The notes beneath the pieces were generated by a model. It was given only the letters and a program-made list of their open reading frames with translations, made no database searches and was not told the DNA's origin. This document shows, one piece after another, positions 1 through 64,000 of a stretch of DNA of 64,000 nucleotides (position 1 is the stretch's first letter; each line of letters begins with the position of its first letter). The position numbers and the translations under genes are program-made. The stretch comes from a plasmid. The DNA lies in the NCBI RefSeq assembly GCF_056746865.1, contig NZ_JBWKMP010000003.1; one strand, given 5' to 3'.

Positions 1-9
1 ATCGGCGGA

Positions 10-1524
10 GTGTCATTTGATGGCAGCGCCAATATCGACCTGCCTGGCGTGAATAAAACGGGTAATCAGAGCACTACCGGCAATGCTGCAACCGCAACGA
101 AACTTCAGACGGCAAGAACAATCGGCGGGGTGGCATTTGATGGCACTGCCAATATCAACCTGCCGGGTGTGAACATTGCTGGTAACCAGAACACAACAGG
201 TAATGCTGCAACCGCTACAAAACTGCAAACAGCCCGCACAATCAACGGTGTTAAGTTTGATGGTTCTGCGAACATTTCGATACCAACAATTACGTCCAGA
301 GGGCGTGTTACTGCGCTCACCAGTACAACGCAAGGTGCTACTACTGGATTGCAGATGTATGAGGCGTACAACAACGGCTATCCTTCTGCTTACGGGAATG
401 TGCTTCATCTTAAGGGCGCAGCTGCCGCTGGTGAAGGCGAGTTGTTCATAGGTTGGAGCGGTACAAGTGGTGCTCATGCGCCTGTACATGTACGTTCACG
501 ACGAGATGCTGATACAGCCAGTTGGTCTGAGTGGGCGCAGGTCTACACATCGAAAGATTCCATCCCTGGTGTAAATACCACGGGCAACCAGAACACAACT
601 GGGAACGCGGCGTCTGCAACGAAATTACTAACGGCAAGAACTATTGGTGGTGTTTCATTTAATGGCACCGCAAATATCGACCTGCCGGGCGTGAATAAAA
701 CAGGTAATCAGAGCACTACCGGCAATGCTGCAACTGCAACGAAACTTCAGACGGCACGCACAATCGGCGGGGTTTCGTTTGATGGTACAGCAAACATCAA
801 TCTTCCGGGCGTTAATATTGCCGGAAATCAAAATACAAGTGGTAATGCAGCTACAGCGACAAAGTTAAAAACTGCCAGAAAAATAAGTGGAGTGGCTTTT
901 GATGGTTCTGCAGACATCAGATTAACGGCAAGTCATGTTGGTGCGTTACCAACAACAGGTGGTACTGTTACCGGTGAAATTATATCCAGCAGCCAAAATG
1001 CTATACGCCTAACTTATAATAATAACTATGGATTCCTAATAACTAATACTGGATATAGTTTCCAGATATCAACCACTGGGCAAAATGTTAATGGTGATGT
1101 CGTTTACACTCCATTAAAGATAGATGGCGGTGATGGTCGCGTAGAATTAGGACGTGCTGATGGTCATGTAAGGGTTATGGGGAATTTATCTGCCGCTGGT
1201 CAGATTACCCCTGGTAACTATAGTAATTTCAACACGAAATATCAGGCTAAAAACACAGCATATGCCAACATTCATGGATGGCATAAGGATACATCAACTA
1301 AGGTGATGATGCAGTGGGGGTTTATAACAAATTTAACTCCAGGAAGCGTGGTTAAATTTCCGACTGCTTTTCCTGAGGCGTGTGCGGTAGTTGTGATTTC
1401 GCCTCACAGCGGGAATGCTGTCAATTCAATTCTTTATACATACAACCACTCAGCCACTGGTTTTACAGTGAAAAGTAGCTCCACTGATAAAATATATGCA
1501 CAGTATGTTGCTTATGGGTATTAA
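10..1524 (+). CDS. Tail fibre protein, C-terminal portion (5' end lies outside the window)
   Basis: ORF open from the window edge; tandem Gly/Asn/Thr-rich repeats (GVNxxGNQxTTGNAATATKLxTARTIxGVxFDGxANIxLP) typical of enterobacterial phage side tail fibres; immediately followed by a Tfa gene. Confidence 0.8.
   Translation: MSFDGSANIDLPGVNKTGNQSTTGNAATATKLQTARTIGGVAFDGTANINLPGVNIAGNQNTTGNAATATKLQTARTINGVKFDGSANISIPTITSRGRVTALTSTTQGATTGLQMYEAYNNGYPSAYGNVLHLKGAAAAGEGELFIGWSGTSGAHAPVHVRSRRDADTASWSEWAQVYTSKDSIPGVNTTGNQNTTGNAASATKLLTARTIGGVSFNGTANIDLPGVNKTGNQSTTGNAATATKLQTARTIGGVSFDGTANINLPGVNIAGNQNTSGNAATATKLKTARKISGVAFDGSADIRLTASHVGALPTTGGTVTGEIISSSQNAIRLTYNNNYGFLITNTGYSFQISTTGQNVNGDVVYTPLKIDGGDGRVELGRADGHVRVMGNLSAAGQITPGNYSNFNTKYQAKNTAYANIHGWHKDTSTKVMMQWGFITNLTPGSVVKFPTAFPEACAVVVISPHSGNAVNSILYTYNHSATGFTVKSSSTDKIYAQYVAYGY
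19..890 (+). repeat. Internal direct repeats in the tail fibre gene (about 230 bp at 19-250 and 661-890, each made of ~38-codon sub-repeats)
   Basis: Near-identical DNA and protein blocks read directly at both positions. Confidence 0.8.
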
Positions 1525-1555
1525 AAATATAGTTAATTAGAATGAAGGTGCTTAA

Positions 1556-1978
1556 ATGGCAAAGTATTACAGCAAAGAGACTGGTGGTTTCTACGACGAC
1601 AGACTAAAAGAAGATTACGATAAAAACGGTTCATGGCCGTCCGATACTGTACATATACCTGATGACTTATATGATGAATTGTTATCAGGGTATGGCAATG
1701 GGAAAATAATAATTGCAAATGGCGATGGTTATCCAATGTTATCTGACCCACAACCTATGAGCTTAGAGGATAGAGTCAGCATTGCTGAAAACACCAAAAG
1801 TAGTCTTATGAATGATGTGAGCATAAAAATATCAACGCTTCAGGATGCTGTTGATATGGATATTGCCACTGATGAGGAAATAGAAATGTTGACAAAGTTA
1901 AAGAGGTATAGAGTTCTTCTTAATAGAGTTGACACTTCTGTTGATGCAGATATCTCATGGCCTGAGATGCCTGTATAA
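1556..1978 (+). CDS. tfa: Tail fibre assembly protein (Tfa chaperone)
   Basis: C-terminus LQDAVDMDIATDEEIEMLTKLKRYRVLLNRVDTSVDADISWPEMPV matches the conserved lambda Tfa C-terminal motif as I recall it; RBS-like aaggtg upstream; sits directly after the fibre gene. Confidence 0.85.
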   Translation: MAKYYSKETGGFYDDRLKEDYDKNGSWPSDTVHIPDDLYDELLSGYGNGKIIIANGDGYPMLSDPQPMSLEDRVSIAENTKSSLMNDVSIKISTLQDAVDMDIATDEEIEMLTKLKRYRVLLNRVDTSVDADISWPEMPV

Positions 1979-2020
1979 ACAATCATAACAATCCAATCAG
2001 CACTGCTTTTTTGATATTTC

Positions 2021-2047
2021 AAGCCCTCTTTTGTTGAGGGCTTTATT
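2021..2047 (+). terminator. Rho-independent terminator-like hairpin after tfa
   Basis: aagccctc-ttttgtt-gagggctt followed by tatt. Confidence 0.5.
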
Positions 2048-2438
2048 AGTGAGTGCTTTTGTGACCTTTTTTAGTAATACAATCCTTTGGTACAAAAAAG
2101 CCGCCGTCCAGTCAATGACGGCGGGCAAAATGAACACTCAGTTAGTTGTATCTGAGAGGGGGGCATTATATTCACTGAATGACGCTTGTGAAGACTCACA
2201 TGTCATCATTTTGTCCTCAAGAATCAGCTCACATCTTGCGCATTCAAGCGTATTTCTCTTTAAAGCCGTGTTTGGACCATTTTGTTGATACGCGAATTTG
2301 GCATCCTCCACGCTCTGAGTGACGAGGTTTACGGACCACCGGGCCATCATATGCATCCATTTTGTGTGAATGGCATTTAGTCGGGAAATAACAAACTGGA
2401 TAAGTTGAAGCCGCGTTAAACGTCATTTCTGGAGGGGT

Positions 2439-2765
2439 ATGTTTGCAGATTATGAAAATCTGGCTGTAGCAGTCATAACATCCCTGCTGAGTGGAACCGG
2501 CGTATTCCTTCTCGGAGTTAGAGACGGGCGCATTTCTGCGTCACTGCTCAACCTCGCGAGTGAATTGTTTACTGCAGTAACTGCCGGGCTTGCGGGGTTT
2601 TGGGTGGCTGATAGCTATGAATGGCCGGAAGGCATCATTTACTGCGTTGTTCTGATTGCCAGTAACAACGGAAGTGAAATTTTACAGGGCTTGAAGTCCA
2701 GAGCTAGTAACGTCTTGAATCTCTTAAGCGTAATAGCGAGTGGGGGAAAAGGTGGAGAGAAGTAA
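2439..2765 (+). CDS. Small three-TM membrane protein, putative holin (LydA position)
   Basis: 108 aa with three hydrophobic segments; RBS ggagg; first gene of an operon that continues into a DarA-sized gene. Confidence 0.4.
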   Translation: MFADYENLAVAVITSLLSGTGVFLLGVRDGRISASLLNLASELFTAVTAGLAGFWVADSYEWPEGIIYCVVLIASNNGSEILQGLKSRASNVLNLLSVIASGGKGGEK

Positions 2766-3211
2766 TGGGTGACTTTGGAAATTATTTCATTTTTATCATG
2801 GCATTTGTTGCCGTTATTGACCGTTTCTTATTTCGTCGCAAGAGTGTTGATATTTTGAGCATTGGCGAAGCTGTAGTGAAAGAGTCTGCTATAGCGTTTC
2901 CCGTGTCGCTTCGCGTTAAGCGAAGCTGGGTAAGCAATGCACAAATCGAATATTGGTTGCAGGACTTGAAAAATCCATCTGTGGTTATTTCGGGGAAAAC
3001 AAGACCAGTTGACGCATCAAAACGCGGTGAGAGAGAAGAATATTTGCTCATCGACACGAAATATCTTGAGCCAGCGAAGTGGGATCTAAAGGTCACATTG
3101 ACTAACGGTAATTGCCGCCTGAATCCGCTTTATCGCATTTTCCCTATCAATGACTGCATAGAACGTCAGTTTATGATTGAAAAGTGTGAAGGAGACTGGA
3201 ATGTCAAATAA
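2765..3211 (+). CDS. Hypothetical protein (LydB position, possible antiholin)
   Basis: 148 aa, start coupled to the preceding gene, RBS ggtggagag; function inferred only from position. Confidence 0.3.
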   Translation: MGDFGNYFIFIMAFVAVIDRFLFRRKSVDILSIGEAVVKESAIAFPVSLRVKRSWVSNAQIEYWLQDLKNPSVVISGKTRPVDASKRGEREEYLLIDTKYLEPAKWDLKVTLTNGNCRLNPLYRIFPINDCIERQFMIEKCEGDWNVK

Positions 3212-3818
3212 ATCTAATTATGTTCTTCTTAATTATGATGAGTTAAACGAAAAGGGGCTGGCAAAACTCGTCAAAGAAATCGGTAAAGGAGGCTACAAGA
3301 TAGCGAGGGTGATCCCCGCCAGTAATGGCAGGAAGAAAGACGGGATCATGACGCGCACGTTTACCCTTATCGGAATCGATGAGCAGACGATGGACGTTCA
3401 GGTTAATGATACTGGTGATATTTCTGGTGTAAAACTGAACGGAAAAATTGTTCCTTTCAAGCCAGTTAAAACGCTGATGGCTTTAGGGCAATCACTGGCT
3501 GCTTTATTTAATAAAGGCGCATCATCATTTCAGAAATCATTGGCGCGTAAGTTAGCTCGTGCGGCGAAAGATATTGATGATGGGAATAAGAAAATAAAAG
3601 GCGTTAAGTCCAATGCGCAGAAACTAGCAGAGGCAAAGGAATCTCGCGATGCGATCCGCGAGGATATTGAAAGGGCCAAAGAAAAATTAAATCAGGTGCA
3701 AGGTAATTCAGACCGCGCAACAAGAGAAACTGAAATCATTAGAACCGAGATGGCGCAGGAACTGGCGAAAACTCGCGTATTGAAAGAAGAAATAGCGCGC
3801 CTGGAGGAAGATGCATGA
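3201..3818 (+). CDS. Hypothetical coiled-coil protein (Hdf position in a dar-like operon)
   Basis: ATG at 3201 preceded by aaggagac; charged coiled-coil C-terminus; ORF-track start at 3177 is probably an over-extension. Confidence 0.4.
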   Translation: MSNKSNYVLLNYDELNEKGLAKLVKEIGKGGYKIARVIPASNGRKKDGIMTRTFTLIGIDEQTMDVQVNDTGDISGVKLNGKIVPFKPVKTLMALGQSLAALFNKGASSFQKSLARKLARAAKDIDDGNKKIKGVKSNAQKLAEAKESRDAIREDIERAKEKLNQVQGNSDRATRETEIIRTEMAQELAKTRVLKEEIARLEEDA

Positions 3819-5740
3819 TAAAGAAACCTATTCGAATAAATATCCAGTCCACTTTTGCAGATACGCTCACTGGATATACGCCTAATCGTTGGGTGGCGGA
3901 AGATATCACCGAGGATGATTTACTTATCGAGCCTGCGACGCTGGAAGATATCGAGCTGGCCTATATGGGCAACGAAATTTTGGTAACTACCAATGAGGCA
4001 ATGTTCGAAGCTTTAACCACAACAAAATTGCGGTTAGCGCAAACAATGCGAGCATTTGTCCGGGCGCTTAATCGCGGCCTGAATGGCACTGACATTGCTG
4101 CGGGTACGGATGAGGCAGGTGAATATGAAGACGGACGTAATAGTATCGGTGGGGCAATCATTGGGCGCGTGCGCCGGGTTGCTAATATCCCTGTTGTAAC
4201 AGCACAAATACCTCTAACCGATGGACAAACGACAAGCATAATTTTCCATTCTCCAACCGCAGACGGCACAAGAATTAAAGGGGATGACGAGCTGGTTGCG
4301 TTTCAGTTTCTTCTTAACAAAAGAAACGTTACGCATGTTGTTGCGCCAATCGGTGGGCGTGATGTATCTCTGAGCCAGGTGTGTCAGGCGCTTTCTAACC
4401 TCATTGAGCGTAACAGTGCAAAATTCAAAAAAGCAAAGGAGCGCCAGGACAAAATGAAGGCTGATATTGAGGGGTATCTCAATGAAGCCGACAAGCTGGC
4501 AGAAGAACGTTCTGTGCTGATTGAGCAGGTTGAAGACGCACAGCGGGGGCTGGCAGAGAAACGCTCAACACTCAATGATATGCAGAATAAATTAGACGCA
4601 CAAAAAGCCCTTAACGGGGAATTGCAGGCTAAGCGCGATAATTTATTGTCAGCTAAGAGCCAAGGAACTAAAGAGCGTGCCTTCAATGATCAACTGCGAC
4701 ACATAAAACATAATCTTGCTACAGAAGGCCAAACAACGCTGGATAATGGTGCTGTAGTTAAGTATGTCACGTCAGGCAGTGATAGCTTTGTCACGATTGA
4801 GGCACCAGAAGGCAATTTCAGTATTGATGTCAGTGCTGTTAAAGGTGGGAGTTCAGCGGACGCTGCAACCAAATTACTTAAAGCCTATCGTGAACATAAT
4901 GCTGATCAATACAAAGTGGATGTGTTGCCGGGCCAGCCTGAGCCAACTGATCAGCCGCAGCCTGAACAGGAGCCACAACCAGCATCACATCCTGATCCCC
5001 TGGAGGTTGGTAAATATCGCTATGCGCTACAATCTCGCCCGGCGGGTGTTGGTGCGGTTCCTGAAGGAAATAAAGCTGTACTTGACCGTCCTGATCAGGC
5101 TGATCCGTATTACGAATATGCTCGTCACGGAATCATTACGTATGACCGCAAACTGACAGACGAAGAAGTCAGTCAGTACGAATTACGCTATCTGCCTGAT
5201 GACGATGAACTGAGAGGGATGGCGAACGAGCTGGTTGCGTCCAGCATGGTAAAACATATTGATGGCTATGTAGATCTGTTTGGAAGTGACCTGAAAACAT
5301 TCAAGGCGCAAGTTAAAATTCTTTTCCGCAAAGCGTTCCCGAACGTGGCATATCCACTTGGTGATGGGGAGAACCTTTTCATTATGGACGTGTATAACGC
5401 CCTTCAAAATCATTCAAGCGAAGTAAAAACAGATCCTGTAGTTGAGCCAGAATCGCAACCTGCACCAGCACCAGAACAGGAGCCGGAGCCAGAAGAAGCG
5501 GGTGAATCAGCAAGCGAAGCTGACCAGGAAGCAGATAAAGCGCTTGAGTACCTGAAATCCGTTCCGGAGCAGTTCACATCCCGCGATCTGACGGTCATAA
5601 GTGCTGAACTTGATCATGTGCAGGAAGCTGCAAACGCTCTTATCAGTGCTGGTCGATATGACGAGAACGAAGCAACTGTAGGTGCAGCCGTTGACTACCT
5701 GATCAATATTCTGGCTGAAATTCAGCAGGGAGGTGCTTAA
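3815..5740 (+). CDS. DarA-like candidate (large head-associated protein with coiled-coil and Pro/Glu-rich linkers)
   Basis: 641 aa, close to my recollection of the size of P1 DarA; operon context lyd-like, this gene, small gene; two PEPxxQP-type linkers. Assignment is from size and position, not alignment. Confidence 0.35.
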   Translation: MIKKPIRINIQSTFADTLTGYTPNRWVAEDITEDDLLIEPATLEDIELAYMGNEILVTTNEAMFEALTTTKLRLAQTMRAFVRALNRGLNGTDIAAGTDEAGEYEDGRNSIGGAIIGRVRRVANIPVVTAQIPLTDGQTTSIIFHSPTADGTRIKGDDELVAFQFLLNKRNVTHVVAPIGGRDVSLSQVCQALSNLIERNSAKFKKAKERQDKMKADIEGYLNEADKLAEERSVLIEQVEDAQRGLAEKRSTLNDMQNKLDAQKALNGELQAKRDNLLSAKSQGTKERAFNDQLRHIKHNLATEGQTTLDNGAVVKYVTSGSDSFVTIEAPEGNFSIDVSAVKGGSSADAATKLLKAYREHNADQYKVDVLPGQPEPTDQPQPEQEPQPASHPDPLEVGKYRYALQSRPAGVGAVPEGNKAVLDRPDQADPYYEYARHGIITYDRKLTDEEVSQYELRYLPDDDELRGMANELVASSMVKHIDGYVDLFGSDLKTFKAQVKILFRKAFPNVAYPLGDGENLFIMDVYNALQNHSSEVKTDPVVEPESQPAPAPEQEPEPEEAGESASEADQEADKALEYLKSVPEQFTSRDLTVISAELDHVQEAANALISAGRYDENEATVGAAVDYLINILAEIQQGGA

Positions 5741-6108
5741 TGGCTATCTCTGTTTTAGAACGCCTGAAATTAGGTAAAGAGCTATCAGATCTAATGCAGG
5801 CGCAGAAAACCGCGCCAGTATTGCAACGCGTCTCAATTGGTAAGCAGATTGTTGATGTGATGCTTAAACTGGGGCTTGGGGCTGCGGCCCAATCAGTATC
5901 GGATCCGCAGGCGCAGCCAGATACTGTTGCAGGTGACATTCCTAAGATAGTGACAGACTTCCTTGGAGGTGCATTCACAAAGTCCACGCAAATGGAATTT
6001 ATTGATGCGCTACGTGGGATCTCAAACTATGTAGGCGAGTTCCTTACGTTGGAACAGGCTAAAGAGCAGACCATAAGCTGGGTGAAAGCCAACGGTTATG
6101 CAGGGTAA
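5740..6108 (+). CDS. Small hypothetical protein (DdrA position)
   Basis: 122 aa, ATGA-coupled to the upstream gene, followed by a terminator. Confidence 0.4.
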   Translation: MAISVLERLKLGKELSDLMQAQKTAPVLQRVSIGKQIVDVMLKLGLGAAAQSVSDPQAQPDTVAGDIPKIVTDFLGGAFTKSTQMEFIDALRGISNYVGEFLTLEQAKEQTISWVKANGYAG

Positions 6109-6111
6109 TCA

Positions 6112-6139
6112 AAGGGGCTGAAATGCCCCTTTCACTTTC
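6112..6139 (+). terminator. Rho-independent terminator-like hairpin
   Basis: aaaggggc-tgaaat-gcccctttc. Confidence 0.5.
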
Positions 6140-6201
6140 CTGTAAGTCCATAAATCACACACTTTTTACACTTCCTGCTTTCTATGTAAGGGGAGTGTAT
6201 T

Positions 6202-7587
6202 TTGAACAAGTCAGTTACTTCCGCGCTATCCGAAGCAGCAGACATTAACAGTGTTATTGCGCTGGTTTCTTCATTAGAGAGGCGAGAAACACGCCAGGGG
6301 CGCAGTAGTTACGTAGTCACCAGTAAAGGGGCAGAGGTAAAGACGGCTTTTAAGGTCGTTGATGCCAGCAGTCTGATCATTTCGAACAACCTTGACGGTA
6401 CGATTAATCCGGCCTTCCCGGAAGAACTCCAACCACGAGATCGTACCCGGCTATCCAGCAAACTCCAGGTTAACCGTATTGCCTCCAATTTACGCCCGGC
6501 ACAATTAACGGATTCCGGTATGAGCAGCCACGGAGCGCCGATAGTTGGTCCGGACAACGTTGTTGAATCCGGCAACGGAAGGAGTATGGGTATCTGGCGT
6601 GCCTATGAGCAAGGACAGGCGGATGAGTATCGCCAGTACCTGATCGACCATGCGAAAGAGTTTGGTCTGAATCCTGACGAAATTTCGCAAATGTCTATGC
6701 CCGTACTGGTGCGAGAAAGACTCACAGATGTAGACCGCGCTCAATTTGCCCGCGATTCAAACATTAGCGATCTGCAAGAGATGGCAGCAAGTGAAAAAGC
6801 GTATGCGGATGCGCAATTTCTCACTGAGAGCGTCATGGCGCTATTTAATCCTTCAGATGATGGAAATCTGCTGGCGCGGTCCAATGATGCGTTTATTCGT
6901 GCGTTTTTGCGCGAAATTGGCGATACAGCGACGGCAGGCTTGCTTACTGCCGATGGGCGTCCCACGAAACAGCTTATCGATCGCATCCAGAATGCAATTT
7001 TTGCCAAAGCGTACAAGGATGAAAGGCTTGTTCGGTTGGTGGCGGAAGAGCCAGATCCGGAAATGCGTAACATCCTTACCGCATTAAATACGGCAGCCAG
7101 CGATTTTGCGCAAATGCAGTCGCTTTCAGGTGATGTTCACCATGACACGGTAACCGGACTGGTAGACGGTATAGAGCAATTGAATGGTCTGGATAAACAG
7201 GCTATAGCAGCACTCCAGGACGCGATTAACCTTGTTCGTGAAGCCAAAGACAACGGTCAGGCAGTGGAAGAGGTGATAGCCCAGCGCGGACTCTTCGGTG
7301 ATAGCACGCCGGAAGCTGAGGCGTTGGCGCTATTCATCGTGGCAAATAATCGAAGCGCGAAGCGCATGGGGGCTGCATTCAAAAAAATGGCACAAAAAAT
7401 CAACGACGAACTGATTCATAAACAGCAGGCGTTGGGCGATATGTTCGGCGGTGGAGATGTCGATCTACGTAGTATTTTGACCGCTGTTTCTAATGAGATT
7501 GAACTGGAACATGGAGAGGGGAAAGGGCTTAACTTCACGATGTTCGAAGCCAAAACAGAACAAAGCGATTTTGGGCTGGAAACCTGA
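6202..7587 (+). CDS. Hypothetical 461-aa protein, probable TTG start
   Basis: Long ORF with RBS aagggga 8 nt upstream of TTG; no recognisable motif by eye; occupies the slot after the dar-like genes. Confidence 0.5.
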   Translation: MNKSVTSALSEAADINSVIALVSSLERRETRQGRSSYVVTSKGAEVKTAFKVVDASSLIISNNLDGTINPAFPEELQPRDRTRLSSKLQVNRIASNLRPAQLTDSGMSSHGAPIVGPDNVVESGNGRSMGIWRAYEQGQADEYRQYLIDHAKEFGLNPDEISQMSMPVLVRERLTDVDRAQFARDSNISDLQEMAASEKAYADAQFLTESVMALFNPSDDGNLLARSNDAFIRAFLREIGDTATAGLLTADGRPTKQLIDRIQNAIFAKAYKDERLVRLVAEEPDPEMRNILTALNTAASDFAQMQSLSGDVHHDTVTGLVDGIEQLNGLDKQAIAALQDAINLVREAKDNGQAVEEVIAQRGLFGDSTPEAEALALFIVANNRSAKRMGAAFKKMAQKINDELIHKQQALGDMFGGGDVDLRSILTAVSNEIELEHGEGKGLNFTMFEAKTEQSDFGLET

Positions 7588-7698
7588 CCTGGCGACCGGA
7601 CACCCCGGATAACCTCCGGGGGATTCGGTATTTCTTCTTTGAATAGAGCGTTTTTAACAAATACCCCGTAAATACTCGCCCAGCAGGGCGGGGAGCAG

Positions 7699-8130
7699 TC
7701 ACCGCATTGGTGTGACAGATACGGCGATATTTTTATTCAGTTGATGCAGTGCCAGCTCGACAGTTTCAACTTTCGATGAATGTTCGACGTCGAGAAGCCG
7801 ATCAATCTGTGTTCCATTTTTTCCGAGTTTGCGCGCCAACTCTGCTTTGCGTGTGCCGGTTTCTATCATCGCGTTGTGGAGTGCAGCCTTCATTGCTGGT
7901 AGCACTGGCAAAGAGACAACGTACTCACCTTCTTTTGGCTCGCTACCAGTGGGAACAGGTCGGCGTTCTTCAATCTCAATCGCAACCGCTGCGACCAATC
8001 CATAACCAGCCTCAAGCAACGCTTCTTCAACTGAGTCACCCACGGAATTAAACAATGGTAGGTCGCGGCATGATACGACATACGCGCCGGTTTTGTCGTC
8101 GCGCTCCAGTTTTACCGGATAGTTAAACAT
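7699..8130 (-). CDS. hicB: HicB antitoxin
   Basis: N-terminal YPVKLERDDKTGAYVVSCRDLP with a C-terminal HTH-like region, matching the HicB family; directly downstream of hicA on the same strand. Confidence 0.85.
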   Translation of the reverse strand: MFNYPVKLERDDKTGAYVVSCRDLPLFNSVGDSVEEALLEAGYGLVAAVAIEIEERRPVPTGSEPKEGEYVVSLPVLPAMKAALHNAMIETGTRKAELARKLGKNGTQIDRLLDVEHSSKVETVELALHQLNKNIAVSVTPMR

Positions 8131-8160
8131 AGAGAAGCTCCTAGTGAAAAAGGCTGGGGC

Positions 8161-8343
8161 TTAAAGCCCCAGGTCCTTCATTATTTTCTTGCGTAGCGGT
8201 TCAGGCATTTCCTTTGAACCGTGGTCCGGGAAAACCGACCGCTTTCCGTTCAGGTTCACTTTCTGATGACTGCCGCCACCAGGCGCTTTCCTGAACTCTG
8301 CCCCTTGCTGGATTAACCAGCGTTTGAACTCTGAATACTTCAC
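8161..8343 (-). CDS. hicA: HicA mRNA-interferase toxin
   Basis: 60 aa, MKYSEFKRWLIQQGAEFRKAPGGGSHQKVNLNGKRSVFPDHG...LRKKIMKDLGL matches the HicA family consensus. Confidence 0.85.
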   Translation of the reverse strand: MKYSEFKRWLIQQGAEFRKAPGGGSHQKVNLNGKRSVFPDHGSKEMPEPLRKKIMKDLGL

Positions 8344-8575
8344 AAGTTTCCTTATGCAATTTATCCATCATGGGCGATAAGAATAGTAACACAAAAGATA
8401 TAAAACACAACAAAAATGTCTATAAACATAACTTCCTTGTTTGGTGGTTGCGTTTTTGGAAAAGCATTTCCGCATATGAAAAAACATCAGCATATGGTGA
8501 AAACAACGAAAAATTACTGATGAAATCACACACTGGATAAGCTGCCACGAAATCGGAAACCTTTTGCGGTGAATC

Positions 8576-10261
8576 ATGGCAACGAAAGACAAAAACAAGG
8601 GCTTTCTGTCGGCATTGAAGAAAGCCTTCAGCGGTGGTGATGTTACGCCTGCCGATCCGGTCGTATTTGCGAGCGGGCATAGCGTCGTTGCTCGTTCTGG
8701 CCTGTCCGCCTTGCGTCCTGGCATCCTGGGGAGCAATAGCGATGGCATGACAAGCGCGGCGGATACTGTATCTATATCGGCAGAATTACCGAGTGACCGC
8801 CTGCAAAAATACAACATACTGGAGACGATGGCGAAAAGTCCGACTATCTCCACAGCATTAAACATTCACATTGCGCATTCTCTGGCTCCATCAAAAAAAA
8901 CAGGCCTCGCATTTATTCTCTCTCCGAAAAATGGGGCGGATAAGGAGGCTGTAAGTCGATGTGAGGAATTGACCGCTGATTTAAGCTCAATGATTAATGA
9001 TGGCCTGCCATCGTGGGCCATGATCATGGCTATTTTCGGTGTGTCGTATATCCGTCCATATGCAGAGCAAGGGAAGGGGATAACTGGAATTGAGTCGAGC
9101 TATTACACGCTCCCTCATTTCGTTCAGGAGTTTTATCGCGGTAGCCAACTTGTCGGATTCAGCGGTGATTATATTCTGGATACGCATACTTTGCGCAGAG
9201 TTATAACCGAACCGTGGAATCTGGTTTCCATGAAAAACCCGTACTGGACGCCTCAGCATAAAGTAATGCCAGTAACTTACGGCACTAAAGGCTATTCCTT
9301 GCTTAGTGAACAGCAGGACAAGCCGTTAATGGAGACGCAGAACTACGGTACGTCGTTTCTTGAATACAGTTATGAACCCTACCTGAATTTATGTGCCGCG
9401 CTTGCTGCGCTGAAAGCAACGCGAAACAACGCTGCAAAAATTGATCGCCTGATTGCACTCACAACGAACACGATAGATCCGGTAAACGCGGCGAATTATA
9501 CGCGCGGGGTCAGCCAGGCACTGAAGCGTCATAGCGACCTCGTAGCGCAACGGTCGATTAATTCTAATGCTCTCCCATCTGTACTTAACCATCTGATACC
9601 CGTCATGGGGGATGGGAAGAACGGGATCACCATTGATACGCAATCTATACCCGCAGATATCAGTGGTATCGAAGACGTTATGTTTCATCTCCGACAGCTC
9701 GCGGCAAGCCTCGGTATTGACGCAACAATGCTTGGCTGGGCTGATCAGATGAGTGGTGGACTTGGAGAAGGCGGTTGGCAGCAAACAGCTATCCAGGCCG
9801 CCTTACGCGCGAACTGGATCAGACAGGCCGCCCAGCGGACTATTTATCGGCTTCATGACATTCACCTCGCTTATAAATACGGGAAGGTTTACACCGAAAA
9901 AAACCGTCCTTATGACGTGCAATTCAACTCAATGAACACAGCTATCCAGGAAGAGGAAAACCGAGAGCTGGATGCGCGCGCCAACTTCGTAGCTGTCATC
10001 TCGCAAATAATGGACCAGATCCAGAACAACCCGAAACTGGCGGGTAGCGACGCGTTTATGCGTTATCTGTTCACCGAACAGCTTCGTATCGACGATGACA
10101 CTCTCAACGTAATGATCCAAGAGTTTAAGGCGAATGAATCAGAGCAAAACAACGAGCATGGTATGTACGAATCCGCGCCGTTGTCGTCCGGTGACGATCC
10201 GGAAAACTGGACGCAAGAACAATTAATCAACTTTGCAAAATTTGTGATGAGCAATAATTAA
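8576..10261 (+). CDS. Putative portal protein (Prt-like)
   Basis: 561 aa ORF immediately upstream of a protease/scaffold-like gene; assignment by size and synteny only. Confidence 0.4.
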   Translation: MATKDKNKGFLSALKKAFSGGDVTPADPVVFASGHSVVARSGLSALRPGILGSNSDGMTSAADTVSISAELPSDRLQKYNILETMAKSPTISTALNIHIAHSLAPSKKTGLAFILSPKNGADKEAVSRCEELTADLSSMINDGLPSWAMIMAIFGVSYIRPYAEQGKGITGIESSYYTLPHFVQEFYRGSQLVGFSGDYILDTHTLRRVITEPWNLVSMKNPYWTPQHKVMPVTYGTKGYSLLSEQQDKPLMETQNYGTSFLEYSYEPYLNLCAALAALKATRNNAAKIDRLIALTTNTIDPVNAANYTRGVSQALKRHSDLVAQRSINSNALPSVLNHLIPVMGDGKNGITIDTQSIPADISGIEDVMFHLRQLAASLGIDATMLGWADQMSGGLGEGGWQQTAIQAALRANWIRQAAQRTIYRLHDIHLAYKYGKVYTEKNRPYDVQFNSMNTAIQEEENRELDARANFVAVISQIMDQIQNNPKLAGSDAFMRYLFTEQLRIDDDTLNVMIQEFKANESEQNNEHGMYESAPLSSGDDPENWTQEQLINFAKFVMSNN

Positions 10262-10274
10262 CCGGAGGGAAATA

Positions 10275-11273
10275 ATGCAATCACTGAATACCGTTACGGA
10301 TCGCTTCTCCCTGGTAGAGAAAATCCGCAAACACACACCTCAGAACAATCGCAATTACGTTATCCAGTCGGTACGAGACACATTCAACTCGCCAGAAACA
10401 AAAGAGCGTATCGCACTGGGTGAGATGTATGGTTATTACGGTCATGGTCGCCGGGCGATGCACTATAACAAAACGAAAAGCCTGGACTTGCCGGAAGTCT
10501 CTGTTGTGATGGTAGATGGGAAGCCTGTTGTATTGGAGAACGTGCCGTCAAACAGGACTATCGACATTTCAATTGACGACAACGGCATTGTTACCCATAC
10601 ACAGGAAATACTGGATACGGACACCGGACGTATTGTTCAGGGTATGATTAATTCTGGCGCAGGTGGTTGGTCATGGGCTACATCTGGTCCAGATTACTCT
10701 GTATCCCTGGTAAAGTCTTTTCACGGTTTTGATTACGTAACTGTGCCTAACTATATCAGCCTCGACAAGAAAAGCCTGATGCTTGAATCAGCAGAAGAAC
10801 GCGACGCGGCGATTCATGCGGCACTTATCGAACAAGGTTTTACCGATAATGCTGCTACGGATCTGGTTCACCACTTTTCAGCAATGAAGAGTCAGCAAGC
10901 CATATTCGAATCAGCACAACGTGAAGTTCTGGAGTCGGAACTGATACATCTTGAAGTGGAAAATATGCAGCTTCGCGACAAACTACGCGACCAGGCCGCG
11001 ATGATGGAAAGCCAGGGGGAGAACGCGAAGAAATGCCGCCGTATTTTGCGTGATGCTATCCAGGAAATGCCTGTTTTTATCAGCGCAGAACAGCGCCGGG
11101 CGCTCTGCCGTATGCAGTCAGAGGATGATGCACGCATTGTCGCAGCGATGCTTGAATCCCTGGGGGCTAATGCCACTTATGGTCTGCCAATATCAGCCAA
11201 TAAACAACAAGAAATACCGGTGAAAGAGAACAAGACGGTGACTCCGCTGATCTTTGTGTCTAAGAGGATGTGA
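10275..11273 (+). CDS. Putative prohead protease / scaffold (Pro-like)
   Basis: 332 aa; globular N-terminal region followed by a coiled-coil C-terminal segment typical of protease-scaffold fusions; coupled to the upstream gene. Confidence 0.4.
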   Translation: MQSLNTVTDRFSLVEKIRKHTPQNNRNYVIQSVRDTFNSPETKERIALGEMYGYYGHGRRAMHYNKTKSLDLPEVSVVMVDGKPVVLENVPSNRTIDISIDDNGIVTHTQEILDTDTGRIVQGMINSGAGGWSWATSGPDYSVSLVKSFHGFDYVTVPNYISLDKKSLMLESAEERDAAIHAALIEQGFTDNAATDLVHHFSAMKSQQAIFESAQREVLESELIHLEVENMQLRDKLRDQAAMMESQGENAKKCRRILRDAIQEMPVFISAEQRRALCRMQSEDDARIVAAMLESLGANATYGLPISANKQQEIPVKENKTVTPLIFVSKRM

Positions 11274-11387
11274 GCTAAAAGCTAGCTTAATTTTCTAACA
11301 CAGTGTGTTTTTATACACTGTTGATCCGACGGCACGTGATCGAGTAGGATCGCGGTCACTGCTCCGGTAGCGACTGCCAAAAAAAGC

Positions 11388-11412
11388 AAAAGCCGCTGAG
11401 TAGCGGCTTTTG
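11388..11412 (+). terminator. Rho-independent terminator
   Basis: aagccgct-gagt-agcggctt followed by tt. Confidence 0.55.
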
Positions 11413-11472
11413 GGTGTATAAATCCACTGGCATAGATTTATACGGTAGATAGATTTTTCACGGAACTATCTG

Positions 11473-12435
11473 GTGAGTATTTTAAATTCAGTTTCAGTTA
11501 CTTTCAACACTTCTGAGTATAAAAACAACACTGAATACCACAAAAAAATCAAAGGTCATCAGTTGAGTTTTTTTGCTCGTCATAGCGGTTTTCTTTCCCC
11601 TTCACATAGCGCCATTATTGCCGAGTTCGCCAACCTGGCCGGAGCTACCGATGAATACATGATCCGTCGCTCATATGCGGATATGTCCGAGATTACAGGA
11701 CGCAGTATTTCTACTGTGCGCCGGGCATTTGCCGAAGCGACGAAGTGCGGAATGCTTGTTAAACAGCATCAGGTAGCGAATAACAATGCTCAGGTGTGTA
11801 ACGTGTACCGGTTTACAACACAATTTCTCCACTTCATTCATGTAGCAATGGAGATAGGGAGTAAGCAGGGCATCAAATTTGCCAACGCCACAAAACTGGT
11901 TAAGCAGTTGATTTCAAAGGTTCGTTATTTTTTTGAAACTGGGAACCCCCTGTTCAAATTGAACAAGTCCCCCCATGTTCAAAATGAACAGCCAATAGAA
12001 AATAAGAGTCACTCTATAGCCAAAAGAAGAGAAAGATCATGCGCGGTTCAGCCAAAGGCTTCACCAGCAGATAGTTCTCAAGCGGATAATGGGGGGCTGG
12101 ATAAAAAACCAGTAATCAGGGAAGAACATACCAACCACTGCCTGGCGGCGGCAAAAGCGAGAGCTGCAAAGCGTCGTTCAGATGAGGGGCACGCAAAACG
12201 GCAGGCTCTGTATCGTACCGCTGAAAAGCTGGCAAAAAAATTTGCATGGATACGTAGTGCCGCTACAGCAGTGAATAAGCCTAAACAATCCAGTGCCCTG
12301 GATTTCTCAATGGATTATTCTGGCTCCCAGGGGTGTGCAACCATTTGTGAAGCCTTTGACCTGATGAAACAGCGTGGCTATCGGTCTGAATTTGACCGGG
12401 AAGACTGGTCAATTCCGGAGGGCTTTCGGGGATGA
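11473..12435 (+). CDS. Hypothetical protein with a winged-helix/HTH-like segment
   Basis: 320 aa ORF, GTG start by ORF track; segment MSEITGRSISTVRRAFAEATKCGML resembles a DNA-binding helix-turn-helix. Confidence 0.4.
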   Translation: MSILNSVSVTFNTSEYKNNTEYHKKIKGHQLSFFARHSGFLSPSHSAIIAEFANLAGATDEYMIRRSYADMSEITGRSISTVRRAFAEATKCGMLVKQHQVANNNAQVCNVYRFTTQFLHFIHVAMEIGSKQGIKFANATKLVKQLISKVRYFFETGNPLFKLNKSPHVQNEQPIENKSHSIAKRRERSCAVQPKASPADSSQADNGGLDKKPVIREEHTNHCLAAAKARAAKRRSDEGHAKRQALYRTAEKLAKKFAWIRSAATAVNKPKQSSALDFSMDYSGSQGCATICEAFDLMKQRGYRSEFDREDWSIPEGFRG

Positions 12436-12492
12436 TGTTGCGATTGACTGTACAATAACCGTGCGGCGGGAATTTCATCGCTCGAAAATGTA

Positions 12493-12522
12493 TGTTAGGA
12501 AATTAAATTGATGTTTCTAATC
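12493..12522. promoter_or_regulatory. Operator-like inverted half-sites (TGTTAGGAAA ... TTTCTAATCA)
   Basis: Member of the dispersed TGTTAGAAA/TTTCTAACA motif family. Confidence 0.45.
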
Positions 12523-12575
12523 AAGAATGTATGATTTACATTGTCACTAAAAAACAGCATTTGATAAAAATTCTG

Positions 12576-12604
12576 TTGATCTTTCTAATGTTCAGGCTTA
12601 TATT
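12576..12604 (+). promoter_or_regulatory. Sigma70-like promoter with an operator motif in the spacer, driving the immI-like module 1
   Basis: TTGATC, 17-bp spacer containing tttctaatg, then TATATT. Confidence 0.45.
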
Positions 12605-12611
12605 CATGCCG

Positions 12612-12850
12612 TCGTAGCAAATTCTGCGACCAGGTTTGACAGCCTGAATACTTACGCGGACAACCGCACATTTCCGATATTGCGGTATTTTTGTGTCCGT
12701 AAAACCACGTTACGCCCGAATTATGGTGGGGCGTGATGGGGAGGCTTCGGCCTGCTGGTTTCGTAAGTGCCAGTCTGTCAACCCTGTCACGTCCTGCCAC
12801 CTGTTTGACAGCGGGTCGCAGGTTGTTTATCAACTTACGAGGCCGTAACT
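12612..12850 (+). ncRNA. Candidate c4-like antisense RNA / structured leader upstream of the icd-like gene
   Basis: About 240 nt without an ORF between promoter and icd-like start; tttgacag (12632, 12811) complementary to ctgtcaac (12773); P1 immI uses a C4 antisense RNA at the equivalent position. Confidence 0.35.
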
Positions 12851-13075
12851 ATGGTTAATGCCAATCATTGCTCACGTCCAGAATTCATCTGGCGTTTCCA
12901 CTCCCTGCAAAAACATTGTGATCACTTCGCAATTGCCGCAACTGAAAAAGAAGCCCGTTCTCTGATCCCTGATCAGTATGGCGTTCTCACTGGTCGTTTC
13001 TCTACTTCCCCACAACCAAACACTAATCCCTGGTATCGCAATATTACCAATCCCGGCATTGCGGAGGCTCACTGA
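12851..13075 (+). CDS. Icd-like small protein (immI-like module 1)
   Basis: 74 aa; paralogous to 54810-55025 (shared EFIWRF...AATE.EAR motif); stop overlaps the start of the antirepressor-like gene. Confidence 0.55.
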   Translation: MVNANHCSRPEFIWRFHSLQKHCDHFAIAATEKEARSLIPDQYGVLTGRFSTSPQPNTNPWYRNITNPGIAEAH

Positions 13076-13782
13076 TGGATATCTGCATTCTCGAAAAACT
13101 ATCAATGACCAGCATTGAGATTGCGGAGCTGGTGGGAAGTCAACACTCTGACGTTAAACGTAGTATTGAGCGTATGGTTGCTCGAAGCATTATCCGAAAA
13201 CCGCCAATGGCTGTTTTCGAAAAAATCAATAACTTAGGATTGCGTCGTGGCGTTGAGGCTTACGTCTTCGAAGGCGAGCAAGGCAAACGAGACAGCATTA
13301 TTGTCGTTGCGCAGCTCTCTCCCGAATTCACCGCCCGGCTGGTGGACCGCTGGCGCGAACTGGAAGAACAAGTACGCCAGCCGTTGACCGAAATAGAGAT
13401 GATCGCTGCAATGGCTGCGAATGCAGTTCAGCAGCAAAAGCGGCTTCATGCTGTTGAGTCAAAGGTTAGCCAGGTCGCTGAAACCGTCGAGCAGATCAAG
13501 AAAGGCAACATACCAGAAGGCTACATTGGCTACCGCCAACTGGCGGCGAAATGCGGCCTGACTGAAGCCAAATGCCGTAACCTGGTCAACGCTTACCGGA
13601 TCCCCACAGATACGCATGAGTTTTTGACGCCAGAGGGGGTATTGTCGCGTCGTACTATTGTGGCCTTATCTCCCTTCATGAATGCCTTTACCCTGATGAT
13701 GTCGGAGGCTGAACACCGAGGAAAACGCTGGTATCACCCAAGGATGGGGCAATTCCAGGTAATCGGTTGGGGAGGCGAGTGA
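13075..13782 (+). CDS. Antirepressor-like protein (Ant/Rha-KilA-type N-terminal domain), module 1, possibly truncated
   Basis: Paralogous to 55025-55966 over the N-terminal and middle regions (identical block EGEQGKRDSIIVVAQLSPEFTARLVDRWRELE); ORF ends early compared with the paralog. Confidence 0.6.
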   Translation: MDICILEKLSMTSIEIAELVGSQHSDVKRSIERMVARSIIRKPPMAVFEKINNLGLRRGVEAYVFEGEQGKRDSIIVVAQLSPEFTARLVDRWRELEEQVRQPLTEIEMIAAMAANAVQQQKRLHAVESKVSQVAETVEQIKKGNIPEGYIGYRQLAAKCGLTEAKCRNLVNAYRIPTDTHEFLTPEGVLSRRTIVALSPFMNAFTLMMSEAEHRGKRWYHPRMGQFQVIGWGGE

Positions 13783-13979
13783 TGGACATCATGCAGGCGG
13801 TAAAAAAAATCGGGGAAGGACAGGCTGAAGTGTGCCGCCGTAAAGCATGGAGTGTTGGTGTATGGGTCTGGCCTGATAATAGCTCTACTACTGGATGGTT
13901 TTGTATTAATGGATACCAGATCCGGGAAGTCGATTTATCGACGGCGGATGCAGTCGGTAATGATTGGATCGTAACTTGA
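13767..13979 (+). CDS. Separate-frame ORF matching the C-terminal DUF2829-like part of the antirepressor paralog (frameshifted ant or ant2-like)
   Basis: CRRKAWSVGVWVWPDN...ADAVGNDWIVT aligns with the C-terminus of 55025-55966; overlaps the 13075-13782 ORF by 16 nt in another frame. Confidence 0.4.
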   Translation: MGRRVMDIMQAVKKIGEGQAEVCRRKAWSVGVWVWPDNSSTTGWFCINGYQIREVDLSTADAVGNDWIVT

Positions 13980-13987
13980 AGTGTGAT

Positions 13988-14012
13988 GCCCCGGCTTGGC
14001 CGGGGCTTTTTT
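13988..14012. terminator. Bidirectional rho-independent terminator between ant-like (+) and the peptidase gene (-)
   Basis: gccccggc-ttg-gccggggc followed by tttttt. Confidence 0.6.
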
Positions 14013-14496
14013 ATGCCTCATTAGTTGAGGTTGCTGCGTCTCCGACTGGTAACAGAGCTGTATTGCGTGGTTCGCCAGCAGGCCAGCGATAGCCAGACAC
14101 TCTTGATGTTGGGAATGCGCGAATATTAACAGCATCCCCCTGGTTCCCACCCAAGACAAGCAGATCGCCATTGGCGCGGTGTCCGACAACAAAGCCTACA
14201 TGCCCACCGCCTGCGCGAGTAAATACAACGATACATCCGTATGCCGGTGTATCTAATTTCTCGCCCCAATCCAGATAGGATTTTGCCGACTCAAATCTTG
14301 TTGAGCGGATACCTACACGTTCCAGCATTGCACCAACAAATGCAGCGCACCACGGCGTTTCGTCGTCTTTAATTCCGCTGCGCTTAATATCCCGCCAGAA
14401 CTGAACGATCTCAGGATTGTGTTTCGCTCCTTTTATTTCGGTGACTCCAATATTTTTACGGGCCTCAATAAGCCAGCGAGGTTCAATGTTTGCCAT
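14011..14496 (-). CDS. NlpC/P60-CHAP-like protein (TIGR02594-type), putative cell-wall peptidase
   Basis: 161 aa; conserved Cys in PWCAAFV and His in GGGHVGFVV, consistent with a papain-like Cys-His peptidase. Confidence 0.55.
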   Translation of the reverse strand: MANIEPRWLIEARKNIGVTEIKGAKHNPEIVQFWRDIKRSGIKDDETPWCAAFVGAMLERVGIRSTRFESAKSYLDWGEKLDTPAYGCIVVFTRAGGGHVGFVVGHRANGDLLVLGGNQGDAVNIRAFPTSRVSGYRWPAGEPRNTALLPVGDAATSTNEA

Positions 14497-14633
14497 ATAT
14501 TTCTCCCGCTCATGGGTTAATAAGTAGGCAAACTATGGTGAGTATGTGATTTTGACGGTAGTGTCGTTCATCCCTGAAAATAACATTCTCCATACCCTCT
14601 CAAACCGAACCGCTTAAGGCGGATTTAACGGTT

Positions 14634-17600
14634 TTGAGGGGGCTTCCTTTGGACAAAATAATTGATTCAATTAGCCAGGCCACCAGCATTGGGGCGCTGA
14701 TTGAAATTGTTAGTCGGTTGCATAAACCGCGAGCTGTAGTGACCTTTGGCGTTAAGAAAGTCGATGGCGTCAGTATTCAGAAAACACGCCGGACAGCAAA
14801 CAACGCCGCAGTAGATCTTCTTAATTCCCTTCCGCCCGGCTTCGATGGAGCGAAATTAACTGACGAACAGCGTCAGATTCTTGCCGGGTATACCGGTGAA
14901 GGCGGCCTGACAGATGGTGAGGGCAGCCAATACGAATACTATACGCCACAGTTTATGGCAGAAGGTATATGGGATCTCTTCGGCGACTACGGTATTGATA
15001 GCGGTCACGTACTGGAACCGTCAGCAGGCACAGGTATTTTCCAGGAGACAAAACGGCAGGGCATGATAATGACCAGCGCCGAACTGTCTCCGATCTCCGG
15101 TCGAATAAACCAGCTTTTGCACCCGGAAGATGATGTGAATATCGGGGCGTTTGAGGCGCTGGCGGCGAAAGATGCAATGTATGACCACGCAGTTGGTAAC
15201 GTACCGTTTGGCGAAGGGCGTTCCGGCGTCGCCGGGCTTGATCCGGCATATGCAAACGAGAAGAACGTTGGCAATTATTTTGTGCTGCGCACGATCGACA
15301 AGGTTAAGCCTGGTGGGCTAATTGTATTGGTGGTGCCGAATGGCATGACCGATGGTACGAAATACAAAAAATTGCGCGATAAAGTCAGCCGTAAAGCGGA
15401 ATTTTTGGGCGCGCATCGTATGCCTTCTGGTACGTTCAGCGAATCCGGTACAGATACCGTGGTGGACGTATGGGTATTGCGTAAACACCCGGAAACCTTC
15501 CTGGAGATGATCCCCGACACGGATGATGCAACGCTCAAATCGGCAAACGTCCTTTGGGATACCTTCCTCAAAGGGAAATGGTTTACAACCGAAGGGAAGC
15601 GATTTGTTTACGGCGACATGGAACGCACCAGCTTCCGCAATACCCTGGTGGTGAAAAAGGACGGTCGTGTATCCAATGAGTCGATGAAAACCGCGTTATC
15701 ACGCCGCTTTGAAAGCCGTATTAATTGGGATTTGCTCGGAGTAACTACCCAGGCATGGCAGGGCGCAAAAGTAGGGGATAAGCGTCTTGTAGGCGGTATC
15801 TGGCATGAGTTTGATGGCCTGAAATGGGTTAAGGACACGACAACCAAATCCTCCGCGCTTGATGTAAGTCGATATGGTGTTTCGACGTTTGGCGATCTGC
15901 AGATCGCGTTCCAGTCAACAAACGGGATTCTGGCTTTGTCATGGGACCAGATATCGGCGATCGCGTCCGACTATCCATCGGTTGTCAGTGATGAAGTGGC
16001 AGCAATGATTCGCTTTGCTGGCAAACAGCGAGAAAAAGACAGGGAGCGCGTTATGCGCGGTGCGTTGATAGGGCAGTTGATCAACAAGGCACTTGATTTG
16101 CGTAACCTGGGGGTGAACGTTGATGACAAACTGGCAGATGCATCCCGCCTGGCGGCAGCAGAAGTTGCGAAGTATGGACCACCGCACGCGATTAAGCTGA
16201 ATGGGCTTGCTGAAGCTGGCGCTAAAAACTGGATGACGTTCACTGGCAATGTGAAACAGGATGGTTCCACTTCTGACCTTCTGGCAGGGCGACTTGATGT
16301 AACGGATGGTGCTGCCGGTATTGACTTTACACGTCCGGAACAAGTGATAGCACATCTTTTCAGTGATGTAGCCCTTAATCCTATAACGCTGGGCGACTTT
16401 CGTGAGGCGTTTGCTGGTGAACTGCCAGAGGACGACGACGCGGCCCTTGAATACCTGGCGAAATTTGATGATATCGCTATTGATGGGTATGGCTGCCTGC
16501 TGCCGATGGACCGCGCCACCAGCGGCGATATTGTAACCAAAACAGCATTGCTGGTGGGCTGGCGTGATGCATCAACAGGTGAGCAGAAAGCGAACTTTGA
16601 GCGTCAGTTGGCGAAAATCGAAGAGAAACGCATTTTCACGCCACTAAATAAAGTCACCGTTAATCTGAACGCCCGCTGGCTGGATCGCCGCTTGATAAAA
16701 GAGTTCCTGGCAGAGCAGGGCTATGACGAGTTTAAGTACACTGAACCTGATCTGAAGGTCGTCGATGGCATTCTGGTATCTCCGGACGATTACGAAGGTA
16801 AGGACGGGGTATTTACCGGCTATCAGCTACGAACCGTAAACGGCAAAAACGGGAATGAGTTCAAGAAGGCCAACAATAAAGACGGCTTCCTGAACCAGTT
16901 AGAAAACTACCTGAACGGTGTTAAACCGCGTGGGCAGAACGCTAACGAGTACCTGGATAAAATTGCTCAACTGGAAGTTAGCTTTAACGACTGGTTACGC
17001 ACCCACCCGCAGGCGGATCAGATAGCCCGTGACTATAACGACGCATTCAATGGCTTCATTCCGTTCACGCACTCTAACGCACCGCTTGGCCTGGAAGGGA
17101 TTAGTGGAAAGCGCATTCCTCTGACTTATCAGAATGAAGAAGTTCGTCGCTTGTCAGAAGATGGGCGCGGCATCATGGGATTTGGTACCGGGCTGGGTAA
17201 AACCACGACCGCGCTTGCGCTTGAGGCGTATAACTTCGAAACAGGTCGTACTAAACGCACGTGTATTGTTGTTCCGAAGGCGGTTTATCAGAACTGGTAT
17301 CACGAGGCACAGAGCTTCTACAGTGCTGATGCCTTCGCCAATATGATGTTTATCGGTCTGGATGAAGTTCGTGATGACAGCGGAAATATTCTGACCGCTC
17401 CGGTGCTTGATGAAAATGGCGAACCCCGCCTCGACAGTAACGGGCAGCCTCTTACCAGAAATGTTGTGAAAGAGTCCGCCAGCGCCGTTATCGTTCAGCG
17501 CATGAACATGATCCCGTCGTCAAATTGGCGAACGGTCATCATGACAAAAGAACAATTCGCGTCTATCCCGCTACGAGAAAAAACCATCGAGGAGAACTCA

Positions 17601-20600
17601 CAGCAAGCTGTCTTTAATGCTGTGGAAATGGGGCGTCTTGACCTGGCGTCTGGTAAACACCGTGATGCGCAGAAGAAGAACAAGATTAAGGATCAGGCCG
17701 CGAATACCGGTACAACGAAGAAGCAGAATATCCCGTACTTTGAGGATATGAACTTCGATAGCGTGATAGCCGACGAGGGGCATAACTACCGCAACTCCTT
17801 TAATGCCGGGCGTGAAGCGGGACAACTGGCATATTTGCCTAACCCGGCAGTATCCAAGATGGCCCGCGACATGGCTGTAAAAGCTGCGTACATGATGAAA
17901 CGCAACAACGGGCGTGGTGTAGTCATGCTGACGGCAACACCGCTGGTGAACAGTCCGATTGATGCCTTCAACATGCTGTCTACTGTCATTCCGCAGGAAG
18001 AGTGGATGCGCATGGGCATCATTACGCCTGATGATTTCGTTCGTGTGTTTGGTAAAACAGCCACAGTTCAGGTCCAGAAAATTTCCGGGGAAGTGGAAGA
18101 GAAGCAGGGGCTGGTTGGCTTCCAGAACCTTGATGGCCTGCGTGGTATTTTCCATCGCTGGACTACTCTGAAGACTGCTGCGGACGTCGGGGCGACGGTT
18201 AAAATCCCTGATATTGTCGAGAATACCTTGCAGATCCCGATGACAGGGGAGCAGGAGGCTGCTTATGAAGAGCTTCGTAAGCGTGCACAGGAGTTAAGTA
18301 GTAAAGATGCGCTGACGGTTGATGAAAACGGGCATATCACAAACGAAAAACCGGATGATTTCATCTTCTCCATCATCCGCGACATGGATAAGGTTGCTAT
18401 AGATCCGGATCTGTATGCCAGTGCGATTACATTCCAGTTCCCCGTTGAGCTTGCAGACAAGGTAAAAGCTATTGCTGATGCCCTGCCAAAAGTAGCTGGC
18501 GGTAAAGTGGCAGATGATGCAGACGAGGCCGAAGAAGACGGCGCTGGTGGGCTGGTTAGTACGCGCACCAGTAAGGTAGTGAAGACCACCTTTAGTGAAC
18601 ATCCGGCGCATGTTGAAATACGTGCCAGCATTGAACTGGAAGCTGAAATACTGAAGGCCATTGCTGCCGCCGGGATTGATATGCAGCAGGTATCACACCC
18701 AATCCCGCCGAAGTATGCCGCGCTGATCGAAAACCTTCGTGAAGGTCTGAAGAACGGTAAACAAATTGTCTTCATTGATGAAAAAGCCCAGCACCAGAAG
18801 CTGCGCCGTATTATCGCCAGTGCACTGCAAATGCCGGAGCAGGAGATAGGCATTATCAATGCGACGACCGTTAGCCAGGCTGGCGGCATCAAGCTGAAGA
18901 AGGTGAATAAGCCGACTGAACCTACTCCGAATAAAAACGGTGAATACAAAGAAGGGGCATGGGAAACCTACTACAGCAAACTTGCCCAATATGAGGATTA
19001 TCTCTCAGCTAAAAATGATGCTGGCCTTGAGGGTATGGAAGGCATTGCCGCCGACTATAACGAAGGGCGCACGCGCATAATTATCTGTAACAAGAAGGCT
19101 GAAGTAGGTATTAACCTGCATATCGGGACAACCGATATCCACCACCTGACACTACCCTGGACACCAGCCAGTATCGACCAACGAAATGGGCGCGGTGCGC
19201 GCGTAGGTTCACCGCAAGAGAAGGTCAATGTTCACTACTATTGTGGCAAAGGCACATTCGACGACTTCCGTCTGGATACGCTGAAACGTAAGAAAGACTG
19301 GATCAAGATGGTAATGACCTCCGACATGTCAGAGATCGCCAATGGTGATGCGGATGATGCTGATGAACGCGCCATTATGCTGGCGGCAAACCCGGAAGAA
19401 CGCCGCGCAATCATGGCTCGCCAGGCGCAAGAGCGTGAAGAACGTCTGAAACTGAAAGCACAGCGCGAGGCCAACAATGCTCTCGATATCTACCTGAAAG
19501 CGGCAAACGCCGCTGGAAAAGATATCGGCATGATGGAGACAGAACTGAAAAGCGCGATGGAACAGATAGAGTATTACCAGCGAAATCTTGACGACCTGAT
19601 AAAAGCGGGTACGAACAGGAATGGGCAAAAATTCGCGCTTGAGCAGTTGAGTAGCTACAGAAAACGTGCGCGGGTGCTGCGGTTTGCGATCACCAGGGCA
19701 AAAGACGCGGATACCATAATGAAACGCTCTCGTGGTGATGTGGAGCGCGCTATTAAGTCTGGTGTGCTGGATATCAGTATCGATGTTATTCAGAACCCAC
19801 AGGAATATATGCGCACTGACAAGAATATCCTGTTGCATAAAGGTAGTTATTACCGTGCAGTCATTGATGATCGCGAAACAACAGCGATTGTCCGGGTGGA
19901 AAAAATTGACGGTGAAAAAGCACAATACCTCTGCCGTATCGCCTGGCTGGATAGAGCAAGTCGTTACGCTCGATCACCGGGGTCAATCGTTACATTGCCG
20001 TTTGACTCTGTGATTGAAGCGGTAACTTTTGAAGAGGGGGTAGCTGAATCGCGCGCAACGGCTGCGCGTGGTGTTCAGTGCCACCAGCTATCAACAATAC
20101 TTACTCGCGATCAGTTCTATGATGCTATTCGCAATGGGGTAATGAATGTTATTGCTGGTAAACCTGGTAATGCATGGGGCGGTGGGTCAGCTATTAAATA
20201 CTGGGCATATCGCACAGATGATGGTCAGATCGCGCTGTCATCGGCCTATGATGGCGTGATAGGCCAAAAAATCGGGCGAGCATCGGATATAGCACCTGAA
20301 CGATGGATATATCCAGATGGCAACGATGAGGCGCTGAAGCGTGAAGTGGCAAAAATACAAGCCAGTGATAACCCGCTGAATATCGTGGACGGCGAGGGAT
20401 TCCTCCAGGCATTGTATGGGTATGATTACATCCAGGGAATGCAGGCATGGGGCGCACAGGCAACGATGGATGATGTTGTCCAGGAGTTCGAAAACTGGAT
20501 GGCTGGGCGTGGTCTGTCAGGTCGTTCGCTTAATAAAGTCACTTCTGAAGATATTCTTAGCTTGTTCCGCAAACCGTCCGGAGAAGGTCTGGAATCATTC

Positions 20601-27424: not shown

Positions 27425-28000
27425 ATGTTAACGGCGAACGATAACGCGTATTTAGAAGATGATCTCGTTTTGAGTGACTTTATAGGGCGACGAGAATGCT
27501 GGACGCAAAAGCGCGAGGAGCTTTATGCAGCGTTAGTTCGTAAAGGCGTCAACATCGAAACCGCACAGAACGGTGATATGACAGTGGTAAGTGTTGGACT
27601 GCACGGCGTAAGTGTGTCAGCAATCAATCATGAGCCGTACATTGCGTTATCCGAGTCGATGGTAAGGTTAGTTAAGTTCCTGAAGTACACAGAAGCGAAT
27701 AACGTGCTCATCGCCAAAAAGAACATCCCGTTCTCATCGGCCTTTTACTGGATGATGAAGGGGCTTGATGCCCGGCGAACATCATGGCCTAAAGGGAGCT
27801 ATATATCGATGCTCCGTGGCAGTGTTGGTAGCAAAGAAAAGCTCGTCGAATTCCTGCCGGAAGAGGCATTCGATATTGTTGAAGGTTGTGATGTGATGGT
27901 TATGCCTCGCCTGGTAATGATGAATGGGGATTTACAGGCGCAGACAGACTGGTTTGCAACTGGAGTTGATATTATCGCTACTGACTGGGAGGTTTTTTGA
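27425..28000 (+). CDS. Hypothetical protein with a C-terminal DUF2829 (Tad2-like) domain
   Basis: C-terminal half carries FYWMMKGLDARRTSWPKGSYISML ... DIIATDWEVF, matching the DUF2829 pattern (G..v.R..W.g ... DllA.DW.iv). Confidence 0.55.
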   Translation: MLTANDNAYLEDDLVLSDFIGRRECWTQKREELYAALVRKGVNIETAQNGDMTVVSVGLHGVSVSAINHEPYIALSESMVRLVKFLKYTEANNVLIAKKNIPFSSAFYWMMKGLDARRTSWPKGSYISMLRGSVGSKEKLVEFLPEEAFDIVEGCDVMVMPRLVMMNGDLQAQTDWFATGVDIIATDWEVF

Positions 28001-28380
28001 TGTACGAGGCTACTAAATTACGCACTGAGGATGCGATGCACATTGGTTGGGACATCATCACCTGCAAGATAACATCATGCAAGGCTACACGCACAGACGC
28101 CGGACACAAGAGCACAATATCAGGTTATGTCGTGATGTCAGTCAGGAGTGTGCGCATACGCTTCAGATGGAAAGCCTGCCAGGTTACATCATCAATGCCG
28201 CTTACCGTCGAGCAGGATTATTTATGCTTACCCGAAATAGACGGAGCGTTGCTGGTGGGCAATAGTGGTCGAAAAGCCGATTTTGAAGCCAGTCTGAAGA
28301 TGGCGCAGGCGGTGATCAACAAACATAAAGGGAAGTGGGAGGCAAAAGTTAAGCATGTTGTTCGTTTATCCCGCTGGTAG
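27997..28380 (+). CDS. Hypothetical protein, start coupled (ATGA) to the upstream gene
   Basis: 127-aa ORF with overlapping stop-start. Confidence 0.35.
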   Translation: MMYEATKLRTEDAMHIGWDIITCKITSCKATRTDAGHKSTISGYVVMSVRSVRIRFRWKACQVTSSMPLTVEQDYLCLPEIDGALLVGNSGRKADFEASLKMAQAVINKHKGKWEAKVKHVVRLSRW

Positions 28381-28410
28381 TGTTAGCAAATTGATATTAA
28401 TTTTCTAATA
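28381..28410. promoter_or_regulatory. Operator-like palindrome TGTTAGCAAATTGATATTAATTTTCTAATA
   Basis: Dispersed motif family member upstream of the lpa-position gene. Confidence 0.45.
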
Positions 28411-28487
28411 CATCATGTTTTTGACAGTCTTCTCAGTATTAACAAGCTGATTATCATCCCCTCGGTCTTTTTCTATCCGGGGGATAA

Positions 28488-28880
28488 ATGGAGCAAATCA
28501 GTAGCGCCGAAATAGCGGATATCATGATCAGGGCTAACTGCTATCTGACGGTCACCGAAATCACCAGCCGTGCAAAAGCACAATATCCTCACCTTCATGT
28601 GTCGCGCGTAAACGTAAATAACATCATACGTTTTTTTGTTCGTTCCAGTCGTGCCATTTGCGAAATAGACGACCGCGTATACCCCCGGAAATATTGGTTA
28701 CATGGCCTGAATGGATACCAGTTCAAGGTGCGCGGGCGCACTCCTGAATTCGGTCGGCTGTTGGTGAAAAACACCAACCGAAAGATAGAAGCTCAATTAC
28801 GAAAGGAGCAGCGTCAGTTGGTGGCGATGACTAACCAGCTATGGAACGCCGCTGTGAAAAAACGTGAGGCTTCCCTATGA
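28488..28880 (+). CDS. Hypothetical regulator-like protein in the Lpa position (immediately upstream of pacA-like)
   Basis: 130 aa, RBS ggggg-ataa-ATG, overlaps the pacA-like start; function inferred from P1 synteny only. Confidence 0.4.
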   Translation: MEQISSAEIADIMIRANCYLTVTEITSRAKAQYPHLHVSRVNVNNIIRFFVRSSRAICEIDDRVYPRKYWLHGLNGYQFKVRGRTPEFGRLLVKNTNRKIEAQLRKEQRQLVAMTNQLWNAAVKKREASL

Positions 28881-30241
28881 CGTTAATTAACTGGGAAGCG
28901 CATCGAGCTAAGTTCCTGGAGTTAAGAGAAGAAACCGGGATCACCATAAAAGAATATTGCGAGCAGCATGACCTCAGCTTTAACACCGCCAGAAAGCATC
29001 TCAATATGAAAAAAAATGAGGTTAAGGCGAAAGCTAAGGCTACCGGGAAAAGTACAAAACAGCGCGCAAAAAGCAGCGCCACCGGCTCAAAAAAAGAGCA
29101 AAAAAAGGCTAATAAAAGCACAGAATTTACAAAAACTGACAAATCGTTGGCTGGTGGACGGTTCCGCGCCATGCCGCAAAAACAAAATGCGGATCACAAA
29201 GAAAAGCCAAGTAATAACAACAAGATACACAAGGATGTGAAGGGATCATTTTGTGATGAAATGGGAGAAATGATCCCTAAAAGCAGCGATAAAGCCCAAC
29301 GAAACAAGGGATCATTGCAAATGATCCCTGATTCATCAGCTCAAAGCACCACTTTGCCTGCCACCAACGTCGCCCGTGAGATGATGAAGAACGGCGCGAC
29401 TGAACATTTACGACTTGCGATACAGATGGCGCAGGAACGAGCAATTCAGTATCAGGCTATCGTTGACCAGGAAGCGGAGCGACTACAGGAAGAGATTGAC
29501 GCCCTCGGTGATACACAGCCAGAGGGGATGCACCCAGGGCAGCGTCTTCTCGGACTGATCAGCGATGCGGCCTACTACATGAATGACTTTATCACCAGGC
29601 TGGCAGCCATCTATCAGAACGAGCAGAAGCTACGCCAGGGGGATGAAAAACTTGCGCAGGGCGCGCGTCAGCAGGCATTCAGGGAGGCTGAGGCCAGAGA
29701 AAAACTGGCGATTGCCCGCCTACAAGCCGAGCAGCGTGGCAAGGAGATTGAGTATCGCATTGGCGCTGACGCACGCGCCGCCAGGGTTATCGCCGCCGCT
29801 ATACGTATGCGTGAGCGCGAGGAGCTGGATGATATAGGTGTTGCTGAATATATCGAGCGGCAGGGCGTCAGTGTCCCGGCTATCCTGGCGGCACGAGCGG
29901 CAAAAGCGATCTCACTTCTGGAGCCTCCGGTTTCTGACGTTAACGATGTTGATGATGAGCAACTGGATAAAGAGGCGAAGCAGTTTGCCGAGCAACAAGC
30001 TGGACTCCCACAATGGCTTGCACAACGCCGGGCTGAAGTAGCGAAAATCGTTGATAGGCTTGGGATGGGGGATTACGACCGGAACGGAGAACGTAAAGCC
30101 GGTGAATTTGAGGCCAATGATGAAGACCTGAATATAGACCCTTCCGCGACGGCTGATATCTACGGTGATTATGACGCGGGGGATACCGGTTTTGATGCTG
30201 TAGATGACGAGATTGCGATAGACCAGCCGGAGGATGACTAA
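28877..30241 (+). CDS. PacA-like terminase small subunit (contains pac-like hexamer cluster)
   Basis: 454 aa immediately upstream of and coupled (ATGA) to the large terminase; HTH-like N-terminus, acidic C-terminal tail; internal cluster of Dam-site hexamers like the P1 pac site inside pacA. Confidence 0.55.
   Translation: MTLINWEAHRAKFLELREETGITIKEYCEQHDLSFNTARKHLNMKKNEVKAKAKATGKSTKQRAKSSATGSKKEQKKANKSTEFTKTDKSLAGGRFRAMPQKQNADHKEKPSNNNKIHKDVKGSFCDEMGEMIPKSSDKAQRNKGSLQMIPDSSAQSTTLPATNVAREMMKNGATEHLRLAIQMAQERAIQYQAIVDQEAERLQEEIDALGDTQPEGMHPGQRLLGLISDAAYYMNDFITRLAAIYQNEQKLRQGDEKLAQGARQQAFREAEAREKLAIARLQAEQRGKEIEYRIGADARAARVIAAAIRMREREELDDIGVAEYIERQGVSVPAILAARAAKAISLLEPPVSDVNDVDDEQLDKEAKQFAEQQAGLPQWLAQRRAEVAKIVDRLGMGDYDRNGERKAGEFEANDEDLNIDPSATADIYGDYDAGDTGFDAVDDEIAIDQPEDD
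29191..29327. promoter_or_regulatory. pac-like site: five GATC-containing hexamers (GGATCA x3, TGATCC x2) including two inverted copies of AATGATCCCT
   Basis: Hexamers at 29191, 29243, 29271, 29309 and 29322; aagggatcatt and aaatgatccct each occur twice. Confidence 0.5.
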
Positions 30242-31749
30242 TGGCTGGTGGTCGTAAGATTAAGTGCGTCACCAGTGATCCACGTTGGCGCGATATGGTT
30301 ATCAGGTATCGATACAACTTTACCCAGGCGGTTGTCGATATTTTTGGGATGTTCCCCTCCCACCAGCAGCAGCAGATCATTCAGTCAGTGCAGGAGACGG
30401 GGAGCAGGACGACCGTTACGTCCGGACACGGAACGGGTAAGTCGTCCCTTACCGCGATGTTGCTACTAATTTTTATGATCCTGTTCCCCGACGCCCGCGT
30501 CATTATTGTTGCGAACAAAATAGGCCAGGTAAAAACAGGCGTATTCAAATACGTGAAACAGTTTTGGGCGAATGCTGTTAAGCGCCACGGCTGGTTACAG
30601 ACCTATTTTGTCCTGTCTGACACCATGTTTTATGAGCGTTCCCGTAAAGGGATATGGGAAGTGCTCTGTAAAGGTTATCGACTCGGTAACGAAGAGGCAC
30701 TGGCGGGGGAGCACGCGGAGCATTTACTGCTAATCCTTGATGAAGCATCGGGCATATCCGATAAGGCGATTAACGTCATGACGGGGGCGTTAACGCAGAA
30801 AGATAACCGTATGCTCATGCTTTCCCAGCCTACGCGTCCAAGCGGTTACTTTTATGAATCTCACCATTCAAGGGCAAAGGCAGAAGGCAATCCGGAAGGT
30901 GTCTGGACGGCAATAGTCCTTAACTCTGAAGAATCACCATTCGTTGAACCGAGCTTTATTCGTGAGAAATTGCTGGAGTACGGCGGCAGGGATTCGCTGG
31001 AGTACATGGTTAAGGTGCTGGGCCAGTTCCCGCGTGCAATTAACGGGTATTTGCTTGGTCGTGATGAGTGCGACCGCGCCGCACGGCGTAAAGTGTTGCT
31101 GGAGAAAGATTGGGGCTGGGTAGCGACCGCTGACGTCGGTAATGGTCGCGATAAATCGGTGCTCAATATATGCAAAGTATCCGGTTATCGTGAGAAACGA
31201 CGCGTTGTGAACTTTAAGATACTGGAGATGCCAGGCACTATGGACCCGTTGGCTTTTGCCGACTTTATCTATAACGAATGCACTCCTGATAAATACCCGA
31301 ACATCACCATTGCTGTGGATGCTGATGGCTTTGGTTCAGATACGTGTGCGCAGCTTGTCCGCCGTGGTGCTAATCCCGTTCGCATCCGTTGGGGTAAGCC
31401 TATGTTTGCGCTAAGAGACAGAGAACGCTTTGTCAATCAGCGTGCTTACGCCAATATTATGGCAGGGGATGCCATTAAATCCGGGCGTATGCGTATCGAT
31501 AGTGACCCCAAAACCGCAGATCAGGCATCAAAAATCCCGTATATGCTTAACGAAGAAGGGAAGGTAGCGATGATGCGCAAGGAGCACATGCGGCAGAAGT
31601 TAAACATCAAGTCACCGGACAGATGGGATACCTACTGCTTCACTATGCTGGTGGATTACGTGCCTGCTAATGAAGACATTGGCGCAGAACTCGCAACATT
31701 CCGCGATCAGGTGTTGGCAGAAGTGGATATTCCTGATATTGACATTTAA
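30241..31749 (+). CDS. PacB-like terminase large subunit
   Basis: 502 aa; P-loop GHGTGKSS, Walker B LLLILDEASG, C-terminal nuclease-like region with VDADGFG; coupled to the upstream small-subunit gene. Confidence 0.75.
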   Translation: MAGGRKIKCVTSDPRWRDMVIRYRYNFTQAVVDIFGMFPSHQQQQIIQSVQETGSRTTVTSGHGTGKSSLTAMLLLIFMILFPDARVIIVANKIGQVKTGVFKYVKQFWANAVKRHGWLQTYFVLSDTMFYERSRKGIWEVLCKGYRLGNEEALAGEHAEHLLLILDEASGISDKAINVMTGALTQKDNRMLMLSQPTRPSGYFYESHHSRAKAEGNPEGVWTAIVLNSEESPFVEPSFIREKLLEYGGRDSLEYMVKVLGQFPRAINGYLLGRDECDRAARRKVLLEKDWGWVATADVGNGRDKSVLNICKVSGYREKRRVVNFKILEMPGTMDPLAFADFIYNECTPDKYPNITIAVDADGFGSDTCAQLVRRGANPVRIRWGKPMFALRDRERFVNQRAYANIMAGDAIKSGRMRIDSDPKTADQASKIPYMLNEEGKVAMMRKEHMRQKLNIKSPDRWDTYCFTMLVDYVPANEDIGAELATFRDQVLAEVDIPDIDI

Positions 31750-31750
31750 A

Positions 31751-31770
31751 AGCCCCGGCGATTCGGGGCT
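31751..31770. terminator. GC-rich hairpin between convergent pacB-like and the repressor-candidate gene
   Basis: agccccg-gcgattc-ggggct. Confidence 0.4.
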
Positions 31771-31786
31771 TGTGGGTGGCTTGCGA

Positions 31787-32824
31787 TTACCAGAGTTTTG
31801 CCGCGTACATCGTTTGTGTGAATGTGTACCCATAGCGTTCTTCAACGCTTTTACCGTATTTTTTCCTGGCTTCAGTAAGGCGGATGCCTGTCAGGTCATC
31901 GCCGGAGGCAATCATAACTTCCAGTAGTTCCAGGTCCATTTTATCCAGCCTTGCCATTGCATCTTTAGCCTCTTGAATTTTCCGGCTAACGATCTGGTGT
32001 ATGGCTGGATCGGCTTCGGCCAGCATTTTATCTGATTTGTTTTTTAAACTCTGATTGCGGATATCAATGTTTCTCAGGATATATGACTTCACGACGTAGC
32101 TTGGCTGCTGCTTTTCCAGATCACGAACCCGATAAAGGTCAAATTCGCCGAGAAGTCCGCACGGAAGCGGTTTAATGCCAGTGTAAATGGTAAGGGTGCG
32201 GCGCTCACCAACGTTGTTAACAACGGGAATCTCTGTGTTTGCTTTTTTTGCAAAGATCAGCGCACCGTGCGTACCCACTCTGAAGCGTGAAAGTCCATTG
32301 TTGCCCTCAATATTGGTGGTAATCACCACATCGGTATAACCTTCTTTTCTTGCGCGGTATACCTCGCCCTCACGTTCAGCGGCGAAGAATCTGCGTTCTT
32401 CTTCAAGCGCACCGACAACCTGTGAAAATATCCTGTTTTTCATGCTTTTCTTTATAGTTTTATCGTATTTTTTCAGCAGGTCTTCGCGCGTAAATGTTCT
32501 CGTTGTGGTTGCGCTTTGCATAACGATGTGCGTACTCTGATTAGTATCCTCAACAATGAATGGGATCGGTAAATAAACCGACTCAACAATGTTTGAGGCT
32601 TTGTCATCATCCTTGCGACACAGATCAACAAAGGCTTTCCATTCGGCTATGCATTTTTCAGCTTCTTCTAATACAGCCGGATCATGTGTTAATGCAACAT
32701 GGCGAAATTCCTCGCCAACATAACTGGTATCATGGAAAACAGAGTTTGCGACCACCAGCTCTTTCCACCTTTCAGCGGTTTGCAGGAACCGTTTGTACTC
32801 ATTCTCGATCGACTTCTTACTCAT
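31787..32824 (-). CDS. Hypothetical 345-aa protein; candidate immunity repressor (P1 c1 position: convergent with pacB, next to lox/cre)
   Basis: Best start is the internal ATG (MSKKSIENEY) with RBS aggaa; an operator motif TGTTAGAAAA lies immediately upstream on the coding strand; no recognisable domain by eye. Confidence 0.45.
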   Translation of the reverse strand: MSKKSIENEYKRFLQTAERWKELVVANSVFHDTSYVGEEFRHVALTHDPAVLEEAEKCIAEWKAFVDLCRKDDDKASNIVESVYLPIPFIVEDTNQSTHIVMQSATTTRTFTREDLLKKYDKTIKKSMKNRIFSQVVGALEEERRFFAAEREGEVYRARKEGYTDVVITTNIEGNNGLSRFRVGTHGALIFAKKANTEIPVVNNVGERRTLTIYTGIKPLPCGLLGEFDLYRVRDLEKQQPSYVVKSYILRNIDIRNQSLKNKSDKMLAEADPAIHQIVSRKIQEAKDAMARLDKMDLELLEVMIASGDDLTGIRLTEARKKYGKSVEERYGYTFTQTMYAAKLW

Positions 32825-32843
32825 TATTCCTACTCGATTTAGT

Positions 32844-32853
32844 TTTCTAACAT
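32844..32853. promoter_or_regulatory. Operator motif TTTTCTAACA in the promoter of the repressor-candidate gene
   Basis: Dispersed motif family member; a second copy at about 32927-32941. Confidence 0.45.
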
Positions 32854-33019
32854 AAAAGTCCTGTGACAAATTTATGCTGAATAACAAGGTGAGTAAAGGA
32901 TAAAACCGCTTTTTTTTGATTGTTCCTATTAGAAAATGTAACCAGGAGCGGCTACCGCATGGCTGACGGATTTGCGAAGTGATCTGGTCGGTGTTTTTTT
33001 GGGAAAAAAGTTCCGATTT

Positions 33020-33053
33020 CTAACTTTAAATAATTGGCATTATTTAAAGTTAG
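33020..33053. promoter_or_regulatory. lox-like recombination site (13-8-13): CTAACTTTAAATA ATTGGCAT TATTTAAAGTTAG
   Basis: Perfect 13-bp inverted arms around an asymmetric 8-bp spacer; same architecture as loxP and 9/13 arm identity to it; 150 bp upstream of the Cre-like gene. Confidence 0.7.
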
Positions 33054-33204
33054 GCTATAATCTCCAGTAAACAGGCAGTATTGACAAGGATGAAAAATCA
33101 TGCCTCGAATCAAAGGCTTGAATTTTGAAAATTAACTTATAACTACCCTGTCAGTTTTCTATTTTTCACGTAGCGTTATCTGTATATAGAGGTTTAATAG
33201 TTTC

Positions 33205-34233
33205 ATGGGTGAACTAGTTATCTCCGGCGGTTCTGGTGGTTTTCTGCGCGATATTGGCACCGAATACCAGGAAGCTGCAAAAAACTTTATGCAGTTCATG
33301 AACGACCAGGGAGCTTATGCTCCAAATACGCTTCGAGATCTCCGTCTGGTGTTTCATTCCTGGGCGCGGTGGTGTAATTCGCGCCAGCGCCCCTGGTTCC
33401 CGATTACGCCGGAAATGGCCCGCGAGTATCTTCTCCAGTTGCATGAGGCCGATCTGGCCTCGACCACCATTGATAAGCACTATGCCATGCTTAACATGCT
33501 GCTTTCGCAATGTGGCCTCCCGCCGCTGTCGGACGATAAAAGTGTGTCTCTGGCCATGCGGCGCATCCGGCGCGAAGCGGCAACGGAAAAAGGCGAGCGA
33601 ACAGGCCAGGCTATACCGTTGCGGTGGGATGATCTGAAATTGCTCGACGTGTTGCTGTCCCGTTCCGAGCGGCTGGTGGACCTGCGCAATCGGGCGTTTC
33701 TCTTCGTGGCATACAATACCCTGATGCGTATGTCAGAAATCTCGCGCATCCGCGTCGGAGATCTGGACCAAACAGGTGACACTGTAACGCTGCATATTTC
33801 ACACACGAAGACCATCACGACCGCCGCCGGACTTGATAAGGTGCTTTCTCGTTACACTACCGCCGTACTGAACGACTGGCTGGAGGTGTCCGGACTTCGA
33901 GAACATCCGGACGCGGTGCTATTCCCGCCAATACACCGCAGTAATAAGGCCAGAATCACGACAACGCCCCTTACTGCACCTGCAATGGAGAAAATATTCA
34001 GCGATGCCTGGGGGTTGCTGAACAAACGAGATGCCACGCCGAACAAAGGAAGATACCGGACGTGGACAGGCCATAGTGCGCGTGTTGGTGCGGCAATTGA
34101 TATGGCTGAGAAACAGGTGTCAATGGTCGAGATCATGCAGGAAGGTACATGGAAAAAGCCCGAAACACTTATGCGATATTTGCGCCGTAGCGGGGCATCC
34201 GTTGGTGCAAATAGTCGCCTGATGGACTCATAA
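33205..34233 (+). CDS. cre: Cre-like tyrosine site-specific recombinase
   Basis: Colinear similarity to P1 Cre as I recall it (SWARWCNSRQRPWFP..., NMLLSQCGLPPLSDDKSVSLAMRRIRRE, WTGHSARVGAAIDMA, C-terminal Tyr in LMRYLRR); ORF-track start is non-ATG. Confidence 0.9.
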   Translation: MGELVISGGSGGFLRDIGTEYQEAAKNFMQFMNDQGAYAPNTLRDLRLVFHSWARWCNSRQRPWFPITPEMAREYLLQLHEADLASTTIDKHYAMLNMLLSQCGLPPLSDDKSVSLAMRRIRREAATEKGERTGQAIPLRWDDLKLLDVLLSRSERLVDLRNRAFLFVAYNTLMRMSEISRIRVGDLDQTGDTVTLHISHTKTITTAAGLDKVLSRYTTAVLNDWLEVSGLREHPDAVLFPPIHRSNKARITTTPLTAPAMEKIFSDAWGLLNKRDATPNKGRYRTWTGHSARVGAAIDMAEKQVSMVEIMQEGTWKKPETLMRYLRRSGASVGANSRLMDS

Positions 34234-34277
34234 ATTAATTTTCTAACAACCTTTTTAGACAGTGCATTTTAATGTAA

Positions 34278-34306
34278 AGTACCCTCGCCTATTGCGGAGG
34301 GTACTT
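34278..34306 (+). terminator. Strong hairpin after cre-like (no T-run)
   Basis: aagtaccctcgc-ctatt-gcggagggtactt. Confidence 0.4.
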
Positions 34307-34650
34307 TGCACAATCGTATTACGGAATCAAAACGCTTCACTGTTGACGGTTACACCATAACCTTCACTGCGGGCGTTAAGCGCGACCAGGCGGTCGTGGT
34401 GTTCGGTGTTATGACCGGACTTGATGCCGTTCCCGTATTTACCCTCGAAAAAAACTGGCGAAATCTGGAGGAAGCTGAACGCTACGTCCGGAAAGTAACC
34501 GTCATTGCTGCTGAAAAACTCCTGGCCCACTATCAGGAAAATTATCGCGCTATGACCGAGAAAATTAACCATGTTTTCACTCGCCCCACCAGCGGCTTCA
34601 TTGCCCCTGATGCGAATGCCGGGCGCTATCCGGCAAGGGGGCGCAAATGA
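34306..34650 (+). CDS. Hypothetical protein (start uncertain, TTG or internal ATG)
   Basis: 114-aa ORF. Confidence 0.3.
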   Translation: MHNRITESKRFTVDGYTITFTAGVKRDQAVVVFGVMTGLDAVPVFTLEKNWRNLEEAERYVRKVTVIAAEKLLAHYQENYRAMTEKINHVFTRPTSGFIAPDANAGRYPARGRK

Positions 34651-35135
34651 AAACTTACTACCCATCCCTGAACTGTTATCCAACCACTAATCCTGAGCTG
34701 TCAGGGAAACTTCTGTCCCTCCTGGCTGATAGTCCTGATGAATGGCATAAGCCTGGTGATATCAACACACAGTTCCCTGAGTACGGGTGTATCCGCACCC
34801 GAAATGAGCTGAAGAACCTCATTGCTCACGGTTTTGTCCGTCACCGTAGCGGGAAAGGCTATCAGTTGGCTATCCCACAAGGAGAGGCAAGAGAACTCTT
34901 TGGCTATCGAGAAAGCCAGACGCAAGCGCGGGTGATCGCAGAAATTATCCGTAATGGCAGCGTCTATGCCCGCAAATTCTGGCTGTCTGGCGGTGGTGAT
35001 GCATCACAGTTCTTGCGTGCTGTGCGATCGCTGGAGGAACAAGGTGTTATCGAGAATACCTGCGTCTCCGTTCCGACCGCTCCGCATATCAAACGCCGGA
35101 TTTATACATTTACCCGGAGAGCTAAAAAGCAATGA
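34647..35135 (+). CDS. Hypothetical protein (162 aa)
   Basis: ATGA-coupled ORF in an operon with dut. Confidence 0.45.
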   Translation: MKTYYPSLNCYPTTNPELSGKLLSLLADSPDEWHKPGDINTQFPEYGCIRTRNELKNLIAHGFVRHRSGKGYQLAIPQGEARELFGYRESQTQARVIAEIIRNGSVYARKFWLSGGGDASQFLRAVRSLEEQGVIENTCVSVPTAPHIKRRIYTFTRRAKKQ

Positions 35136-35626
35136 TTAACGTGAAAGTGAAACGCCTTCATCCGGCGGCAAAACTCCCCGTTTACGCCACCGCCGGATCG
35201 GCGGCGATGGATTTTGTTGCTGTTGAAATAACGCCGGGTATCGATAGCAACGGCGCTATTTCCTCAAGCTGGTGGGTGCATACCGGCCTCGCTATGGCGA
35301 TCCCTCCTGGCTGGTGTCTGAAACTTTATCCTCGTTCCGGATTGGGCTGCAAAAAGCATACGCGCCTGGCTAACTGCGTAGGAATTATCGACTCCGATTA
35401 TCGCGGTGAAATCAAAGCAAAACTGATTACAGATCCCGGTGGTGAAGGCGTTTGCCTCAAGCCAGGAATGGCGGTCATGCAAGGCATTTTTGAGCGTGTT
35501 GAACCGGTATCGCTGGTAGAAGTTGATGAACTCGATGAAACAGAGCGAGGTGCTGGTGGCTTTGGTAGCACATCGGAAGACCGCATTGAAATCAAGCGTA
35601 CACCGCTTCAGTACGCAAAGTTTTAA
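35132..35626 (+). CDS. dut: dUTPase (trimeric dUTP pyrophosphatase)
   Basis: All hallmark motifs: AAMDF, PRSGLG, GIIDSDYRGEI, RGAGGFGSTS. Confidence 0.85.
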   Translation: MINVKVKRLHPAAKLPVYATAGSAAMDFVAVEITPGIDSNGAISSSWWVHTGLAMAIPPGWCLKLYPRSGLGCKKHTRLANCVGIIDSDYRGEIKAKLITDPGGEGVCLKPGMAVMQGIFERVEPVSLVEVDELDETERGAGGFGSTSEDRIEIKRTPLQYAKF

Positions 35627-35640
35627 GTAGAGGAAAGGCT

Positions 35641-36291
35641 ATGAATAACATGCCAACGAAAGAGCTTTTTAAGTTCCTTCCCAAATACAAAGCTCACAAA
35701 AACGTTAGTGCATCGAAAATTAAAAATGTTGTTATTTTCGGAGTAACTGATGCCCCACTTTGGGGCTGCATCGAACTCGTTGAACCAAAAGGGGCAACAG
35801 TTTGTGTTGACGCAATGTTTTTACAAAAACACCGACCAAAAACTGGCGGGTATCTGATCGTTTATGAAAACGGTTATCTGTTCTATGCCCCGGAGAAACC
35901 ATTTGAGGAATGCTATGGCCTGGTTAACGACGCCTCCAAAAATGGAACCACGGTCATCATTACGGATGACAACGGCGTGATGATTAATCTTACTGGGAGC
36001 GTAACTATTTCTGCTGGTGGCATCACCACCCAGCAAGAAGAAATCGACCTTGAAGCAGCCGACTTCTCTGATGCGCTAATGTGGTTGAAGGAAGGCAAGA
36101 AAGTTGCCCGACGCGAGTGGAAAGGCGAAAAGCAATTCTGCTGGTTAGTTCTCGCTGGAAGCGTCAATTTACACGGCATTCACGTTCCTTATGGTGACCA
36201 TTTTGTATTGAAAGATGCACAAAATATGGACAGCGTTTGGTTGCCGTCTGTGGATGATTTACTGGCCTGTGACTGGTTTGTTGTGGAGTGA
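35641..36291 (+). CDS. Two-domain protein with a C-terminal DUF2829 (Tad2-like) domain
   Basis: C-terminal FSDALMWLKEGKKVARREWKGEKQFCWLVLAGS ... VWLPSVDDLLACDWFVVE fits the DUF2829 pattern; N-terminal ~140 aa unassigned. Confidence 0.6.
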   Translation: MNNMPTKELFKFLPKYKAHKNVSASKIKNVVIFGVTDAPLWGCIELVEPKGATVCVDAMFLQKHRPKTGGYLIVYENGYLFYAPEKPFEECYGLVNDASKNGTTVIITDDNGVMINLTGSVTISAGGITTQQEEIDLEAADFSDALMWLKEGKKVARREWKGEKQFCWLVLAGSVNLHGIHVPYGDHFVLKDAQNMDSVWLPSVDDLLACDWFVVE

Positions 36292-36297
36292 TTTAAC

Positions 36298-37104
36298 GTG
36301 GAAAATACCAAGAACATTCAATATCGCTTGCGTAACGGCCTGCTGGTGGATGTAAACGATGATATGTCCCTGCCCTTTGCCACCATTGAGCGAACCATCC
36401 TTACATACCTGGGCTTAGACGAAGAGTTAGATAGTGAGAATGGCATTGCTATCTGGCGTGACGGAAAAACGGGAGTCAGACGTTTTATTACGGCAAGAGG
36501 CATTCAGTGCACACAGGAAGAATTGTTTGAACTGGCGCAGTCTTATGGATGCATCGCGTTAGATCCCCTGTATGACCCAGCCATAGCACAACAACTCATT
36601 CGAGAGCTGTCGCTTTCGGTCACGCCAATAATCTTCCGCCAGGGAACCTTAACCGGCACATGGCGTGTAGAACGCATCTCTAAATATCAGCCATATAATA
36701 TCCATTTGAACGGCACTATTACTGGTGTGGATCAACCAGTAGCAGGTGAAAACAAAGACCTGGAACTTGCAGTAATGATGGCAGCTTGTCGCGTGCTTGG
36801 CCTGGGCAAGCAGATGTTTATCCATTTCCCAAACGGCGCGGAAGGCGAAGTAGAGCTGATTTCCTGCGACTTTTCCTTAACCTGGATGCTTGATGAATTC
36901 CTGGACAAAACAGTATTCCGTGCTGAAGAACTGGATATGTATGTCACCTCAAGTATTCCTAATGACGTGAAAGTTGAGGCCATCGCTACAGCCAGGGCGA
37001 AATGCCGTGCGGCGATTGCAGAACAGGCCAAAGAAGAACAGTCCGATGAAGTCGCGGCAGATGTGGAGGCAGAGGTAGCGGAGGATGCTGATGCTGACGC
37101 CTAA
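36298..37104 (+). CDS. Hypothetical protein with acidic C-terminal tail, coupled to the terminase-like paralog
   Basis: 268 aa, GTG start per ORF track; overlaps the next gene by 20 nt. Confidence 0.45.
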   Translation: MENTKNIQYRLRNGLLVDVNDDMSLPFATIERTILTYLGLDEELDSENGIAIWRDGKTGVRRFITARGIQCTQEELFELAQSYGCIALDPLYDPAIAQQLIRELSLSVTPIIFRQGTLTGTWRVERISKYQPYNIHLNGTITGVDQPVAGENKDLELAVMMAACRVLGLGKQMFIHFPNGAEGEVELISCDFSLTWMLDEFLDKTVFRAEELDMYVTSSIPNDVKVEAIATARAKCRAAIAEQAKEEQSDEVAADVEAEVAEDADADA

Positions 37105-38191
37105 AAACATCACCGAATTACCAGAGTGGAGAGAGCTGGTAAGCAAATATAGCCATGACTGGGCATTAGCAGCAGAAGAGTTGATGGGTGTTAAGTTAAC
37201 CCACCAGCAAAAGCTAATTGTTGAGGCGATTCAACAAAAAGGTTCAGCAGTCAGCGTCACCACTCCTGAAGGGATAGGCCAAAAGACGGTTATCGCTATA
37301 ATTAGTATTCTTTATACAATCCTGATGCCTGAGTCTAAAACGGTTATTGTTTCCCCAAAGTTCTATAATTGTCGCAGGCAAGTTATCCAATACATAAGTA
37401 CGTATTGGGATAGAGTCAGTAACAGAATCCCATTGCTGGGAGAATATTTTAAAGTCGACGGAAACGGCATCAATCATCGTTACCGGGAATATTGGGGCTG
37501 CGAAATTAAGCCATATCACCGAAATTATGAGGAAGGTTTCGGTGGATATTATGCTGAACATCTTTTAATCATTGTTACGGAGGCGGCTCTTGCTGGCGAT
37601 CGGCTATTCAGCATGTTAAGAGCATCGTTAGTAAGTGACGATTCACGTATACTTTTAATGTCCGCTCCTTCAGAGGAGGAGCATGGACACTTTTACGATT
37701 CCCATCATGGTCGTGCAAAATCAGAAGAAAATCCATGTGGTATTTATACAGCCATCAAGCTGAACGCAGAAGATACCCCCATTATTTCACAAGGTTATCT
37801 TGATAACATTGCAGAAATATATGGTGGTAAAAACAGCGATTACTACCGTCGCATGATTCTTGGTGAGTTTCCAGGTATTAGGGAGGCTGTTCTTGAATCA
37901 GATATGCCGAAAACAATGCGCTTTTCGATGCCTGATGGTAGTGAATGGATAATGCCATTACGAGTGATAGCCCGGCATCATGCACAGCACCACGCCAAAA
38001 AACATGGCGTTACAACATTGGAGTGGTTGAAATCGCACACCATTCCACTCTTCACTGCAGATCACAATGCTATCGTTGAGTGGGCAAAAACAATTCCGTG
38101 GGAGAATGTCGCTGAATACGCCCACATGCTAAAACCGCCGAAAGACAGGCAAGAAATTAGCTGGCTGACAGCAGAAAAAATCATTGAGTGA
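37085..38191 (+). CDS. Terminase-large-subunit-like ATPase-domain paralog with degenerate Walker motifs and no nuclease domain
   Basis: Alignable to the PacB-like gene (HQQKLIVEAIQQ / HQQQQIIQSVQE; HGHFYDSHHGRAKSEENPCGIYTAIKLNAEDTP / [33 protein letters not shown]), but P-loop reads GIGQKT instead of GTGKS and Walker B reads VTE instead of LDE; 368 aa without the VDADGFG nuclease region. Confidence 0.6.
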   Translation: MLMLTPKNITELPEWRELVSKYSHDWALAAEELMGVKLTHQQKLIVEAIQQKGSAVSVTTPEGIGQKTVIAIISILYTILMPESKTVIVSPKFYNCRRQVIQYISTYWDRVSNRIPLLGEYFKVDGNGINHRYREYWGCEIKPYHRNYEEGFGGYYAEHLLIIVTEAALAGDRLFSMLRASLVSDDSRILLMSAPSEEEHGHFYDSHHGRAKSEENPCGIYTAIKLNAEDTPIISQGYLDNIAEIYGGKNSDYYRRMILGEFPGIREAVLESDMPKTMRFSMPDGSEWIMPLRVIARHHAQHHAKKHGVTTLEWLKSHTIPLFTADHNAIVEWAKTIPWENVAEYAHMLKPPKDRQEISWLTAEKIIE

Positions 38192-38226
38192 TAGTAGGAA
38201 GCCCGCCTGGTTGAGCGGGCTTCTTT

Positions 38227-38607
38227 TCAAATATTGGAACCATATAGTTCACGTAGTTTATCCGCTACTGAAGATACGGGGATTTCACCAGTTGCAGCCC
38301 CCACCGCAAGTTCCACCAGCACGGGAGAATCATATACCTGTATACCGTTACGGCGTAGAAATAGCAGCGCACTGTTTAGCGCGGTACGCTTATTGGCATC
38401 ATTGAATATATGCCCTCTCGCTGTAGCCACCAGGTAGGTGGCGGAGACTTCGAAAAGGTCGGTGATCTCTTCGTAGGCAACTCTGGCCTGAACTCTCCCG
38501 ATAATGGCCTCTGCCCTGCCCGGATCTGACATGCCAGGCAGGCCGCCGTAGCGGCTTATATTCGCATCATGAAGCGCAATAAGTTCTTCCGGTGATATAT
38601 GCCTCAT
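38227..38607 (-). CDS. doc: Doc toxin (Fic-fold kinase) of the phd/doc addiction module
   Basis: 126 aa; [78 protein letters not shown] matches P1 Doc as I recall it almost residue for residue. Confidence 0.92.
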
Positions 38608-38828
38608 TATCGGTTAACCAGTTCCTTGTTGGTGGAGTCCAGGGTGTCAAACAGGGATGCAAATTCAGCATCCAGCGCCGCTTTTTTGTAGGCTTCGAAA
38701 GTAGCCTTGCTGACAATTACTGCTGGCTCACGGCCTCTGCGGGTGATTTCAACCTCTTCCCCGGCTTCAACATTGTTGAGCACTTCAGAAAGGTTGCCAC
38801 GCGCGGTACGGAAGTTAATGGATTGCAT
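38607..38828 (-). CDS. phd: Phd antitoxin
   Basis: [73 protein letters not shown] matches P1 Phd as recalled; stop overlaps the doc start. Confidence 0.92.
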
Positions 38829-38900
38829 AAACACCTCGTGTACTCGTTATGTGTACACAATTATAAACTTCACAGGCATAAAGCACCAGCACTTTGCAGC

Positions 38901-39290
38901 TTAAATAACCGGACAATCATCAAATTCCCCACTTCGGGCATCATTGATGACATGAGTGATCACACCAAAAACAGCATTACTGCCCGTGTATCCATCGTCA
39001 TCTACTGGTAACGCCTCTTTCTTCCCGGTGCTTAAGTCCTCCAGGTGCTGGCGCGGATACTTCCTGTATCTCTTTATGCGATATTCACCCTCCATAGCGC
39101 ACACAAGCAGAGAACCATCAACCGGAGTAAGCGAGGAATCAACCACCAGCAAAGCACCCTGCAATATTCCCTCACGGTGATGGCTATCAGCTGCCCGCAT
39201 GAAGTAGGTCGCTGAAGGATGTCTAATTATCTGCTGATCAAGAGAAATTCGGCTTTCAACATAATCCGCCGCAGGAGAAGGGAAGCCCAT
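38901..39290 (-). CDS. humD: HumD-like UmuD' homolog
   Basis: GFPSPAADYVESRISLDQQIIRHPSATYF aligns with UmuD; lacks the N-terminal autocleavage segment like P1 HumD; lies upstream of phd/doc as in P1. Confidence 0.8.
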   Translation of the reverse strand: MGFPSPAADYVESRISLDQQIIRHPSATYFMRAADSHHREGILQGALLVVDSSLTPVDGSLLVCAMEGEYRIKRYRKYPRQHLEDLSTGKKEALPVDDDGYTGSNAVFGVITHVINDARSGEFDDCPVI

Positions 39291-39413
39291 AGCGTTTTAC
39301 CTCAATGATACTGTTTATTCATACAGTATACATTGAAAAGGCATAGTTTGTGAAAGCGGGGTTTGTAGGCGCGCCACGCTGGGGGCTAATCACATTTCTC
39401 CCCCATCTTGCCG

Positions 39414-39665
39414 TTATTTTTTTGGTGCATCCTCGTTCTGATACACCGGATCGCTCCCTTTTGGCAACTGGAGGCTTAACTGCCGATAGTGCCGTAACCG
39501 TTCCATGAAATAGGTGCGCAGATTCTCTGGTTGCTCGCGGGCTACCTGTTCAGCTATGACAGGTATGTTCAATCGCTCTTTGTACGCCACACCGCTGGCA
39601 GCCAGATCAACGTTAACCTTATCCCGTTCTTCCTGACTTTTAGCTGCAATATTCCAGTCGCTCAT
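39414..39665 (-). CDS. hot: Hot-like homolog of DNA polymerase III theta subunit
   Basis: [43 protein letters not shown] aligns with E. coli HolE. Confidence 0.8.
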
Positions 39666-39667
39666 AT

Positions 39668-39940
39668 TTAAGGCTCACATTTCCAGATGGTATTCTGAAC
39701 ACCCGAACCGGGCGCAAGATTAGGGTTGGCGTTCGCGCTATGCTGATATACTGCTTTAGACTTCCCATATTGCTGACAGGCTTTATCTGCGGTTTTTTGC
39801 AGGCTATCCAGGCCATACCAACCATCTGACTGTATGCTTACCTTTTCACCGTCGTTGTATTGCACCATTGCACACCCAGATATAGCCAGTATCGCACCGA
39901 CAATAACGCTTTTCCATAAAACTCTATGCAACATATACAA
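39668..39940 (-). CDS. Putative lipoprotein
   Basis: Signal peptide with lipobox LAISGC. Confidence 0.55.
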
Positions 39941-39979
39941 AAATCCCCTCTGTGAATTGAGGGGATTTTAGCATGGTGA

Positions 39980-40615
39980 TCAGATATCGGCCTTATTCGG
40001 AATTTTATCAGCCACCAGCGGCAATAAAGCCTTCGCCATTTCATGAACCAACATGGCATCAATGACGCCTAGCGTATGGCCCGGTTTAATGTTTAATGCC
40101 GCCTCAAGATGACTCCTTTCCAGGCCGCTTTTCTCGGCTTGTTTATGACGATCTGGTGTAATAACTTCGCCCAAAACGCGGCTAATTTTTTCTCGTAATT
40201 GCTGGGTGCCAGCACACTTGATCGCTGTATCGTGGAGACGGTTAACCAGTTCGCGATAAACATGCGGCTTAATGCGGATACGTTCACCGGTGACGCCCTT
40301 TCCTGGCGCTGGCACCGAACTATCCGGATAGTTGCCAGCCTCGTAAGCTACCCGCAGCCAGTGCATGAATGTTTCAGTGGACACACAACCACAGTCCACA
40401 TCGATTTTTCCGCGTTGCTGTTCCAGCCACTGCTCAAAATTCAATCTACACGTATTACTTTCATGTTGCTCTTTTTGTCTCAAGGCCAGCATCTGCTGGG
40501 CTATTTCCAATACTTCATCTGCCGTATATCCAGCACCGTGACCATACATTTCGATACGGGAAATAATCTCTGATATACGCTCTTCAGTGATTCTGGTCAT
40601 TTCTTTTTGCGCCAT
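39980..40615 (-). CDS. Hypothetical protein sharing a ~45-aa segment with the C-terminus of the DUF4406 fusion
   Basis: KPHVYRELVNRLHDTAIKCAGTQQLREKISRVL versus APHIYRELVNALRDIAAVYHGTEQLRERLAHTI in 52539-53150. Confidence 0.5.
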   Translation of the reverse strand: MAQKEMTRITEERISEIISRIEMYGHGAGYTADEVLEIAQQMLALRQKEQHESNTCRLNFEQWLEQQRGKIDVDCGCVSTETFMHWLRVAYEAGNYPDSSVPAPGKGVTGERIRIKPHVYRELVNRLHDTAIKCAGTQQLREKISRVLGEVITPDRHKQAEKSGLERSHLEAALNIKPGHTLGVIDAMLVHEMAKALLPLVADKIPNKADI

Positions 40616-40968
40616 TTCTTTTCACATTCCTTAGTCCATTTTTCAATGTTCATTTTGGCAATATCAGTCATTCCATCACCTAAGAAATACTTTTTCCGGT
40701 ATGTCTTGCACTTAAACCACACTACAACAGCCACCAGCCAGAAAATAAAAGGCCATACAGCAATACCAACGACAGCCGCGATAAAGCCCAATAGCCATAA
40801 ATGAAGCTCTCCAACTTCTGTTTCCGGCAATATTCTTAAAGAATTAAACAGCAGGCTGAACGAATGGTCGTATGCATTGGCGGTATAAGACATGCAATCC
40901 ATATAATTAAAGTCATAGCCTGCGGCTGCCGCCCATAATGGGCGGTCAAGAAAATGTTTTAGTGTCAT
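40597..40968 (-). CDS. Hypothetical membrane protein
   Basis: Two or three hydrophobic helices, basic C-terminus. Confidence 0.45.
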   Translation of the reverse strand: MTLKHFLDRPLWAAAAGYDFNYMDCMSYTANAYDHSFSLLFNSLRILPETEVGELHLWLLGFIAAVVGIAVWPFIFWLVAVVVWFKCKTYRKKYFLGDGMTDIAKMNIEKWTKECEKKWRKKK

Positions 40969-40977
40969 TATATAAAT

Positions 40978-41271
40978 TTAAGGTTCAGACCAGTTATCTT
41001 CAATAGCAATGCTTAATCTTTGTAGCCATTCTGCTAATTTCAGCATTGCTTCTCTTTCGCTTAAACCACGAGGAAAATCATCAAGCGAAATTGTTGGCTT
41101 GAATCCCCCGCAATTATCCATTTCAACTGTCAGATTTTGTTCCAGCACGGTATTTCTTACGCGGCTATTGTGCCGAAGCAAATATACTGAGCGTGATTTA
41201 TTGGTTTTGTGGTCTAGCTTATATTCGGTAAGTATCATCTGGCTTTTGCCATGATTATTACCTCTCCACAT
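40978..41271 (-). CDS. Hypothetical protein (start trimmed to the internal ATG with RBS)
   Basis: ATG (MWRGNN) preceded by tgaggtaag; the longer 129-aa ORF-track version overlaps an upstream small ORF. Confidence 0.4.
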   Translation of the reverse strand: MWRGNNHGKSQMILTEYKLDHKTNKSRSVYLLRHNSRVRNTVLEQNLTVEMDNCGGFKPTISLDDFPRGLSEREAMLKLAEWLQRLSIAIEDNWSEP

Positions 41272-41278
41272 ACTTACC

Positions 41279-41401
41279 TCACTTAATAAAACAACTCCAT
41301 GCGTAGTTGATGATTTTTTCCCACGTAATATAAATCTGCACTCCGGCAGTAAAACCAAAGCCAACAATTGCTGAAAAAATCAAAACATTTACTTTTGACA
41401 T
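41279..41401 (-). CDS. Small hydrophobic peptide (40 aa)
   Basis: MSKVNVLIFSAIVGFGFTAGVQIYITWEKIINYAWSCFIK; below the ORF-track cutoff; stop lies next to the start of 40978-41271. Confidence 0.3.
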   Translation of the reverse strand: MSKVNVLIFSAIVGFGFTAGVQIYITWEKIINYAWSCFIK

Positions 41402-41449
41402 TATAAATTTTCTCTCGGTGTCGTAGGTGATAGCACCATAATTGATAAT

Positions 41450-41683
41450 TTAGTGAGTTAGCAGTTCCATTTTTTTGATGATTTCCGCATGAGCATCATC
41501 GTTATCAACACTTAGCTCGTTTAATGCTTCTCGCACTACATCAACTTCTTCAGGCTGAAAGAAGTCGTCGCGGTAATCACCAAATAGAACCGAAACCAGC
41601 CTGCCACCAGCAACATCAAGATTGGCGCTAACAGGTGGCTCTTTGCCATCCTCAAATTCGACTACAAAAGTTAATTTTCCCAT
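41450..41683 (-). CDS. Hypothetical acidic protein (77 aa)
   Basis: ORF with conserved operon orientation. Confidence 0.45.
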   Translation of the reverse strand: MGKLTFVVEFEDGKEPPVSANLDVAGGRLVSVLFGDYRDDFFQPEEVDVVREALNELSVDNDDAHAEIIKKMELLTH

Positions 41684-41759
41684 CGTTACCCCCAGAAGAT
41701 AAAAATAGCGGCAATCGCCATAGCTACGCCTACAATCGCAAATGCTTCAGGCCAGCTTA

Positions 41760-42017
41760 TTACCTCACCTCCAGTCTCCATACCGCCTGACCAATCCGGC
41801 TGGCATGGGTATCTTTGGATACTGTTCCATCTTTAGCCAGCTCCATAAGAATTTTGCGCAAATCTGCCGAACGCCATTCTTCATCAGGAAATTCCTTCTC
41901 CATTGCCAACCGCAGATTCCAGGTTGCTATCGTGAATGGATATTCCCCGCCGAGAGCTTTCTCTTGCAGGGCAGCACGGGAACGTATCACCTGCAAAACC
42001 TTCTCTTTTACATCCAT
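41760..42017 (-). CDS. Hypothetical protein (start set at the ATG overlapping the upstream stop)
   Basis: Translational coupling with 42017-42715. Confidence 0.4.
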   Translation of the reverse strand: MDVKEKVLQVIRSRAALQEKALGGEYPFTIATWNLRLAMEKEFPDEEWRSADLRKILMELAKDGTVSKDTHASRIGQAVWRLEVR

Positions 42018-42715
42018 CATTTTGCCTCCTGCGGCGGTTCTGGTAGCGGCATCCAGTGTGATGGTATCCACGACGCACCAGGTATTACCCACCCATCATT
42101 AGCGTCAGGATGCCCCGGGATGTAAGTCGCCCATTTCATTCGCCAGTCACCTTTCCTGTCAAACTCCCTGGCAACAAGAACGGCTGTTTTGGTATCCGGC
42201 ATTCGCTCACTACAGCTTATCCAACTATCCGGAATTACCGGATAGTTGCCCGACAGCTTGTTCAACTTGTAAGTCTGGCTTACAGGTTTGGCACCATGAA
42301 GCATGGCGTCGCTCCGCTCTATGCCATCCAGCGCGATTCGCAGTGCCTGAATTGTGGTAGAGCTATCGTTTGGGGCTATTCCATATCGCTCGAATACAGC
42401 TAAATGGTTGCGCATAATCTCAGGCGTAAGCTCTTTGTAAGCATAAGCAAGAGACTCTGATGCATTATCCGGCACAACCGACGCAAGCGCGGCAGCATAA
42501 ACAGGAATAACGTCCACTTGCTCTTTATTGCTTTCATCCGTTAAAGCCCAGAATAATTTCCCGGCCGGATGTTTGAAAATATAAGCAATTGGTTCTGCTT
42601 CCAGCGATGCCAGAGCAATTTCATACGACCGTCGCTCAATATTGTCTCGCACGTCCAGGCTGCTGATACGCTCTTTGATTTCTTTAATCAGTTCTTTGTC
42701 GGTTAAAGTGGTCAT
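42017..42715 (-). CDS. DUF551-like protein
   Basis: C-terminal ...DGWVIPGASWIPSHWMPLPEPP resembles the DUF551 C-terminal motif common in enterobacterial prophages. Confidence 0.5.
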   Translation of the reverse strand: MTTLTDKELIKEIKERISSLDVRDNIERRSYEIALASLEAEPIAYIFKHPAGKLFWALTDESNKEQVDVIPVYAAALASVVPDNASESLAYAYKELTPEIMRNHLAVFERYGIAPNDSSTTIQALRIALDGIERSDAMLHGAKPVSQTYKLNKLSGNYPVIPDSWISCSERMPDTKTAVLVAREFDRKGDWRMKWATYIPGHPDANDGWVIPGASWIPSHWMPLPEPPQEAK

Positions 42716-42725
42716 AAATTATGCC

Positions 42726-42962
42726 TCAGTTGTATCCGATTGGATTAACCGCAACAAGAACGCCATCCGCGAACAAATCTTTAATGAGGTGTTCGCTCGG
42801 CTCGCCTTTTTCGTACTCTTCAATAAGGTAAGTGTCTCCATCTTCATTGATATAAACAGGAAGGATGGAGCCGTTGATAAAGTAGGTTCCGTTGTTATCG
42901 AGGATTTTTGCCTCGGCGATTTGTTTTTTGGTAAAACGCTCTTCTTTTGTCAAAGTTGCCAT
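42726..42962 (-). CDS. Hypothetical protein (78 aa)
   Basis: Internal ATG start MATLTKEERF. Confidence 0.4.
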   Translation of the reverse strand: MATLTKEERFTKKQIAEAKILDNNGTYFINGSILPVYINEDGDTYLIEEYEKGEPSEHLIKDLFADGVLVAVNPIGYN

Positions 42963-42963
42963 A

Positions 42964-43182
42964 TCAGCTTTCCTTATATGGGTTGATTTTGTTGTGCAAT
43001 GTGTTGAACGACGCCCATACCACGTCGTTATACAATTCAATAACTGGCTCAATTATTTTCCCGATTCCCCATACCAGAATTAACGGGGATATCGGTATCA
43101 TCAACACGATAAACAGAATGAGAAACAGAAATTCTGTTATTCGGCTTCTTTGCGGATATTCTTTTCTGAATAATGTTGGCAC
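42964..43182 (-). CDS. Small membrane protein (GTG start)
   Basis: RBS aaggagag 4 nt upstream of GTG; hydrophobic core FLFLILFIVLMIPISPLILVWGIG. Confidence 0.35.
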   Translation of the reverse strand: MPTLFRKEYPQRSRITEFLFLILFIVLMIPISPLILVWGIGKIIEPVIELYNDVVWASFNTLHNKINPYKES

Positions 43183-43183
43183 A

Positions 43184-43405
43184 TCACTCTCCTTTGCCCG
43201 CAGCTTTCGCCTGCTCTTTAGCAAGTCGCTCCGCTTCTCTGAAATCCCAATCCACTCGATGTGCGATATCAATTGCAGAACGCACGGTTCGTTCAATTAG
43301 CGTATCCAGGTTATCAATTGTCATTGCCATATCTGGATTTCGAGATAAAATCTCCGCCCTCTGAATCTGCCAGTTGTTACAGGTTTCAAGTAATGAGTTA
43401 GCCAT
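43184..43405 (-). CDS. Hypothetical protein (73 aa)
   Basis: Internal ATG start MANSLLETC. Confidence 0.35.
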   Translation of the reverse strand: MANSLLETCNNWQIQRAEILSRNPDMAMTIDNLDTLIERTVRSAIDIAHRVDWDFREAERLAKEQAKAAGKGE

Positions 43406-43406
43406 A

Positions 43407-43595
43407 TCACTCTCCTTTAGTGCGCAAGTGGTTTTTCCAGCGGTTTTGCGCCGCGCTGGGCTTTTTGCAAAAACCACAATCCATCATCCCGTAATATTTC
43501 ATCAACCCCATCCGTCGGTTGCTGAGTCTCACCCACTGCCAGACGCCAGGAGCGTTTCTACGAACTAACAGAATCTTTGCTTTACGGTTTTTCAT
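43407..43595 (-). CDS. Small basic protein, copy 1 of a tandem pair (MKNRKAK...)
   Basis: Shares N-terminus MKNRKAK and the DNA block ttacggtttttcat with the upstream copy. Confidence 0.3.
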   Translation of the reverse strand: MKNRKAKILLVRRNAPGVWQWVRLSNRRMGLMKYYGMMDCGFCKKPSAAQNRWKNHLRTKGE

Positions 43596-43768
43596 CTTAC
43601 AGCGTACCCTTTCTTCCGCCTGTTCTGTGACGCAGTAGGCTTACGCTTTGCGGCAAAAGCCACCTGACCAAATGGATGGAGTACCGCTATCTTATGGTTG
43701 CTAATAACCAGCTCCACCACACGCACAGGTCGCTGTAAAAAAAGTCGTTTTGCCTTACGGTTTTTCAT
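43592..43768 (-). CDS. Small basic protein, copy 2 of a tandem pair (MKNRKAK...)
   Basis: 58 aa, stop overlaps the start of copy 1 (ATGA). Confidence 0.3.
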   Translation of the reverse strand: MKNRKAKRLFLQRPVRVVELVISNHKIAVLHPFGQVAFAAKRKPTASQNRRKKGYAVR

Positions 43769-43940
43769 CGCTTTGCTCTCCTGCGTCTCTTTGCTGCTCG
43801 TCGTGCCGCTGCAATACCGGTATGGCGGCGCTTTGGTGCCGGGATGATGTTGTCAGCCATCAGGACATACGGCTTTGCAATTAGCGCAGAAGCCCAAAAA
43901 CGAGTCGGGTACGGTAACAAGCCGATACATGCCACACGCA

Positions 43941-44693
43941 TTACTCACCTCCTTTGATGCGAATGCCTGCGGCGCGGATTGCAGCGATGACTTCAGAAAC
44001 TTTGTATGCCATTACCGTTTGGTAATCATCGTGAAAATCTGTTCGATGAAGCATGCTGCTACGTTCCGGGAGCGATATTTCCCGAGCATCCAGTTCCTTA
44101 ACGCGTTCCTCCAGTTCGTAGACCCTGCATTGTTCTCTATCATCAATCAGATATACCCCAAGACATTCGCTTTCTACCCAACCGCCAAAATCATGATCGT
44201 AACGCTCACATGAAAACTCACCGTCACCGTCCTTTGTTGGAATGGTGTAACTATCTAATGGGCCACCATATGTCGGCACATTTCCCAATGTTGGATGCTC
44301 AATCCACATGAAAAATGCACGTCCGGTTATTGGGCAAATATCTGGCCGCCATTGGTTACGAACAGCCTTGGTTTCGGATAATTCTTCAGCGTGTTGTTTT
44401 ACTTCCTCAAGCTCAACTCTCAGCTTCCCTACCGTTAGCGCAATATCCTCGTTCTCCTGATCGCGGCGTTTTATGTATTGCTGGTTTCTTTCCCGTTCAT
44501 CCAGCAGCGCCAGCACGGTTTCTGGTCCGGTCAGAAATTTGAAGGCGTTGAGCGCATCAATATCCACACCGTAATCTTTAAGTTCCTGTTCACTTAACAA
44601 ATCATCATCAGCTGGCAACATTAACAGGCGTTCCATTGCTGGAATTGCACGTTCCGCCGCCTCACGCAGTGCCTGGTAATTAATTTCGCTCAC
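43941..44693 (-). CDS. ead/Ea22-like family protein
   Basis: Contains [37 protein letters not shown] and C-terminal [10 protein letters not shown], shared with 50855-51529. Confidence 0.55.
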   Translation of the reverse strand: MSEINYQALREAAERAIPAMERLLMLPADDDLLSEQELKDYGVDIDALNAFKFLTGPETVLALLDERERNQQYIKRRDQENEDIALTVGKLRVELEEVKQHAEELSETKAVRNQWRPDICPITGRAFFMWIEHPTLGNVPTYGGPLDSYTIPTKDGDGEFSCERYDHDFGGWVESECLGVYLIDDREQCRVYELEERVKELDAREISLPERSSMLHRTDFHDDYQTVMAYKVSEVIAAIRAAGIRIKGGE

Positions 44694-45352
44694 TGGTTGC
44701 CTCCTTTGCGAAGCTGGGCAGCAAAGTCAACTAACCACTCAGTCATTTCAACCTTCCCTACCAGGTCGGAACCAGGGTGCATACAGCAATCACTCTGCGC
44801 CGCTTTGAAATCCTTACACTCATATTCTTTGGCCACCAGATTTTTTGCAGCTTCTATAGCAGCATCCACCCCCTGCGCCCGCACTTCAGCCAGAAAAGCA
44901 TCGGTAGCTGGAGTTTCGCTGTGGTGTAGGGCATCGTTGATAATCATTGCAGCAACACCAGCCTGCCCTGCATCCGTGACCGACACATGCTCAAGAGTTA
45001 CGGCCATTGCGTGTTTCAGCCCAGCGTTCTCTGCCACCAGCGCAGCGATATTAGTCTCAAGCTCTGAAATTCGGCACGTGGCATCAATATTTGTGTCCTC
45101 CAAGCACTTAATTTCACCAAGCAGCTCCAGTGCAACCTTTGGGTTGAACGCGGCAACATGACGAGCGTTGTTCTCTGCATTTTTCTGTCCATCAAAGCCG
45201 GTCCATTTGATAACGTCTTCACATCGTTCATCACCGGGCGTGTGCACCGCATAAGTACCAGTATCCGTCGAAATAAATGCGACCCATTCGTCTGGTGTTG
45301 CCTTTTCTGCCGCCTCACGCAGTACCTGATAGTCAATTGTCATTCTCGCCAT
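44690..45352 (-). CDS. ead/Ea22-like family protein
   Basis: [14 protein letters not shown] block and C-terminal FAAQLRKGGNQ shared with paralogs. Confidence 0.5.
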   Translation of the reverse strand: MARMTIDYQVLREAAEKATPDEWVAFISTDTGTYAVHTPGDERCEDVIKWTGFDGQKNAENNARHVAAFNPKVALELLGEIKCLEDTNIDATCRISELETNIAALVAENAGLKHAMAVTLEHVSVTDAGQAGVAAMIINDALHHSETPATDAFLAEVRAQGVDAAIEAAKNLVAKEYECKDFKAAQSDCCMHPGSDLVGKVEMTEWLVDFAAQLRKGGNQ

Positions 45353-45966
45353 CCTTCACAGTTGTAATCACTACAGCCTTCAAAATCATATGGGCTGTAC
45401 TGCCAGGTTATTTTTCCGCAATGCGGACAATTCCAACGCACCTTCCCGCTTCGCGACTTCTTTCTTCTGTTCTGCTCTTTCAACCAGTCAGGCATGATCA
45501 AACCTGCGCCCTGAACCATTGTTCTGCGGTTAAAGTTATTGATATTGAACGTCCGGCGCTTTGCTGCATCAGCAATGGAAAATGGCAACCAAACTATTCC
45601 TGGTTCGTTTTTGTTGGCGACGCTAAAGATGGTCGCTTTACTGAAGTCATCTGTTGGCAATCCACCGTGTTGAAGCCAGTAAACATCGTTGCCGTTCCAG
45701 CTACCTTTTTTGTAGGCCACATACGCAGTGCAATCTGACTCAATCAGGCTTTCTGTAGGGATGTACTGGCAATCAACGTGCCACACAGCCATTGCATCCA
45801 CGCTATCAGCGCAAACAGGCTGATCGATATCTCGCCCACAATTCCAGGCTTTTTGGGCTTCTTCCAGCGTGTAAACATGAGCGCGATCGATATCAGAGCT
45901 ATAACCATTGCCGTTATGGCAATGGAATGAGGCGTTATTACCCACAGTTTCACGCAAGCACATCAT
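45340..45966 (-). CDS. Hypothetical protein with a C-terminal zinc-ribbon-like Cys cluster
   Basis: CPHCGK...C..C motif; start trimmed to an internal ATG. Confidence 0.4.
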   Translation of the reverse strand: MMCLRETVGNNASFHCHNGNGYSSDIDRAHVYTLEEAQKAWNCGRDIDQPVCADSVDAMAVWHVDCQYIPTESLIESDCTAYVAYKKGSWNGNDVYWLQHGGLPTDDFSKATIFSVANKNEPGIVWLPFSIADAAKRRTFNINNFNRRTMVQGAGLIMPDWLKEQNRRKKSRSGKVRWNCPHCGKITWQYSPYDFEGCSDYNCEGWRE

Positions 45967-45980
45967 GTAAAAACGGTTAC

Positions 45981-46220
45981 TCACTGGTTGCCTCCTTGGC
46001 GGAGTTGCGCTGCGATGCATGAAAAAAAAGACTCCCGAGTGTGACAGTTAAGAGCTGGTGCGAACGCCGCGTTAAGAACGGCGGCATCACAGCCGTCATC
46101 AATATAGAGCGCAATTTTTTTCTCCAGGCGCGCTTTGGCTTCCTGCAACTGCATACCCCGGCACGCACGCGGGATATAATCAGCAATTTGAGCGATAGCT
46201 TTTTCGTTCTGTTTAAACAT
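45981..46220 (-). CDS. Small protein carrying the Ea22-family C-terminal motif (AAQLRQGGNQ)
   Basis: Motif shared with 44690 and 49817. Confidence 0.4.
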   Translation of the reverse strand: MFKQNEKAIAQIADYIPRACRGMQLQEAKARLEKKIALYIDDGCDAAVLNAAFAPALNCHTRESFFSCIAAQLRQGGNQ

Positions 46221-46416
46221 GCTTCACCTCGATAGGCTTGATGGTGTCTAACAGCAGTCGGCGGCGCGTATTTTCTGCAAAATGGCGGCGTCCAGTTTCT
46301 TTGTGGTAAAACTCGTTTTTGCCGACGACCCACATCCGCTCTGTTTGGTGCAGTTTTTTTACCTTCGGGCCATCTTTGGTGATCACGGTACCGGTATGGG
46401 TTTTTACGATTGTCAT
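46213..46416 (-). CDS. Hypothetical small protein
   Basis: 67-aa ORF. Confidence 0.3.
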   Translation of the reverse strand: MTIVKTHTGTVITKDGPKVKKLHQTERMWVVGKNEFYHKETGRRHFAENTRRRLLLDTIKPIEVKHV

Positions 46417-46499
46417 GCCACTACCTATTCGAACAGATGAACGAGACAGGCCGATGCTCGTCCACCTGAAAAACTGACGATTTGATGCATACTCACGGT

Positions 46500-47228
46500 T
46501 TATTCCTGAATGCGCTTAAACTCGATTACCCACACCCAGGGATTAGCGTTCCAGCTTTCTTCACCATAGATGGATTCCCACAGGCGCTGGAACGCAACCT
46601 TGGCCATTGCGAAATCCCCCTTGGGAGTAAGGAATGTTCCCGGGTGATCAGGAAGCAAACTTCCAGCAGGCGGAACGCCCTCAGCCCTTGCATCGCATTC
46701 GCTGATATCGTTCAACCGTTCAACGCGCACGTTGGTAATTTCCAACAGAATGCGTGATGCCCATCGCGGCATGTGAATTGATGGACGCCACCCACCATCA
46801 AACTTTTCATTCACAGTGTGAGGTTTCCAGTCGGCATCATCGGGTATCGACCATAAGCCGTAATCACCAGGTTTTTGCTCGCAACTGGCCCGATAAATCC
46901 TTGCTGCGTTCTTCTCATCGCCACGACAAAGGTTGTCGTTCCAGTCCACACTGCAACCATCCTCATTGCCTAATATCGCCCATGTTTCACGAACCCAAAT
47001 TCGATCGCCGACGATACCAAATGGGCAATTGAAAACACTGCTTACACCATCAGCCCCGTACCACTGAAAACCTGCACCAATTTTTCTAACCATCACTGGT
47101 GCTTCTGGACCAACTTCCGCAGGCTGATTTTTCATTATCCGCCGCGTCTGCGTTTTCCTTCCTTCGAGGATGGCCCGGACCATCTCATCGTTAAAAATCA
47201 TCCCGCGTTCTTTCATTTTTTGATCCAC
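46500..47228 (-). CDS. ASCH-domain-like protein (start may be the internal MIFNDEMV)
   Basis: EMVRAILEGRKTQTRR resembles the ASCH GxKxxExR signature. Confidence 0.45.
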   Translation of the reverse strand: MDQKMKERGMIFNDEMVRAILEGRKTQTRRIMKNQPAEVGPEAPVMVRKIGAGFQWYGADGVSSVFNCPFGIVGDRIWVRETWAILGNEDGCSVDWNDNLCRGDEKNAARIYRASCEQKPGDYGLWSIPDDADWKPHTVNEKFDGGWRPSIHMPRWASRILLEITNVRVERLNDISECDARAEGVPPAGSLLPDHPGTFLTPKGDFAMAKVAFQRLWESIYGEESWNANPWVWVIEFKRIQE

Positions 47229-47232
47229 TCCA

Positions 47233-48228
47233 TCAGTTATTGAACGTGATCACTCCGCGCTCGATGGCGAAGTCGAAAAGCTGGTTGGCGGCTACGTAAA
47301 GGCGTATGCCATGTGCTTTTTCCCATGCCCGGACATCGTTTTCTGCGCTTCTGGCGCATTCATCGCAAAGAGGAACGGCCCAGCGATCGTGTTCGTTTAA
47401 CGAGCGGGCGCGGTACATGAACGGGTGATTAACTTTGCCTCCGCATCCGATGCACGGACGAGAAATCACAAACCGGAGATAAGCCGGGCTTTTACCGAGA
47501 ACCGCTTTTGGTCGGCGCATATACAGCAGGCCGGAATCCTCATCTACAGACAGGTTGACGATCTGCTCTGCGGTTATGTCCACCAGCTCACGGGTGCTGT
47601 GCTCCCAGGTGATATCCGATTCTTTCAGTGTGCCGGTAGGGATTTCCTGTTTTGGCTGACAAAATGCAATGCGACCGGCTTCATCTGGCAGCTCGTCTTT
47701 CAGATTCCGGCGAATGGCCCAAAAAGTGAGTTCAACCATGCTCAGATCGCGTTCTGGCGGTAGTTTTAACTCGCTCGCAGCCCAGTTCATAACCCAGTTG
47801 GCACGATTCAGGGATAACTGGTCATCCAGCTTGCCGTACCCCTTCATCATGTATTCCGCATCATGCTTCCAGCACAGGCGAACGGCAGAGCCGTTATAGA
47901 AATGAGTGGTTAGCTGGTGGCTGCAATCGCGCTTATCGTGCGCCTGGCAATCGTGGATATTGGAACTTACCCAATGAACAAGCGAATCTTCACCGCCTAA
48001 TGCGTTAAATACGCGCTCGCTTTGAAAAAATGCTTTCAGAGACTGGTTGGCAACCAGCGAATAGTTCAGATCCACTACGCCATCTGGCGTGTTTTCAGCC
48101 TGTTCGCGCGGAAGTGGAGAGATAATGAAACGGCGACCTGCGCCAATGTAGTTGCTGGTGGGCTTGTCTACCGGAAAGACAGCCACACCAGCTCCGTTTA
48201 CGAAATGAGGTGTGATTATTGCACTCAT
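47233..48228 (-). CDS. Hypothetical 331-aa protein with C-terminal Cys-rich motifs
   Basis: CIGCGG...C..C pattern; no confident family. Confidence 0.45.
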   Translation of the reverse strand: MSAIITPHFVNGAGVAVFPVDKPTSNYIGAGRRFIISPLPREQAENTPDGVVDLNYSLVANQSLKAFFQSERVFNALGGEDSLVHWVSSNIHDCQAHDKRDCSHQLTTHFYNGSAVRLCWKHDAEYMMKGYGKLDDQLSLNRANWVMNWAASELKLPPERDLSMVELTFWAIRRNLKDELPDEAGRIAFCQPKQEIPTGTLKESDITWEHSTRELVDITAEQIVNLSVDEDSGLLYMRRPKAVLGKSPAYLRFVISRPCIGCGGKVNHPFMYRARSLNEHDRWAVPLCDECARSAENDVRAWEKAHGIRLYVAANQLFDFAIERGVITFNN

Positions 48229-48270
48229 AATGTATACCGACTCTGTTTTGTTCCGAGCGGTAAAATAATA

Positions 48271-48300
48271 TGTTAGAAAATTAAAATCAATATTCTAACA
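48271..48300. promoter_or_regulatory. Operator palindrome TGTTAGAAAATTAAAATCAATATTCTAACA
   Basis: Inverted half-sites of the dispersed motif, upstream of the minus-strand operon. Confidence 0.55.
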
Positions 48301-48332
48301 CGGTTTTGAGTGCATAAACGATGTGTTCAGGA

Positions 48333-49019
48333 TTACGGCTGGCCTCCCTTCACCTGCTTTAGCGTCAGATTTCCGCAAAAAACCGCGCCAGTGTCTATGT
48401 AGTGCTGGTTCCAGAAAGATTTCGGGCTGTTTACTGGCGTATGCCCGAAAATAAAGCTATCTGCACCAGTGATCATTCCACCAACACCATCAACCGCGTC
48501 ATAAAATCGCTCACGCCGCCAGGTAACATTGAGATCGCTAACAGGTTTACCAAACTGGTATTCGTTATCAGGATAGTCGGCATGGGCTATAACGATAGTT
48601 TCATGCCCGGTGTTCAACTCAATGATATAGGGTAAACGTCTTACCAGCTCCACCAGCGCCCTGGCTAATATTTCCCGATCAGCGTCCAGCATGAAGAACC
48701 ATTGGCCGCCATTCATTAGCCAGTTATTCACGTTGCCTGCGGGGCTTAACGCATCGATCATTAATCGCTCGTGGTTTCCCATAACCGACCGAAACCAGGG
48801 CATCTGCAATAGCTCCAAGCATTCAACATTTTCGGTGCCGCGATCGATAAGGTCGCCAACCGATATCAGTAAATCCTGTGTCGGGTCAAAGTCCACACGA
48901 TGAAGTTCAGACATCAATCTGGTGTAGCAACCATGCAGATCACCAACAACCCATATGTTTCTGTAGCCTGAACCATCAATACGGCCATATAAATTCACTT
49001 CATGCAGCGCCTGGGTCAT
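48333..49019 (-). CDS. Ser/Thr protein phosphatase (calcineurin-like metallophosphatase)
   Basis: GDLHGC ... GDLIDRG ... GNHE motifs. Confidence 0.75.
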
Positions 49020-49327
49020 GCGGCAACCTTCTCCCGCAGCCAGATACAAACCGGGCCATCTTCAGTGTCATGAATAGAGCCAACAAACCATCCTTCGCCC
49101 TCTGGTCGCTCTGGTTCCCAGGCGGCAATATCGGGACCATCTGCGTCCAGATTAAAATGATCTTCATCCATACTGCGAATAGTCCACTGAAGATTATTAT
49201 CCTTCATCCAGGCGTCAAATTCCTCAGTGGATATATATTCACGACCTGCGCAAAACTTTTCATATTCCGGATGTGTCCAGCAGCCATATTCATCACGTTC
49301 TACCGGCATTTCTTTAATGATGCTCAC
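49016..49327 (-). CDS. Hypothetical acidic protein
   Basis: Coupled ORF. Confidence 0.45.
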
Positions 49328-49548
49328 TCTTCATCCTCCAAGTCGGCAACGGCCTCCATCACATCAGAACCGCGAATAACCTCAAAAGCACGGCAGGCCA
49401 TTTCAAACACCTGTTGTTCTTGCGGATGCGGTGACTCCCAATACTTAAAACCAGGTCGATGCTCGTAACCCAACATGGAATAAAAATCGCCAGCAAGTTC
49501 AATCGCTGCATCAACAAGTTCGCGATTTGTCATCGTCTGTTCTGTCAT
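49324..49548 (-). CDS. Hypothetical protein
   Basis: Coupled ORF. Confidence 0.45.
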   Translation of the reverse strand: MTEQTMTNRELVDAAIELAGDFYSMLGYEHRPGFKYWESPHPQEQQVFEMACRAFEVIRGSDVMEAVADLEDEE

Positions 49549-49820
49549 TTTGTTTTCTCCTGTCTGAACATCACTATCATCAGGTCGCCTTTTGTCGCTA
49601 TCCTGGCTGTTGTACCTGGTTCAATGCGGCTAAGCTCAAATGCGTCATAGAACGCTTCTAATGCCTTCTGGCGTAGTTCCTGTTTGCGCCGTTTTTTCCA
49701 CTGTTTTAGGAAAATGGAACCCAGCCATCGCCATGTACGGGACATGATGTAAAGCCAACCGAGAAGTGCCAGACCGGTATTTAGGAGCGTATCGATCGTT
49801 ATTGTCGTGTCGATATTCAC
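49545..49820 (-). CDS. Hypothetical membrane protein
   Basis: N-terminal TM segment. Confidence 0.45.
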   Translation of the reverse strand: MNIDTTITIDTLLNTGLALLGWLYIMSRTWRWLGSIFLKQWKKRRKQELRQKALEAFYDAFELSRIEPGTTARIATKGDLMIVMFRQEKTK

Positions 49821-50584
49821 TGGCTGCCTCCTTTGCGAAGCTGGTCGGCGAACAAACGTACACTAGACGCTTCACTGCGTAGAAACTTAACGGCATAATC
49901 AAAACCACCTCGTTCTGCGTCGTCTGCTCCGTTGTCGAGGTTATCTGCGTACATCTCTACCCCCTGCGCACGTACTTCAGCCAGGAAAGCATCGGTGGCT
50001 GGGGTATCAACACGGATACTGTCGCGCAAGATGAAAAATGCATTGAGCATTCCAGTCTCTGGCACTTCATCCTGATGCTTCTCATACGCATCAAGAGCCT
50101 TCATCATCTCAGCTCCGAATGGTTGAGGGTGCACAGACTTCAGCTCCGCATTCTCCGCCGCCAGCACCGCGCGTTCGCTCTCCAGTTCTGTAATGCGCCG
50201 TCTTGCAGCATCCAGTTCAATCGACAATTTTCCCAACTGCTCTTTATGCTTCTTGTATTCCTGATATGCGTGCCAAGACTGACCTTTGCGCACACTATCC
50301 GTGATATCAGTAATCTGTTCTGGTGTTAGCGTGGTCAGTGGCTGTGCTGGGAAAATCAGCACTTTCCCAGCATCCCAATCAAAACCCACCTGAATTGACT
50401 GAACCTCAACTGATGGTGTTGAACCGATGCGACCAGGCGAATGAACAACGATCGTTACATCCATATCGCGACGATGGCTGTGGTTGTTGGACAAAATACG
50501 ATTCACCAACTCCGAGAATTTGGAAAATTTCATGCTGATTCCCTTTGCTCTTCCTGGATAATGTTGTTGCAATCTTTCACGCAC
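49817..50584 (-). CDS. ead/Ea22-like family protein
   Basis: [14 protein letters not shown] block and C-terminal [11 protein letters not shown]. Confidence 0.5.
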
Positions 50585-50853
50585 TCGTTGCAGATGAAAA
50601 CGTTGTCCCCGGCAATTAACTTTTTAACGGTGTGCTGGGATTTGTTGCAGAAGCTGCAATAAAGCGTTGGACTGGCTGATATGGATGGTGCGCCAGATGT
50701 CAGCCGCGCGATGTCGTTCTTGCGACGCAATATCACACGGCTGCACTCGACCAGCATCTCCGGGGATATATCCTCCTCCGTGGCGAGCGCCTCCAGACGT
50801 TCGAGCAAGCGAAATACTTTTTCCTGGGTGATTGCAGAATGCGATGTGGTCAT
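50530..50853 (-). CDS. ClpX-type zinc-finger domain protein
   Basis: [36 protein letters not shown] matches the ClpX N-terminal zinc-binding domain pattern. Confidence 0.5.
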
Positions 50854-50854
50854 C

Positions 50855-51529
50855 TCACTCTCCTTTGATGCGAATGCCAGCGGCACGGGAGTCATTCCAT
50901 CGCTTTACTTCTTCACGAATTACGTCAATGCATTCTTTCGAATCCATTAGGTAATCTTCATCAAAAAGCCTTTCCTGTTCGTTTTCTATCGCAACAATGA
51001 TTGCTTCAACTAACTTTTGTGCCTGAGAACCACTTTCTAACTCTGCAATGCGCTTCTCTGCGGCTTCCAGCTTCTCGCGCATATCGTCAACGTACTCGAC
51101 CAGAGATCCGCCAGCAGGAATTTCGCACTCCTCGACCAGTTGGAAGTAGATATCAGCTGCGGCCCGTGTGTTGCTATGCCTAGCGTCGCCCATCTCACCT
51201 TCACGAAGAGCATCGCGTTCGGCGGTAAGATTGGCTATTTTGCTGTCTTTGCCTTCAAGCTCAACGCGCAGCTTCCCTACCGTTAGCGCAATATCCTCGT
51301 TCTCCTGGTCGCGGCGTTTTATGTATTGCTGGTTTCTTTCCCGTTCATCCAGCAGCGCCAGCACAATGTGTGGCGTTATCAAGGACTCAAATTCGGCAAC
51401 AGCTTGCTCACCTCGCTTGTAATTCTTAATCCCACCTAAATCTTTCGCGTTCTGTGCCGCCTCACGCAGCGCCAGTGTGTCGATGTCGATGTCGATGTTG
51501 CTCATTGTGCCTCCTCGATTTCGTCCCAT
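50855..51529 (-). CDS. ead/Ea22-like family protein
   Basis: Same conserved block as 43941-44693. Confidence 0.55.
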
Positions 51530-51735
51530 TCCACCCAGGCATTCTCTCCATCAGCATCGATTTCACCTTTGTGACCGCATTTGGAACAAACGGCCTCATC
51601 ACCCGCCCACAAAGAATCTTTGGTTACCGACCATCCTGTTACCCTGGCTTTGCCGTGCTGGCACCTAGGGCAATCATCAAGCCATTCGACTTCGACCGTT
51701 GAAGGACCAAATCCATGTTCAGTTCGGATGCTCAT
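51502..51735 (-). CDS. Small zinc-ribbon protein
   Basis: CPRCQHG ... CSKCGHKG. Confidence 0.4.
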   Translation of the reverse strand: MSIRTEHGFGPSTVEVEWLDDCPRCQHGKARVTGWSVTKDSLWAGDEAVCSKCGHKGEIDADGENAWVEWDEIEEAQ

Positions 51736-52235
51736 GACTGAACTCCTTTGCGAATCTGTTCCGCCCATTCTTCAAGGGATTTCTCCGCATATTCACCGGA
51801 CAGGCCATCAATCGGATGCGGTTCATTAGCCAACTCTTCTTTCGCTGACAAAATCATGCGTGTAACGTCGAAAACTTCACGCAAAGACTTATTGATAAAT
51901 CCGTGATTGAACGCAGCAGCAAGACGGCTTGCGGTGTAGTTAATCCCCTCGTTGCGTGCCTCCGCACGTATTTCAGCCAGGAAAGCGTCGGTGGCTGACA
52001 TATTTCCTGTTGCCTTCATGGCCTTCAAAATAACCAGAACGCCATCTTGCCCAACCAACTCGGAGATAATCTCAGTGTTGTCGCCAACAACCTCACAGAA
52101 TGCCTGAACAGCTTTACGAGCAAGTGCATTCTCCGCCGCCAGCGCCGCGCGCTCTTTCTCAAGTCGGGAAATTTCCGTTACATACTCAGCGTTACGCTCT
52201 GCCAGTTGTGCGGGCGTTAAACCTTCAGACTTCAT
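51732..52235 (-). CDS. ead/Ea22-like family protein ([12 protein letters not shown] block)
   Basis: Paralog of 44690 and 49817. Confidence 0.5.
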   Translation of the reverse strand: MKSEGLTPAQLAERNAEYVTEISRLEKERAALAAENALARKAVQAFCEVVGDNTEIISELVGQDGVLVILKAMKATGNMSATDAFLAEIRAEARNEGINYTASRLAAAFNHGFINKSLREVFDVTRMILSAKEELANEPHPIDGLSGEYAEKSLEEWAEQIRKGVQS

Positions 52236-52542
52236 GCACTCTCCTTTCGAAATAAACGTACTGATTAATCATGCCCAGGGGCATTTCGAACTTTTCTGCG
52301 ATCTCACGGCGGGGAACGCCACACTGATGAAGCTGCCGCGCCAGCTCTATATCGCTCTGCCGGTATTTGGCTGACTGGTGAAAGTCACCTTTCAGAATCA
52401 TGCTGATCCGCAATTGCCGCGCTTTAGTCCTGACAGCACCACCGGTACGCCCGATCAGTCTCCCAATACCCTCGACTGTCATAGTCCCGGCGCACTGGCG
52501 GAGTATCATGATTTCTGCCCTTCCCCATCCCCGCCAGCTCAC
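52225..52542 (-). CDS. Small HTH protein (sigma-70 region-4-like)
   Basis: C-terminal HTH-like RREIAEKFEMPLGMINQYV. Confidence 0.4.
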   Translation of the reverse strand: MSWRGWGRAEIMILRQCAGTMTVEGIGRLIGRTGGAVRTKARQLRISMILKGDFHQSAKYRQSDIELARQLHQCGVPRREIAEKFEMPLGMINQYVYFERRVHEV

Positions 52543-53150
52543 GCAGAACTCCTTCTAACCAAAAGAACGCCATCTTCAGAAACAACGTTGCAGGACTTCA
52601 GGTAATTCATTGCCTCTTTCGGTAATGGATTCTTTGGATCGGCGCTTGCCAGGGATTTCGATAACCTCATGATAAATTTGATCATTACCTTCTGACGGAG
52701 CTTGTGCTCATGGGATGCAGACAGGTAATAGGAAATGGTATGGGCTAAACGCTCACGAAGCTGTTCTGTGCCGTGATATACAGCAGCGATATCACGCAGT
52801 GCATTGACCAGTTCCCGGTAAATATGCGGAGCAACCTGGCATTCAATGTTGGTTGGTGACTCATAAATTACATTCAGCCCCAGCTTTTGAGCCAGCTCGT
52901 GCTCTGCACGAGCGCCAACTGATTCCTCCCACCCCTTGAGCAAATAGACCGCATTAGCCGAACGCACCATTGCAAGGCAAATATCCATGTATTCGCTCTG
53001 GCAGAGGCCAGCAGGTAACAGCGCCGGATTCAGAACAATATGCCCTACCTCCATCAGCTCTTTTGCTTTCGAAAAAAACGCTGTGCGGTTGTAGTCGGGA
53101 TAACCAGTCATCGGACCCGCGATGTAAATTTTCATAATGCGTTTTGACAT
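52539..53150 (-). CDS. DUF4406 (nucleoside 2-deoxyribosyltransferase-like) domain fused to a C-terminal domain shared with 39980-40615
   Basis: MKIYIAGPMTGYPDYN ... LLKGWEESVGARAEHELAQKLGLNV fits DUF4406; C-terminal APHIYRELVNALRD segment is paralogous to 39980-40615. Confidence 0.5.
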   Translation of the reverse strand: MSKRIMKIYIAGPMTGYPDYNRTAFFSKAKELMEVGHIVLNPALLPAGLCQSEYMDICLAMVRSANAVYLLKGWEESVGARAEHELAQKLGLNVIYESPTNIECQVAPHIYRELVNALRDIAAVYHGTEQLRERLAHTISYYLSASHEHKLRQKVMIKFIMRLSKSLASADPKNPLPKEAMNYLKSCNVVSEDGVLLVRRSSA

Positions 53151-53345
53151 CAAAGTTTCCCCAGGAACGTTACGCAAAAGTTAATGAGAGCAAAGAGTTC
53201 AATGCCCAGCTCAAACAACGCCAGGACAGTGAAAAACAGGGCATATAGCAACCCAATTTCTGTACCGGATTGCTGGTGGATTGCACTTATTGCGACAAGC
53301 ATCATGACCTCCTGATATAGCGTCTGAAAAAAGTATCTTCATTTT

Positions 53346-53377
53346 GTGTTAGAAAATCAATTTTGATTTTCTAACAC
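53346..53377. promoter_or_regulatory. Perfect operator palindrome GTGTTAGAAAATCAA-tt-TTGATTTTCTAACAC
   Basis: 15-bp arms are exact reverse complements; sits between the divergent minus-strand operon and the ref-like gene. Confidence 0.6.
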
Positions 53378-53421
53378 TTTTGATCAACCATAGCGGCGAT
53401 GTAGACAAACCGGGTATTTCT

Positions 53422-53997
53422 ATGAAGCAAAGCTATTGGGAGAAACAGACACAAAAAGCCCTGCAAAAACTGGCTGATCCGAAATGGCGGGAGGAACAAA
53501 GGGCAAAGCGTCTTCAGCAAGCTCAACGCCAGCAGCAGCGTGCGCGAGAAAAAGCCGCATCGCCTGAATATCGGCAAAAGAAAATTGAAAAAGCGAAGCA
53601 ATATGAACAGCGAAGAAAAGAGAAGGCCGCTTCTGCTCCTGTCAAAAAAACTCGCGCGTCACGCGGCCTGAAAGGCAGAACACTCACAGCAGATGAGCGC
53701 CGGATACAAACTGCCATCGGTGCTCTCCCCTGCATTGCCTGCCATATGCACGGACAGCATAGCCCTGTGGTATCCCTGCACCACATCTTCGGGAGAACAG
53801 CAGAAAACGCGCATAAATACGTCCTCCCTTTGTGTAAATGGCACCATCAACACGCAGCGCCAGCAGAGATCCGCGAGCAATACCCCTGGTTGGTTCCTGT
53901 TCATGCTGATGGAAAAATAGGCGGCAAAGCAGATTTCAGGCGGCACAATGCTGATGAAATGACGTTGTATCAGATGGTGACTGAATTAATAAATTAA
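53422..53997 (+). CDS. Ref-like HNH-type nuclease with a basic disordered N-terminal region
   Basis: Lys/Arg/Glu/Gln-rich N-terminal ~80 aa followed by Cys/His cluster CIACHMHG ... HHIFG ... CKWHH; same architecture as P1 Ref as I recall it; start could be TTG at 53380. Confidence 0.45.
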   Translation: MKQSYWEKQTQKALQKLADPKWREEQRAKRLQQAQRQQQRAREKAASPEYRQKKIEKAKQYEQRRKEKAASAPVKKTRASRGLKGRTLTADERRIQTAIGALPCIACHMHGQHSPVVSLHHIFGRTAENAHKYVLPLCKWHHQHAAPAEIREQYPWLVPVHADGKIGGKADFRRHNADEMTLYQMVTELIN

Positions 53998-54012
53998 TTT
54001 TCTAACATTTTA
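53990..54012. promoter_or_regulatory. Operator-like motif AAATTAATTTTCTAACATTTTA
   Basis: Dispersed motif family member. Confidence 0.45.
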
Positions 54013-54328
54013 AGTTGAATTGTGAAATTCGCCGTTGTACATTCACAACCGATTGGTACACCGGTCAACTTTTTGAGACAAACCGTTTGGTTTTTCGTAT
54101 GATTGCCGCCGCCATACCAATGGCGGTGCAATATAGGTGGCTGAAAAGCCCCCGTTGACTCACGGTGTTCCAACCTTTATTGCGCCGCCACCAGACCGTG
54201 GAACAGTCGATGGCGGCTCCGAAAGCAAGGAGTCACTACACTATGAACAGCTACTGTCTTTTCCCATCACTCGTTATCCGCCACTCACGCGATAATCTGC
54301 ATTCTTTACTCGCGCTGGGGGTGTCAAA

Positions 54329-54496
54329 ATGACCGTTCGCTATCTCAACTTTCAAATCCAGAACATCACTGGCGGTTGCTATGACTGGTTTGTCACTCTC
54401 GGAAAAGAAGTGATCACCGGGAAGCTGGATGAAGTGAAAGCTAAAGCAATGGCCTACGCCTGCAAGCAAGCCCAAAAGAAGAAAAGAAAAGCATAA
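54329..54496 (+). CDS. Small basic ORF (55 aa), coupled to a 29-codon upstream ORF
   Basis: ATGA overlap with a leader ORF that has RBS aaggag; followed by a terminator at 54603-54624; weak support. Confidence 0.25.
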   Translation: MTVRYLNFQIQNITGGCYDWFVTLGKEVITGKLDEVKAKAMAYACKQAQKKKRKA

Positions 54497-54602
54497 GAAA
54501 ACACACAGTTGCGCCCTGGCATTATCGTGGGGTATATTTCTACGGCACCTTAGAAAAACGGGTGCCGGGATTGGAACCCCGGATAATGTCAAAGGCGACA
54601 CA

Positions 54603-54624
54603 GACGCCGAACGCGTCTTTTTTT
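54603..54624 (+). terminator. Rho-independent terminator
   Basis: gacgc-cgaac-gcgtc followed by ttttttt. Confidence 0.6.
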
Positions 54625-54639
54625 GTGTCATGCCATCGC

Positions 54640-54809
54640 ACAGCCATACTTAGCGTTTAGCTCAGAGATCAATGGTAGTGCTGGCTGGGCTGCCGAAAGG
54701 CAGGCCGGTTCCCTTTGACGCCGGTAGTTCCAACCCAGTCAGTGCTACCGCCATTGAGATTGGAACCTCACGCGGTAGCTCCTTAACTTAGTCAAAGGAG
54801 GCTGCCAAT
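54640..54809 (+). ncRNA. Candidate c4-like antisense RNA / structured leader of the immI-like module 2
   Basis: ORF-free ~170 nt with long-range complementarity (tcaatggtagtgctg / cagtgctaccgccattga; gttccaa / ttggaac) directly upstream of the icd-like RBS. Confidence 0.35.
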
Positions 54810-55025
54810 ATGGCTACTATCCCTACCCCAACTCATTCTGAATTTATCTGGCGTTTCTATTCCTGCCAAAAACACCTTTATATCTGCGTAATGGCTGCTA
54901 CCGAAGCAGAGGCGCGCTCATACCTTCCCGAAGAACCCTGCATTTTTGCTGCTCGCTTCACTCTTGATGCGATGGAGATCCTCAATTACTGGAATCTGCC
55001 AATGAACTGCGTGGAGGTGCACTGA
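54810..55025 (+). CDS. Icd-like small protein (immI-like module 2)
   Basis: 71 aa; paralog of 12851-13075; stop overlaps the ant-like start. Confidence 0.55.
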   Translation: MATIPTPTHSEFIWRFYSCQKHLYICVMAATEAEARSYLPEEPCIFAARFTLDAMEILNYWNLPMNCVEVH

Positions 55026-55966
55026 TGAATCTGTCCATCTCTCAAAAAGCGACAATGACCAGCATTGAGATCGCGGAACTGGTAGGAAGTCGCCCAGATA
55101 GTGTGAAGAGAACTATCGAAACACTGGCTAAAAAGAGTGTGATTCAATTTCCACAATCTGTGGAAATTGAAAATAAACAATCAGTTGGCCCTCGTCGATT
55201 TTCCAAGGCTTACATCTTTGAAGGCGAACAAGGAAAACGAGACAGCATCATTGTCGTCGCGCAGCTCTCTCCGGAATTTACCGCCCGGCTGGTGGACCGC
55301 TGGCGCGAACTGGAGAATGCCCGGGTACAGTTAAAATCCAAAGCCGAAATCCTGGCCGAAATGGCGCAAATGCATCTTGAGCATGAACGCCGGATCAACG
55401 CCGTTAATGCCCAGGTAGCCGAAGTATCGGCACAAGTGTCCAGGGTCACCGAAACACTTGAGCAGATCAAGAAAGGCAATATTCCAGAAGGCTACATTGG
55501 CTATCGCCAGTTGGCGGCAAAATGCGGCCTGACTGAAGCCAAATGCCGCAACCTGGTCAACGCTTACCGGATACCCACTGATACGCATGAGTTTTTAACT
55601 CCCGACGGTTTGCTTGCGCGACGCTCCATTGTGGCCCTGGCCCCCTTCCGGAAAGCCTTTAAGCAGGTTATGTCGGAGGCAGAACCACGTAACAAACGCT
55701 GGTATCATCCCAGGATGGGGCTATTTCAGGCCATTCACCATCCTGTGCCTGAAAGTCCAAAGGCAAACCTGTCGTTGCATACCGCCAGAGAGAAGATTAA
55801 AACAGGGTATGCAACCGTATGCCGTCGAGCATCCTGGCCTGAAAGTGTCTGGGTATGGCCCGAAAGAGGCTCACGGAAAAACTGGCGCACCATTCGCGAC
55901 GGCAAGATCTGTGCGATTGATTTACAGCCAGAAGATGTAGCAGCGACCGACTGGATTGTTAGTTAA
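55025..55966 (+). CDS. Antirepressor-like protein (Ant/Rha-KilA-type N-terminal region plus C-terminal DUF2829-like domain), intact copy
   Basis: 313 aa; N-terminal and middle regions paralogous to 13075-13782; C-terminus CRRASWPESVWVWPERG ... DVAATDWIVS fits DUF2829. Confidence 0.65.
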   Translation: MNLSISQKATMTSIEIAELVGSRPDSVKRTIETLAKKSVIQFPQSVEIENKQSVGPRRFSKAYIFEGEQGKRDSIIVVAQLSPEFTARLVDRWRELENARVQLKSKAEILAEMAQMHLEHERRINAVNAQVAEVSAQVSRVTETLEQIKKGNIPEGYIGYRQLAAKCGLTEAKCRNLVNAYRIPTDTHEFLTPDGLLARRSIVALAPFRKAFKQVMSEAEPRNKRWYHPRMGLFQAIHHPVPESPKANLSLHTAREKIKTGYATVCRRASWPESVWVWPERGSRKNWRTIRDGKICAIDLQPEDVAATDWIVS

Positions 55967-55978
55967 TAGATTTGCCCC

Positions 55979-56000
55979 GGTCATGCCGGGGCTTTAACTA
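55979..56000 (+). terminator. Terminator-like hairpin after ant-like
   Basis: gccccgg-tcatg-ccggggc followed by ttt. Confidence 0.5.
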
Positions 56001-56004
56001 CTAA

Positions 56005-56343
56005 GTGACCGGACACAGCAAAATGTATGCCACGAAAAAAATTGATTTCACTTATTCTTCCGCCACAATTGAGCGGCGCTTCACCCTCATTAGAGAGTTG
56101 GAACTGTCAAAAGTCTGGTATCAAATTCTACTGGATGAAGAGTTCTCACTGATGATAATGGCTGAAAAAGAAGCAATGCCGAATGACCGGCATAAAGTCA
56201 TTGCCAGCCTTGACCTGGTGACAAACAGATACTGGGAGACAGAGGAACTGCGTGAAGCGGGAGTAATTCGTGACCTGATGGAGAGTTCCGTTCCCCGCCG
56301 CTATCGTGCGGGAAACGAAATCTCCGTGATTAAAGGGGCTTAA
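56005..56343 (+). CDS. Hypothetical protein
   Basis: 112-aa ORF; start uncertain. Confidence 0.4.
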   Translation: MTGHSKMYATKKIDFTYSSATIERRFTLIRELELSKVWYQILLDEEFSLMIMAEKEAMPNDRHKVIASLDLVTNRYWETEELREAGVIRDLMESSVPRRYRAGNEISVIKGA

Positions 56344-56732
56344 AGCTCACCAGCACGCTGTTTTTCAAGCGTAGATTTAACATTGGGCGCTTTCCCTTTA
56401 AAAGAATGGAAAGTGCCACATTTTTCTGTTTTAACCTCGCGCAGAGCTTCGCCATCGGCGTTCTGCCATTGATGAGATAACGTCATATCACCGCGAGAAG
56501 GAACATCCAGCGAGTACAACGTGTAAGTTCCCCCCATCTCGGCATACTCCTGGAACACATAGCTCATTACGTCAGATTCAGTTTTCCGGTGCGCGTTATC
56601 GACCTTATTCCCATTCAGAAATATGGCGTTCGGATAGATTTTTATATCAAACCTACCGCACTTCACTTGTAAATTCCCGGCGTGAGCGATCAAAGGGAAA
56701 GCTGCCAATAAAGCAATAGCTAATCTTTTCAA
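56340..56732 (-). CDS. Secreted hypothetical protein
   Basis: N-terminal signal peptide MKRLAIALLAAFPLIAHA. Confidence 0.55.
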   Translation of the reverse strand: MKRLAIALLAAFPLIAHAGNLQVKCGRFDIKIYPNAIFLNGNKVDNAHRKTESDVMSYVFQEYAEMGGTYTLYSLDVPSRGDMTLSHQWQNADGEALREVKTEKCGTFHSFKGKAPNVKSTLEKQRAGEL

Positions 56733-56752
56733 TTCTGCCTCCGCTGCGTAAC

Positions 56753-57373
56753 TTATTGCCCGTATTGTTTACACCATTGCTCTGCCATTTGTGGGGCTAA
56801 AGGCCCAGCCACTGCGCTGTATTCTGCTGTTTTGCTTTGCACGCATGAGGCAGATGGTTTTTTATTGCGCTGTTCCTTGAGTTGTTTTTCATAGGCAACG
56901 ATGGCATCGAAACCAGCTACATCTTCCTCCCTCATGAACCCTTTCTTGATCAGAAACTGCTGACCTTCCGGCACCAATGCTAGAGCATACAACGGCTGCA
57001 ACAGCTCCCCCAATCCTTCCCGGCTATAAACTTGAAACTGCATCCAGCTTTTACTTAACGCTGTCATAGTGTCTTTGGTGGAATAGCCAGCCTTGCGTAT
57101 AGCCTTGTCTAATCGATCTGCTGAATACGCAAACAAACAGAAATCGCCCTTTCCTGTAAACCCCGGTTCAACCGGTTGCAACGTGATATTTTCTTTTTCG
57201 CAAAAGTCTATAAATTCATCAGGTCTATCGGTTTTATAGTCCCGCAATACCTTCAGTCCAGCCTCATACTTTGCAGGTAACGCGCCTGCATAGGCAGCAT
57301 TAAGAGAAACTCCCCCCAATATAACCGCGAGCACTGCTCCCAAAACCCTTAACTTCACAAAACCATCCTTCAT
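56753..57373 (-). CDS. Secreted or periplasmic hypothetical protein
   Basis: Signal-peptide-like LRVLGAVLAVILGGVSLNAAYA; start may be the GTG at 57358 with RBS aagga. Confidence 0.5.
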   Translation of the reverse strand: MKDGFVKLRVLGAVLAVILGGVSLNAAYAGALPAKYEAGLKVLRDYKTDRPDEFIDFCEKENITLQPVEPGFTGKGDFCLFAYSADRLDKAIRKAGYSTKDTMTALSKSWMQFQVYSREGLGELLQPLYALALVPEGQQFLIKKGFMREEDVAGFDAIVAYEKQLKEQRNKKPSASCVQSKTAEYSAVAGPLAPQMAEQWCKQYGQ

Positions 57374-57587
57374 GTAAACAAACTGAAGTTTTATGTTACA
57401 AAAGCAAACATCTACGCCAAAATGACTTAGGCCAAATTCAGCGCGAATAAAAAAATCAAAAAAATTGTTGACACTATTCTGGAAATCACAATCTGGACAA
57501 AATCCATTGCGCAAACGGCTCCCGTTGAAGGTTCTTTTGACGACTAACTTTCAGCCGATGCGCGGTAGGGAGTCATAACGCCAAAGC

Positions 57588-57612
57588 AGGCCGCCATGTG
57601 CGGCCTTTTTTT
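57588..57612 (+). terminator. Textbook rho-independent terminator with no upstream plus-strand gene
   Basis: aggccgc-catgt-gcggcct followed by 7 T. Confidence 0.6.
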
Positions 57613-57638
57613 GTGCCTGCTATCGTGGAGTAAAAGCC

Positions 57639-58292
57639 ATGCAAAAGATCGCAATATTCAGTCTTTCTACTAACAAGCCGCTGATGGCTACGGCAGTCCT
57701 GAAAGACGGCGCGCTTGTAATTGACAAAGTAAAGCCGCTCCCTGCATCTGCTATTGAACAAAAACGAAAAATTCCACCAGCAATTGCCGAGCTGCGTAAA
57801 AGTGAATTTAAGGTGCTGGTTGACGAAATCACGCCAACCATTTCAGCCGGTACAGGTGCCAGCCAGGTAACATTAAAAACACGGCACGCCGACGGCAGAG
57901 CAGCGATCATTGTCGGCATGGAGAGATACCGGGAGCTGAAACTACAAAGGCTGCTATCCCTGCCTGACAAGAACAAAGGGGCATTTGAGATCCCCGACTC
58001 TATCGTCGATACCGAATACAACGGCAACGGTGAAGAGGTTTATCGAGTTAACTGGCAAGATATCCGACCAGAGCACATCCTGATGATTCTGTGCTGCTAT
58101 GCAACGGTATACCACAATGTTGCCAGCGCGGATTACCTGAAACAAATGACAGGAGCGGTAGAGAAAGAAAACAAAGCAGGGATAATGGCCTCGTTCCTGT
58201 CCATTATCAGCGATCAAAAAGCTAAAGCAGGAAATACCCAACCAAAATCGCTGGCCGGGCAAGTAATTGATGAAGATACGGTGATACTTTAA
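57639..58292 (+). CDS. Hypothetical protein (217 aa)
   Basis: ORF with RBS ggag. Confidence 0.5.
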   Translation: MQKIAIFSLSTNKPLMATAVLKDGALVIDKVKPLPASAIEQKRKIPPAIAELRKSEFKVLVDEITPTISAGTGASQVTLKTRHADGRAAIIVGMERYRELKLQRLLSLPDKNKGAFEIPDSIVDTEYNGNGEEVYRVNWQDIRPEHILMILCCYATVYHNVASADYLKQMTGAVEKENKAGIMASFLSIISDQKAKAGNTQPKSLAGQVIDEDTVIL

Positions 58293-58623
58293 TCAACTCA
58301 GTAGCTTTGTTAACTCCCTTAATACCAGGTAGAAGAGTAACAAAAATACTAACGCCAGTATTTGCGTGGTCAACGAGGCGTTCATAAACAGAACAATTAG
58401 CTTTAACAATTCGAGAATAACGTCCATGTCATTCACACTATTTAATTTTTAATCTACAGCCAGCAAACAATGAAGCTGGCCCCCGCATAAAGATTAATGA
58501 AAGTCACTTGTCACCAGTGAGGGGATTTATGAACCACATCCCCCTGAACTGGTGGACTGTCTGTTTCTCGCATTTCACACCCTGCATACAGTTCCCCCCA
58601 GGTTATGACTGTGAGGAACTGTT

Positions 58624-58953
58624 ATGAGTTACAGCAGGCTCGACGATCGATGCATTGAAGACGATGTGCTGCGCGCACTATTCCATCAGGAGATGATCAA
58701 GCGGGTATCGGAGTACCACTCCGATAATTTCCAGTACACGATAAAAATTGATGAGGTTTATCGCTCAGACCTGGCGGCCTATCGCGCCTATGGCAACGCT
58801 GATTTGCGCTGGGTATTTCGCGTGCTGGTGGGCCATGAGTCAGAAATGGAAGAAATGCCGGTCGGGACAACGTTAACTCTTCCTGACGCAGCATGGCTAA
58901 GAAACAAGATTCGCGATTACGCTGGCTCGGCACCGGAGATAGAAAATGCCTGA
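58624..58953 (+). CDS. Hypothetical protein (109 aa)
   Basis: ORF overlapping the next gene start. Confidence 0.5.
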   Translation: MSYSRLDDRCIEDDVLRALFHQEMIKRVSEYHSDNFQYTIKIDEVYRSDLAAYRAYGNADLRWVFRVLVGHESEMEEMPVGTTLTLPDAAWLRNKIRDYAGSAPEIENA

Positions 58954-60142
58954 CTTCCTGAAAAATCAGGACGGGCGATATATCACTGACGGCCTGTCCT
59001 CTAAGGATTTCACACGCGTATTTGAACTCATCAGGAAAGAGCAAAACCGCAAACGCCGCCAGGCGAACAGGACACTCACGCCGGGCAGGCTTAGGAATAA
59101 ATCAGCCGAAGACATTCTTAAGCTGGGGAAAAAGAAAGGCGGCACGTTCTTTACGCGTGACGATCTGAAAGGCTTCGAAAAGCTGCGAAGCAAAGCACGC
59201 GAAAAATATGACAGCAAGACGGCTGGCATTACATACGCACAACTGGTAGCGTCCAGCCAGGCTATCGATATTAAGCGAGCAAATAACGCCGTAGACGACG
59301 GTTCTGGTATCAAAAGAGCTACGCCCGTATCTCTTCGTCACAATGTGATTAATATCCGCGTGGAAGCGTCCGATATATCCGTTCACCAGCACCACATTGT
59401 CCGGGTACGTTTTGAAGAATGGGATCAGATGGTCGATGACATCGCAGAAGACGATAAATCAGCCCTGAAAGTCACAAAATCACTGTGTGCCGGGCGAGTG
59501 TCTTTCGACTGTGACTGCGGTCGCCATCAATACTGGTATCGCTACATCGCCACTGCGGGTAACTTTGCCCTGGCCCCGCCAAAAGAATACGCCTATCCAA
59601 AAGTTCGCAACCCTAAGCTGCAAGGCGTCGCCTGTAAACATGTGATCCACTCAATGACACGACTACAGTCTGCCAGTTGGCAGATGAGTATTGCTCGTGC
59701 GCTACAAAAGGCTGCAACGCAAATTGCATTTGGTGACGATCGCCGCCGTACAACCAAACACTTCTCAAAAGAAGACGAGAAGGAGTTTAATCGCAATCGT
59801 AGCAGTAAAACGAACGTTGAAGCCGCCAAACGCGAATGGAGGCTCTATCAGAAGCGCCAGGCAGCTTTAAGTACAAAACTGGCGAAGGACAACGGCAAGA
59901 TCGACAAGCTACGTGACCAACTGACCAGGGCCAGAAAGTTGTCAGACGCACAGAAAAAACGAGCGGCAGCAAAAGAAGCGGCCTTGCAACGTGAGAAACA
60001 GAAAAACAAGGAGCTTCAGCAACGCCTTGCCGATCAGTTCGCACTGAAGAAGCAGGCGTTCATTGATGCGCTGGTCATGGCAGGAACGTCACCTGGGCAA
60101 GCTGAAAAAATGTTTATGGAGTACGTGAAGAAAGGTTCTTGA
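58946..60142 (+). CDS. Hypothetical 398-aa protein with a Cys cluster and a basic coiled-coil C-terminus
   Basis: CAGRVSFDCDCGRH motif; KR-rich coiled coil. Confidence 0.5.
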   Translation: MPDFLKNQDGRYITDGLSSKDFTRVFELIRKEQNRKRRQANRTLTPGRLRNKSAEDILKLGKKKGGTFFTRDDLKGFEKLRSKAREKYDSKTAGITYAQLVASSQAIDIKRANNAVDDGSGIKRATPVSLRHNVINIRVEASDISVHQHHIVRVRFEEWDQMVDDIAEDDKSALKVTKSLCAGRVSFDCDCGRHQYWYRYIATAGNFALAPPKEYAYPKVRNPKLQGVACKHVIHSMTRLQSASWQMSIARALQKAATQIAFGDDRRRTTKHFSKEDEKEFNRNRSSKTNVEAAKREWRLYQKRQAALSTKLAKDNGKIDKLRDQLTRARKLSDAQKKRAAAKEAALQREKQKNKELQQRLADQFALKKQAFIDALVMAGTSPGQAEKMFMEYVKKGS

Positions 60143-60176
60143 TTGACAACAAAGGCGGTCATACAGACCGCCGAAC

Positions 60177-60557
60177 TCATACACCAACCAGGCTTTCAAG
60201 AGGAATGCCAAACTGGGAATGTAAACGACGAATCATAGGTAACGTTAAATTTCGTGTTCCATTTAGCACTTCGTAAACACGATTTGACTTACCAATCGCC
60301 GGTTCCAGATCCTTCACGGTCAGCCCTTGCTGTTCCATACGGAATTTAATGGCCTCAATAGGTGATGGTGGCTCAATTGGGTAATGTTTTTTCTCGTACT
60401 CCTCAATGAGAAGACACATGACCTCAAAGAAATCACCTTCCGGGGTGTTCATTTCCGGTTCGTTATCGAACATCGGTTCGACCGCACGCAGTGCGGCCTC
60501 ATAATCTTGTTCTGTACGGATAGGTTTAATGTTCATTAATTCCAAAGGAAAGCCCAC
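60177..60557 (-). CDS. Long-form HigA-family HTH antitoxin-like protein, no adjacent cognate toxin
   Basis: C-terminal HTH GKSNRVYEVLNGTRNLTLPMIRRLHSQFGIP and N-terminal PIRTEQDYEAAL region typical of the longer HigA-type antitoxins. Confidence 0.5.
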   Translation of the reverse strand: MGFPLELMNIKPIRTEQDYEAALRAVEPMFDNEPEMNTPEGDFFEVMCLLIEEYEKKHYPIEPPSPIEAIKFRMEQQGLTVKDLEPAIGKSNRVYEVLNGTRNLTLPMIRRLHSQFGIPLESLVGV

Positions 60558-60592
60558 TTGTTAAGTGGGCTTTTTGTATGTGTTTAACTATA

Positions 60593-60931
60593 TCAGGCTG
60601 CTTTTTTATTCAGGTTCCGCTGAGAAATAAATTTTTCAGCAGTATTGATACGACTTAACTCTTCCTGAACGCGCATATCATTTTCGACTTCCCACAGGTC
60701 TACTGCGGTCTGAAGATTAATCCAAAAATCTACAGAAGTATCGAATGCTTTTGCCAGGCGATATGCCATATCCATCGTTAGCTTACGATTGTTATTAACA
60801 AGAGCACTTACGGTGTTACGATGAACATGAAGTATTTCTGCTAACTCGTTGATCTTAAGCTCTAACGGCTCCAGGTATTCGTACAGCAGGATATCACCTA
60901 CAGTCGTCGGTTTTCTGGTTGCCTGTTTCAT
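60593..60931 (-). CDS. higA: HigA antitoxin (Xre-type HTH)
   Basis: TVGDILLYEYLEPLELKINELAEILHVHRNTVSALVNNNRKLTMDMAYRLAKAFDTSVDFWINLQ matches the HigA antidote family; directly downstream of higB. Confidence 0.8.
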   Translation of the reverse strand: MKQATRKPTTVGDILLYEYLEPLELKINELAEILHVHRNTVSALVNNNRKLTMDMAYRLAKAFDTSVDFWINLQTAVDLWEVENDMRVQEELSRINTAEKFISQRNLNKKAA

Positions 60932-61002
60932 TTTTTGCCCTTACTAGCGTGCGTATTAAGTGGACTCTGGTCAGTACCTGGCCCATCCGCCGGGTATTTG
61001 TT

Positions 61003-61305
61003 TTAGTATTTGTGAGGGTCGAGATACAAGTCCTCGGCCTTTCCGTTAACCCACTTAAAAATTAACCTGTATTGCTTATTCACCCTTATTGATGAATAGC
61101 CGTTTAGCTTCCCTGACAATTCCTCATACCGATTACCTGGTGGTGATCTCAAGTCCTTCCAAGTAGTTGCAGCATTGATAATATCCAGCTTCCGCAACAA
61201 TGTAATCTGAATATCAGAAGGTATCTTTTTGTGTGGTATTGAAAATTCAAAAAAATCATCAAGCCACTCATCCCTGAAATTCTTTATGTTAATCTTTTTG
61301 CTCAT
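61003..61305 (-). CDS. higB: HigB toxin (RelE/ParE superfamily)
   Basis: LLRKLDIINAATTWKDLRSPPGNRYEELSGKLNGYSSIRVNKQYRLIFKW matches the HigB killer-protein signature. Confidence 0.8.
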   Translation of the reverse strand: MSKKINIKNFRDEWLDDFFEFSIPHKKIPSDIQITLLRKLDIINAATTWKDLRSPPGNRYEELSGKLNGYSSIRVNKQYRLIFKWVNGKAEDLYLDPHKY

Positions 61306-61468
61306 CGATCATTTTATCCTCCATGATTATTAATGAATGTCATAATGATAGCGCACTGTTGCACCGTGCGCAAGTGCATATTGTAACAATTCCCCTCCTC
61401 CATCCAAAATCACAATCTCCCGAAAATCTTCCTTTCGATACCTGATAAATCGACCTTTGAGGACGCTT

Positions 61469-62263
61469 ATGGGCCGTTTTGATGAATGGCTTGCTGATGA
61501 TGCAAGCCTGATGAGAAAGGGAACAGAACATGACAGCACGCAGAGAGAAGAGACAACGACGGTTGAAGCGAATGAAGGAAGCACAACGGAAAATGGGAAG
61601 GTCAGTACAGGGCCATTCAGTATTCTGGAAGAACACGCTGCCACCGAAGCAGATAGCCGCCATGATAATTGGCCTGATAATGCTGGTGACTCTGTTACGG
61701 AAGTGATTGAACCTGACATCGCCCCCCTACCGGCATCGCTCGCTAACAGAGAACCAAACCAGCAGCTTAAAACCCGATATAACGGACACAAAGCGTTCAA
61801 CGACCAGATCCGCGCCGATTGGATGCTCATTATTGAATCAAGCCCTGACGCATTCGAGGCGCTTTTATATCGCCCGGCTGATGGCACCTATGGCGTCGTA
61901 AACGATGAAACAGGTGAAGAGTCATTCACGCAACTGGACAACAACCAGCGTGAGCTTACCTATCTGGAACCGGAAATCGTATACGTCCTGGACAACCCGG
62001 ACGGAAGGGATTCGTTTCATGCCATTGATGCCGATGGAGAACAGGATGGTCTTGCTGATGAAGTGCTAATCCTGCGTATTGCTGCAAACAACGTACCTGT
62101 TGGTTCAATCCTGGAATGGAACGAAGAAATGGCGAATGGCCTCGCCCGCCGCTGGTGGTACGTGCACCGAATCTTCAGCTACGGAACACAACACGTCGGC
62201 TCCCTTTATTACTGCATCCCGGCCAGGAACTTTGATACCACTCAAAACGGAGTGATCGAATGA
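61469..62263 (+). CDS. Hypothetical protein, first gene of a coupled plus-strand operon (possible virion morphogenesis)
   Basis: ATG at 61469 with RBS gagga; acidic N-terminal region. Confidence 0.5.
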   Translation: MGRFDEWLADDASLMRKGTEHDSTQREETTTVEANEGSTTENGKVSTGPFSILEEHAATEADSRHDNWPDNAGDSVTEVIEPDIAPLPASLANREPNQQLKTRYNGHKAFNDQIRADWMLIIESSPDAFEALLYRPADGTYGVVNDETGEESFTQLDNNQRELTYLEPEIVYVLDNPDGRDSFHAIDADGEQDGLADEVLILRIAANNVPVGSILEWNEEMANGLARRWWYVHRIFSYGTQHVGSLYYCIPARNFDTTQNGVIE

Positions 62264-63027
62264 CATCCAACAAAACTCTCCTGTCCCGCATTGGCGAGTG
62301 GCAGACAACGCGTACTGGAAAATTCCAGACAACTGGTCTGGAAAGAGTGGATAACGCTTTTGCTACGCTAATCAGTGACATTTTTTCTGACGTAACGCTG
62401 GTGGAACCAGCAAAAGAAGAAAGGCGCTTTGCATCATTCCTGAGTCGCCCACCAGCGGAGCGTGTTTATGTTGCCCGTTTTGATAACGCGGTCGAGTTCC
62501 TTAAAGCGGTTCGCCGTGCTAATGCCGGGCAAGGGAGAAAGCCAGAGAATCCGAACATTAATCGCGATGCGCTCCCTCTGATTAATATCTCGCGCTCAAT
62601 GGATATCAGCTATATCAACAATGACCAGCAGATAGACCGCAAAAGCTGTGATCACTTCTGCGAACCTGGCAGCGGTATGCCTTTAGTAGCCCTGGAATAC
62701 ACCCAGGCAAATCTGACGTATGACGTTACATTAATGGCGACGGATAAGGCGACCATGAGTCTGATGTGTAATTCGCTAGGAGCACGTCTTCGCTTGATGG
62801 CAGGAACGCAGTTTGAAGCAACAACCCCGCTGGTACGAGTACCCGTCCCGCTAATTTGCGCGATTCAGGATGCTAAAGACATCAGTTTTACTGATGTTTC
62901 AGCCCCAATTGGGGAAGAGCGTATTTATGCTGCACAAACGGCAATTAGTGTTATAGCAGACGTGATCACCGCCTGGGAGCTGGACGCGAAACGAATTATT
63001 ACTGAAACCTCTCTGAGAATGGGGTAA
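62260..63027 (+). CDS. Hypothetical protein, coupled (ATGA) to the upstream gene
   Basis: 255-aa ORF. Confidence 0.5.
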   Translation: MTSNKTLLSRIGEWQTTRTGKFQTTGLERVDNAFATLISDIFSDVTLVEPAKEERRFASFLSRPPAERVYVARFDNAVEFLKAVRRANAGQGRKPENPNINRDALPLINISRSMDISYINNDQQIDRKSCDHFCEPGSGMPLVALEYTQANLTYDVTLMATDKATMSLMCNSLGARLRLMAGTQFEATTPLVRVPVPLICAIQDAKDISFTDVSAPIGEERIYAAQTAISVIADVITAWELDAKRIITETSLRMG

Positions 63028-63030
63028 GCC

Positions 63031-64000
63031 ATGTCCCAGGAGCTACAGCAATACTTTCTACAGTCCGTTACCATCAACGGAAACAAAGTACCCAGGGAGT
63101 GGATATTCACTGCCGTATATGTGGAAAAGGCAAACCTGCGTGCACCATTGCTGAAACTGGAAATTCACGACATTACCGGCACCATAATTGATGACTGGAA
63201 AACAAAATACGGCGCAGCACTGGTTGCAGAGATGGGAGATCCACAAGGCAATTCAGGCACGTTTAAAACAACTTTTTTCGTAACATCTGCGGTGCTGGCT
63301 GGTGATGTCATCACGGTCATTGCAGTCAGTGAAGACGTTCGGATATTTAAGATCCCCGCCATACGGGCTAACCTGCATACAAATAAAACGCCTGATACCA
63401 TTTTCAAGACGTATACCGGTACACTGAAAATCGCCTCCAGCGCATTGAAACGAAGCTGTACGTACCATCTTTCCGCCGGGGAAAAACCCTCCAAAATGCT
63501 ATCTGAAATGGCCCGCGATAAAGGCGCTTTATGCTGGGCCTGCCGTGGTCAGTTTAACTTTTATACATTAGCTGACCTTATGAAAGCCAAACCATCATTC
63601 ACCTATGAAGGGAACAACCCCAGGGCGGAATACACGATTTCAAAAATGAGGCTTATACAGCAAGAGTATGCCGTTACGGCAAATACTCAGTATCGATTTA
63701 CCGGCTATTCAATGACTGAAGGCTATGTCGAATATGGCGATAGCTCACTTCCAATACGCTATATATCCGATCCGGATATGGAAACTCTGCGCAATATGCA
63801 ATTGTCGCTCGTACCCAAAATGGATATTGAGGTCGCGGGTAATCCCGACATCACGCCGGGAATGGTTATTGAGATCCTCGTGTATCGTTACGACCAGGAA
63901 AATAAGCTGGACGAATCGTTGCCTCGTAAGCTGTTGGTGAAAAACGTAGCCCATTTTGAGGACCGGATCGGCTATACAACACGAATGATATTAGGAGTAC
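63031..64000 (+). CDS. Hypothetical protein, 3' end outside the window (absent from ORF track because no stop is in the window)
   Basis: ATG at 63031 opens a frame that I translated by hand to the window end without a stop. Confidence 0.55.
   Translation, partial: MSQELQQYFLQSVTINGNKVPREWIFTAVYVEKANLRAPLLKLEIHDITGTIIDDWKTKYGAALVAEMGDPQGNSGTFKTTFFVTSAVLAGDVITVIAVSEDVRIFKIPAIRANLHTNKTPDTIFKTYTGTLKIASSALKRSCTYHLSAGEKPSKMLSEMARDKGALCWACRGQFNFYTLADLMKAKPSFTYEGNNPRAEYTISKMRLIQQEYAVTANTQYRFTGYSMTEGYVEYGDSSLPIRYISDPDMETLRNMQLSLVPKMDIEVAGNPDITPGMVIEILVYRYDQENKLDESLPRKLLVKNVAHFEDRIGYTTRMILGV

Follow-up and report, generated by a model that had tools for sequence, protein, structure and literature searches.

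The P1-like phage-plasmids include phage P1 itself (reference NC_005856; Punavirus, subgroup P1-g1, IncY/p0111) and a sister lineage typified by Escherichia phage D6 (reference MF356679/NC_050154). The D6 lineage has been named P1-g2, a subgroup defined by Pfeifer et al. (2021; PMC7969092), and D6-like plasmid prophages have been described (PMC6799933, citing Gilcrease and Casjens, 2018). Elements of P1-g2 are temperate myoviruses whose prophage is maintained as a circular, low-copy plasmid of some 90 kb. D6-type plasmids have a RepB-family initiator together with ParM/StbA and ParA-like partition genes, which are kept apart by structural genes. Truncated D6-like variants exist, e.g. the p75 variant (PMC6799933), and recombination mosaicism is known for phage-plasmids (PMC10879196).

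The window, i.e. the whole 64 kb stretch of DNA analysed here, is almost certainly an arc of a D6-type phage-plasmid of the P1-g2 subgroup. It spans about two-thirds of such an element, the members of this P1 sister lineage being ∼90 kb plasmids in E. coli. The assignment is made because the window is collinear with D6, has an exact rox site with Dre, a D6-type C1, two C4/icd/ant loci and four tRNAs, and has no lxc. Coordinates below are those of the window, with (+) and (−) for the strand.

Gene order relative to D6 and P1

At the nucleotide level, the window lies on the minus strand of D6, from 36307 to 1 and then from 91159 to 64825; blastn gives one monotonic chain, whose first arm runs from 36307 to 133. 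D6 covers 77% of the window at 74–96% identity; the core is only about 80–91% identical, and about 13 kb, most of which lies in the accessory block, finds no nucleotide match in D6. At the amino acid level, 77 window open reading frames have D6 homologues, with a mean identity of 81.5%. Gene order and orientation are those of D6 over the whole length: of the 89 genes that D6 has in this arc, 65 are kept in the same order at a coverage of at least 70%. Apparent breakpoints are all paralogue matches, and there is no true rearrangement. Also shared with D6 are higBA, phd-doc, the dUTPase gene, the two Tad2-like fusion genes and the isaA-like gene, and the accessory block has the same position in both. 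Changes are limited to discrete replacement spots: a tail fibre without cin, hicAB, tciAB, simB, orf73 and the hot–ref accessory block. D6 gene projection shows tciAB, simB/orf80 and orf73 to be absent from the window.

P1 is built from modules of the same kinds and follows the same lifestyle logic. In common with the window it has the Dar operon, prt/pro, RepL, C4/icd/ant, DarB and Lpa/PacAB, a C1 repressor whose operators are scattered, a recombinase of the Cre type, Ref, Hot/HumD and Phd/Doc. However, these modules are rearranged, and most core genes are roughly 20–65% identical in amino acid sequence. P1 homologues exist for 39 window open reading frames, which form 20 collinear blocks separated by 19 breakpoints, and only 13.7% of the window nucleotides are covered by P1. 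The P1 genes lxc, res/mod, ban and kilA are not in the window, and P1 Lxc has no tblastn match there.

A preliminary description of this DNA had listed P1-type modules in an order different from that of P1, with inserted cargo. Every listed module is present, and synteny with P1 bears out the different order: the window is not canonical P1. The picture of a reshuffled P1 mosaic does not hold, since the order is canonical for the D6 lineage, and synteny with D6 shows the window to be canonical D6 apart from strand and choice of origin. Both the gene order and the lambdoid-type cargo block belong to the usual layout in this lineage, an already known architecture and not a new rearrangement.

Structural, immunity and packaging modules

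The window starts with a divergent, non-invertible version of the tail-fibre module (1–1978, +). This includes the C-terminal part of S (10–1524, +), whose reading frame runs off the window start and whose product is about 50% identical to both D6 S and P1 S, and a U-like assembly protein (1556–1978, +) with 31% identity to D6 U. D6 and P1 both carry cin and an invertible S/U–S′/U′ segment, whereas the window has no S′/U′ copy or invertible segment, and its cin is a stub of 24 residues (2210–2281, −; Cin residues 11–34 by tblastn with D6 and P1 Cin). The stub is in the same state in the E. coli plasmid NZ_CP104667. Cin with an invertible tail-fibre segment is typical of D6 and P1, but is not clearly defining for P1-g2.

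The lydA-lydB-hdf-darA-ddrA-ddrB genes (2439–7548, +), which comprise a holin/antiholin and the Dar anti-restriction head-protein operon, are 80–97% identical in amino acid sequence to D6 orf30–25 and 34–65% to P1. The genes prt (portal) and pro (head processing) (8576–11267, +) are recognized by homology to D6 (94 and 92%) and P1 (49 and 41%), and the lytic replication initiator gene repL (11473–12432, +) is 97% identical to D6 repL and 29% to P1 RepL. A lysozyme-like gene (14014–14496, −) has 97% identity to D6 orf16. Next are darB and ulx (14649–21953, +), with 98% identity to D6 and 43–46% to P1; DarB is a methyltransferase/helicase anti-restriction protein of 2278 amino acids. D6 projection identifies orf13, pmgM (VRR-NUC), orf11, pmgR and pmgS (21959–24690, +; 51–94% identity). 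The tRNA cluster (26040–26972, +; ARAGORN and Rfam) consists of Asn(GTT), Thr(TGT), Ser(TGA) and a CAT-anticodon tRNA, the last identical at 74 of 76 positions to P1 trnI (tRNA-Ile2). D6 shares these four tRNAs, and the D6-like pYU39_89 also has four (PMC6799933).

On the right side of the window, orf90, a DUF4406 gene and orf88 (from 52228, −), together with ref (53425–53994, +), are 71–92% identical to D6 at the amino acid level; ref is 54% identical to P1 Ref. The genes pmgF (56035–56295, +) and mat (57639–58289, +) are found by D6 projection. In place of D6 simB/orf80 there are two open reading frames (56340–57514, −) of phrog_13864 and phrog_12786, families without a function label, and these have no PADLOC match. 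Baseplate/tail genes 26 and 25 (58624–60136, +) show 92 and 97% identity to D6 and 43 and 55% to P1, and tail genes 7, 24 and 6 (61469–63999, +) show 78–85% to D6. Tail gene 6 extends to the window end.

Two immI-like loci are identified by Rfam and D6 projection. The first (12598–13976, +; RF03163 at 55 bits, RF01695 at 70 bits) contains, all on the plus strand, Rfam-predicted c4-a1b1 targets (12598–12650) and C4 antisense RNA (12719–12804), then icd (12851–13072) and a Roi/Rha-type antirepressor gene, ant (13075–13779); orf17 is also in the locus. The second (54545–55963, +; RF01394 at 61 bits, RF01695 at 77 bits) has an isrK-like RNA, a C4 antisense RNA (54668–54755, +; Rfam), icd2 (54810–55022, +) and an antirepressor gene (55025–55963, +). 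A second immI-like locus has been described in D6-like elements (PMC6799933). The immI c4/icd stretch is about 84–88% identical to P1.

The D6-type prophage repressor gene c1 (31790–32824, −) encodes a protein 80% identical to D6 C1. It scores only 24 bits against the NCBIfam P1-C1 model (cut-off 500) and has no tblastn match in P1. The P1 C1 operator consensus ATTGCTCTAATAAATTT has no site in the window, versus 17 in P1. A candidate operator motif, TGTTAGAAAATTAA, occurs at 16 sites versus 0.74 expected, and is conserved in D6 and absent from P1; several of these operator-like sites are at the positions of P1's Oref, Omat, Olpa, OrepL and Oc4. Between c1 and dre, as expected of the D6 type, is rox (33021–33052, unstranded), the site on which Dre acts and the equivalent of P1 lox, which is identical at 32 of 32 positions to D6 rox (reference assembled from annotated halves in the D6 record). 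The tyrosine recombinase and Cre homologue encoded by dre (33205–34230, +) is 94% identical to D6 Dre and 42% to P1 Cre. Thus a recombination site and its recombinase, earlier taken for lox/cre, are present, but their identity is rox/Dre.

Homology to D6 and P1 identifies lpa (late promoter activator) and the terminase genes pacA and pacB (28488–31746, +), with amino acid identities of 82, 74 and 92% to D6 and 34, 21 and 56% to P1, respectively. A GATC-repeat cluster inside pacA, at about 29190–29330, is a candidate pac site; the GGGATCAT/ATGATCCC repeats in pacA have offsets identical to those in D6 pacA. A D6-type late-promoter-like box, AAATCACAMAST, is found at nine sites versus 2.9 expected. 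Six of the nine lie 40–150 bp upstream of late-gene starts; boxes at 2386 and 6152 are in the lyd/dar operon region and one at 14541 (−) is at the lysozyme-like gene. P1-type Lpa-dependent late promoters have the −22 box AAGTGACTT. A PWM derived from 10 annotated late promoters of P1 has six matches in the window versus 10.5 in shuffles, and a single one of the six, at 58491, is strong. The operator, late-promoter and pac assignments are putative readings of the sequence.

Cargo genes and the accessory block

The window has three toxin–antitoxin pairs: HicAB, Phd-Doc and HigBA. The genes hicA (8161–8343, −; PF07927, E=1.4e-9) and hicB (7699–8130, −; HicB-like phrog_497, E=6e-35) stand where D6 has orf23/orf24; hicAB is absent from D6, and NZ_CP104667 carries it. 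The doc, phd, humD and hot genes (38236–39665, −) are 92–100% identical to D6 and about 93–95% to P1 in amino acid sequence, and this stretch is about 94% identical to P1. Phd/Doc (38236–38828) match TIGR01552/TIGR01550, both above cut-off. An HTH regulator gene, higA and higB (60180–61305, −) have 89–100% identity to D6 orf70–72, with HigB/HigA (60596–61305) matching PF05015 (E=1.4e-34) and TIGR02607 (102 bits), respectively.

D6 projection also identifies orf117, orf116, a dUTPase gene, a Tad2-like fusion gene and an isaA-like gene (34306–37104, +). The dUTPase (35132–35626, +) scores 117 bits with TIGR00576, above cut-off, and is followed by the second of the two Tad2-like fusions (35641–36291, +; PF11195, E=6e-18, C-terminal residues 141–215) and the isaA-like gene (36298–37104, +), itself a D6 projection. 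The other fusion is a homologue of D6 orf6 (27425–28000, +; PF11195, E=2.6e-9, C-terminal residues 103–190; 92% identity), in which an N-terminal domain without a known family is joined to the Tad2-like domain.

The pseudo-terminase (37085–38191, +) is a paralogue of the PacB ATPase domain (phrog_5902, E=1.7e-133). It is 33% identical to the window's own PacB over residues 8–264. Its Walker A (GIGQK) and Walker B (VTEAA) motifs are degenerate, it lacks a nuclease domain, and it is predicted to be ATPase-dead. It is absent from D6 and present in NZ_CP104667; homologues (49%) are found as a second copy in two P1-like phages. All of the cargo named in the preliminary description (HicAB, Phd-Doc, HigBA, dUTPase, two Tad2-like fusions, pseudo-terminase and Ea22 block) is real, but most of it is native to D6 and was not inserted, and Phd-Doc is not extra, as P1 itself carries it.

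The accessory block (39668–52235, −) consists of small genes, mostly of unassigned function, and includes Ea22-like genes, DUF4752, a pmgT-like gene (46500–47228, −), pdcB (47236–48228, −) and the ppp phosphatase gene (48339–49019, −). All accessory-block proteins tested belong to PHROG families without a function label. The Ea22-type part is at about 43.9–52.2 kb, with Ea22/EaD/EaE annotations beneath the matches. By segment-wise identities, the block is a recombination patchwork whose segments are shared with D6, with P1-type plasmids and with lambdoid prophages. About 4.2 kb (about 41.7–46.0 kb) is 95–99% identical to a lambdoid Stx2c prophage (LC645408), and 50.0–52.2 kb is 94–98% identical to Ea22/EaD/EaE regions of several phages. 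P1-type IncY plasmids share the patchwork at 95–99%, with 98.4% identity to one of them. The 40.3–47.6 kb block is found joined in one place in many independent complete plasmids (5–8 aligned pieces, query positions 18–6919). About 7 kb of the window's block (39.6–52.1 kb) is not shared with NZ_CP104667. D6 and P1-type IncY plasmids likewise have a lambdoid-type accessory block at the corresponding position. The lambdoid character given to it earlier is borne out, and the block undergoes recombinational exchange with P1-type plasmids and lambdoid prophages. The early-left 'ea' regions of lambdoid/P22-like prophages share only these small genes with the window. No lambdoid integrase, repressor, replication, lysis or structural gene is in the window, and neither are an integrase/att pair, CI/Cro-type immunity or the lambdoid replication, lysis and morphogenesis modules; the only lambdoid matches are to accessory genes at ∼41.7–46.0 and 50.0–52.2 kb, and the window outside these parts is accounted for by D6 homologues.

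Plasmid state and alternative readings

The nearest relatives are E. coli plasmids (NZ_CP104667.1, NZ_LR890273.1, NZ_JBYRJZ010000003.1, NZ_CP069647.1 and NZ_CP085065.1) that are circular, non-mobilizable and 89–94 kb in length. Their backbone is 97–99.6% identical to the window, and they too have hicAB, a tail fibre without cin and the pseudo-terminase. The backbone is present in about 95 PLSDB plasmids and in 87 of 5426 complete E. coli genomes. Over the full length of the window, no entry in the collections searched reaches 99% identity; coverage of the variable half is 66–74% at best. As a linear excerpt, the window has ends that do not overlap. The RepB, ParM and ParA-like genes of the relatives are outside its arc (D6 arc 36.3–64.8 kb, in D6 and NZ_CP104667), as are the other structural genes of the element. 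Judged by these relatives, on which plasmid state and completeness rest, the element is probably a phage-plasmid rather than an integrated prophage, since each of them is a circular plasmid of about 90 kb. The two options in the preliminary description, phage-plasmid or large prophage interior, are thereby reduced to the former.

By analogy with P1 and with these relatives, plasmid replication would be initiated by the RepB-family protein and segregation carried out by ParM/ParA-like systems, with genes in the ∼28 kb outside the window. Dre/rox would cyclize infecting DNA and resolve dimers. C1 may repress scattered operons via its own candidate operator TGTTAGAAAATTAA, with 16 sites at P1 C1-operator places, and Lpa may switch on late operons via the putative AAATCACAMAST box. 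Headful packaging would begin with a PacAB cut at the candidate GATC-rich pac site inside pacA. Perhaps the toxin–antitoxin pairs kill plasmid-losing cells.

The many gene names in common with P1, together with the immI c4/icd and phd-doc-humD-hot identities, could suggest canonical P1 (Punavirus, P1-g1) read on the other strand from a different origin. This reading has virtually no chance of being correct: nucleotide coverage is 13.7%, the P1 homologues are broken into 20 blocks at 19 breakpoints, rox takes the place of lox, C1 reaches only 24 bits with the P1-C1 model, and the P1 operator consensus has no site in the window versus 17 in P1. Synteny and identity figures already refute it. An origin inside a prophage integrated in the chromosome, or in a P1–lambdoid hybrid prophage, would agree with the ∼4.2 kb that is 95–99% identical to the Stx2c prophage, and accessory-block matches are frequent on chromosomes. 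The absence of host-type genes in 64 kb, as noted previously, cuts either way. Yet the prt–darB core is covered to at least 80% in 88 records, of which the full-length examples among the matches listed are plasmids of about 93 kb and the chromosomal ones listed are short antirepressor fragments. Dre is the sole integrase, there is no lambdoid structural or regulatory module, and the same accessory block is inside circular IncY and D6-type plasmids; such a prophage origin is very improbable.

Abrupt shifts of identity along the accessory block might also arise if P1-like, D6-like and lambdoid reads had been misassembled into a chimera. Such an artefact is scarcely credible, as NZ_CP104667 spans most junctions in long aligned blocks (5519–26116, 26351–38865 and 52126–60162), the 40.3–47.6 kb block is joined in many independent complete plasmids, and the pattern matches the recombination mosaicism known for phage-plasmids (PMC10879196). 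It is also unlikely, despite the loss of cin and the alternative tail-fibre genes, the absence of simB, tciAB and orf73, and the truncated p75 variant, that the window represents a decaying, non-inducible D6-derived plasmid that is no longer a functional phage. The lost genes are accessory, and the S and U reading frames are intact in a cin-less module common to several plasmids. All genes for structure, lysis, packaging and regulation in the D6 arc are full length, at 74–98% amino acid identity.

Gene order and lineage

The genes of the window follow the order of Escherichia phage D6. In a megablast search of a phage collection, the top match for each third of the window is D6 (MF356679/NC_050154), on the minus strand, and bacteriophage P1 (NC_005856) gives short matches only. 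Direct blastn against the full D6 sequence, a circular record of 91,159 bp, produces a single monotonic chain, in which window positions 196–32918 correspond to D6 36307 down to 133 and positions 33037–63998 to D6 91159 down to 64825. By blastn, D6 accounts for 77% of the window, at 74–96% identity, and P1, in scattered order, for 13.7%. D6 homologues were found for 77 window open reading frames (ORFs), with amino acid identity averaging 81.5%. The six formal breakpoints relative to D6 all trace to two paralogous matches, those of the PacB paralogue and the Ea22 paralogue, and thus there is no true rearrangement. When the D6 annotation is projected onto the window, 65 of the 89 annotated genes in the covered arc are found (each at 70% coverage or more), in D6 order and orientation throughout.

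P1 homologues exist for 39 window ORFs; they form 20 blocks separated by 19 breakpoints. Together with the low P1 coverage, this bears out the preliminary description of P1-type modules in a non-P1 order. Its view that the element is not P1 and may be a phage-plasmid also stands, but the standard published D6-type architecture was overlooked. P1-like phage-plasmids are divided into the P1 group, P1-g1, and the D6-like group, P1-g2, which differ in the placement of replication/partition genes and have divergent pacA genes (PMC7969092). Since the literature already makes this division, the non-P1 order is the published D6 order, and the apparent rearrangement relative to P1 is the normal layout of the lineage.

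Several hallmarks of the D6 lineage are found. A 32 bp sequence at 33021–33052 matches D6 rox, joined from the two halves that the D6 record annotates, at 32 of 32 positions and differs from P1 lox. The adjoining recombinase shares 94% identity with D6 Dre and 42% with Cre. The gene at the c1 position shares 80% identity with D6 C1, and scores only 24 bits against the NCBI P1-C1 model, whose cut-off is 500. Rfam detects two C4 antisense RNAs (12719–12804 and 54668–54755), an a1b1 target element and an isrK-like RNA; each C4 RNA is followed by icd and then an antirepressor gene. D6-like plasmid prophages have a double immI arrangement and no lxc, and D6-like pYU39_89 is reported to carry the same set of four tRNAs as the window, Asn, Thr, Ser and one with a CAT anticodon (PMC6799933). 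A search of the window with P1 Lxc gave no match.

The CAT-anticodon tRNA (26897–26972) is called Met by ARAGORN, and the D6-like literature also lists methionine. It is identical at 74 of 76 positions to P1 trnI, annotated as tRNA-Ile2 (ileX-like). A 95% identical CAT-anticodon tRNA is present at D6 6084–6159, unannotated in the D6 record.

The preliminary description allowed for either a phage-plasmid or a prophage interior. Replication/partition genes are missing from the window, as D6 has them at 36.3–64.8 kb, in the arc that the window leaves out. Complete, circular plasmids of 89–94 kb from E. coli and E. marmotae, all non-mobilizable, come closest to the window, with backbone identities of 97–99.6%. 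In the closest circular E. coli plasmid, NZ_CP104667, the same arc contains, interspersed with tail and head genes, those for a RepB-family initiator, ParM and a partner, and a ParA-like ATPase. The window ends show no overlap that would signal circularity; this is expected, as they map 28.5 kb apart on D6. The collections searched held no exact source record, the best backbone match being 99.6% with a different accessory block between hot and ref. Coverage of 80% or more is reached for window 1–25000 in 95 PLSDB plasmids, and for the prt–darB region in 87 of 5,426 complete E. coli genomes. The architecture is already known. Among E. coli and Salmonella plasmids, D6-like phage-plasmids are a common class that has been described before, and the element is one more of them, an unremarkable one, with its own accessory-gene shuffle. 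Its value is mainly for annotation: such elements are routinely entered in databases as plasmids of no stated kind, with many hypothetical proteins.

Cargo genes and differences from D6

Every item of cargo listed in the preliminary description is confirmed. There are three toxin–antitoxin pairs, HicA and HicB (7699–8343; PF07927 and phrog_497, respectively), Phd/Doc (38236–38828), and HigB and HigA (60596–61305; PF05015 and TIGR02607). A dUTPase (35132–35626), two proteins with a C-terminal Tad2-like domain (27425–28000 and 35641–36291; PF11195) and a pseudo-terminase (37085–38191) are also encoded. The description of this cargo as inserted holds for hicAB and the pseudo-terminase, the only additions relative to D6 among the listed items, and both are also found in NZ_CP104667. 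It does not hold for phd-doc, higBA, the dUTPase and the Tad2-like genes, which D6 also has, along with an isaA-like gene, and which are native to the lineage. NCBIfam gave nothing for most cargo proteins. The two Tad2-like (Thoeris anti-defence 2) proteins have different unknown N-terminal domains and both are conserved in D6. The NZ_CP104667 counterpart of the 27425–28000 protein bears the RefSeq name 'MW1434 family type I TA system toxin'.

Over 13.4 kb, in twelve segments, the window has no D6 nucleotide match. At the tail-fibre end (1–2438) the proteins differ, S being 50% and U 31% identical to those of D6. Of cin, a stub of 24 residues survives at 2210–2281 and the S′/U′ invertible segment is absent, and thus the tail fibre is unable to switch. 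The sub-lineage of the window, to which NZ_CP104667 belongs, therefore has a fixed, divergent tail fibre, in contrast to D6 and P1. The hicAB genes stand in place of D6 orf23/24, and D6 tciAB and orf73 are absent from the window. At the place of D6 simB/orf80, which is the superimmunity position, the window has two ORFs without assigned function (56340–57514, minus strand; phrog_13864 and phrog_12786). These ORFs may represent alternative exclusion or defence cargo; PADLOC found no defence-system match among ten cargo proteins that included both of them, the pseudo-terminase and the isaA-like protein. All these replacements affect cargo at separate places, which is what another member of the D6 group would be expected to show.

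The pseudo-terminase (368 aa) is paralogous to the N-terminal half of PacB, the ATPase, and lacks the nuclease half. Its Walker A motif reads GIGQK rather than GTGKS, and its Walker B motif VTEAA rather than LDEAS. It is a full-length member of a PHROG family without assigned function, and a Pfam search gave no match. An isaA-like gene (36298–37104 in the window) always precedes it. In the P1-like phage MH422554, a homologue of 49% identity, whose motifs are degenerate in the same way, follows ssb and an isaA-like gene. The map position of the two-gene unit differs between D6-type and P1-type lineages, and D6 itself lacks it; as a second 'terminase' copy, the pseudo-terminase is conserved in some phage-plasmids of both types. 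We consider it improbable that the pair is a mobile cassette that interferes with or regulates packaging, as opposed to a dead remnant. If it were, the pseudo-terminase could act, for example, as a decoy for the PacA or portal of a competing P1-like phage. The possibility that P1 isaB is an IS1-truncated remnant of the pseudo-terminase was rejected, as blastp detects no similarity. Unless it is already in the D6 genome paper, the cassette is a possible lead for those who work on D6-like elements.

The block between hot and ref

The accessory block, a set of small genes described earlier as lambdoid in type, is a patchwork that extends from hot at 39.7 kb to the DUF4406/ref region at 52.2 kb. 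Some 500-bp segments are 85–92% identical to D6 and others 89–99% identical to P1. The 41.7–46.0 kb portion is 95–99% identical to a lambdoid Stx2c prophage, and 50.0–52.2 kb is 94–98% identical to the Ea22/EaD/EaE regions of several phages. The same region of the D6 record is annotated with similarities to lambdoid phage genes. About 7 kb of the block is absent even from the closest plasmid.

The 40.3–47.6 kb segment is found at ∼98% identity and 66–72% coverage in many plasmids of about 91–101 kb. The best match is NZ_CP057563.1, an IncY plasmid of E. fergusonii, where the flanking genes are in P1 order (pacAB-lpa-pdcB-doc-phd-humD-hot ... pap-pmgS-ppp-pmgM), which indicates a P1-type phage-plasmid. 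The cores of D6-type and P1-type elements share only about 20–65% amino acid identity. Recurrence of the block in independent complete plasmids argues against a chimeric assembly. The block is therefore exchanged between plasmids of the P1 and D6 types and lambdoid prophages, with cores that remain divergent, and the window illustrates such exchange at 95–99% identity. The ∼98% identity of the block, set against the divergent cores, points to recent exchange between P1-g1 and P1-g2. This agrees with recombination in phage-plasmids as described in a published account (PMC10879196).

Candidate regulatory and packaging sites

A 14-bp motif, TGTTAGAAAATTAA, counted with up to two mismatches, has 16 sites in the window compared with 0.74 expected, a number reached in none of 100 shuffles. 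The sites are at 11287, 12493, 22396, 23451, 24696/24712, 24846, 28381/28397, 32839, 34235, 48271/48287, 53347/53363 and 53994. All are at or beside gene boundaries; among them are four inverted pairs with a spacing of 16 bp. Sites are found upstream of repL, the first C4 locus, pmgM, pmgS, lpa and ref, and just upstream of c1; others follow pmgS or dre, fall between pdcB and ppp, or overlap the end of ref. In P1, several of these places are occupied by OrepL, Oc4, OpmgR, Olpa, Oref and Omat. The motif is conserved at equivalent positions in D6, with 16 sites, and in NZ_CP104667, with 19; a scan of P1 found none. The D6-type C1 repressor may use TGTTAGAAAATTAA as its operator. Use of the P1 C1 operator here was rejected, as its consensus has 17 matches in P1 and none in the window or in D6. 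A literature search for TGTTAGAAAATTAA, which did not cover the D6 genome paper (Gilcrease and Casjens, 2018), returned unrelated papers only.

The box AAATMACAMAST has nine window sites compared with 2.9 expected, and precedes lydA, ddrB, prt, the lysozyme gene and gene 7 by 40–60 bp. Sites include 2386, 6152, 8523, 14541 (minus strand) and 61407, where the box is also given as AAATCACAMAST, and 57483. In D6 the box is also upstream of R, pmgB, 23 and upfC. A P1 late-promoter weight matrix shows no enrichment in the window (six matches versus 10.5 in shuffles), and the P1-type −22 box is not conserved there except at one site, 58491 (minus strand). AAATMACAMAST is a candidate for the Lpa-dependent late promoter of the lineage. 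The C1 operator and the late-promoter box, if not in the D6 genome paper, are possible leads for workers on D6-like elements.

The readings of the operator, the late promoter and a pac site draw on P1 biology and sequence signals, and all three are unannotated in the D6 GenBank record. The putative pac site is a cluster of GGGATCAT/ATGATCCC repeats inside pacA (window 29190–29330), at pacA offsets 316–447 that are identical in D6. A similar cluster, of Dam-sensitive hexamers, is present in P1 pacA, and the window cluster plausibly is a Dam-sensitive pac site.

Follow-up and report, generated by a model that had tools for sequence, protein, structure and literature searches.

The DNA analysed here, a stretch of 64,000 nucleotides from a plasmid (the window), starts within a tail-fibre gene. 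Translation in frame 1 is free of stops over 507 codons from the first position, and this open frame (1-1524, plus strand; 507 codons and the stop) represents the 3′ part of the gene, a homologue of P1 gene S whose 5′ part lies outside the window, beyond its left edge. The frame matches tail-fibre PHROGs with E values down to 3e-183, and its C-terminal end corresponds to the Pfam domain Gp53-like_C (PF21882). It is directly followed by a gene for a tail-fibre assembly chaperone of the P1 U or lambda Tfa type (1556-1978, plus strand), which matches Caudo_TAP (PF02413, E = 1.8e-34) and phrog_188, and ORFs further downstream in the window contain LydB and DarA_N/DarA_C domains. The first 2 kb of the window are 96-98% identical to ~90-kb E. 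coli plasmids, and the open frame shows the same degree of identity (96-98%) to the annotated 1169-aa fibre genes of these plasmids, which lie after baseplate genes and before tfa, DarA and portal genes; in syntenic ~90-kb plasmids the annotation includes DarA, portal and baseplate J genes. In one relative (L010), the 3′ end of the fibre gene shares 1521 of the 1524 nucleotides of the window frame (99.8%). The window itself begins inside the gene, and the DNA upstream was read in relatives. In those that are 96-99.8% identical over window positions 1-1524/2000, genes with PF26903 and PF26881 precede the fibre gene, and in three relatives homologues of P1 gp16 and P1 R were found upstream of it. 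The gene order in relatives up to 99.8% identical is thus gp16-R-S-U, as in P1, and the fibre gene shares its place in the P1 backbone, which runs gp16-R-fibre-Caudo_TAP and then LydB and DarA (the upstream genes being taken from relatives). The tail-fibre identity given in the initial annotation is therefore borne out by the PHROG and Gp53-like_C matches, the chaperone neighbour and the P1 order of the relatives. Because of these matches, the downstream genes and the upstream gp16 and R of the relatives, the gene can be assigned to a P1-like phage-plasmid as its homologue of gene S, and the element as a whole is an E. coli phage-plasmid of the P1-like kind, ~90 kb in size.

Most of the visible gene is built from repeats. 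A direct-repeat search aligned 1-275 with 643-917 over 275 nt at 81% identity and detected a third, shifted copy at 523-797 with 69% identity to 1-275. When positions 1-300, containing the first block, were compared by blastn with the whole 64-kb window, the 643-917 copy was recovered at E = 6e-71 and no match was found beyond 1-917. The long direct repeats that the initial annotation reported in the fibre gene are confirmed and lie far beyond chance. Its details required correction: the repeat region, placed at 19-890, occupies 1-933 and is open at the left edge, and the sub-repeat, estimated at ~38 codons, measures 120 nt, that is 40 codons. The 120-nt period was also found by TRF at 1-263 (1.9-2.1 copies, 76-81% matches). 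The consensus of the unit is IGGVSFDGSANIxLPGVNxxGNQxTTGNAATATKLQTART (40 residues).

All features of the array lie on the plus strand. Unit a (A1, 1-120; IGGVSFDGSANIDLPGVNKTGNQSTTGNAATATKLQTART) is followed by unit b (A2, 121-240; IGGVAFDGTANINLPGVNIAGNQNTTGNAATATKLQTART) and by a cassette of 134 codons (241-642), after which come unit a′ (B1, 643-762), unit b′ (B2, 763-882) and a terminal half unit (883-933; ISGVAFDGSADIRLTAS) that leads into the C-terminal tip region (934-1524). The tip resembles the Mu tail-fibre S and carries the Gp53-like_C domain at aa 435-507. The cassette opens with an N-terminal half unit (241-285; INGVKFDGSANISIP) and closes with a C-terminal unit part (562-642; IPGVNTTGNQNTTGNAASATKLLTART). 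Between them, and setting the two repeat blocks apart, lies a globular, non-repeat domain of ~92 codons (286-561), which occurs as a single copy in the window and is classed as a knob-like or beta-prism domain from its AF2 model and fold matches. With K standing for this knob cassette, the visible architecture is ab[K]ab. Position 1 of the window is the first codon of a unit and the array continues past the left edge, so the window shows only part of the unit count of the genome.

The units differ in how closely they resemble each other. Identity between a and a′ (1-120 and 643-762) is 90% in DNA and 95% in protein, whereas b and b′ are 90% identical in protein and 74% in DNA; a and b share 79% of their DNA. 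The description of the blocks as near-identical thus holds for a/a′ and fails for b/b′. Among the 50 codons that differ between the blocks, 37 differences are synonymous and 13 non-synonymous, which indicates that conservation between the blocks is mainly at the protein level. Exact in-register runs reach 32 and 21 nt between A1 and B1, and 14 nt at most in every other pair of window units. Since only the A1/B1 pair has exact runs of at least 20 nt, the visible part of the array is a modest substrate for recombination. Going by these runs, it would mainly permit deletion or duplication of a 642-nt block; single-unit changes would depend on identical tandem units, located upstream of the window if present.

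The cassette consists of the first 15 residues of a unit, the 92-residue domain and the last 27 residues of a unit, and by tblastn the segment 241-642 aligns end to end with two units, with the knob as an insertion. The core of the AF2 model of the knob, a monomer prediction, has a pLDDT of 93-97. On this model the domain is predicted to have an antiparallel beta-sheet fold that superposes on known knob domains (PDB 6CL6/6CU2, 6EU4, 5M9F and 5EFV). The best fold matches were the C-terminal region of T4 gp34, the AS12 gp42 tailspike, the R2 pyocin fibre and the Mu fibre S, and staphylococcal phage receptor-binding proteins were also among the matches. The knob-like domains listed in a study of R-type pyocin fibres (PMC6116203) are the same set of structures as those matched by the window knob. 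The knob was found in 900 representative clusters. The 40-aa unit is common in the fibres of unrelated phages, with 92 phage records from many genera, among them P1, P7, D6, SSU5, 9g, Goslar, T4-like Acinetobacter phages and cyanophages.

Scans of the 40-aa unit and the knob domain against Pfam-A and NCBIfam matched no model, and searches of the repeat and knob region against PDB sequences (phmmer and profile) gave no significant match. The result of the Pfam-A and NCBIfam scans accounts for the vague names that PGAP gives to the fibre protein, 'beta strand repeat-containing protein' or 'gp53-like domain-containing protein'. PF03406 (Phage_fiber_2, 'phage tail fibre repeat') was considered as the repeat family and rejected, as window aa 1-320 gave no match at E up to 10. 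A full-length relative gave a weak match (E 0.003, 17.4 bits against a cut-off of 22 bits) at residues 174-198, a region well separated from the array of 40-aa units. PF03406 likewise describes a phage-fibre repeat of ~40 residues, yet it is a different repeat. For the unit itself, an AF2 model of two units had a low pLDDT (59) and places a helix at GNAATATKLQ; the unit may adopt the alpha-beta repeat fold of gp34 or a triple beta-helix. A two-unit profile matched the C-terminal stalk of the phage L Dec protein weakly in the PDB (E 0.67). The Dec stalk (PDB 6e3c chain C, residues 88-130) carries the unit motif NAETADKLSTARTI...SFDGSANV at weak significance, and the head-decoration PHROG phrog_3018 also matched the fibre; from these sequence likenesses, the motif may be a general element of trimeric stalks.

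The next line of evidence came from the comparison of the repeat number among relatives, which were drawn from a search with a full-length fibre; this yielded numerous E. coli proteins encoded by contigs of ~90 kb. Close relatives were defined by an identity of at least 98% over the N-terminal 440 aa and of at least 93% over the 194-aa tip. Within this group, proteins of 835, 875, 915 and 995 aa carry no knob (architectures b, ab, aab and aaaab), proteins of 1009, 1049, 1089, 1129, 1169 and 1209 aa carry one (b[K]b, b[K]ab, ab[K]ab, aab[K]ab, abab[K]ab and aaaab[K]ab) and a protein of 1383 aa carries two (aab[K]aab[K]ab). Length thus changes in steps of whole 40-aa units or whole blocks, and the repeat number, which the initial annotation had proposed to compare among related phages, is not invariant. 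A total of 19 lengths and 26 architectures was found among 54 full-length proteins that share the N-terminal anchor and the tip, with lengths in relatives ranging from 835 to 1406 aa. The commonest lengths were 1089 and 1129 aa, with 12 representatives each. The receptor-binding C-terminal tip is the same whatever the length class. Proteins whose flanks match exactly fall into as many as five length classes (for example 915/995/1089/1129/1209 aa), which indicates that changes in unit number come faster than even one substitution in the ~750 flanking residues. One example is provided by NZ_CP098907 (89,005 bp) and NZ_CP098883 (89,123 bp), from isolates whose strain names run in parallel and that share host, source and country; their fibre genes have identical flanks and differ by one unit. 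A literature search of incomplete coverage did not find a description of copy-number polymorphism of the 40-aa repeat in P1-like plasmids.

Several of these alleles have the structure expected from unequal recombination. The 875-aa allele of the complete plasmid pMUB-MIN14-1 is 882 nt shorter than the 1169-aa allele, and the junction of the deletion, where the register switches, falls within the a/a′ unit. The 1383-aa allele of L010 contains a perfect 762-nt tandem duplication of a-b-knob-a′, in which the paired units are 100% identical; it represents the reciprocal outcome of an a′ x a exchange. Relatives therefore contain the two products, deletion and duplication, predicted for unequal recombination between a and a′, in agreement with the earlier proposal that the repeats can drive recombinational expansion and contraction of the fibre. 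In the 995- and 1209-aa alleles, consecutive 'a' units have 98-100% DNA identity and, judged by their sequence, are recent expansions. The most unstable part of the array, made of identical tandem 'a' units, would lie upstream of the window.

Taken together, these data are best accounted for by a model in which the tail fibre of a P1-like phage-plasmid has a modular shaft, encoded by the repeats. On this model the shaft is a string of 40-residue units, one of which is split into its two halves by a globular knob-like domain. The similarity of the units extends to their DNA, so that they could misalign, and misaligned homologous recombination or replication slippage would add or remove whole units, always in frame. 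An exchange between a in the first block and a′ in the second would delete or duplicate the whole segment that carries the knob, and the outcome would be fibres that differ in length and knob number and keep the same tip. The repeat anatomy and the recombination-driven length polymorphism are put forward with high confidence. Of the two possible pathways, either RecA-type unequal exchange or slippage could have generated the alleles, and each unit would be expected to add a fixed length to the trimeric shaft.

What the variation does for the phage is another matter. The periodic fold of the fibre might on its own explain the repeats, with copy-number differences being neutral and having no effect on adsorption or host range, and this explanation has a substantial chance of being right, somewhat below an even one. 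The excess of synonymous changes described above (37 against 13) points to selection on the protein repeat and not on DNA identity, the tip is constant across the length classes, and the dominance of the 1089- and 1129-aa forms (12 representatives each) may mean that a certain length is preferred and that the others scatter neutrally about it. Contrary to this, fibres of 835 to 1406 aa with 0, 1 or 2 knobs persist in complete plasmids, and knob-like domains occur in saccharide-binding fibres and have been implicated in that binding (PMC6116203). A further argument comes from T4 gp37, where, according to the account of Tetart et al. (1996, 1998) given in PMC3157838, recombination at conserved motifs of the fibre gene duplicates or swaps segments, and such duplications expand the host range (Tetart et al., 1996, as cited there). 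The parallel is partial, as the events in gp37 take place at short motifs in the receptor-binding tip, whereas those described here concern 120-nt units of the shaft and leave the tip unchanged. An effect of length variation on host range is possible but rather doubtful; if there is one, it would stem from the reach of the fibre or the number of knobs and not from an altered tip.

A more technical explanation is that the polymorphism arises from collapse or mis-joining of repeats in short-read assemblies and that the true locus is stable. Stretches made up of 100%-identical 120-nt units extend over 360-480 nt, beyond typical short reads, and the window begins exactly at a unit boundary, like a contig broken in a repeat. 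Miscounting in such long identical runs may inflate the scatter in length. As an explanation of the whole polymorphism it is nonetheless very improbable, given that length variants (875, 1169, 1303 and 1343 aa) are present in plasmids that RefSeq classes as 'complete genome' and that identical full-length proteins of one length class recur in up to 20 independently assembled contigs. A perfect 762-nt duplication and additional cassettes are unlike the products of a collapse, and the alleles differ in the order of their units (abab, aab or aaaab) and not in number alone. The third explanation, that a dedicated enzyme programmes the variation through a shufflon with a Cin-type invertase or a diversity-generating retroelement, is extremely unlikely, for although P1 itself has a cin/C-segment system (PMC6799933) and one relative, L009 (CP159120), carries a recombinase-family gene together with an alternative fibre tip and chaperone on the opposite strand, tblastn with the L009 recombinase found no match in the 64-kb window, inverted repeats are absent from window positions 1-3000, inversion swaps tips and leaves the number of direct repeats unchanged, and the variants observed are in-register deletions and duplications of direct repeats.

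Recombination between shaft repeats, as favoured here, places the fibre among known systems with which it shares some features and not others. In P1, S is the host-specificity fibre (PMC9024508), and unit and knob sequences 70-90% identical to those of the window occur in the fibres of P1, P7 and D6. The 40-aa units are more numerous in the window fibre, whereas P1 S gave one or two partial matches, and the tip is of the Gp53-like_C type in the former and of the Sv/Sv′ type in the latter. Furthermore, P1 possesses an invertible C segment with cin, while neither cin nor an alternative Sv′/U′ was found in the window (tblastn, and repeat search of 1-3000). A close architectural parallel to the unit-and-knob shaft is provided by T4 gp34, a triple beta-helix punctuated by beta-prism domains and containing repeats of 33-47 aa with a loop of variable length (PMC5537660), although searches against the PDB (phmmer and profile) detected no sequence similarity to T4 gp34/gp12. 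According to the pyocin study, fibre repeats allow length adjustment, and the tandem knobs of R-type pyocins arose by duplication (PMC6116203). Change of fibre length through repeats is an ordinary and well-known mode of tail-fibre evolution; textbooks of phage biology cover fibre repeats, their role in adjusting length and recombination at conserved motifs, principles of which the allelic series in P1-like elements is a new example.

In some relatives (L003, which is NZ_CP098907, and the proteins P0004, P0006, P0024, P0044, P0079 and P0081), the shaft contains extra cassettes of 254, 256 or 277 aa. Like the knob cassette, these open with the first half of a unit and close with the second half, and they contain a tip-type segment resembling Mu S and an annotated PF21446 domain. 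Their order with respect to the knob varies between alleles (ab[K][256]b, a[256][K]ab and ab[K]a[256]b), which suggests that the 40-aa unit behaves as a connector for the shuffling of whole modules. A bolder extension of this idea, that the unit is a connector whose halves flank interchangeable globular cassettes and that the shaft constitutes a combinatorial host-recognition array, is speculative and, in our judgement, unlikely. Under such an arrangement, recombination at the unit DNA would yield fibres with varied reach and with a varied number and order of putative sugar-binding modules, fibre change would outpace point mutation, and the fibre could be tuned, for example, to the depth of the O-antigen or capsule.

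P1-like phage-plasmids, which E. coli commonly harbours, carry resistance genes, and the fibre decides which cells are entered. The alleles described here form a natural series with identical ends, with 1 to 5 consecutive shaft units before the knob cassette (or before the tip in the knob-less forms) and 0 to 2 knobs, and they offer a ready-made set for relating fibre length and knob number to adsorption. If the units do serve as connectors, the shaft would by itself amount to a combinatorial host-recognition array that evolves rapidly. The connector-like unit could also guide the engineering of chimeric fibres. A practical implication is that the fibre gene is easily mis-assembled. The window starts at a unit boundary, and at least one related record, NZ_CP173569.1, begins inside the array, at query position 650, which suggests that assemblies tend to break or to be linearised there.

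The presence of an invertible segment also varies within the group, since it is found in L009 (NZ_CP159120.1) and not in the window. In L009, a Cin-like recombinase-family gene accompanies an inverted alternative fibre end, annotated as 'pyocin knob domain-containing protein', and a second chaperone gene. The segment is flanked by 438-nt inverted repeats (4206-4643 and 9175-9612; 92% complementary), which include repeat-unit DNA. The window and most relatives are without this segment and diverge from L009 ~240 nt past the chaperone gene. A relic of cix or U′ after the chaperone gene (1978-2440) was considered and discarded, the alignment being a simple intergenic divergence from L009.

Some additional observations concern the genes downstream of the fibre. 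A 641-aa ORF that raised the suspicion of a lambda-like packaging module turned out to be the DarA homologue (3815-5740, plus strand). A second large ORF of 2283 aa (14634-21485, plus strand) contains an SNF2-related domain, and its size is in the range of P1 DarB; this ORF and the DarA homologue indicate that the window carries the P1 anti-restriction (Dar) head-protein module. In relatives, a HicAB toxin-antitoxin pair adjoins the portal gene. Finally, the interval that separates the chaperone gene from the lysis genes contains a minus-strand ORF of 72 codons (2138-2356), with a strong promoter-like site (11/12) inside the ORF at 2192-2165 and a terminator-like hairpin just downstream at 2124-2101, and in one relative (L011) a 70-aa gene has been called at the matching place.

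Follow-up and report, generated by a model that had tools for sequence, protein, structure and literature searches.

The stretch of plasmid DNA analysed here (64,000 nucleotides, hereafter the window) carries, between positions 2439 and 7587, six consecutive genes recalling the late lydA-lydB-hdf-darA-ddrA operon of phage P1. The last of them had been left without a P1 partner, and a hicAB pair lies between it and the portal gene. The locus therefore raises the question of what the 461-aa terminal product is, whether it is whole, and how toxin and antitoxin genes came to lie beside it. We consider, with a probability of about 0.88, that the region is the late lydAB-hdf-darA-ddrA-ddrB (darA) operon of a plasmid prophage of the phage D6/P1 type, encoding a short form of DdrB and adjoining a mobile hicAB cassette. 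The operon, the short ddrB and the cassette are already known from phage D6 and dozens of RefSeq plasmids, where most of this is annotated; the region has little discovery value, and its modest value is practical.

The six open reading frames, the hicA/hicB pair and the portal gene lie, according to the ORF listing, where the original prediction had placed them. The P1-like order that it proposed for the first five genes was borne out by alignment with the P1 dar operon: blastp found five homologues in P1 gene order, with 34–41% identity and E ≤ 1e-21, and the same products share 80–94% identity with phage D6 proteins. On the + strand, lydA (2439..2765, 108 aa) encodes a protein of PHROG holin family 1527 (1.3e-38), 41% identical to P1 LydA and 93.5% to D6 LydA, and lydB (2765..3211, 148 aa) a holin antagonist or lysis-timing protein (PHROG 1898, 4.3e-68; 34% to P1 LydB, 93.9% to D6). 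LydA would act as a holin, which LydB would hold back until late infection. The next gene, hdf (3177..3818, +, 213 aa as listed), probably starts at the ATG at 3201, as in the D6 annotation; its product matches PHROG 1620 'Hdf-like antirestriction' (3.2e-72; 40% to P1 Hdf, 80% to D6). The 641-aa protein encoded by darA (3815..5740, +), in whose translation two Pro/Glu-rich linkers can be seen, is 41% identical to P1 DarA over 623 aa and scores 1154 bits against the NCBIfam equivalog anti_RE_DarA, for a cut-off of 350. NCBIfam has a model for DarA only and none for the other seven window proteins or for either long DdrB. Finally, ddrA (5740..6108, +, 122 aa) matches PHROG 1855 'DdrA-like anti-restriction protein' (1.8e-47; 34% to P1 DdrA, 87% to D6). 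These five genes overlap or abut in an operon-like manner, and a spacer of 93 nt separates the last of them from ddrB.

Each of the operon genes (E = 1e-38 to 0), as well as the hic pair and the portal gene, has a PHROG family match. The DNA is 85.6% identical to that of D6 over window positions 2384–7553 (5.2 kb), and the operon stretch has about 130 plasmid matches at 85–96% identity, so that the genes are real and not chance open reading frames. In E. coli genomes, all 109 of 109 places are on plasmids, and the rest of the window is 96–99.6% identical to the same plasmids. Past the hic pair come the portal gene prt (8576-10261, +; PHROG 1497, 3.4e-226; 50% to P1 Prt, 94% to D6 prt) and the prohead protease gene pro (10275-11273, +; 92% to D6 pro).

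The Dar system has been described as cis-acting, with six components that are loaded in a set order (PMC12810830, PMC12707154). It is for P1 only that packaging into the head, ejection with the DNA, cis protection from type I restriction and the formation of small heads without hdf or darA have been reported (PMC12810830, PMC9024508, PMC12707154). By homology with P1, Hdf, DarA, DdrA and DdrB of the window may be internal head proteins, of which Hdf and DarA would attach to the capsid interior, set head size and be required for loading DdrA, DdrB, DarB and Ulx; the loaded proteins would then exit the head alongside the DNA and protect it in cis against type I restriction. The two remaining components are found downstream on the + strand, as a darB-like gene (14634-21485, 2283 aa; tblastn with P1 DarB, 43% over 2000 aa) and a ulx-like gene (21522-21956, 144 aa; tblastn with P1 Ulx, 46% over 138 aa), both with a PHROG match. 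The six-component Dar set is thus encoded in full within the window.

As to the terminal gene (6202..7587, +, TTG start), the original prediction was right that its 461-aa product matches no P1 partner in size, but the partner itself can be assigned: the gene is ddrB, which in P1 comes next after ddrA. The protein is 64.5% identical (blastp) to residues 2–442 of the 995 of P1 DdrB, i.e. to the N-terminal 45%, and covers positions 9–447 of the 995-position profile of PHROG 2299. It shares 96.9% identity over 449 aa with D6 orf25, which the D6 annotation describes as 'similar to P1 gene ddrB'. Residues 42–173 form a ParB/Srx-like domain matching Pfam ddrB-ParB (PF18763; E = 8.8e-42, model positions 2–120 of 121). 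An active-site arginine is part of the ParB/Srx pocket of the DdrB-ParB domain (PMC5512222), and E122, S123, G124, N125, G126 and R127 are invariant among 30 homologues of 43–94% identity. A profile search of PDB sequences with this 30-sequence alignment gave a best E no lower than 0.19. The domain is followed by a helical one, residues 175–450, without a recognised relative.

What the window protein lacks is the metallopeptidase half. An HExxH motif is absent from it, whereas P1 DdrB shows HELGH (residue 872) and the long form of the D6 type HEIGH (residue 890); with the C-terminal half of P1 DdrB as tblastn query, no match was found within the whole window. Since Pfam yields no metallopeptidase match in P1 DdrB itself, this half is assigned from the HExxH motif and from the published description of DdrB as a DdrB-ParB domain joined to a C-terminal MPTase, in which solo DdrB-ParB proteins are also mentioned (PMC5512222). 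The end of the 461-aa protein is the exact start of that C-terminal, HExxH-metallopeptidase half. P1 virions contain DdrB, which 'aids DarB addition to capsid' (PMC9024508); nucleotide binding/hydrolysis or DNase activity has been proposed for its DdrB-ParB domain, and the packaged P1 species is of about 76 kDa (PMC5512222). The short form, at about 50 kDa, falls below this size and hence is without sequence that P1 may package. We infer that short DdrB is packaged unprocessed, without self-processing, and carries the core function of DdrB.

A short protein next to inserted genes might be suspected of being a decaying, dead remnant of a full-length ddrB cut by the arrival of hicAB. Indeed, the D6 lineage does include a long form (the related locus L005 encodes one of 1013 aa and, as in P1, has an hxr-like gene next in line), and similarity to it ends at window position 7548, near the cassette, which makes a long ddrB plausibly ancestral. 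That the window copy is debris of this kind is nevertheless very improbable. The short gene also occurs where hicAB does not, with 461 aa at the empty sites of L003, L008 and L009 and 454 aa in D6, and the point at which it ends is a domain-module boundary also used by other architectures. The N-terminal DdrB module was found by tblastn in 606 plasmids, 117 of them D6-type, and the D6-type C-terminal half in only 4 of these 117, leaving the short form in about 113. Among short forms dN/dS is 0.04–0.09. Homologues of similar length, 437–485 aa, are encoded on 83–94-kb contigs of Pantoea, Leclercia, Vibrio and Photobacterium, while other Vibrio forms have a different C-terminal domain (PF18823) added. 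Prevalence, purifying values of dN/dS and the similar lengths in other genera together argue that short ddrB is intact and functional, and that in the D6 lineage it is the usual form, kept by selection. The membership of its domain in the ParB/Srx superfamily might also suggest a ParB-type partition or segregation protein without Dar function. This is the least credible of the readings considered: the match is to the specific ddrB-ParB family and not to ParBc, Pfam finds no helix-turn-helix DNA-binding domain in the 461-aa protein, and the gene sits between head genes with no adjoining parA partner. Above all, the identity of 64.5% is to a virion protein of P1 (PMC9024508), and this orthology effectively refutes a partition role.

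The signals around ddrB point to a transcriptional arrangement of its own. A candidate late promoter of the operon, consisting of AAATAACAAACT, 4 nt and TAAGTT, lies at 2386..2406 (+), 53 nt upstream of lydA, and is conserved in D6 and L005. A second candidate copy (AAATCACACACT, TTTT, TACACT) is found at 6152..6172 (+), 50 nt upstream of ddrB, and is conserved in five of five related loci examined; a third, at 8523..8543 (+), precedes the portal gene by 53 nt and marks where the variable segment ends on the right. The 12-nt core AAATMACAMWCT occurs 9 times in the window, where 2.9 occurrences are expected; the motif was derived partly from the three sites that it is used to explain. The first patterns, ACACTGGATAAGYT and ACTGRWTAWGYT, gave no enrichment over shuffles, and a 19-nt pattern matched only its three source sites. 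The three copies may function as late promoters. Just past the ddrA stop there is a G+C-rich terminator-like hairpin (6111..6132, +; −22.3 kcal/mol, z = −3.9), conserved in D6, L003, L004 and L005. Another hairpin, resembling an intrinsic terminator and followed by ATTTCTTCTTT, begins 8 nt past the ddrB stop (7595..7629, +; −24.3 kcal/mol, z = −2.7) and was detected by a terminator scan and an inverted-repeat search (I4). With a hairpin and a promoter-like repeat upstream and a terminator hairpin downstream, ddrB appears to be a separate late transcription unit. A broader proposal is put forward tentatively, as an idea somewhat short of even odds: in the D6 lineage the DdrB core would be a self-contained late unit equipped with a promoter motif and a terminator of its own, and the sequences on either side of it would be recombination spots at which cargo accumulates (for example hicAB, DUF4145 genes, TnpB elements and XRE/hxr regulators).

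The hicAB genes lie on the opposite strand. The toxin gene hicA (8161..8343, −) encodes 60 aa matching Pfam HicA_toxin (PF07927, 1.4e-9, residues 4–60) and PHROG 353 'toxin' (8.1e-15), and its translation contains the GGGSHQK stretch with the conserved histidine; a sigma-70-like site is found upstream of it, at 8422-8395. It ends at 8161, and on the same strand hicB (7699..8130, −, 143 aa) starts at 8130. The antitoxin matches Pfam HicB-like_2 (PF15970, 9.6e-13, residues 4–82) and PHROG 497 (6e-35), its C-terminal helix-turn-helix region matches PHROG 1373 'transcriptional regulator' on residues 80–139, and a near-identical protein bears the RefSeq name HicB family antitoxin. HicA would thus be an RNase toxin and HicB its antitoxin and repressor, the two forming a type II toxin–antitoxin pair.

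That this pair is wedged between the operon and the portal gene, as originally predicted, was confirmed by comparison with relatives. In most of those sampled the site is empty, the portal gene beginning 65 nt past ddrB with nothing between, and this justifies calling hicAB inserted. The counts of cargo states are approximate here, as megablast leaves the divergent D6-type piece with prt unjoined. Similarity to L003, one of the plasmids in which the empty site was seen (the others being L008 and L009), ends at 7548 and restarts at 8521. This delimits a segment of 972 bp (7549..8520) that comprises the last 13 ddrB codons (12 residues and the stop), the terminator hairpin, hicB, hicA and the region upstream of hicA. 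In relatives the same site is empty or holds a DUF4145 gene pair or a long ddrB with hxr, and in all cargo variants examined similarity restarts just before the third promoter-motif copy. The 972 bp that separate ddrB from the portal promoter are a mobile cargo segment.

It could be argued instead that hicAB is ancestral at this site, so that the relatives have lost it and the window plasmid did not gain it. When the surroundings of the cassette were searched for repeats, neither a target-site duplication nor terminal inverted repeats came to light, i.e. there is no scar of transposition, and the last 12 ddrB codons are of equal length in the empty and hicAB versions, with 21 of 39 nt identical. 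The distribution of the cassette speaks otherwise. Of the 98 E. coli genomes that have a plasmid of this type, just 14 contain it, and D6 and L010 have the site filled with unrelated cargo. Five plasmids carry the same cassette elsewhere, between ddrA and ddrB and beside a TnpB gene. In nine E. coli plasmids the segment is 99.2–99.7% identical even though ddrB dS relative to the window reaches 0.72, which indicates recent exchange of the cassette between backbones. More distant versions, 78–87% identical, occur in Klebsiella, Enterobacter and Citrobacter plasmids and in one Enterobacter phage. Ancestral presence followed by loss is accordingly improbable, though less so than decay of ddrB. The missing duplication and inverted repeats led us to reject insertion of a transposon type; a better fit to the data is exchange through recombination within the conserved flanks.

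The benefit that the gained cassette may confer is most likely stabilisation of the plasmid prophage through post-segregational killing. Alternatively, hicAB might primarily defend the host against phages, through abortive infection or otherwise, and not serve as a plasmid-stabilising addiction module. In relatives the site does house different cargo, for instance a DUF4145 protein, and variable cargo spots are a known feature of phage-plasmids (PMC7969092, PMC10879196). In PADLOC searches with HicA, HicB, short DdrB and two D6 cargo proteins, no meaningful match was obtained, so that neither HicA nor HicB falls under a defence model. A primarily defensive role is the less likely of the two, while keeping a real share of the probability; sequence cannot tell the roles apart, and they are not mutually exclusive.

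If the DdrB core is indeed self-contained, selection on the short form amounts to a natural experiment on P1 DdrB. The metallopeptidase half, together with the self-processing attributed to it, would then be dispensable for packaging and function, leaving the ParB/Srx-plus-helical module as the part of DdrB that does the work. As short and long DdrB share one exact module boundary, they offer a ready comparison for the role of the P1 peptidase half. The ddrB–prt junction, for its part, is a well-defined cargo site usable for tracing gene flow among P1/D6-type phage-plasmids.

The known system against which the locus was initially viewed is phage P1, which shares the order lydA-lydB-hdf-darA-ddrA-ddrB and its orientation, with all products homologous at 34–64% identity. 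In both, the operon is late and adjoins head genes, and homologues of darB and ulx are found elsewhere. The window differs in lacking lydC and hxr as well as the C-terminal 550 residues of DdrB that bear the HExxH peptidase. Its ddrA–ddrB gap, with hairpin and promoter-like motif, corresponds to 12 nt in P1, where the hairpin has no counterpart. Moreover, prt and pro come immediately afterwards and point the same way, whereas in P1 they lie beyond IS1, ssb and lyz. Compared with the polyvalent proteins among which DdrB-like ParB proteins have been described, 'solo' versions included (PMC5512222), window DdrB shares PF18763, the conserved arginine and the setting among late virion genes. It has neither a second effector domain nor the MPTase, and so is not itself polyvalent. 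The hicAB pair shares with type II systems (PF07927 with PF15970/PF15919) a toxin gene upstream of the antitoxin gene, a toxin of about 60 aa with the Gly-Ser-His stretch, and an antitoxin with a HicB fold and a C-terminal DNA-binding region. It is unlike typical systems in lying in a phage-plasmid late region, convergent with ddrB and with a strong hairpin between the two genes.

Escherichia phage D6 (NC_050154) is closer still. From orf30 to orf21 it has the same architecture, with each operon gene annotated as 'similar to P1 gene ...' in the gene order of the window, then the short ddrB (orf25, 454 aa), prt, pro and repL. The hicAB position of the window, between ddrB and prt, is taken in D6 by a DUF4145 gene together with a small ORF. 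The cin invertase upstream of lydA is intact in D6, whereas a 24-codon remnant is left in the window. The arrangement short ddrB, hicB, hicA, prt is found in identical form in the E. coli plasmids NZ_CP104667, NZ_LR890273 and NZ_CP069647 and their relatives. In these three the cassette is 99.2–99.6% identical to ours and annotated as HicA/HicB family type II toxin–antitoxin, yet the backbone of the group is only about 92–93% identical to the window, and ddrB dS relative to L004 is 0.72. Within this plasmid family, the window represents another mosaic.

The 461-aa gene that closes the lyd/dar-like operon (6202–7587, +) is ddrB, which follows ddrA in P1, reduced to its N-terminal 45%. The original prediction was right that no P1 partner has this size, P1 DdrB being 995 aa long, but the gene is a short ddrB rather than a new partner. 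Its product shares 64.5% identity with residues 2–442 of the 995 in P1 DdrB (blastp) and 96.9% with orf25 (454 aa) of the P1-related Escherichia phage D6, whose record reads ‘similar to P1 gene ddrB’. It also matches positions 9–447 of the 995-position profile PHROG 2299, and carries the Pfam ddrB-like ParB domain at residues 42–173 (8.8e-42). P1 DdrB has HELGH at residue 872; this is its C-terminal zincin-type peptidase, assigned by Iyer et al., who proposed that it processes DdrB ahead of packaging (PMC5512222). No HExxH-type peptidase motif occurs in the 461-aa protein, and the C-terminal half of P1 DdrB, used as a query, found no match anywhere in the window. The N-terminal module (6202–7548) stands out by its 64.5% identity to P1, as compared with 34–50% for the other Dar and head proteins, either because constraint on the module is far stronger or because it was exchanged more recently.

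The ORF listing reproduces exactly the predicted gene map: lydA (2439–2765, +, 108 aa), lydB (2765–3211, +, 148 aa), hdf (3177–3818, +, 213 aa), darA (3815–5740, +, 641 aa), ddrA (5740–6108, +, 122 aa) and, after a 93-nt spacer, ddrB, then hicB (7699–8130, −, 143 aa), hicA (8161–8343, −, 60 aa) and the portal gene prt (8576–10261, +, 561 aa). The five genes from lydA to ddrA overlap or abut. The ORFs of the map are real genes: each has a PHROG family match (E 1e-38 to 0), and the DNA resembles that of D6 and of plasmids. Two antisense ORFs are probably not: one of 165 aa (8368–8865, −) runs across the start of prt and the region upstream of hicA, the other of 110 aa (6741–7073, −) lies within ddrB, at about the position of iddB in the P1 annotation. 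The resemblance to the P1 operon was borne out when the window proteins were compared by blastp with the translated annotated genes of P1 and D6. Identities to P1 and D6, respectively, were 41% and 93.5% for LydA, 34% and 93.9% for LydB, 40% and 80% for Hdf, 41% (over 623 aa) and 82% for DarA, and 34% and 87% for DdrA; Hdf, DarA and DdrA are thus homologous to their P1 namesakes and not unrelated proteins. DarA in addition scores 1154 bits against the NCBIfam equivalog ‘antirestriction phage head protein DarA’, above its cut-off of 350.

At the DNA level, 2384–7553 is 85.6% identical to D6. Plasmid matches number about 130, at 85–96% identity, and almost all of them come from Escherichia, Salmonella, Shigella and Klebsiella. 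The ddrA–prt stretch was found in 98 of 5,426 complete E. coli genomes, plasmid-borne every time. Given the D6 identity, the plasmid matches and this exclusively plasmid location, the window is a plasmid prophage of the D6 type, related to P1. Its remainder matches the same plasmids at 96–99.6% identity in a mosaic pattern. Of the cin invertase gene, only 24 codons remain (2210–2281, −; 71% identical to residues 11–34 of P1 Cin), in the interval that separates the tail-fibre assembly gene from lydA. In D6 this place is taken by an intact cin with cix sites, so that the tail-fibre inversion switch appears to have been lost in the window. A similar cin pseudogene is present in the related plasmid L009.

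The short ddrB could be taken for a decaying remnant of the long gene. This explanation was rejected: the short form occurs without hicAB, shows low dN/dS, is common in D6-type plasmids and has homologues of similar length elsewhere. Without hicAB, it measures 461 aa in L003, L008 and L009, three related plasmids with an empty ddrB–prt site, and is slightly shorter, at 454 aa, in D6 and the relative L010. By tblastn, the N-terminal module was present in 606 plasmids, of which 117 are D6-type (identity of 80% or more), and a D6-type C-terminal half in only four. One of these four is L005 (NZ_CP135715), whose segment 4130–8118 contains a long ddrB (1013 aa, HEIGH at residue 890) and then, as in P1, an hxr-like ORF with 43% identity to P1 Hxr; an XRE-family and a hypothetical gene come next. 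This long ddrB is unannotated in the PLSDB gene table. Among six D6-type copies, five short and one long, dN/dS of the N-terminal module was 0.04–0.09, with dS up to ~1.4. Homologues of 437–485 aa are found on 83–94-kb contigs of Pantoea, Leclercia, Vibrio and Photobacterium, and some Vibrio relatives of ~611–626 aa (P0051–P0076 and similar, from Vibrio phage-plasmids; 86–97-kb contigs) carry a different C-terminal domain, PF18823, at the same point, a third architecture at one boundary. Residue ~449 (…GEGKGLNFxMFE) is thus a module boundary, and the short form is a DdrB core that stands alone and is under selection. Within the D6 lineage, the ancestral state is plausibly the long form. The C-terminal halves of D6-type and P1 long forms are 29% identical, in line with the 34–41% of the neighbouring proteins.

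Candidate transcription signals suggest that ddrB forms its own late transcription unit, with a hairpin and a promoter-like motif upstream and a hairpin with T-run downstream. The upstream hairpin (6111–6132, +; −22.3 kcal/mol, z −3.9) directly follows ddrA and is kept in D6-type relatives, whereas the P1 ddrA–ddrB gap is only 12 nt; the downstream one (7595–7629, +; −24.3 kcal/mol, z −2.7) begins 8 nt after the ddrB stop. The 12-nt motif AAATMACAMWCT, a pattern derived partly from the sites it explains, has nine matches in the window against 2.9 expected, a number reached in 0 of 100 shuffles; narrower versions showed no enrichment. Its positions include 2386, 6152, 8523, 14541–14552 (−), 14578, 57483 and 61407. 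Five copies precede the start of a gene by 50–56 nt (lydA, ddrB, prt, darB and the divergent lysozyme-like gene at 14496), that at 61407 lies 50–70 nt upstream of the next ORF, and a TAnnnT hexamer follows 4 nt after the motif at lydA, ddrB and prt. P1 late promoters, in which a 9-nt box is followed after 4 nt by a −10 hexamer, have the same layout. AAATMACAMWCT has the appearance of a late-promoter box for this phage type, with a sequence unlike that of the P1 −22 box.

The hicBA pair predicted between the operon and the portal gene was confirmed by coordinates, by Pfam (HicA_toxin, 1.4e-9; HicB-like_2, 9.6e-13), by PHROG (‘toxin’ and ‘HicB-like’, with a transcriptional-regulator match on the HicB C-terminus) and by the RefSeq names of near-identical proteins (HicA family toxin, HicB family antitoxin). 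The toxin gene precedes that of the antitoxin, and a strong hairpin with T-run (8154–8172, −; −18.6 kcal/mol, z −2.8), overlapping the hicA end just before the hicB start, may attenuate antitoxin expression. Comparison with the empty site of L003 delimits the extra DNA at 7548 on the left, 13 codons upstream of the ddrB stop, and at 8521 on the right, which in all variants examined is directly before the promoter-like motif of prt. The ddrB tail reads AKTEQSDFGLET in the window, NSTDLNNCRTEN at empty sites and PTSVG in D6; as the first two are equally long and agree at 21 of 39 nt, they may be two diverged versions of one tail. The 972-bp segment is mobile. It is 99.2–99.7% identical in nine plasmids of E. 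coli with backbones of only ~92% identity (ddrB dS between the window and the related plasmid L004 is 0.72), is present in only 14 of the 98 E. coli carriers of the ddrA–prt stretch, and has diverged relatives (78–87% identical) in Klebsiella, Enterobacter and Citrobacter plasmids and one Enterobacter phage. Transposition is the less likely route: no direct or inverted repeats flank the cassette, which favours exchange by recombination in the conserved flanks. PADLOC gave no match for hicAB, whose role may be either plasmid-prophage addiction or abortive defence, two possibilities that sequence does not tell apart.

Both ddrB flanks accept cargo. The ddrB–prt site, empty in most sampled relatives, holds a DUF4145 gene and a small ORF in D6 and L010 or, in L005, the long ddrB with hxr-like and XRE genes. 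In five plasmids (L006, NZ_CP085065 1146–4531, and four similar E. coli plasmids) this site is empty and the hicAB cassette lies between ddrA and ddrB, still joined to 41 nt left over from the ddrB 3′ end, with TnpB (IS200/IS605-type), DUF3944 and HTH genes beside it.

The P1 Dar system consists of six internal head proteins: Hdf and DarA load first and set head size, DdrA, DdrB, DarB and Ulx depend on them for loading, and the proteins exit with the DNA, which they shield in cis against type I restriction (PMC12810830, PMC12707154). P1 virions are rich in DdrB, which is listed as an aid to the addition of DarB to the capsid (PMC9024508). Besides the four Dar genes of the operon, the window encodes the DarB and Ulx components, in an order different from that of P1, where darB and ulx adjoin prt. 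The darB-like gene (14634–21485, +, 2283 aa; 43% identity to P1 DarB over 2000 aa), whose product has methyltransferase and helicase regions, is divergent from a lysozyme or transglycosylase-like gene (14011–14496, −), and the ulx-like gene (21522–21956, +; 46% identity to P1 Ulx) is followed by an 86-aa ORF. By homology, the short DdrB would be packaged without self-processing and would fulfil the core DdrB role, and the selection acting on it suggests that it does not need the peptidase half. Against such sufficiency, however, the packaged P1 DdrB species of ~76 kDa (PMC5512222) is larger than the 50-kDa protein here.

The operon, the short ddrB and hicAB are already known from public and mostly annotated records: the D6 record names its ddrB, and some RefSeq plasmids label ddrB and name HicA and HicB. 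What is mildly new is the reading of the DdrB core as an autonomous, cargo-flanked late unit that would work without the peptidase half.

Follow-up and report, generated by a model that had tools for sequence, protein, structure and literature searches.

Dispersed sites in a D6-like phage-plasmid are probably operators of its own C1-family repressor

A 14-base motif scattered through the intergenic regions of a D6-like phage-plasmid most probably serves as the operator for a C1-family repressor that the element itself encodes and that would silence lytic genes in the plasmid-prophage state (rough probability 0.85). Judged from sequence, this C1 regulon belongs to a lineage whose immC specificity differs, a known type of circuit using a different DNA word. 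The window, the whole stretch of DNA analysed, comprises 64,000 nucleotides of a plasmid (NCBI RefSeq assembly GCF_056746865.1, contig NZ_JBWKMP010000003.1). It represents a P1-supercluster phage-plasmid that is collinear with phage D6 and carries a rox/dre module. Its positions 30000-36000 are 99.5% identical to E. coli plasmid NZ_CP085065.1, and phage D6 (MF356679, AY753669) and the D6-like phage-plasmids of Escherichia and Salmonella mostly show 75-98% protein identity to it. Phage D6 shares the rox/dre module, the type of C1 and the motif at equivalent junctions, and no operators are annotated in its two GenBank records.

A search of both strands of the window for TTAATTTTCTAACA at up to two mismatches yielded 16 matches, whereas 100 dinucleotide-preserving shuffles averaged 0.66 and never exceeded 4. 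A 24-nt position weight matrix (PWM) built from the sites scored 16 of them at 21-34 bits, with the next best match in the window at 8.4 bits, and second-order Markov controls contained on average 0.4 sites scoring ≥12 bits. When 9-mer enrichment was computed without a prior motif, TGTTAGAAA ranked first in the window (z of 15), and the same script run on P1 ranked first the known C1 operator word TGCTCTAAT. A greedy ORF model leaves 9.3% of the window non-coding, and all 16 sites fall in that fraction, overlaps being limited to the ref stop codon and one doubtful TTG start. The recurring dispersed motif reported in the first-pass annotation is therefore real by enrichment above shuffles, by the PWM split and by intergenic placement, and the motif scan that it called for found a frequency well above the composition-based expectation. 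Twelve of its 15 positions coincide with strong sites, whereas those at 12581, 32927 and 33015 are weak or unsupported. The first two of these share a TTTCTAAT core; the last is TTTCTAAC at 33017-33024, which overlaps the first four bases of rox and has no conserved equivalent in D6, pK91 or the Enterobacter plasmid.

The strong sites resolve into 12 loci, eight single and four inverted 14-2-14 pairs (Table 1), so that the inverted pairs described earlier are confirmed and the 15-2-15 palindrome claimed among them is exact. Within the pairs the geometry is TTAG-N18-CTAA, heads together with a constant 2-bp gap, and seven of the single sites have no partner half-site; the degenerate partner of the site at 12493 scores in the 99.9th percentile. 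Outside the window, the element has at least one further operator locus.

Table 1. Putative operators and associated features of the window, with PWM scores and P1 counterparts.
Feature	Position	Strand	Score (bits)	Setting	P1 counterpart
Operator	11287..11300	+	24.9	Between pro and repL (lytic replication gene, 11473-12435); exact consensus; D6 site at equivalent place (22462)	OrepL/Op53
Operator with degenerate partner (12509-12522)	12493..12522	- (12493-12506)	27.3	Ahead of immI module 1	Oc4/Op51
immI module 1	c4-a1b1 12598-12650; C4 RNA 12719-12804; icd 12851-13075; antirepressor 13075-13782			C4 and c4-a1b1 by Rfam	
Weak site, TTTCTAAT core	12577..12590	+	below threshold	Within second promoter-like element; the 12581 position of the first-pass annotation	
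Operator	22396..22409	-	21.0	Leader of VRR-NUC (pmgM-like) gene	O26/Op82, upstream of pmgL-pmgM
Operator	23451..23464	-	31.9	21 nt upstream of 402-aa gene (D6 orf9, annotated pmgS-like), after terminator hairpin	OpmgR/Op86
Inverted pair (24696 + 24712), 14-2-14	24696..24725		33.7 + 29.0	Head of tRNA/tciA region	Obanab/Op72ab
Single operator	24846..24859	-	27.6	120 nt deeper in tRNA/tciA leader; D6 site at equivalent place (8908/9064)	
Inverted pair (28381 + 28397)	28381..28410		24.4 + 28.9	78 nt upstream of lpa	Olpa/Op94
lpa, late-promoter activator	28488-28880				
c1, master repressor candidate	31787..32824	-		345 aa (stop codon included); ATG at 32824	
Operator upstream of c1	32839..32852	+	27.0	14 nt before ATG, ahead of AGGA ribosome-binding site	Oc1/Op99
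Weak auxiliary operator upstream of c1, TACATTTTCTAATA	32927..32940	-	below threshold	3 mismatches	
rox recombination site, outside regulon	33021..33052			TAACTTTAAATAAT-TGGC-ATTATTTAAAGTTA; rox annotated in D6	
Operator	34235..34248	+		2 nt after dre stop codon, 58 nt before next operon (orf117-like to dut); exact consensus	none
Inverted pair (48271 + 48287)	48271..48300		33.1 + 25.6	43 nt upstream of pdcB-pmgT (minus strand); D6 pair at 80704-80743	OpmgT/Op88 (functional)
Perfect 15-2-15 palindromic pair (53347 + 53363)	53346..53377		31.9 + 30.1	Between ref and divergent early operon	Oref/Op2a
Operator	53994..54007	+	31.3	Overlaps ref stop codon, ahead of small ORFs and immI module 2; exact consensus	Omat/Op2b, likewise overlapping ref stop codon
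immI module 2	isrK-like 54545-54623; C4 RNA 54668-54755; icd 54810-55025; antirepressor 55025-55966			Rfam hits	

Ten of the 12 loci occupy the places of annotated, experimentally derived P1 C1 operators, namely those at repL, c4, pmgL/M, pmgR/S, the divalent Oban (tRNA/ban operon), lpa, c1, pmgT, ref and the ref stop codon/mat. The correspondence extends to the surrounding DNA: the sequence downstream of the 24696 pair is homologous to P1 68740-70206, which follows the only divalent operator of P1, and the pmgT genes are 97% identical. The sites assigned earlier to the immI-like module, the VRR-NUC and 402-aa genes, lpa, c1 and ref thus each sit at a P1 operator counterpart. Control of the lox/cre (here rox/dre) region, also proposed, is not supported: at 34235 the strong site follows the dre gene and points towards the operon beyond it. 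This site has equivalents in D6 (89943), pK91 and the Enterobacter plasmid, and the Citrobacter plasmid carries its own different word there.

P1 has 22 dispersed asymmetric 17-bp operators, through which RepL and Lpa are controlled, and their quoted consensus is ATTGCTCTAATAAATTT (PMC8546580), just as given in the first-pass annotation; an exact copy lies at P1 68667. A search that recovers the known P1 sites gave no match to this consensus at ≤3 mismatches in the window or D6, and the D6-type word was not found in P1. The words are nevertheless related, in that GCTCTAAT of P1 and TTTCTAAC of the window share TCTAA in one orientation, so the claim of a different sequence stands with the reservation of this common core. 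The broader proposal of scattered C1-type operators of another specificity fits the D6-like element, the remote C1 homologue, the P1-matched positions and the missing P1 word, and we infer heteroimmunity to P1 at immC.

The immC systems of P1 and P7 resemble that of the window in having a homologous repressor at an equivalent map position, scattered asymmetric and mostly monovalent operators, and a divalent operator at the head of a tRNA/ban-type operon. They differ in pairing, as the four pairs of the window are head-to-head whereas P1 has one overlapping tail-to-tail pair (Op72ab), and the window carries two c4-icd-ant modules with antirepressors of other families than those of P1. In P1, C1 is modulated by the antirepressor Coi, encoded upstream of c1, and by the corepressor Lxc. 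Searches with tblastn for homologues of either gave nothing below an E-value of 0.3 in the window or D6, and the ORF after ulx, in the position of Lxc, has no Lxc similarity (E-value of 5.6). The absence of Coi and Lxc homologues indicates that the circuit is not a copy of that of P1.

The product of 31787-32824, named earlier as the repressor candidate, is on alignment and map position a remote homologue of P1 C1 at a syntenic location, between pacB (30241-31749) and the recombination module (dre, 33205-34233), as in P1, with ~195 bp between c1 and rox. It is 80% identical to D6 C1, a greater divergence than that of the neighbours pacB (92%) and dre (94%), and 21% identical to P1 C1 over 241 amino acids (pairwise BLASTP E-value of 1e-7). 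Both the resident protein and P1 C1 cover PHROG 1678 end to end (E-values of 1e-159 and 1e-140, respectively), and an alignment of 12 sequences including P1 C1 retains 11 invariant columns. The resident protein is ~60 amino acids longer at the C terminus than P1 C1, has no Pfam-A domain and scores 24 bits against the NCBIfam phage_rep_C1 cut-off of 500, so it is not an 'equivalog' in the NCBI sense.

In front of c1, lpa, the pmgS-like gene and ref, no block is better conserved than the motif core, whether the C1 proteins compared are 80, 66 or 40% identical; the core persists across lineages while the flanks diverge. Ahead of c1, the window, D6, pK91 and the Enterobacter plasmid all retain the block TTTATGTTAGAAAAC, and a TTTTCTAA block is conserved in four lineages at the weak 32927 site; conservation in three lineages was found for ATTAATTTTCTAA at the lpa pair, TTTTGTGTTAGAAAATCAATTTT at the ref pair and the block at 23451. 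The lpa and ref pairs are intact in the window, whereas at each of these places D6 retains a single strong site beside a partner that has decayed. More distant C1-like repressors (~30% identity), encoded at the equivalent map position in P1/D6-like plasmids of Pantoea, Citrobacter and Leclercia, are likewise accompanied by dispersed sites, and the Pantoea/Citrobacter clade has a third word, AAWTCTAAGG, at equivalent gene junctions (z of 26 in the Citrobacter plasmid). The words by clade are thus GCTCTAAT in P1, TTTCTAAC in D6 and WTCTAAGG in Pantoea/Citrobacter. The one palindromic pair of the Pantoea plasmid (L009 26149-26170) reads CTAA-N8-TTAG, in contrast to TTAG-N18-CTAA in the window.

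Three other explanations of the motif were weighed. The sites might be bound by a different regulator, either another DNA-binding protein of the element or an exploited host factor, with C1 acting elsewhere. Nothing in the sequence ties C1 physically to the DNA, and because whole genomes diverge together, the parallel change of motif and C1 between clades is confounded, no recombinant that uncouples the two having been found. We nonetheless consider this unlikely, as the loci match mapped P1 C1 operators one for one, one site lies directly ahead of c1, and the gene junctions stay fixed from clade to clade while the word itself varies, a change for which a conserved host factor would create no need. 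Moreover, the 9-mer analysis yielded no rival enriched word, Chi aside, to take the place of the C1 operator.

Still less probable is a promoter element, such as an extended -10-like sequence or an Lpa recognition box. TGTTAGAAA does resemble TGnTATAAT at 4 of 6 hexamer positions, and several sites abut or overlap promoter-like hexamers: TTGATG-16-TATGAT begins at 12508, within the 12493 locus, TTGATT-17-TAGAAT begins at 24728 beside the 24696 pair, the -10-like TATGTT at 23449-23454 overlaps the 23451 site, and a 10/12 promoter-like site lies at 22343-22370 near that at 22396. Against a promoter element, the single sites face either way with respect to the gene downstream (3 versus 5), and four loci are palindromic pairs. 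The genes that follow the sites are regulatory and early ones (c1, lpa, repL, c4), whereas a PWM scan of the window gave no match near 2439, 8576, 14634 or 58624, the heads of the structural and lysis operons, and the late promoters of P1 carry a different box, AAGTGACTT. That the repeats merely reflect composition could be argued from the AT-rich intergenic regions of the window and the low information of the 5' part of the motif (TTAATTTT), but the information is concentrated in the CTAACA part (1.6-1.9 bits per position), and shuffle counts, PWM scores and the cross-lineage footprints refute an origin by chance, to which we assign a negligible probability.

Under the preferred reading, that the motif is the C1 operator, the repressor would occupy the 16 strong and two to three weak sites at the 12 intergenic loci in the plasmid-prophage state, binding and repressing there. 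Its targets would include repL, both c4-icd-antirepressor modules, lpa and ref, together with the early operons (pmgM-like, pmgS-like, tRNA/tciA, pdcB-pmgT and that after dre), and it would regulate its own gene through the operator ahead of the start codon. Repression would proceed by promoter occlusion or by a roadblock near the start of each transcript, though the promoter-like hexamers beside the sites are weak consensus matches and no commoner than in shuffles. The recognized word would be asymmetric, ~14-17 bp long, with the core ATTTTCTAAC(A). For P1 C1, the reading of one site by one molecule is established; here, the seven sites that lack a partner half-site likewise point to one C1 molecule per site, and the protein presumably binds as a monomer. 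The head-to-head pairing of sites across a fixed 2-bp gap at four loci suggests stronger or cooperative repression there. Repressors of the lambda type are dimers with a helix-turn-helix domain and two-fold symmetric operators, whereas most sites here are single and asymmetric.

For the resident C1, structure prediction indicates a fold like that of Tus, the replication-terminator protein. In its AlphaFold2 model (pLDDT of 87.5), which has the Tus fold, Tus is the only significant neighbour among solved structures, and in the AlphaFold database C1 relatives come first and Tus proteins next; no helix-turn-helix protein appears among the structural neighbours, which speaks against a dimeric repressor of the lambda type. 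The likeness does not extend to sequence, where no significant C1/Tus similarity was detected (hhalign probabilities of 0.8 and 4.6%) and C1 did not match the NCBIfam Tus model (TIGR02648); C1 relatives carry PF27008 and Tus PF05472. C1 also has a helical C-terminal extension without counterpart in Tus. Tus, which binds replication terminus sites in E. coli, is a monomeric binder of asymmetric sites; it arrests replication forks at chromosomal Ter sites, whereas C1 represses transcription. Tus-Ter resembles the C1 sites in that both are asymmetric and roughly 14-23 bp long, and a Tus-like fold of C1 would fit monomeric reading of such sites. Our literature search found no paper linking C1 to Tus, although family databases may record the link. 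We give even odds to the wider proposal that P1/D6-type C1 repressors are Tus-fold monomeric clamps on long asymmetric sites, with at least three immunity specificities set by the bases around a shared CTAA. If the Tus-fold reading is true, common descent would link the chromosomal terminator Tus with a phage master repressor, and operator-bound C1 might act as a polar roadblock.

Recurrence of the 14-base word was confirmed: allowing up to two mismatches on both strands, TTAATTTTCTAACA matched the window 16 times, against a mean of 0.66 and a maximum of 4 in 100 dinucleotide-preserving shuffles. A 24-nt weight matrix scored the 16 sites at 21–34 bits, with the next best position at 8.4 bits and an average of 0.4 sites at ≥12 bits in Markov-simulated sequences. 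Because this matrix was trained on the same 16 sites that it scores, we also ran a 9-mer enrichment without a prior motif, in which TGTTAGAAA took first place in the window with a z of 15, on a par with the Chi octamer family. Applied to phage P1, the identical script gave the known C1 operator TGCTCTAAT as the top word. The recurrent motif described in the first-pass annotation is therefore real. In the weight matrix, information is concentrated in TTTCTAACA (1.2–1.9 bits per position), with less of it in the TTAA part and the flanks.

The 16 sites form 12 loci, comprising 8 single sites and 4 inverted pairs that share an identical 14-2-14 layout. All 16 lie between ORFs in a greedy ORF model that leaves ~9% of the window non-coding. 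At the pair spacing, no partner half-site was found for seven of the single sites, the sole exception being a degenerate one at 12509–12522. The 15 positions listed in the first-pass annotation include all 12 strong loci, and its exact 15-2-15 palindrome is the pair upstream of ref; its entries at 12581 and 32927 correspond to weak sites whose core is TTTCTAAT, the second of them backed by conservation. Its remaining position, 33015, was rejected as an operator, being the junction with the recombination site rox (33021–33052) and not conserved in relatives.

Operator sites, repressor gene and associated features (window coordinates unless stated otherwise)
Feature	Position	Context	P1 counterpart
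Single site	11287	pro / repL	OrepL (Op53)
Single site	12493	repL / c4	Oc4 (Op51)
Single site	22396	upstream of VRR-NUC pmgM homologue	O26 (Op82)
Single site	23451	upstream of pmgS-like gene	OpmgR (Op86)
Inverted pair	24696–24725	head of DNA homologous to P1 68740–70206	Obanab (Op72ab), only divalent operator of P1
Single site	24846		
Inverted pair	28381–28410	upstream of lpa	Olpa (Op94)
Single site	32839	upstream of c1	Oc1 (Op99)
Single site	34235		
Inverted pair	48271–48300	upstream of pdcB-pmgT	OpmgT (Op88)
Inverted pair	53347–53376	upstream of ref	Oref (Op2a)
Single site	53994	overlaps ref stop codon	Omat (Op2b), likewise overlapping ref stop codon
c1 candidate (345 aa)	31787–32824, minus strand, ATG at 32824	between pacB and rox/dre	
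c4-icd-antirepressor module	12598–13782		
c4-icd-antirepressor module	54545–55966		
Third-word examples, Citrobacter plasmid L011	26032, 26212, 13547, 13618, 39796 (L011 coordinates)		

Sequence comparison places the window among the D6-like elements of the P1 plasmid-prophage group. Over positions 30000–36000, identity is 99.5% to E. coli plasmid NZ_CP085065.1 and about 82% to phage D6. An ORF-by-ORF comparison showed the window to be collinear with D6 from 36283 down to 1 and then from 91159 down to about 64900, and most window proteins are 75–98% identical to D6 and 30–60% to P1 where a P1 homologue exists. Rfam identified three tRNAs and a pair of C4 antisense RNAs; a c4-a1b1 target element precedes one of these and an isrK-like RNA the other, so that the window has two c4-icd-antirepressor modules. 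C4 RNA number 1 (12719–12804) equals P1 C4 except in one loop (GTAAGTG versus ACTAACG), and number 2 (54668–54755), which the isrK-like RNA precedes, is much more diverged.

An inverted repeat at 24760–24835 carries a Chi octamer in each arm (GTGCTGGTGGGGA ... TCCCCACCAGCAT); it is part of the leader and is flanked by the operator pair at 24696 and the single operator at 24846. Chi (GCTGGTGG) and longer words that contain it belong to the most over-represented words of the window, D6, P1, the related element L008, the Pantoea plasmid pEuc3 (L009) and the Citrobacter plasmid NZ_CP114569 (L011), with, for example, 45–51 copies in about 41 kb. At 33021–33060, rox (TAACTTTAAATAAT-TGGC-ATTATTTAAAGTTA) is directly followed by GCTATAAT, a perfect -10 hexamer facing dre, an arrangement conserved in D6. 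An 86-aa ORF (21959–22219, plus strand) directly 3' of the ulx homologue occupies the map position of P1 lxc and has no sequence similarity to P1 Lxc (E 5.6).

The ORF first proposed as the repressor encodes a C1 homologue at the position of c1 in both P1 and D6. Its product shares 80% identity with D6 C1 and 21% with P1 C1 across a 241-residue alignment (pairwise E 1e-7); both it and P1 C1 cover PHROG 1678 end to end, and in a family-wide alignment of 12 sequences 11 columns are invariant, R41, R157, R159 and H186 among them. Against the P1-type NCBI equivalog 'phage_rep_C1' it scores 24 bits (cut-off 500). A scan against the Pfam-A library used gave no match, and neither did a sequence search of the PDB; relatives bear a precomputed PF27008 label. 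The family is small, with 117 cluster representatives among 1.84 billion, and homologues of the window's C1 occur on about 150 plasmids. The gene has diverged faster than its neighbours (80% identity to D6 versus 92% for the flanking pacB and 94% for the dre product), and the operator word is unchanged relative to D6.

Ten of the 12 loci lie at the same gene junctions as C1 operators annotated in the P1 GenBank record. The P1 operator word is absent from the window and from D6 at up to three mismatches, and the D6-type word is absent from P1. In D6 this word is present at the orthologous junctions and at three loci outside the window's extent, and the remaining 30 kb of the closest plasmid contain one further strong site, adjoining a capsid gene at L010 24302. 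D6 also has a locus at hrdC/gene 5. In alignments of the window with D6, pK91 of S. Typhi (66% C1 identity) and a plasmid of Enterobacter (40% C1 identity), the motif core formed the best-conserved block ahead of c1, lpa, ref and the pmgS-like gene, with drifting flanks. The possibility that the motif is a P1-type late-promoter box was rejected, since that box is a different word (AAGTGACTT) with a single strict match in the window (58491–58509). We consider it highly probable (roughly 0.85) that the sites are operators of the resident C1-family repressor, and the proposal of P1-like scattered operators with a different word is supported, with minor corrections, by the shared junctions and the missing P1 word.

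Repressor homology, synteny and target set place the system in one family with the immC regulon of P1, and a circuit of this kind is to be expected in the P1/D6 phage group. A homology search found no homologues of P1 Coi, Lxc, Ant1 or KilA. Because it lacks the features specific to P1 (operator word, Coi, Lxc), the element is, judged from its sequence, a separate specificity class and not P1-type. Unlike P1, in which Coi and Lxc modulate C1, it has a homologue of neither; it carries two immI modules, and its antirepressors are of other families than those of P1. Within the literature library searched, no relevant match for a D6-type operator was returned. D6 is recorded as a diverged relative of P1, and operators are not annotated in its GenBank records.

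The Pantoea and Citrobacter plasmids, whose C1 proteins are about 30% identical to that of the window, have neither the P1 nor the D6-type word. A third, operator-like word, AAWTCTAAGG, is enriched in both, with AATTCTAAGG reaching z 26 in the Citrobacter plasmid, and occupies junctions that carry C1 operators in P1 and D6-type elements. It lies upstream of c1 in Pantoea and upstream of lpa in both plasmids; in Citrobacter, further copies precede ref and the VRR-NUC operon, follow the recombinase gene and the pmgS-like gene, and separate pro from the gene next to it and hrdC from a baseplate gene. All three words share CTAA, followed by T, C or G. Aligned on CTAA, the P1 and D6-type words match at 11 of 17 positions, but their pairs then stand in opposite geometry (TTAG-N18-CTAA in the window, CTAA-N8-TTAG in P1 Op72ab and the Pantoea pair); a geometry-preserving register gives poor identity. 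The co-variation of word and C1 is confounded, as whole genomes diverge along with C1, and no recombinant uncoupling the two was found among the elements compared.

P1 C1 binds 22 dispersed, asymmetric 17-bp operators, represses RepL and Lpa among others, is modulated by Coi and Lxc, and can be overridden by the c4/ant module (PMC8546580). The D6-type C1 would act in the same way through its own word, shutting off repL (lytic replication), lpa (late activator), ref, the two antirepressor modules and a number of early operons; through the site 14 nt upstream of its start codon it would restrain its own production. Several sites touch promoter-like hexamers (-35 at 12508 and 24728, -10 at 23449), and others lie in leaders, such as 32839 and 22396, the latter 26 nt downstream of a promoter match of 10/12. 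Because in promoter scans the hexamers near sites are weak matches and not enriched overall, the mode of repression, occlusion or roadblock, is one that we infer. The seven single sites without a partner argue for one protein reading one asymmetric site, and at the four rigid head-to-head pairs repression may be tighter or cooperative. In the alignment and the model, the C-terminal helical hairpin of C1 (residues 233–307) reaches well past the end of P1 C1, near residue 268, and is a speculative candidate for a contact surface.

An AlphaFold2 model of C1 built from the 12-sequence alignment was confident (mean pLDDT 87.5) and predicted a Tus-like fold. Foldseek against solved structures independently returned four Tus entries (E 7e-8 to 7e-7), with no other match having an E-value under 0.18. 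In AFDB50, C1 relatives ranked first, including 'Repressor protein C1' and 'Primary repressor of lytic functions', directly followed by dozens of proteins named 'DNA replication terminus site-binding protein' (E 1e-8 to 1e-6). Sequence comparison of C1 with Tus by hhalign gave non-significant probabilities of 0.8% and 4.6% (12- and 104-sequence C1 profiles) and a weak, collinear alignment, with a Tus profile that was poor because the homologue search recovered only close relatives (at least 81% identity). Tus recognises its asymmetric Ter site in monomeric form, and a Tus-like clamp would account for both the long asymmetric operator and the single sites. TerB, with the Ter core TTGTAAC, was found adjoining tus; its 6/7 resemblance to the operator core TTCTAAC is by our estimate at chance expectation once offsets and strands are allowed, and was not counted. 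No paper connecting C1 with Tus turned up in the literature library searched; the connection may be recorded elsewhere.

A related repressor gene is present in pK91 (L007; NZ_CP029965), a conjugative multiresistance plasmid (BREX, T4SS, qnrS1, blaTEM-1). Its IS26-truncated D6-like fragment at 59977–67834, from hot to dre and c1, keeps an intact c1 and two operators, and this orphan repressor might confer immunity against D6-like phages.

Phage-plasmids of the D6 type occur widely in E. coli, Shigella and Salmonella, clinical lineages included (bioRxiv 10.1101/2025.09.12.675607), and their lysis-lysogeny control has so far been annotated solely by analogy with P1. The operator word and site map provide a testable regulon, open a route to predicting immunity groups from sequence (P1 word, D6 word, third word), and offer targets for engineering or curing D6-like elements. 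With sites distributed across the entire genome, a swap of immC alone cannot change immunity, which may be why repressor type and backbone type remain linked. Two points would be of specialist interest if confirmed: the three CTAA-sharing operator classes with differing flanks, and the Tus-like repressor fold. The latter, if true, would for the first time explain in structural terms how P1 C1 recognises asymmetric operators as a monomer, as has long been known, and would point to a possible evolutionary source, or relative, of Tus.

Follow-up and report, generated by a model that had tools for sequence, protein, structure and literature searches.

Two probably orthogonal C4 antisense switches, each with its own icd-antirepressor operon, on a D6-like phage-plasmid

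The DNA analysed here, a 64,000-nt stretch of plasmid sequence (hereafter the window), is a D6-like phage-plasmid with 91% identity to phage D6 and 97% identity to E. coli plasmids, and its + strand carries two modules, each of which is a complete C4-icd-ant operon. We conclude that the two modules very probably represent independent, orthogonal immI switches of the P1 type, in each of which an antisense RNA would silence its own icd-antirepressor operon, and that both switches are probably functional. The anatomy of the modules, the complementarity of the RNAs to their targets, their orthogonality and their covariation are the parts established from sequence. Both modules are found together in about 100 plasmids, and the two-module arrangement is a standard, previously noted trait of the D6-like phage group and is not new. 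The present analysis contributes the orthogonality of the two predicted specificities, the combinatorial nature of their alleles and the identification of Rfam isrK as the a1/b1 leader of C4 modules. The value of the finding thus lies in confirmation and refinement rather than in discovery.

Results

Anatomy of the two modules

An earlier note on this DNA had proposed two immI-like modules on one element, each with an Icd-like ORF and an overlapping antirepressor-like gene. Both proposals hold, as the Rfam C4 model matches the window twice, icd and ant are present in each module, and the icd stop and ant start are joined as TGATG in both (Table 1). The interval assigned to the first module, 12576-13979, contains its genes and begins at a promoter-like site, whereas the start assigned to the second, 54640, truncates its leader. 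Module 2 starts ~130 nt further upstream, at about 54509-54545, and spans 54509-55966; the part cut off comprises the a1/b1 target sites and the intrinsic terminator.

Table 1 Features of the two modules in the window. Promoters, RNA ends and folds are predictions.
Module	Feature	Position	Strand	Remarks
1	Operon	12508-14006	+	P1-type a1/b1 leader, C4 RNA, icd, Rha/Roi-type ant, coupled 65-aa gene
1	Upstream promoter-like site TTGATG-16-TATGAT	12508-12535	+	Consensus scan; position matches P1 P2c4/P51a
1	Promoter-like site TTGATC-17-TATATT	12576-12604	+	Consensus scan; homolog of P1 promoter P1c4 (P51b)
1	a1/b1 leader, Rfam c4-a1b1 (RF03163)	12598-12650	+	55.2 bits (gathering score 46.7)
1	a1 TTGACAG	12636-12642	+	Complementary to C4 a'
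1	b1 ACTTACG	12650-12656	+	Complementary to C4 b'; just beyond the Rfam c4-a1b1 span
1	C4 antisense RNA, 77 nt by homology to P1 C4	12725-12801	+	Predicted; canonical fold, -42.8 kcal/mol; Rfam C4 (RF01695) match 12719-12804, 69.6 bits (gathering score 45)
1	C4 b' loop CGUAAGU	12762-12768	+	
1	C4 a' linker CUGUCAA	12775-12781	+	
1	Downstream targets a2/b2	12805-12842	+	Layout as in the annotated P1 a2/b2 sites
1	a2 TTGACAG	12805-12811	+	
1	b2 ACTTACGA	12833-12840	+	Overlaps icd Shine-Dalgarno GAGG (12839-12842)
1	icd-like gene, 74 aa	12851-13075	+	56% identical to P1 Icd; PHROG 1426, E 2e-38; D6 orf19, annotated Icd-like
1	TGATG icd stop/ant start overlap	13072-13077	+	
1	ant, 235 aa, Rha/Roi type	13075-13782	+	PHROG 63 'anti-repressor Ant', E 1e-45; D6 orf18
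1	65-aa gene	13782-13979	+	Start overlaps ant stop; PHROG 7385, E 1e-45; D6 orf17
1	Intrinsic terminator-like hairpin, operon end	13988-14006	+	8 G-C pairs, then TTTTTTAT
2	Putative promoter TTGCGC-18-TATATT	54509-54538	+	Read from sequence; 6 nt upstream of IsrK-like RNA start
2	IsrK-type leader, Rfam isrK (RF01394)	54545-54623	+	61.3 bits (gathering score 50)
2	a1 TTGGAAC	54571-54577	+	In hairpin loop of predicted fold
2	b1 GTCAAAGG	54588-54595	+	
2	Intrinsic (IsrK) terminator between a1/b1 leader and C4	54602-54625	+	AGACGCCGAACGCGTCT then TTTTTTT
2	C4 antisense RNA, about 79 nt	54674-54752	+	Predicted; canonical fold, -46.7 kcal/mol; Rfam C4 (RF01695) match 54668-54755, 77.1 bits (gathering score 45)
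2	C4 b' loop CCUUUGAC	54712-54719	+	
2	C4 a' linker GUUCCAA	54727-54733	+	
2	Downstream targets a2/b2	54760-54801	+	
2	a2 TTGGAAC	54760-54766	+	
2	b2 GTCAAAGG	54791-54798	+	Overlaps icd Shine-Dalgarno AAGGAGG (54795-54801)
2	icd-like gene, 71 aa	54810-55025	+	PHROG 1426, E 4e-41; D6 orf83, annotated Icd-like
2	TGATG icd stop/ant start overlap	55022-55027	+	
2	ant, 313 aa	55025-55966	+	Pfam Phage_pRha, 3.5e-5 (N-terminal Rha domain); PHROG 63, E 3.5e-58; D6 orf82
2	Fused C-terminal, weakly Tad2-like domain of Ant2	55769-55963	+	Residues 249-313

The second of the two promoter-like sites of module 1 lies at a leader position equivalent to that of the annotated P1 promoter P1c4 (TTGACC..TATAGT). 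The putative module 2 promoter was not called by the consensus scan and is weak by consensus; its TTGCGC box is also present in related type-2 leaders in which the aligned stretch extends that far upstream. An alignment of 34 leaders shows conservation of the terminator found in the leader of module 2. All ORFs of both modules are intact in the window; RefSeq flags an identical ant gene as incomplete in one plasmid. Alignment of the two modules gave nucleotide identities of 62.4% for the leader, 62.4% for C4 and 64.9% for icd, with Icd proteins that are 40% identical. The leaders and Icd paralogs therefore differ, as the earlier note had stated, and these identities of 62-65% rule out a recent duplication or sequencing noise. 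Aligned with the Icd proteins of P1 and P7, the Icd proteins share 24 invariant columns.

Recognition sequences, orthogonality and covariation

The specificity of module 1 is a = TTGACAG and b = ACTTACG(A), and that of module 2 is a = TTGGAAC and b = GTCAAAGG. Each C4 has exact complements of 7-8 nt at all four of its cognate sites and of at most 5 nt at the sites of the other module, which supports the suggestion of dual specificity made in the earlier note. Predicted duplex energies for the downstream targets are -20.7 and -21.5 kcal/mol for the cognate pairs versus -7.0 and -14.4 kcal/mol for the non-cognate pairs. Each of the 7-8-mer targets is present twice in its own leader of ~300 nt, and the + strand of the whole 64-kb window contains only 3-8 occurrences; this arrangement is far beyond chance. 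The sequences ACTTACGAGG and GTCAAAGGAGG, in which b2 and the icd ribosome-binding site coincide, lie 8-11 nt before the ATG in the two modules, and this overlap is retained in all allele classes. Because the a site of module 1 is the same as that of P1, partial cross-talk with P1-type C4 RNAs is possible.

The comparison across homologs used 166 icd-anchored leaders from IMG/VR (160 loci sampled) and reference phages, the C4 parser having succeeded on 166 of 169 leaders (3 failures). The two C4 RNAs of the window adopt canonical predicted folds. Pairing of at least 7 nt at all four sites was found in 164 of the 166 leaders, among which 8 type-1 and 6 type-2 combinations of alleles occur. At least 2 x 5 a and b alleles were seen in the P1-type leader and at least 4 x 4 in the IsrK-type leader, and these may be independently exchangeable. 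Since the C4 loops, the upstream targets and the downstream targets covary three ways across the 166 leaders, at all four sites, the pairings are under selection. The pair-by-pair covariation statistic refers to the 34 type-2 leaders, while the type-1 evidence is the allele table from the parser. In the type-2 set, 99.6-99.8% of cells are paired and 19 pairs have double changes; none of 500 shuffles equalled this, and slid controls were 26-49% paired. Both the stems of the module 2 C4 and its intermolecular helices covary in these leaders. Two natural leaders carry mismatched locks, one with a b2 from another allele (L081) and one with an a1 from another allele (L114).

That one of the modules is a redundant or decaying leftover of recombination with no current function is very improbable: the weak module 2 promoter, the incomplete flag on an identical ant gene and the natural mismatched locks would fit such decay, but every ORF is intact in the window, the four-site complementarity is retained and covaries across alleles, between 91 and 110 plasmids carry the full module, and neither module has been lost from D6-like contigs.

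Antirepressors and the coupled domain

Neither Ant is homologous to P1 Ant1/Ant2, with 18-20% identity in the alignment; both are of the Rha/Roi type (PHROG 63) and probably work like P1 Ant though they come from another protein family. The ant genes of the two modules are mosaic. Their cores are 65% identical overall and include a 50-residue block, residues 141-190 of Ant1, that is 100% identical, while the proteins are diverged over the N-terminal 60 residues and residues 98-140. The 65-aa protein, which is encoded by a separate gene in module 1, is 40% identical to residues 249-313 of Ant2, where it forms a fused domain. As a query the 65-aa protein matched Pfam Tad2-like (PF11195) weakly (E 0.08-0.11), and within its family four of six members match at E<=0.1 (best 8.6e-5); homolog searches with the ORF returned just 3 and 10 matches. 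In its AlphaFold2 model (pLDDT 76.7) the top 17 Foldseek PDB hits are all Tad2, although weak (E 0.36-1.7, TM about 0.5). These matches point weakly to a Tad2-like identity of the 65-aa ORF and the Ant2 C-terminus, and it is conceivable, as a secondary idea, that the domain expressed together with each antirepressor is a Tad2-like signal sponge deployed at induction.

The divergence of the two Ant proteins raises the alternative that they have different jobs, one acting against the element's own C1-like repressor and the other against the repressors of co-resident prophages or another regulator, which would not amount to two locks on one switch. Their diverged segments would fit this, as would the extra C-terminal domain that is fused in module 2 and separately encoded in module 1. 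Module 2 is moreover of the IsrK type, the Gifsy-1 member of which triggers AntQ expression, and leader and cargo seem interchangeable, given that phage RCS47 has a leader of this type together with a P1-Ant1-like protein. However, the 65% identical cores and the identical block are as expected for a shared partner, both proteins belong to PHROG 63, and in Gifsy-1 the prophage is induced by AnrP, which is an antirepressor too (PMC4825925). We therefore consider separate jobs rather unlikely and favor a shared target, with which the identical core block is compatible.

The element's distant C1-like protein, encoded at 32114-32806 on the minus strand, is just 21.6% identical to P1-type C1. A search of the whole window for the P1-type C1 operator consensus ATTGCTCTAATAAATTT, which is that of P1 while the C1-like protein here is divergent, gave no match with up to 3 mismatches. 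A TTTCTAAT motif shared near the module 1 promoters was rejected as an operator, as 5 copies were found versus 3 expected, with no enrichment, and it is homologous to the P1 P51b spacer.

Discussion

Proposed mechanism

In the mechanism we propose, transcription from the promoter would yield a precursor comprising, from 5' to 3', the leader with a1 and b1, C4, a2 and b2, icd and ant, from which a C4 RNA of ~77-79 nt would be excised. In P1 it is RNase P that excises C4 from the transcript. For P1 the mechanism is established (Citron and Schuster 1990, summarised in PMC8198154, PMC12197685). The C4 hairpin loop (b') and 3' linker (a') would then pair with b2 and a2 on mRNAs of this kind. Since b2 and the ribosome-binding site of icd overlap, bound C4 would prevent icd from being translated. 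Translation of ant, whose start lies within the icd stop codon, would be prevented as well, leaving the antirepressor off in the lysogen. In P1 the translational block additionally causes Rho-dependent polarity. As the two C4 RNAs recognise different sequences, each would silence its own operon alone. The target of both Ant proteins would be the distant C1-like repressor that the element itself encodes, and an incoming relative would be silenced only if the resident C4 RNAs match both of its locks, the allele pair in effect specifying an immunity group.

The C4-like RNAs, or at least that of module 2, could instead function mainly as termination factors of the P4 CI type, in which seqA/seqC-like pairing leads to premature termination and not to a block of icd translation. 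Consistent with this, the C4 region of module 2 is 73% identical to the P4 CI region, its leader contains an intrinsic terminator, and the Gifsy-1 authors drew the same analogy, comparing IsrK to seqA and STnc1160 to CI (PMC4825925). Yet b2 and the ribosome-binding site of icd overlap in each of the two modules and throughout the allele classes, which fits P1-like translational occlusion. A mainly terminating role is unlikely in our judgment, and it would not be exclusive of occlusion, since the block in P1 itself leads to polarity.

Along with translational occlusion of icd by C4, the preferred mechanism has the upstream a1/b1 copies serving as decoy sites for C4. In module 2 the a1/b1 sites belong to an IsrK-type RNA that has an intrinsic terminator of its own, and hence a free decoy RNA is possible there; this short RNA could titrate C4 and switch on the operon in the way that IsrK activates anrP in Gifsy-1. 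Some points count against this mechanism. Synthesis of the module 2 C4 could be limited by the terminator that precedes it, the Gifsy-1 authors explain IsrK by direct mRNA pairing and not by titration of a C4-like RNA, and the toxicity of IsrK was unrelieved by co-expression of the C4-like RNA (PMC4825925).

Significance

Phage-plasmids of the P1/D6 type, which carry resistance genes, are frequently found in E. coli and Salmonella, and their coexistence, displacement and mutual induction depend on immunity. The wider reading, which we hold tentatively and at somewhat less than an even chance, is that D6-/P1-family phage-plasmids have a combinatorial multi-lock immunity: two (sometimes three) orthogonal C4-antirepressor locks with exchangeable alleles, from which recombination generates dozens of heteroimmunity groups and in which the IsrK-type leader is a C4-titrating decoy. 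If this is true, heteroimmunity groups would arise on nearly identical backbones, Gifsy-1 IsrK would be reinterpreted as an anti-antisense sponge and Rfam isrK would be placed in the C4 clan. If two matching antisense locks are a requirement of every element, its immunity group would be readable from four short motifs, and the allele table obtained here would predict compatibility among hundreds of sequenced plasmids. PLSDB includes roughly 600 P1/D6-like plasmids. There are also two annotation problems: Rfam isrK is unlinked to the C4 clan although it is the a1/b1 leader of C4 modules, and RefSeq has a protein call over the module 2 C4 RNA gene, an 'ash family protein' CDS that is a mislabel.

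Comparison with known systems

The layout of both modules matches the experimentally annotated a1/b1/c4/a2/b2/icd/ant map of P1. As in P1/P7 immI (Citron and Schuster 1990; Riedel et al. 1993), there is a promoter, a1/b1, C4, a2/b2 over the icd ribosome-binding site, icd and a coupled ant. In its leader, module 1 has 85-90% identity to P1/P7 and shares the P1 a site TTGACAG, and the Icd proteins are 40-56% identical. The b site of module 1, in contrast, is ACTTACGA versus GTTAGTGA in P1 and GATTGTGA in P7, the Ant proteins are Rha/Roi-type rather than Ant1/Ant2, repL is upstream and not downstream, the window lacks a match to the P1-type C1 operator, and there are two modules per genome.

In phage D6 (NC_050154) the two loci lie in the 91%-identity backbone in equal gene order (orf19/18/17 and orf83/82). 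Its module 1 alleles are identical to those of the window, but both sites differ in module 2, which has TTGAGAC / GCAAAAGG in D6 versus TTGGAAC / GTCAAAGG in the window. The D6 record annotates both icd-ant pairs and neither the C4 RNAs nor the target sites. For the D6-like plasmid prophage pYU39_89, a 2019 paper notes a second antisense-icd region (PMC6799933).

The comparisons support a P1/P7-type ancestry for the module 1 leader and an IsrK/lambdoid/P4-type ancestry for that of module 2, which matches Rfam isrK and has 68-73% identity with the ant leaders of Stx phages and with the CI region of P4. The idea in the earlier note of capture from another phage agrees with this difference in ancestry; a recent capture does not hold, as the pair is an old trait that is fixed in D6-like plasmids.

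With satellite phage P4 (CI RNA; seqA, seqB, seqC) module 2 shares the C4/CI fold, 73% identity over 167 nt and a processed RNA, predicted here, that pairs with sites up- and downstream of itself. P4 CI prematurely terminates transcription of replication genes, whereas in module 2 the RNA is followed by icd and ant, and its target sites extend over a ribosome-binding site.

Module 2 resembles the Salmonella Gifsy-1 isrK-orf45/STnc1160-anrP locus (PMC4825925) in that its leader scores above the isrK threshold and ends in an intrinsic terminator, with a C4-like RNA and then a translationally coupled antirepressor gene downstream; in Gifsy-1, short IsrK activates translation of the downstream antirepressor gene, anrP, in trans (PMC4825925). 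Only module 2 has such an IsrK-type RNA with its own Rho-independent terminator upstream of icd and ant, in a predicted read-through operon. Unlike Gifsy-1, where the proposal was a 45-codon ORF that overlaps the stable RNA, module 2 has a bona fide icd homolog between C4 and ant, and it has no adjacent antQ. Blastn with the module 2 leader matched no Salmonella or Gifsy phage record, and the link to Gifsy-1 thus rests on the Rfam isrK covariance model.

The P1-like phage RCS47 has a second ant module, between pacB and c1, with an IsrK-type leader and a C4 that are 91% identical to those of module 2, and its genome also has a canonical immI, i.e. it too carries a second module. Its cargo is a P1 Ant1-like protein, its genomic position is different and its a allele is TTGAGAC.

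Results

Anatomy of the two modules

An earlier note proposed that the window carries two immI-like modules, each consisting of a leader, an Icd-like small ORF and an antirepressor gene, and this is confirmed. A Rfam scan of the window at gathering thresholds identified two C4 antisense RNAs, each followed by the expected pair of overlapping genes. The placement of module 1 was accurate, as position 12576 is the -35 box of a promoter homologous to P51b of P1. The start proposed for module 2 (54640) is too late, however, and cuts off the likely promoter (54509-54538) as well as the IsrK-type leader, which contains a terminator (54545-54625).

Features of the two C4-icd-ant modules
Feature	Position	Strand	Remarks
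Module 1, "a1, b1 targets of C4" motif	12598-12650	+	Rfam
Module 1, C4 antisense RNA	12719-12804	+	Rfam, 69.6 bits
Module 1, icd homolog	12851-13075	+	downstream of C4
Module 1, antirepressor gene	13075-13782	+	ATG overlaps icd stop
Module 1, 65-aa gene	13782-13979	+	coupled to ant as ant is to icd
Module 1, strong terminator	13988-14006	+	end of module
Module 2, likely promoter	54509-54538	+	
Module 2, isrK	54545-54623	+	Rfam; directly 5' of C4
Module 2, IsrK-type leader	54545-54625	+	a1/b1 sites and own terminator
Module 2, C4 antisense RNA	54668-54755	+	Rfam, 77.1 bits
Module 2, icd homolog	54810-55025	+	downstream of C4
Module 2, antirepressor gene	55025-55966	+	ATG overlaps icd stop

In the b1-C4 interval of the P1-type leader, window positions 12663-12698 (+) form a hairpin that precedes a U-run (..CCGCA..TGCGGTATTTTTGTG), located where module 2 has the IsrK terminator. 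This hairpin, which was missed by the terminator scan because its loop is 12 nt, may be a weak terminator homolog.

The Icd paralogs and leaders of the two modules had been described as different, and alignment agrees: nucleotide identity is 62.4% in the leader, 62.4% in C4, 64.3% in the spacer between C4 and the ATG and 64.9% in icd, values that rule out recent duplication of one module. The Icd proteins are 40% identical. The Ant proteins show 65% identity overall, with one identical block of 50 residues between diverged flanks, and the ant genes are mosaic. Moreover, the last 65 residues of Ant in module 2 (55769-55963, +) are homologous to the product of the module 1 65-aa gene (40% identity, E 1e-16); the domain is fused to Ant in module 2 and encoded separately in module 1.

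Recognition specificity of the two C4 RNAs

The canonical C4 fold is predicted for both RNAs: a long outer stem, two hairpins, the first capped by a tetraloop and the second by a loop of 11-12 nt, and a linker that stays single-stranded. The linker and loop pair with the a and b target sites, respectively, which occur upstream (a1, b1) and downstream (a2, b2) of C4 and were located by reference to the sites annotated in P1. In module 1 the loop, CGUAAGU, is the exact complement of ACTTACG at 12650 and 12833, the latter reaching into the GAGG ribosome-binding site, while the linker, CUGUCAA, is the exact complement of TTGACAG at 12636 and 12805. In module 2 the loop, CCUUUGAC, is complementary to GTCAAAGG at 54588 and 54791, the latter overlapping AAGGAGG, and the linker, GUUCCAA, to TTGGAAC at 54571 and 54760. 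In the predicted folds, a1 of both modules and a2 of module 2 lie wholly or partly within hairpin loops. Matches between a C4 and the targets of the other module do not exceed 5 nt, and at the downstream targets the cognate duplexes have energies of -20.7 and -21.5 kcal/mol, versus -7.0 and -14.4 kcal/mol for the non-cognate ones. The dual specificity suggested for the element is thus supported at the sequence level, by separate recognition sequences and selective cognate pairing. P1 shares the a site of module 1 but differs at the b site (GTTAGTGA), as does P7 (GATTGTGA).

Covariation and alleles across homologs

Covariation across homologs had been named as a check on the leaders. We fetched 160 Icd-anchored IMG/VR loci and, together with reference phages, parsed the C4 loop, linker and best upstream and downstream complements. 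C4 was located in 166 of 169 leaders, 164 of which can pair over 7 nt or more at each of the four sites. P1-type leaders combine a alleles TTGACAG and TTAGCAG with b alleles GTTAGTG, GATTGTG, ACTTACG, ACGAATG and ACTTGTG (8 a/b combinations). IsrK-type leaders combine a alleles TTGGAAC, TTGAGAC, TTGGCCT/TTGGTCT and TTGGCGT with b alleles GTCAAAGG, GCAAAAGG, GTCTAAGG and ACTCAAG (6 combinations). By our account of the parsed leaders, a change in the C4 loop is always accompanied by a change in both targets. The alignment of 34 IsrK-type leaders covaries likewise: 99.6-99.8% of cells are paired in the C4 stems and the a'-a2/b'-b2 (or a1-a'/b1-b') helices, where a' and b' are the C4 linker and loop segments, and 19 pairs are changed on both sides. 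None of 500 shuffles equalled the observed value and slid controls were 26-49% paired. These comparisons are strong evidence of selection for antisense pairing in P1-type and IsrK-type modules alike.

D6-like contigs with near-identical Icd carry differing alleles (5 type-1, or P1-type, and 3 type-2, or IsrK-type, combinations), and phage D6 and the window share their module 1 alleles but not the allele at either module 2 site. Recognition alleles have therefore been exchanged, or have diversified, while the background stayed conserved.

Two loci contain naturally mismatched locks. In L081 (IMGVR_UViG_2565956613_000015) C4 b' and b1 belong to the ACGAATG allele but b2 is GTTAGTGAGG; in L114 (IMGVR_UViG_2778261639_000014) a' and a2 carry the TTGGAAC allele and a1 reads TTGAGAC. 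Both loci may have arisen by recombination, with ant derepressed or tuned differently.

Antirepressors and repressor

Both Ant proteins are of the Rha/Roi type (Pfam Phage_pRha, PHROG 63), unlike Ant1/2 of P1, which are another type of protein. A C1-like protein (32114-32806, -) is a distant homolog of P1-type C1 (21.6% identity to RCS47 C1, E 3e-7), and no P1-type C1 operator was found anywhere in the 64-kb window. Signals of similarity to Tad2 (Thoeris anti-defence 2, PF11195) are weak but consistent for both the 65-aa gene and the C-terminus of Ant2: Pfam matches have E values of 0.08-0.11 (8.6e-5 for the best relative), and the top 17 Foldseek PDB hits to the predicted model (pLDDT 76.7) are all Tad2, albeit weak (E 0.36-1.7, TM ~0.5).

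Distribution of the modules

Both module regions are 91-92% identical to Escherichia phage D6, and the initial 25 kb of the window is matched, over 80% or more of that stretch, by some 95 plasmids of ~90 kb from E. coli and Salmonella (best 97%); the window therefore belongs to a D6-like phage-plasmid. Among its landmarks are a DarB-like 2283-aa gene, repL and homologs of ref, pmgF and simB. Three tRNA genes are located at 26040-26111, 26117-26189 and 26897-26969 (+).

Of 32 sampled contigs measuring 75 kb or more, at least 13 have both leader types, a lower bound drawn from the best 80 matches of each search. One 97-kb P1-like contig (IMGVR_UViG_2703718869_000013; L078, L079, L129) has three C4-icd modules, one IsrK-type and two P1-type, which differ in their b alleles (GTTAGTG, ACTTGTG). 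In PLSDB, module 1 is complete in 110 plasmids and its leader present in 579, and module 2 is complete in 91 and its leader present in 449. The leader-icd portion of module 2 is found in 424 of 5426 complete E. coli genomes, nearly always plasmid-borne.

Discussion

We favor the explanation that each module is a self-contained switch of the P1 type. The P1 part of the C4 mechanism is established (summarized in PMC8198154 and PMC12197685); its application here is inferred from anatomy and covariation. C4 would be excised from the operon transcript and pair with a2/b2, blocking translation of icd and hence the coupled translation of ant, while the a1/b1 leader, in module 2 as a free terminated RNA, would compete for C4. 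Because the two C4s are predicted to be orthogonal, each element would have two independent locks on antirepressor production, and a superinfecting relative would be silenced only if the resident matches both its locks.

The module 2 leader belongs to the Rfam isrK family. Many Stx-converting lambdoid phages have leaders of this type (68-73% identity) ahead of ant/Rha genes, and the C4 part of module 2 matches the CI region of P4. Downstream of isrK in Gifsy-1 lie STnc1160, a stable RNA produced by processing, and anrP, an antirepressor gene whose translation rises more than 100-fold when short IsrK is provided in trans; the authors liken IsrK and STnc1160 to P4 seqA and CI (PMC4825925). Rfam isrK is absent from the C4 clan CL00128, and a 2025 review still enters IsrK and C4 as unrelated. 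A single leader (L162:2246-2334, IMGVR_UViG_2773857937_000001) scores above threshold with two Rfam models, isrK at 76.3 bits and c4-a1b1 at 52.7 bits; both families therefore stand for a single kind of element, namely the leader that carries a1/b1 in a C4 module. In the 100%-identical plasmid NZ_LR890273, RefSeq/PGAP annotates a CDS for a 39-aa 'ash family protein' (54672-54791, +) that coincides exactly with the C4 gene of module 2; the call is probably spurious, a protein predicted where the gene encodes an RNA, and is comparable to 'orf45' over STnc1160 in Gifsy-1 (PMC4825925).

The two-module arrangement is a known type of system and its novelty is modest. The D6 record already labels the homologous regions "Icd-like protein" and "anti-repressor Ant" (orf19/orf18/orf17 and orf83/orf82), and a 2019 paper on a D6-like plasmid prophage points out the second antisense-icd region (PMC6799933), so the finding as stated belongs to a known kind. 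New here are the explicit case, from sequence, for two orthogonal specificities, the combinatorial allele catalogue with its covariation and the assignment of the second leader to the IsrK type. The P1-like phage RCS47 likewise combines a canonical immI with an IsrK-type leader, C4 and P1-Ant1-like gene between pacB and c1. There the leader, C4 and an icd-like ORF containing EFIWRF lie 5' of the second ant (L004:3002-4600; NC_042128 103406-105004), a stretch over which the RCS47 record lists no feature.
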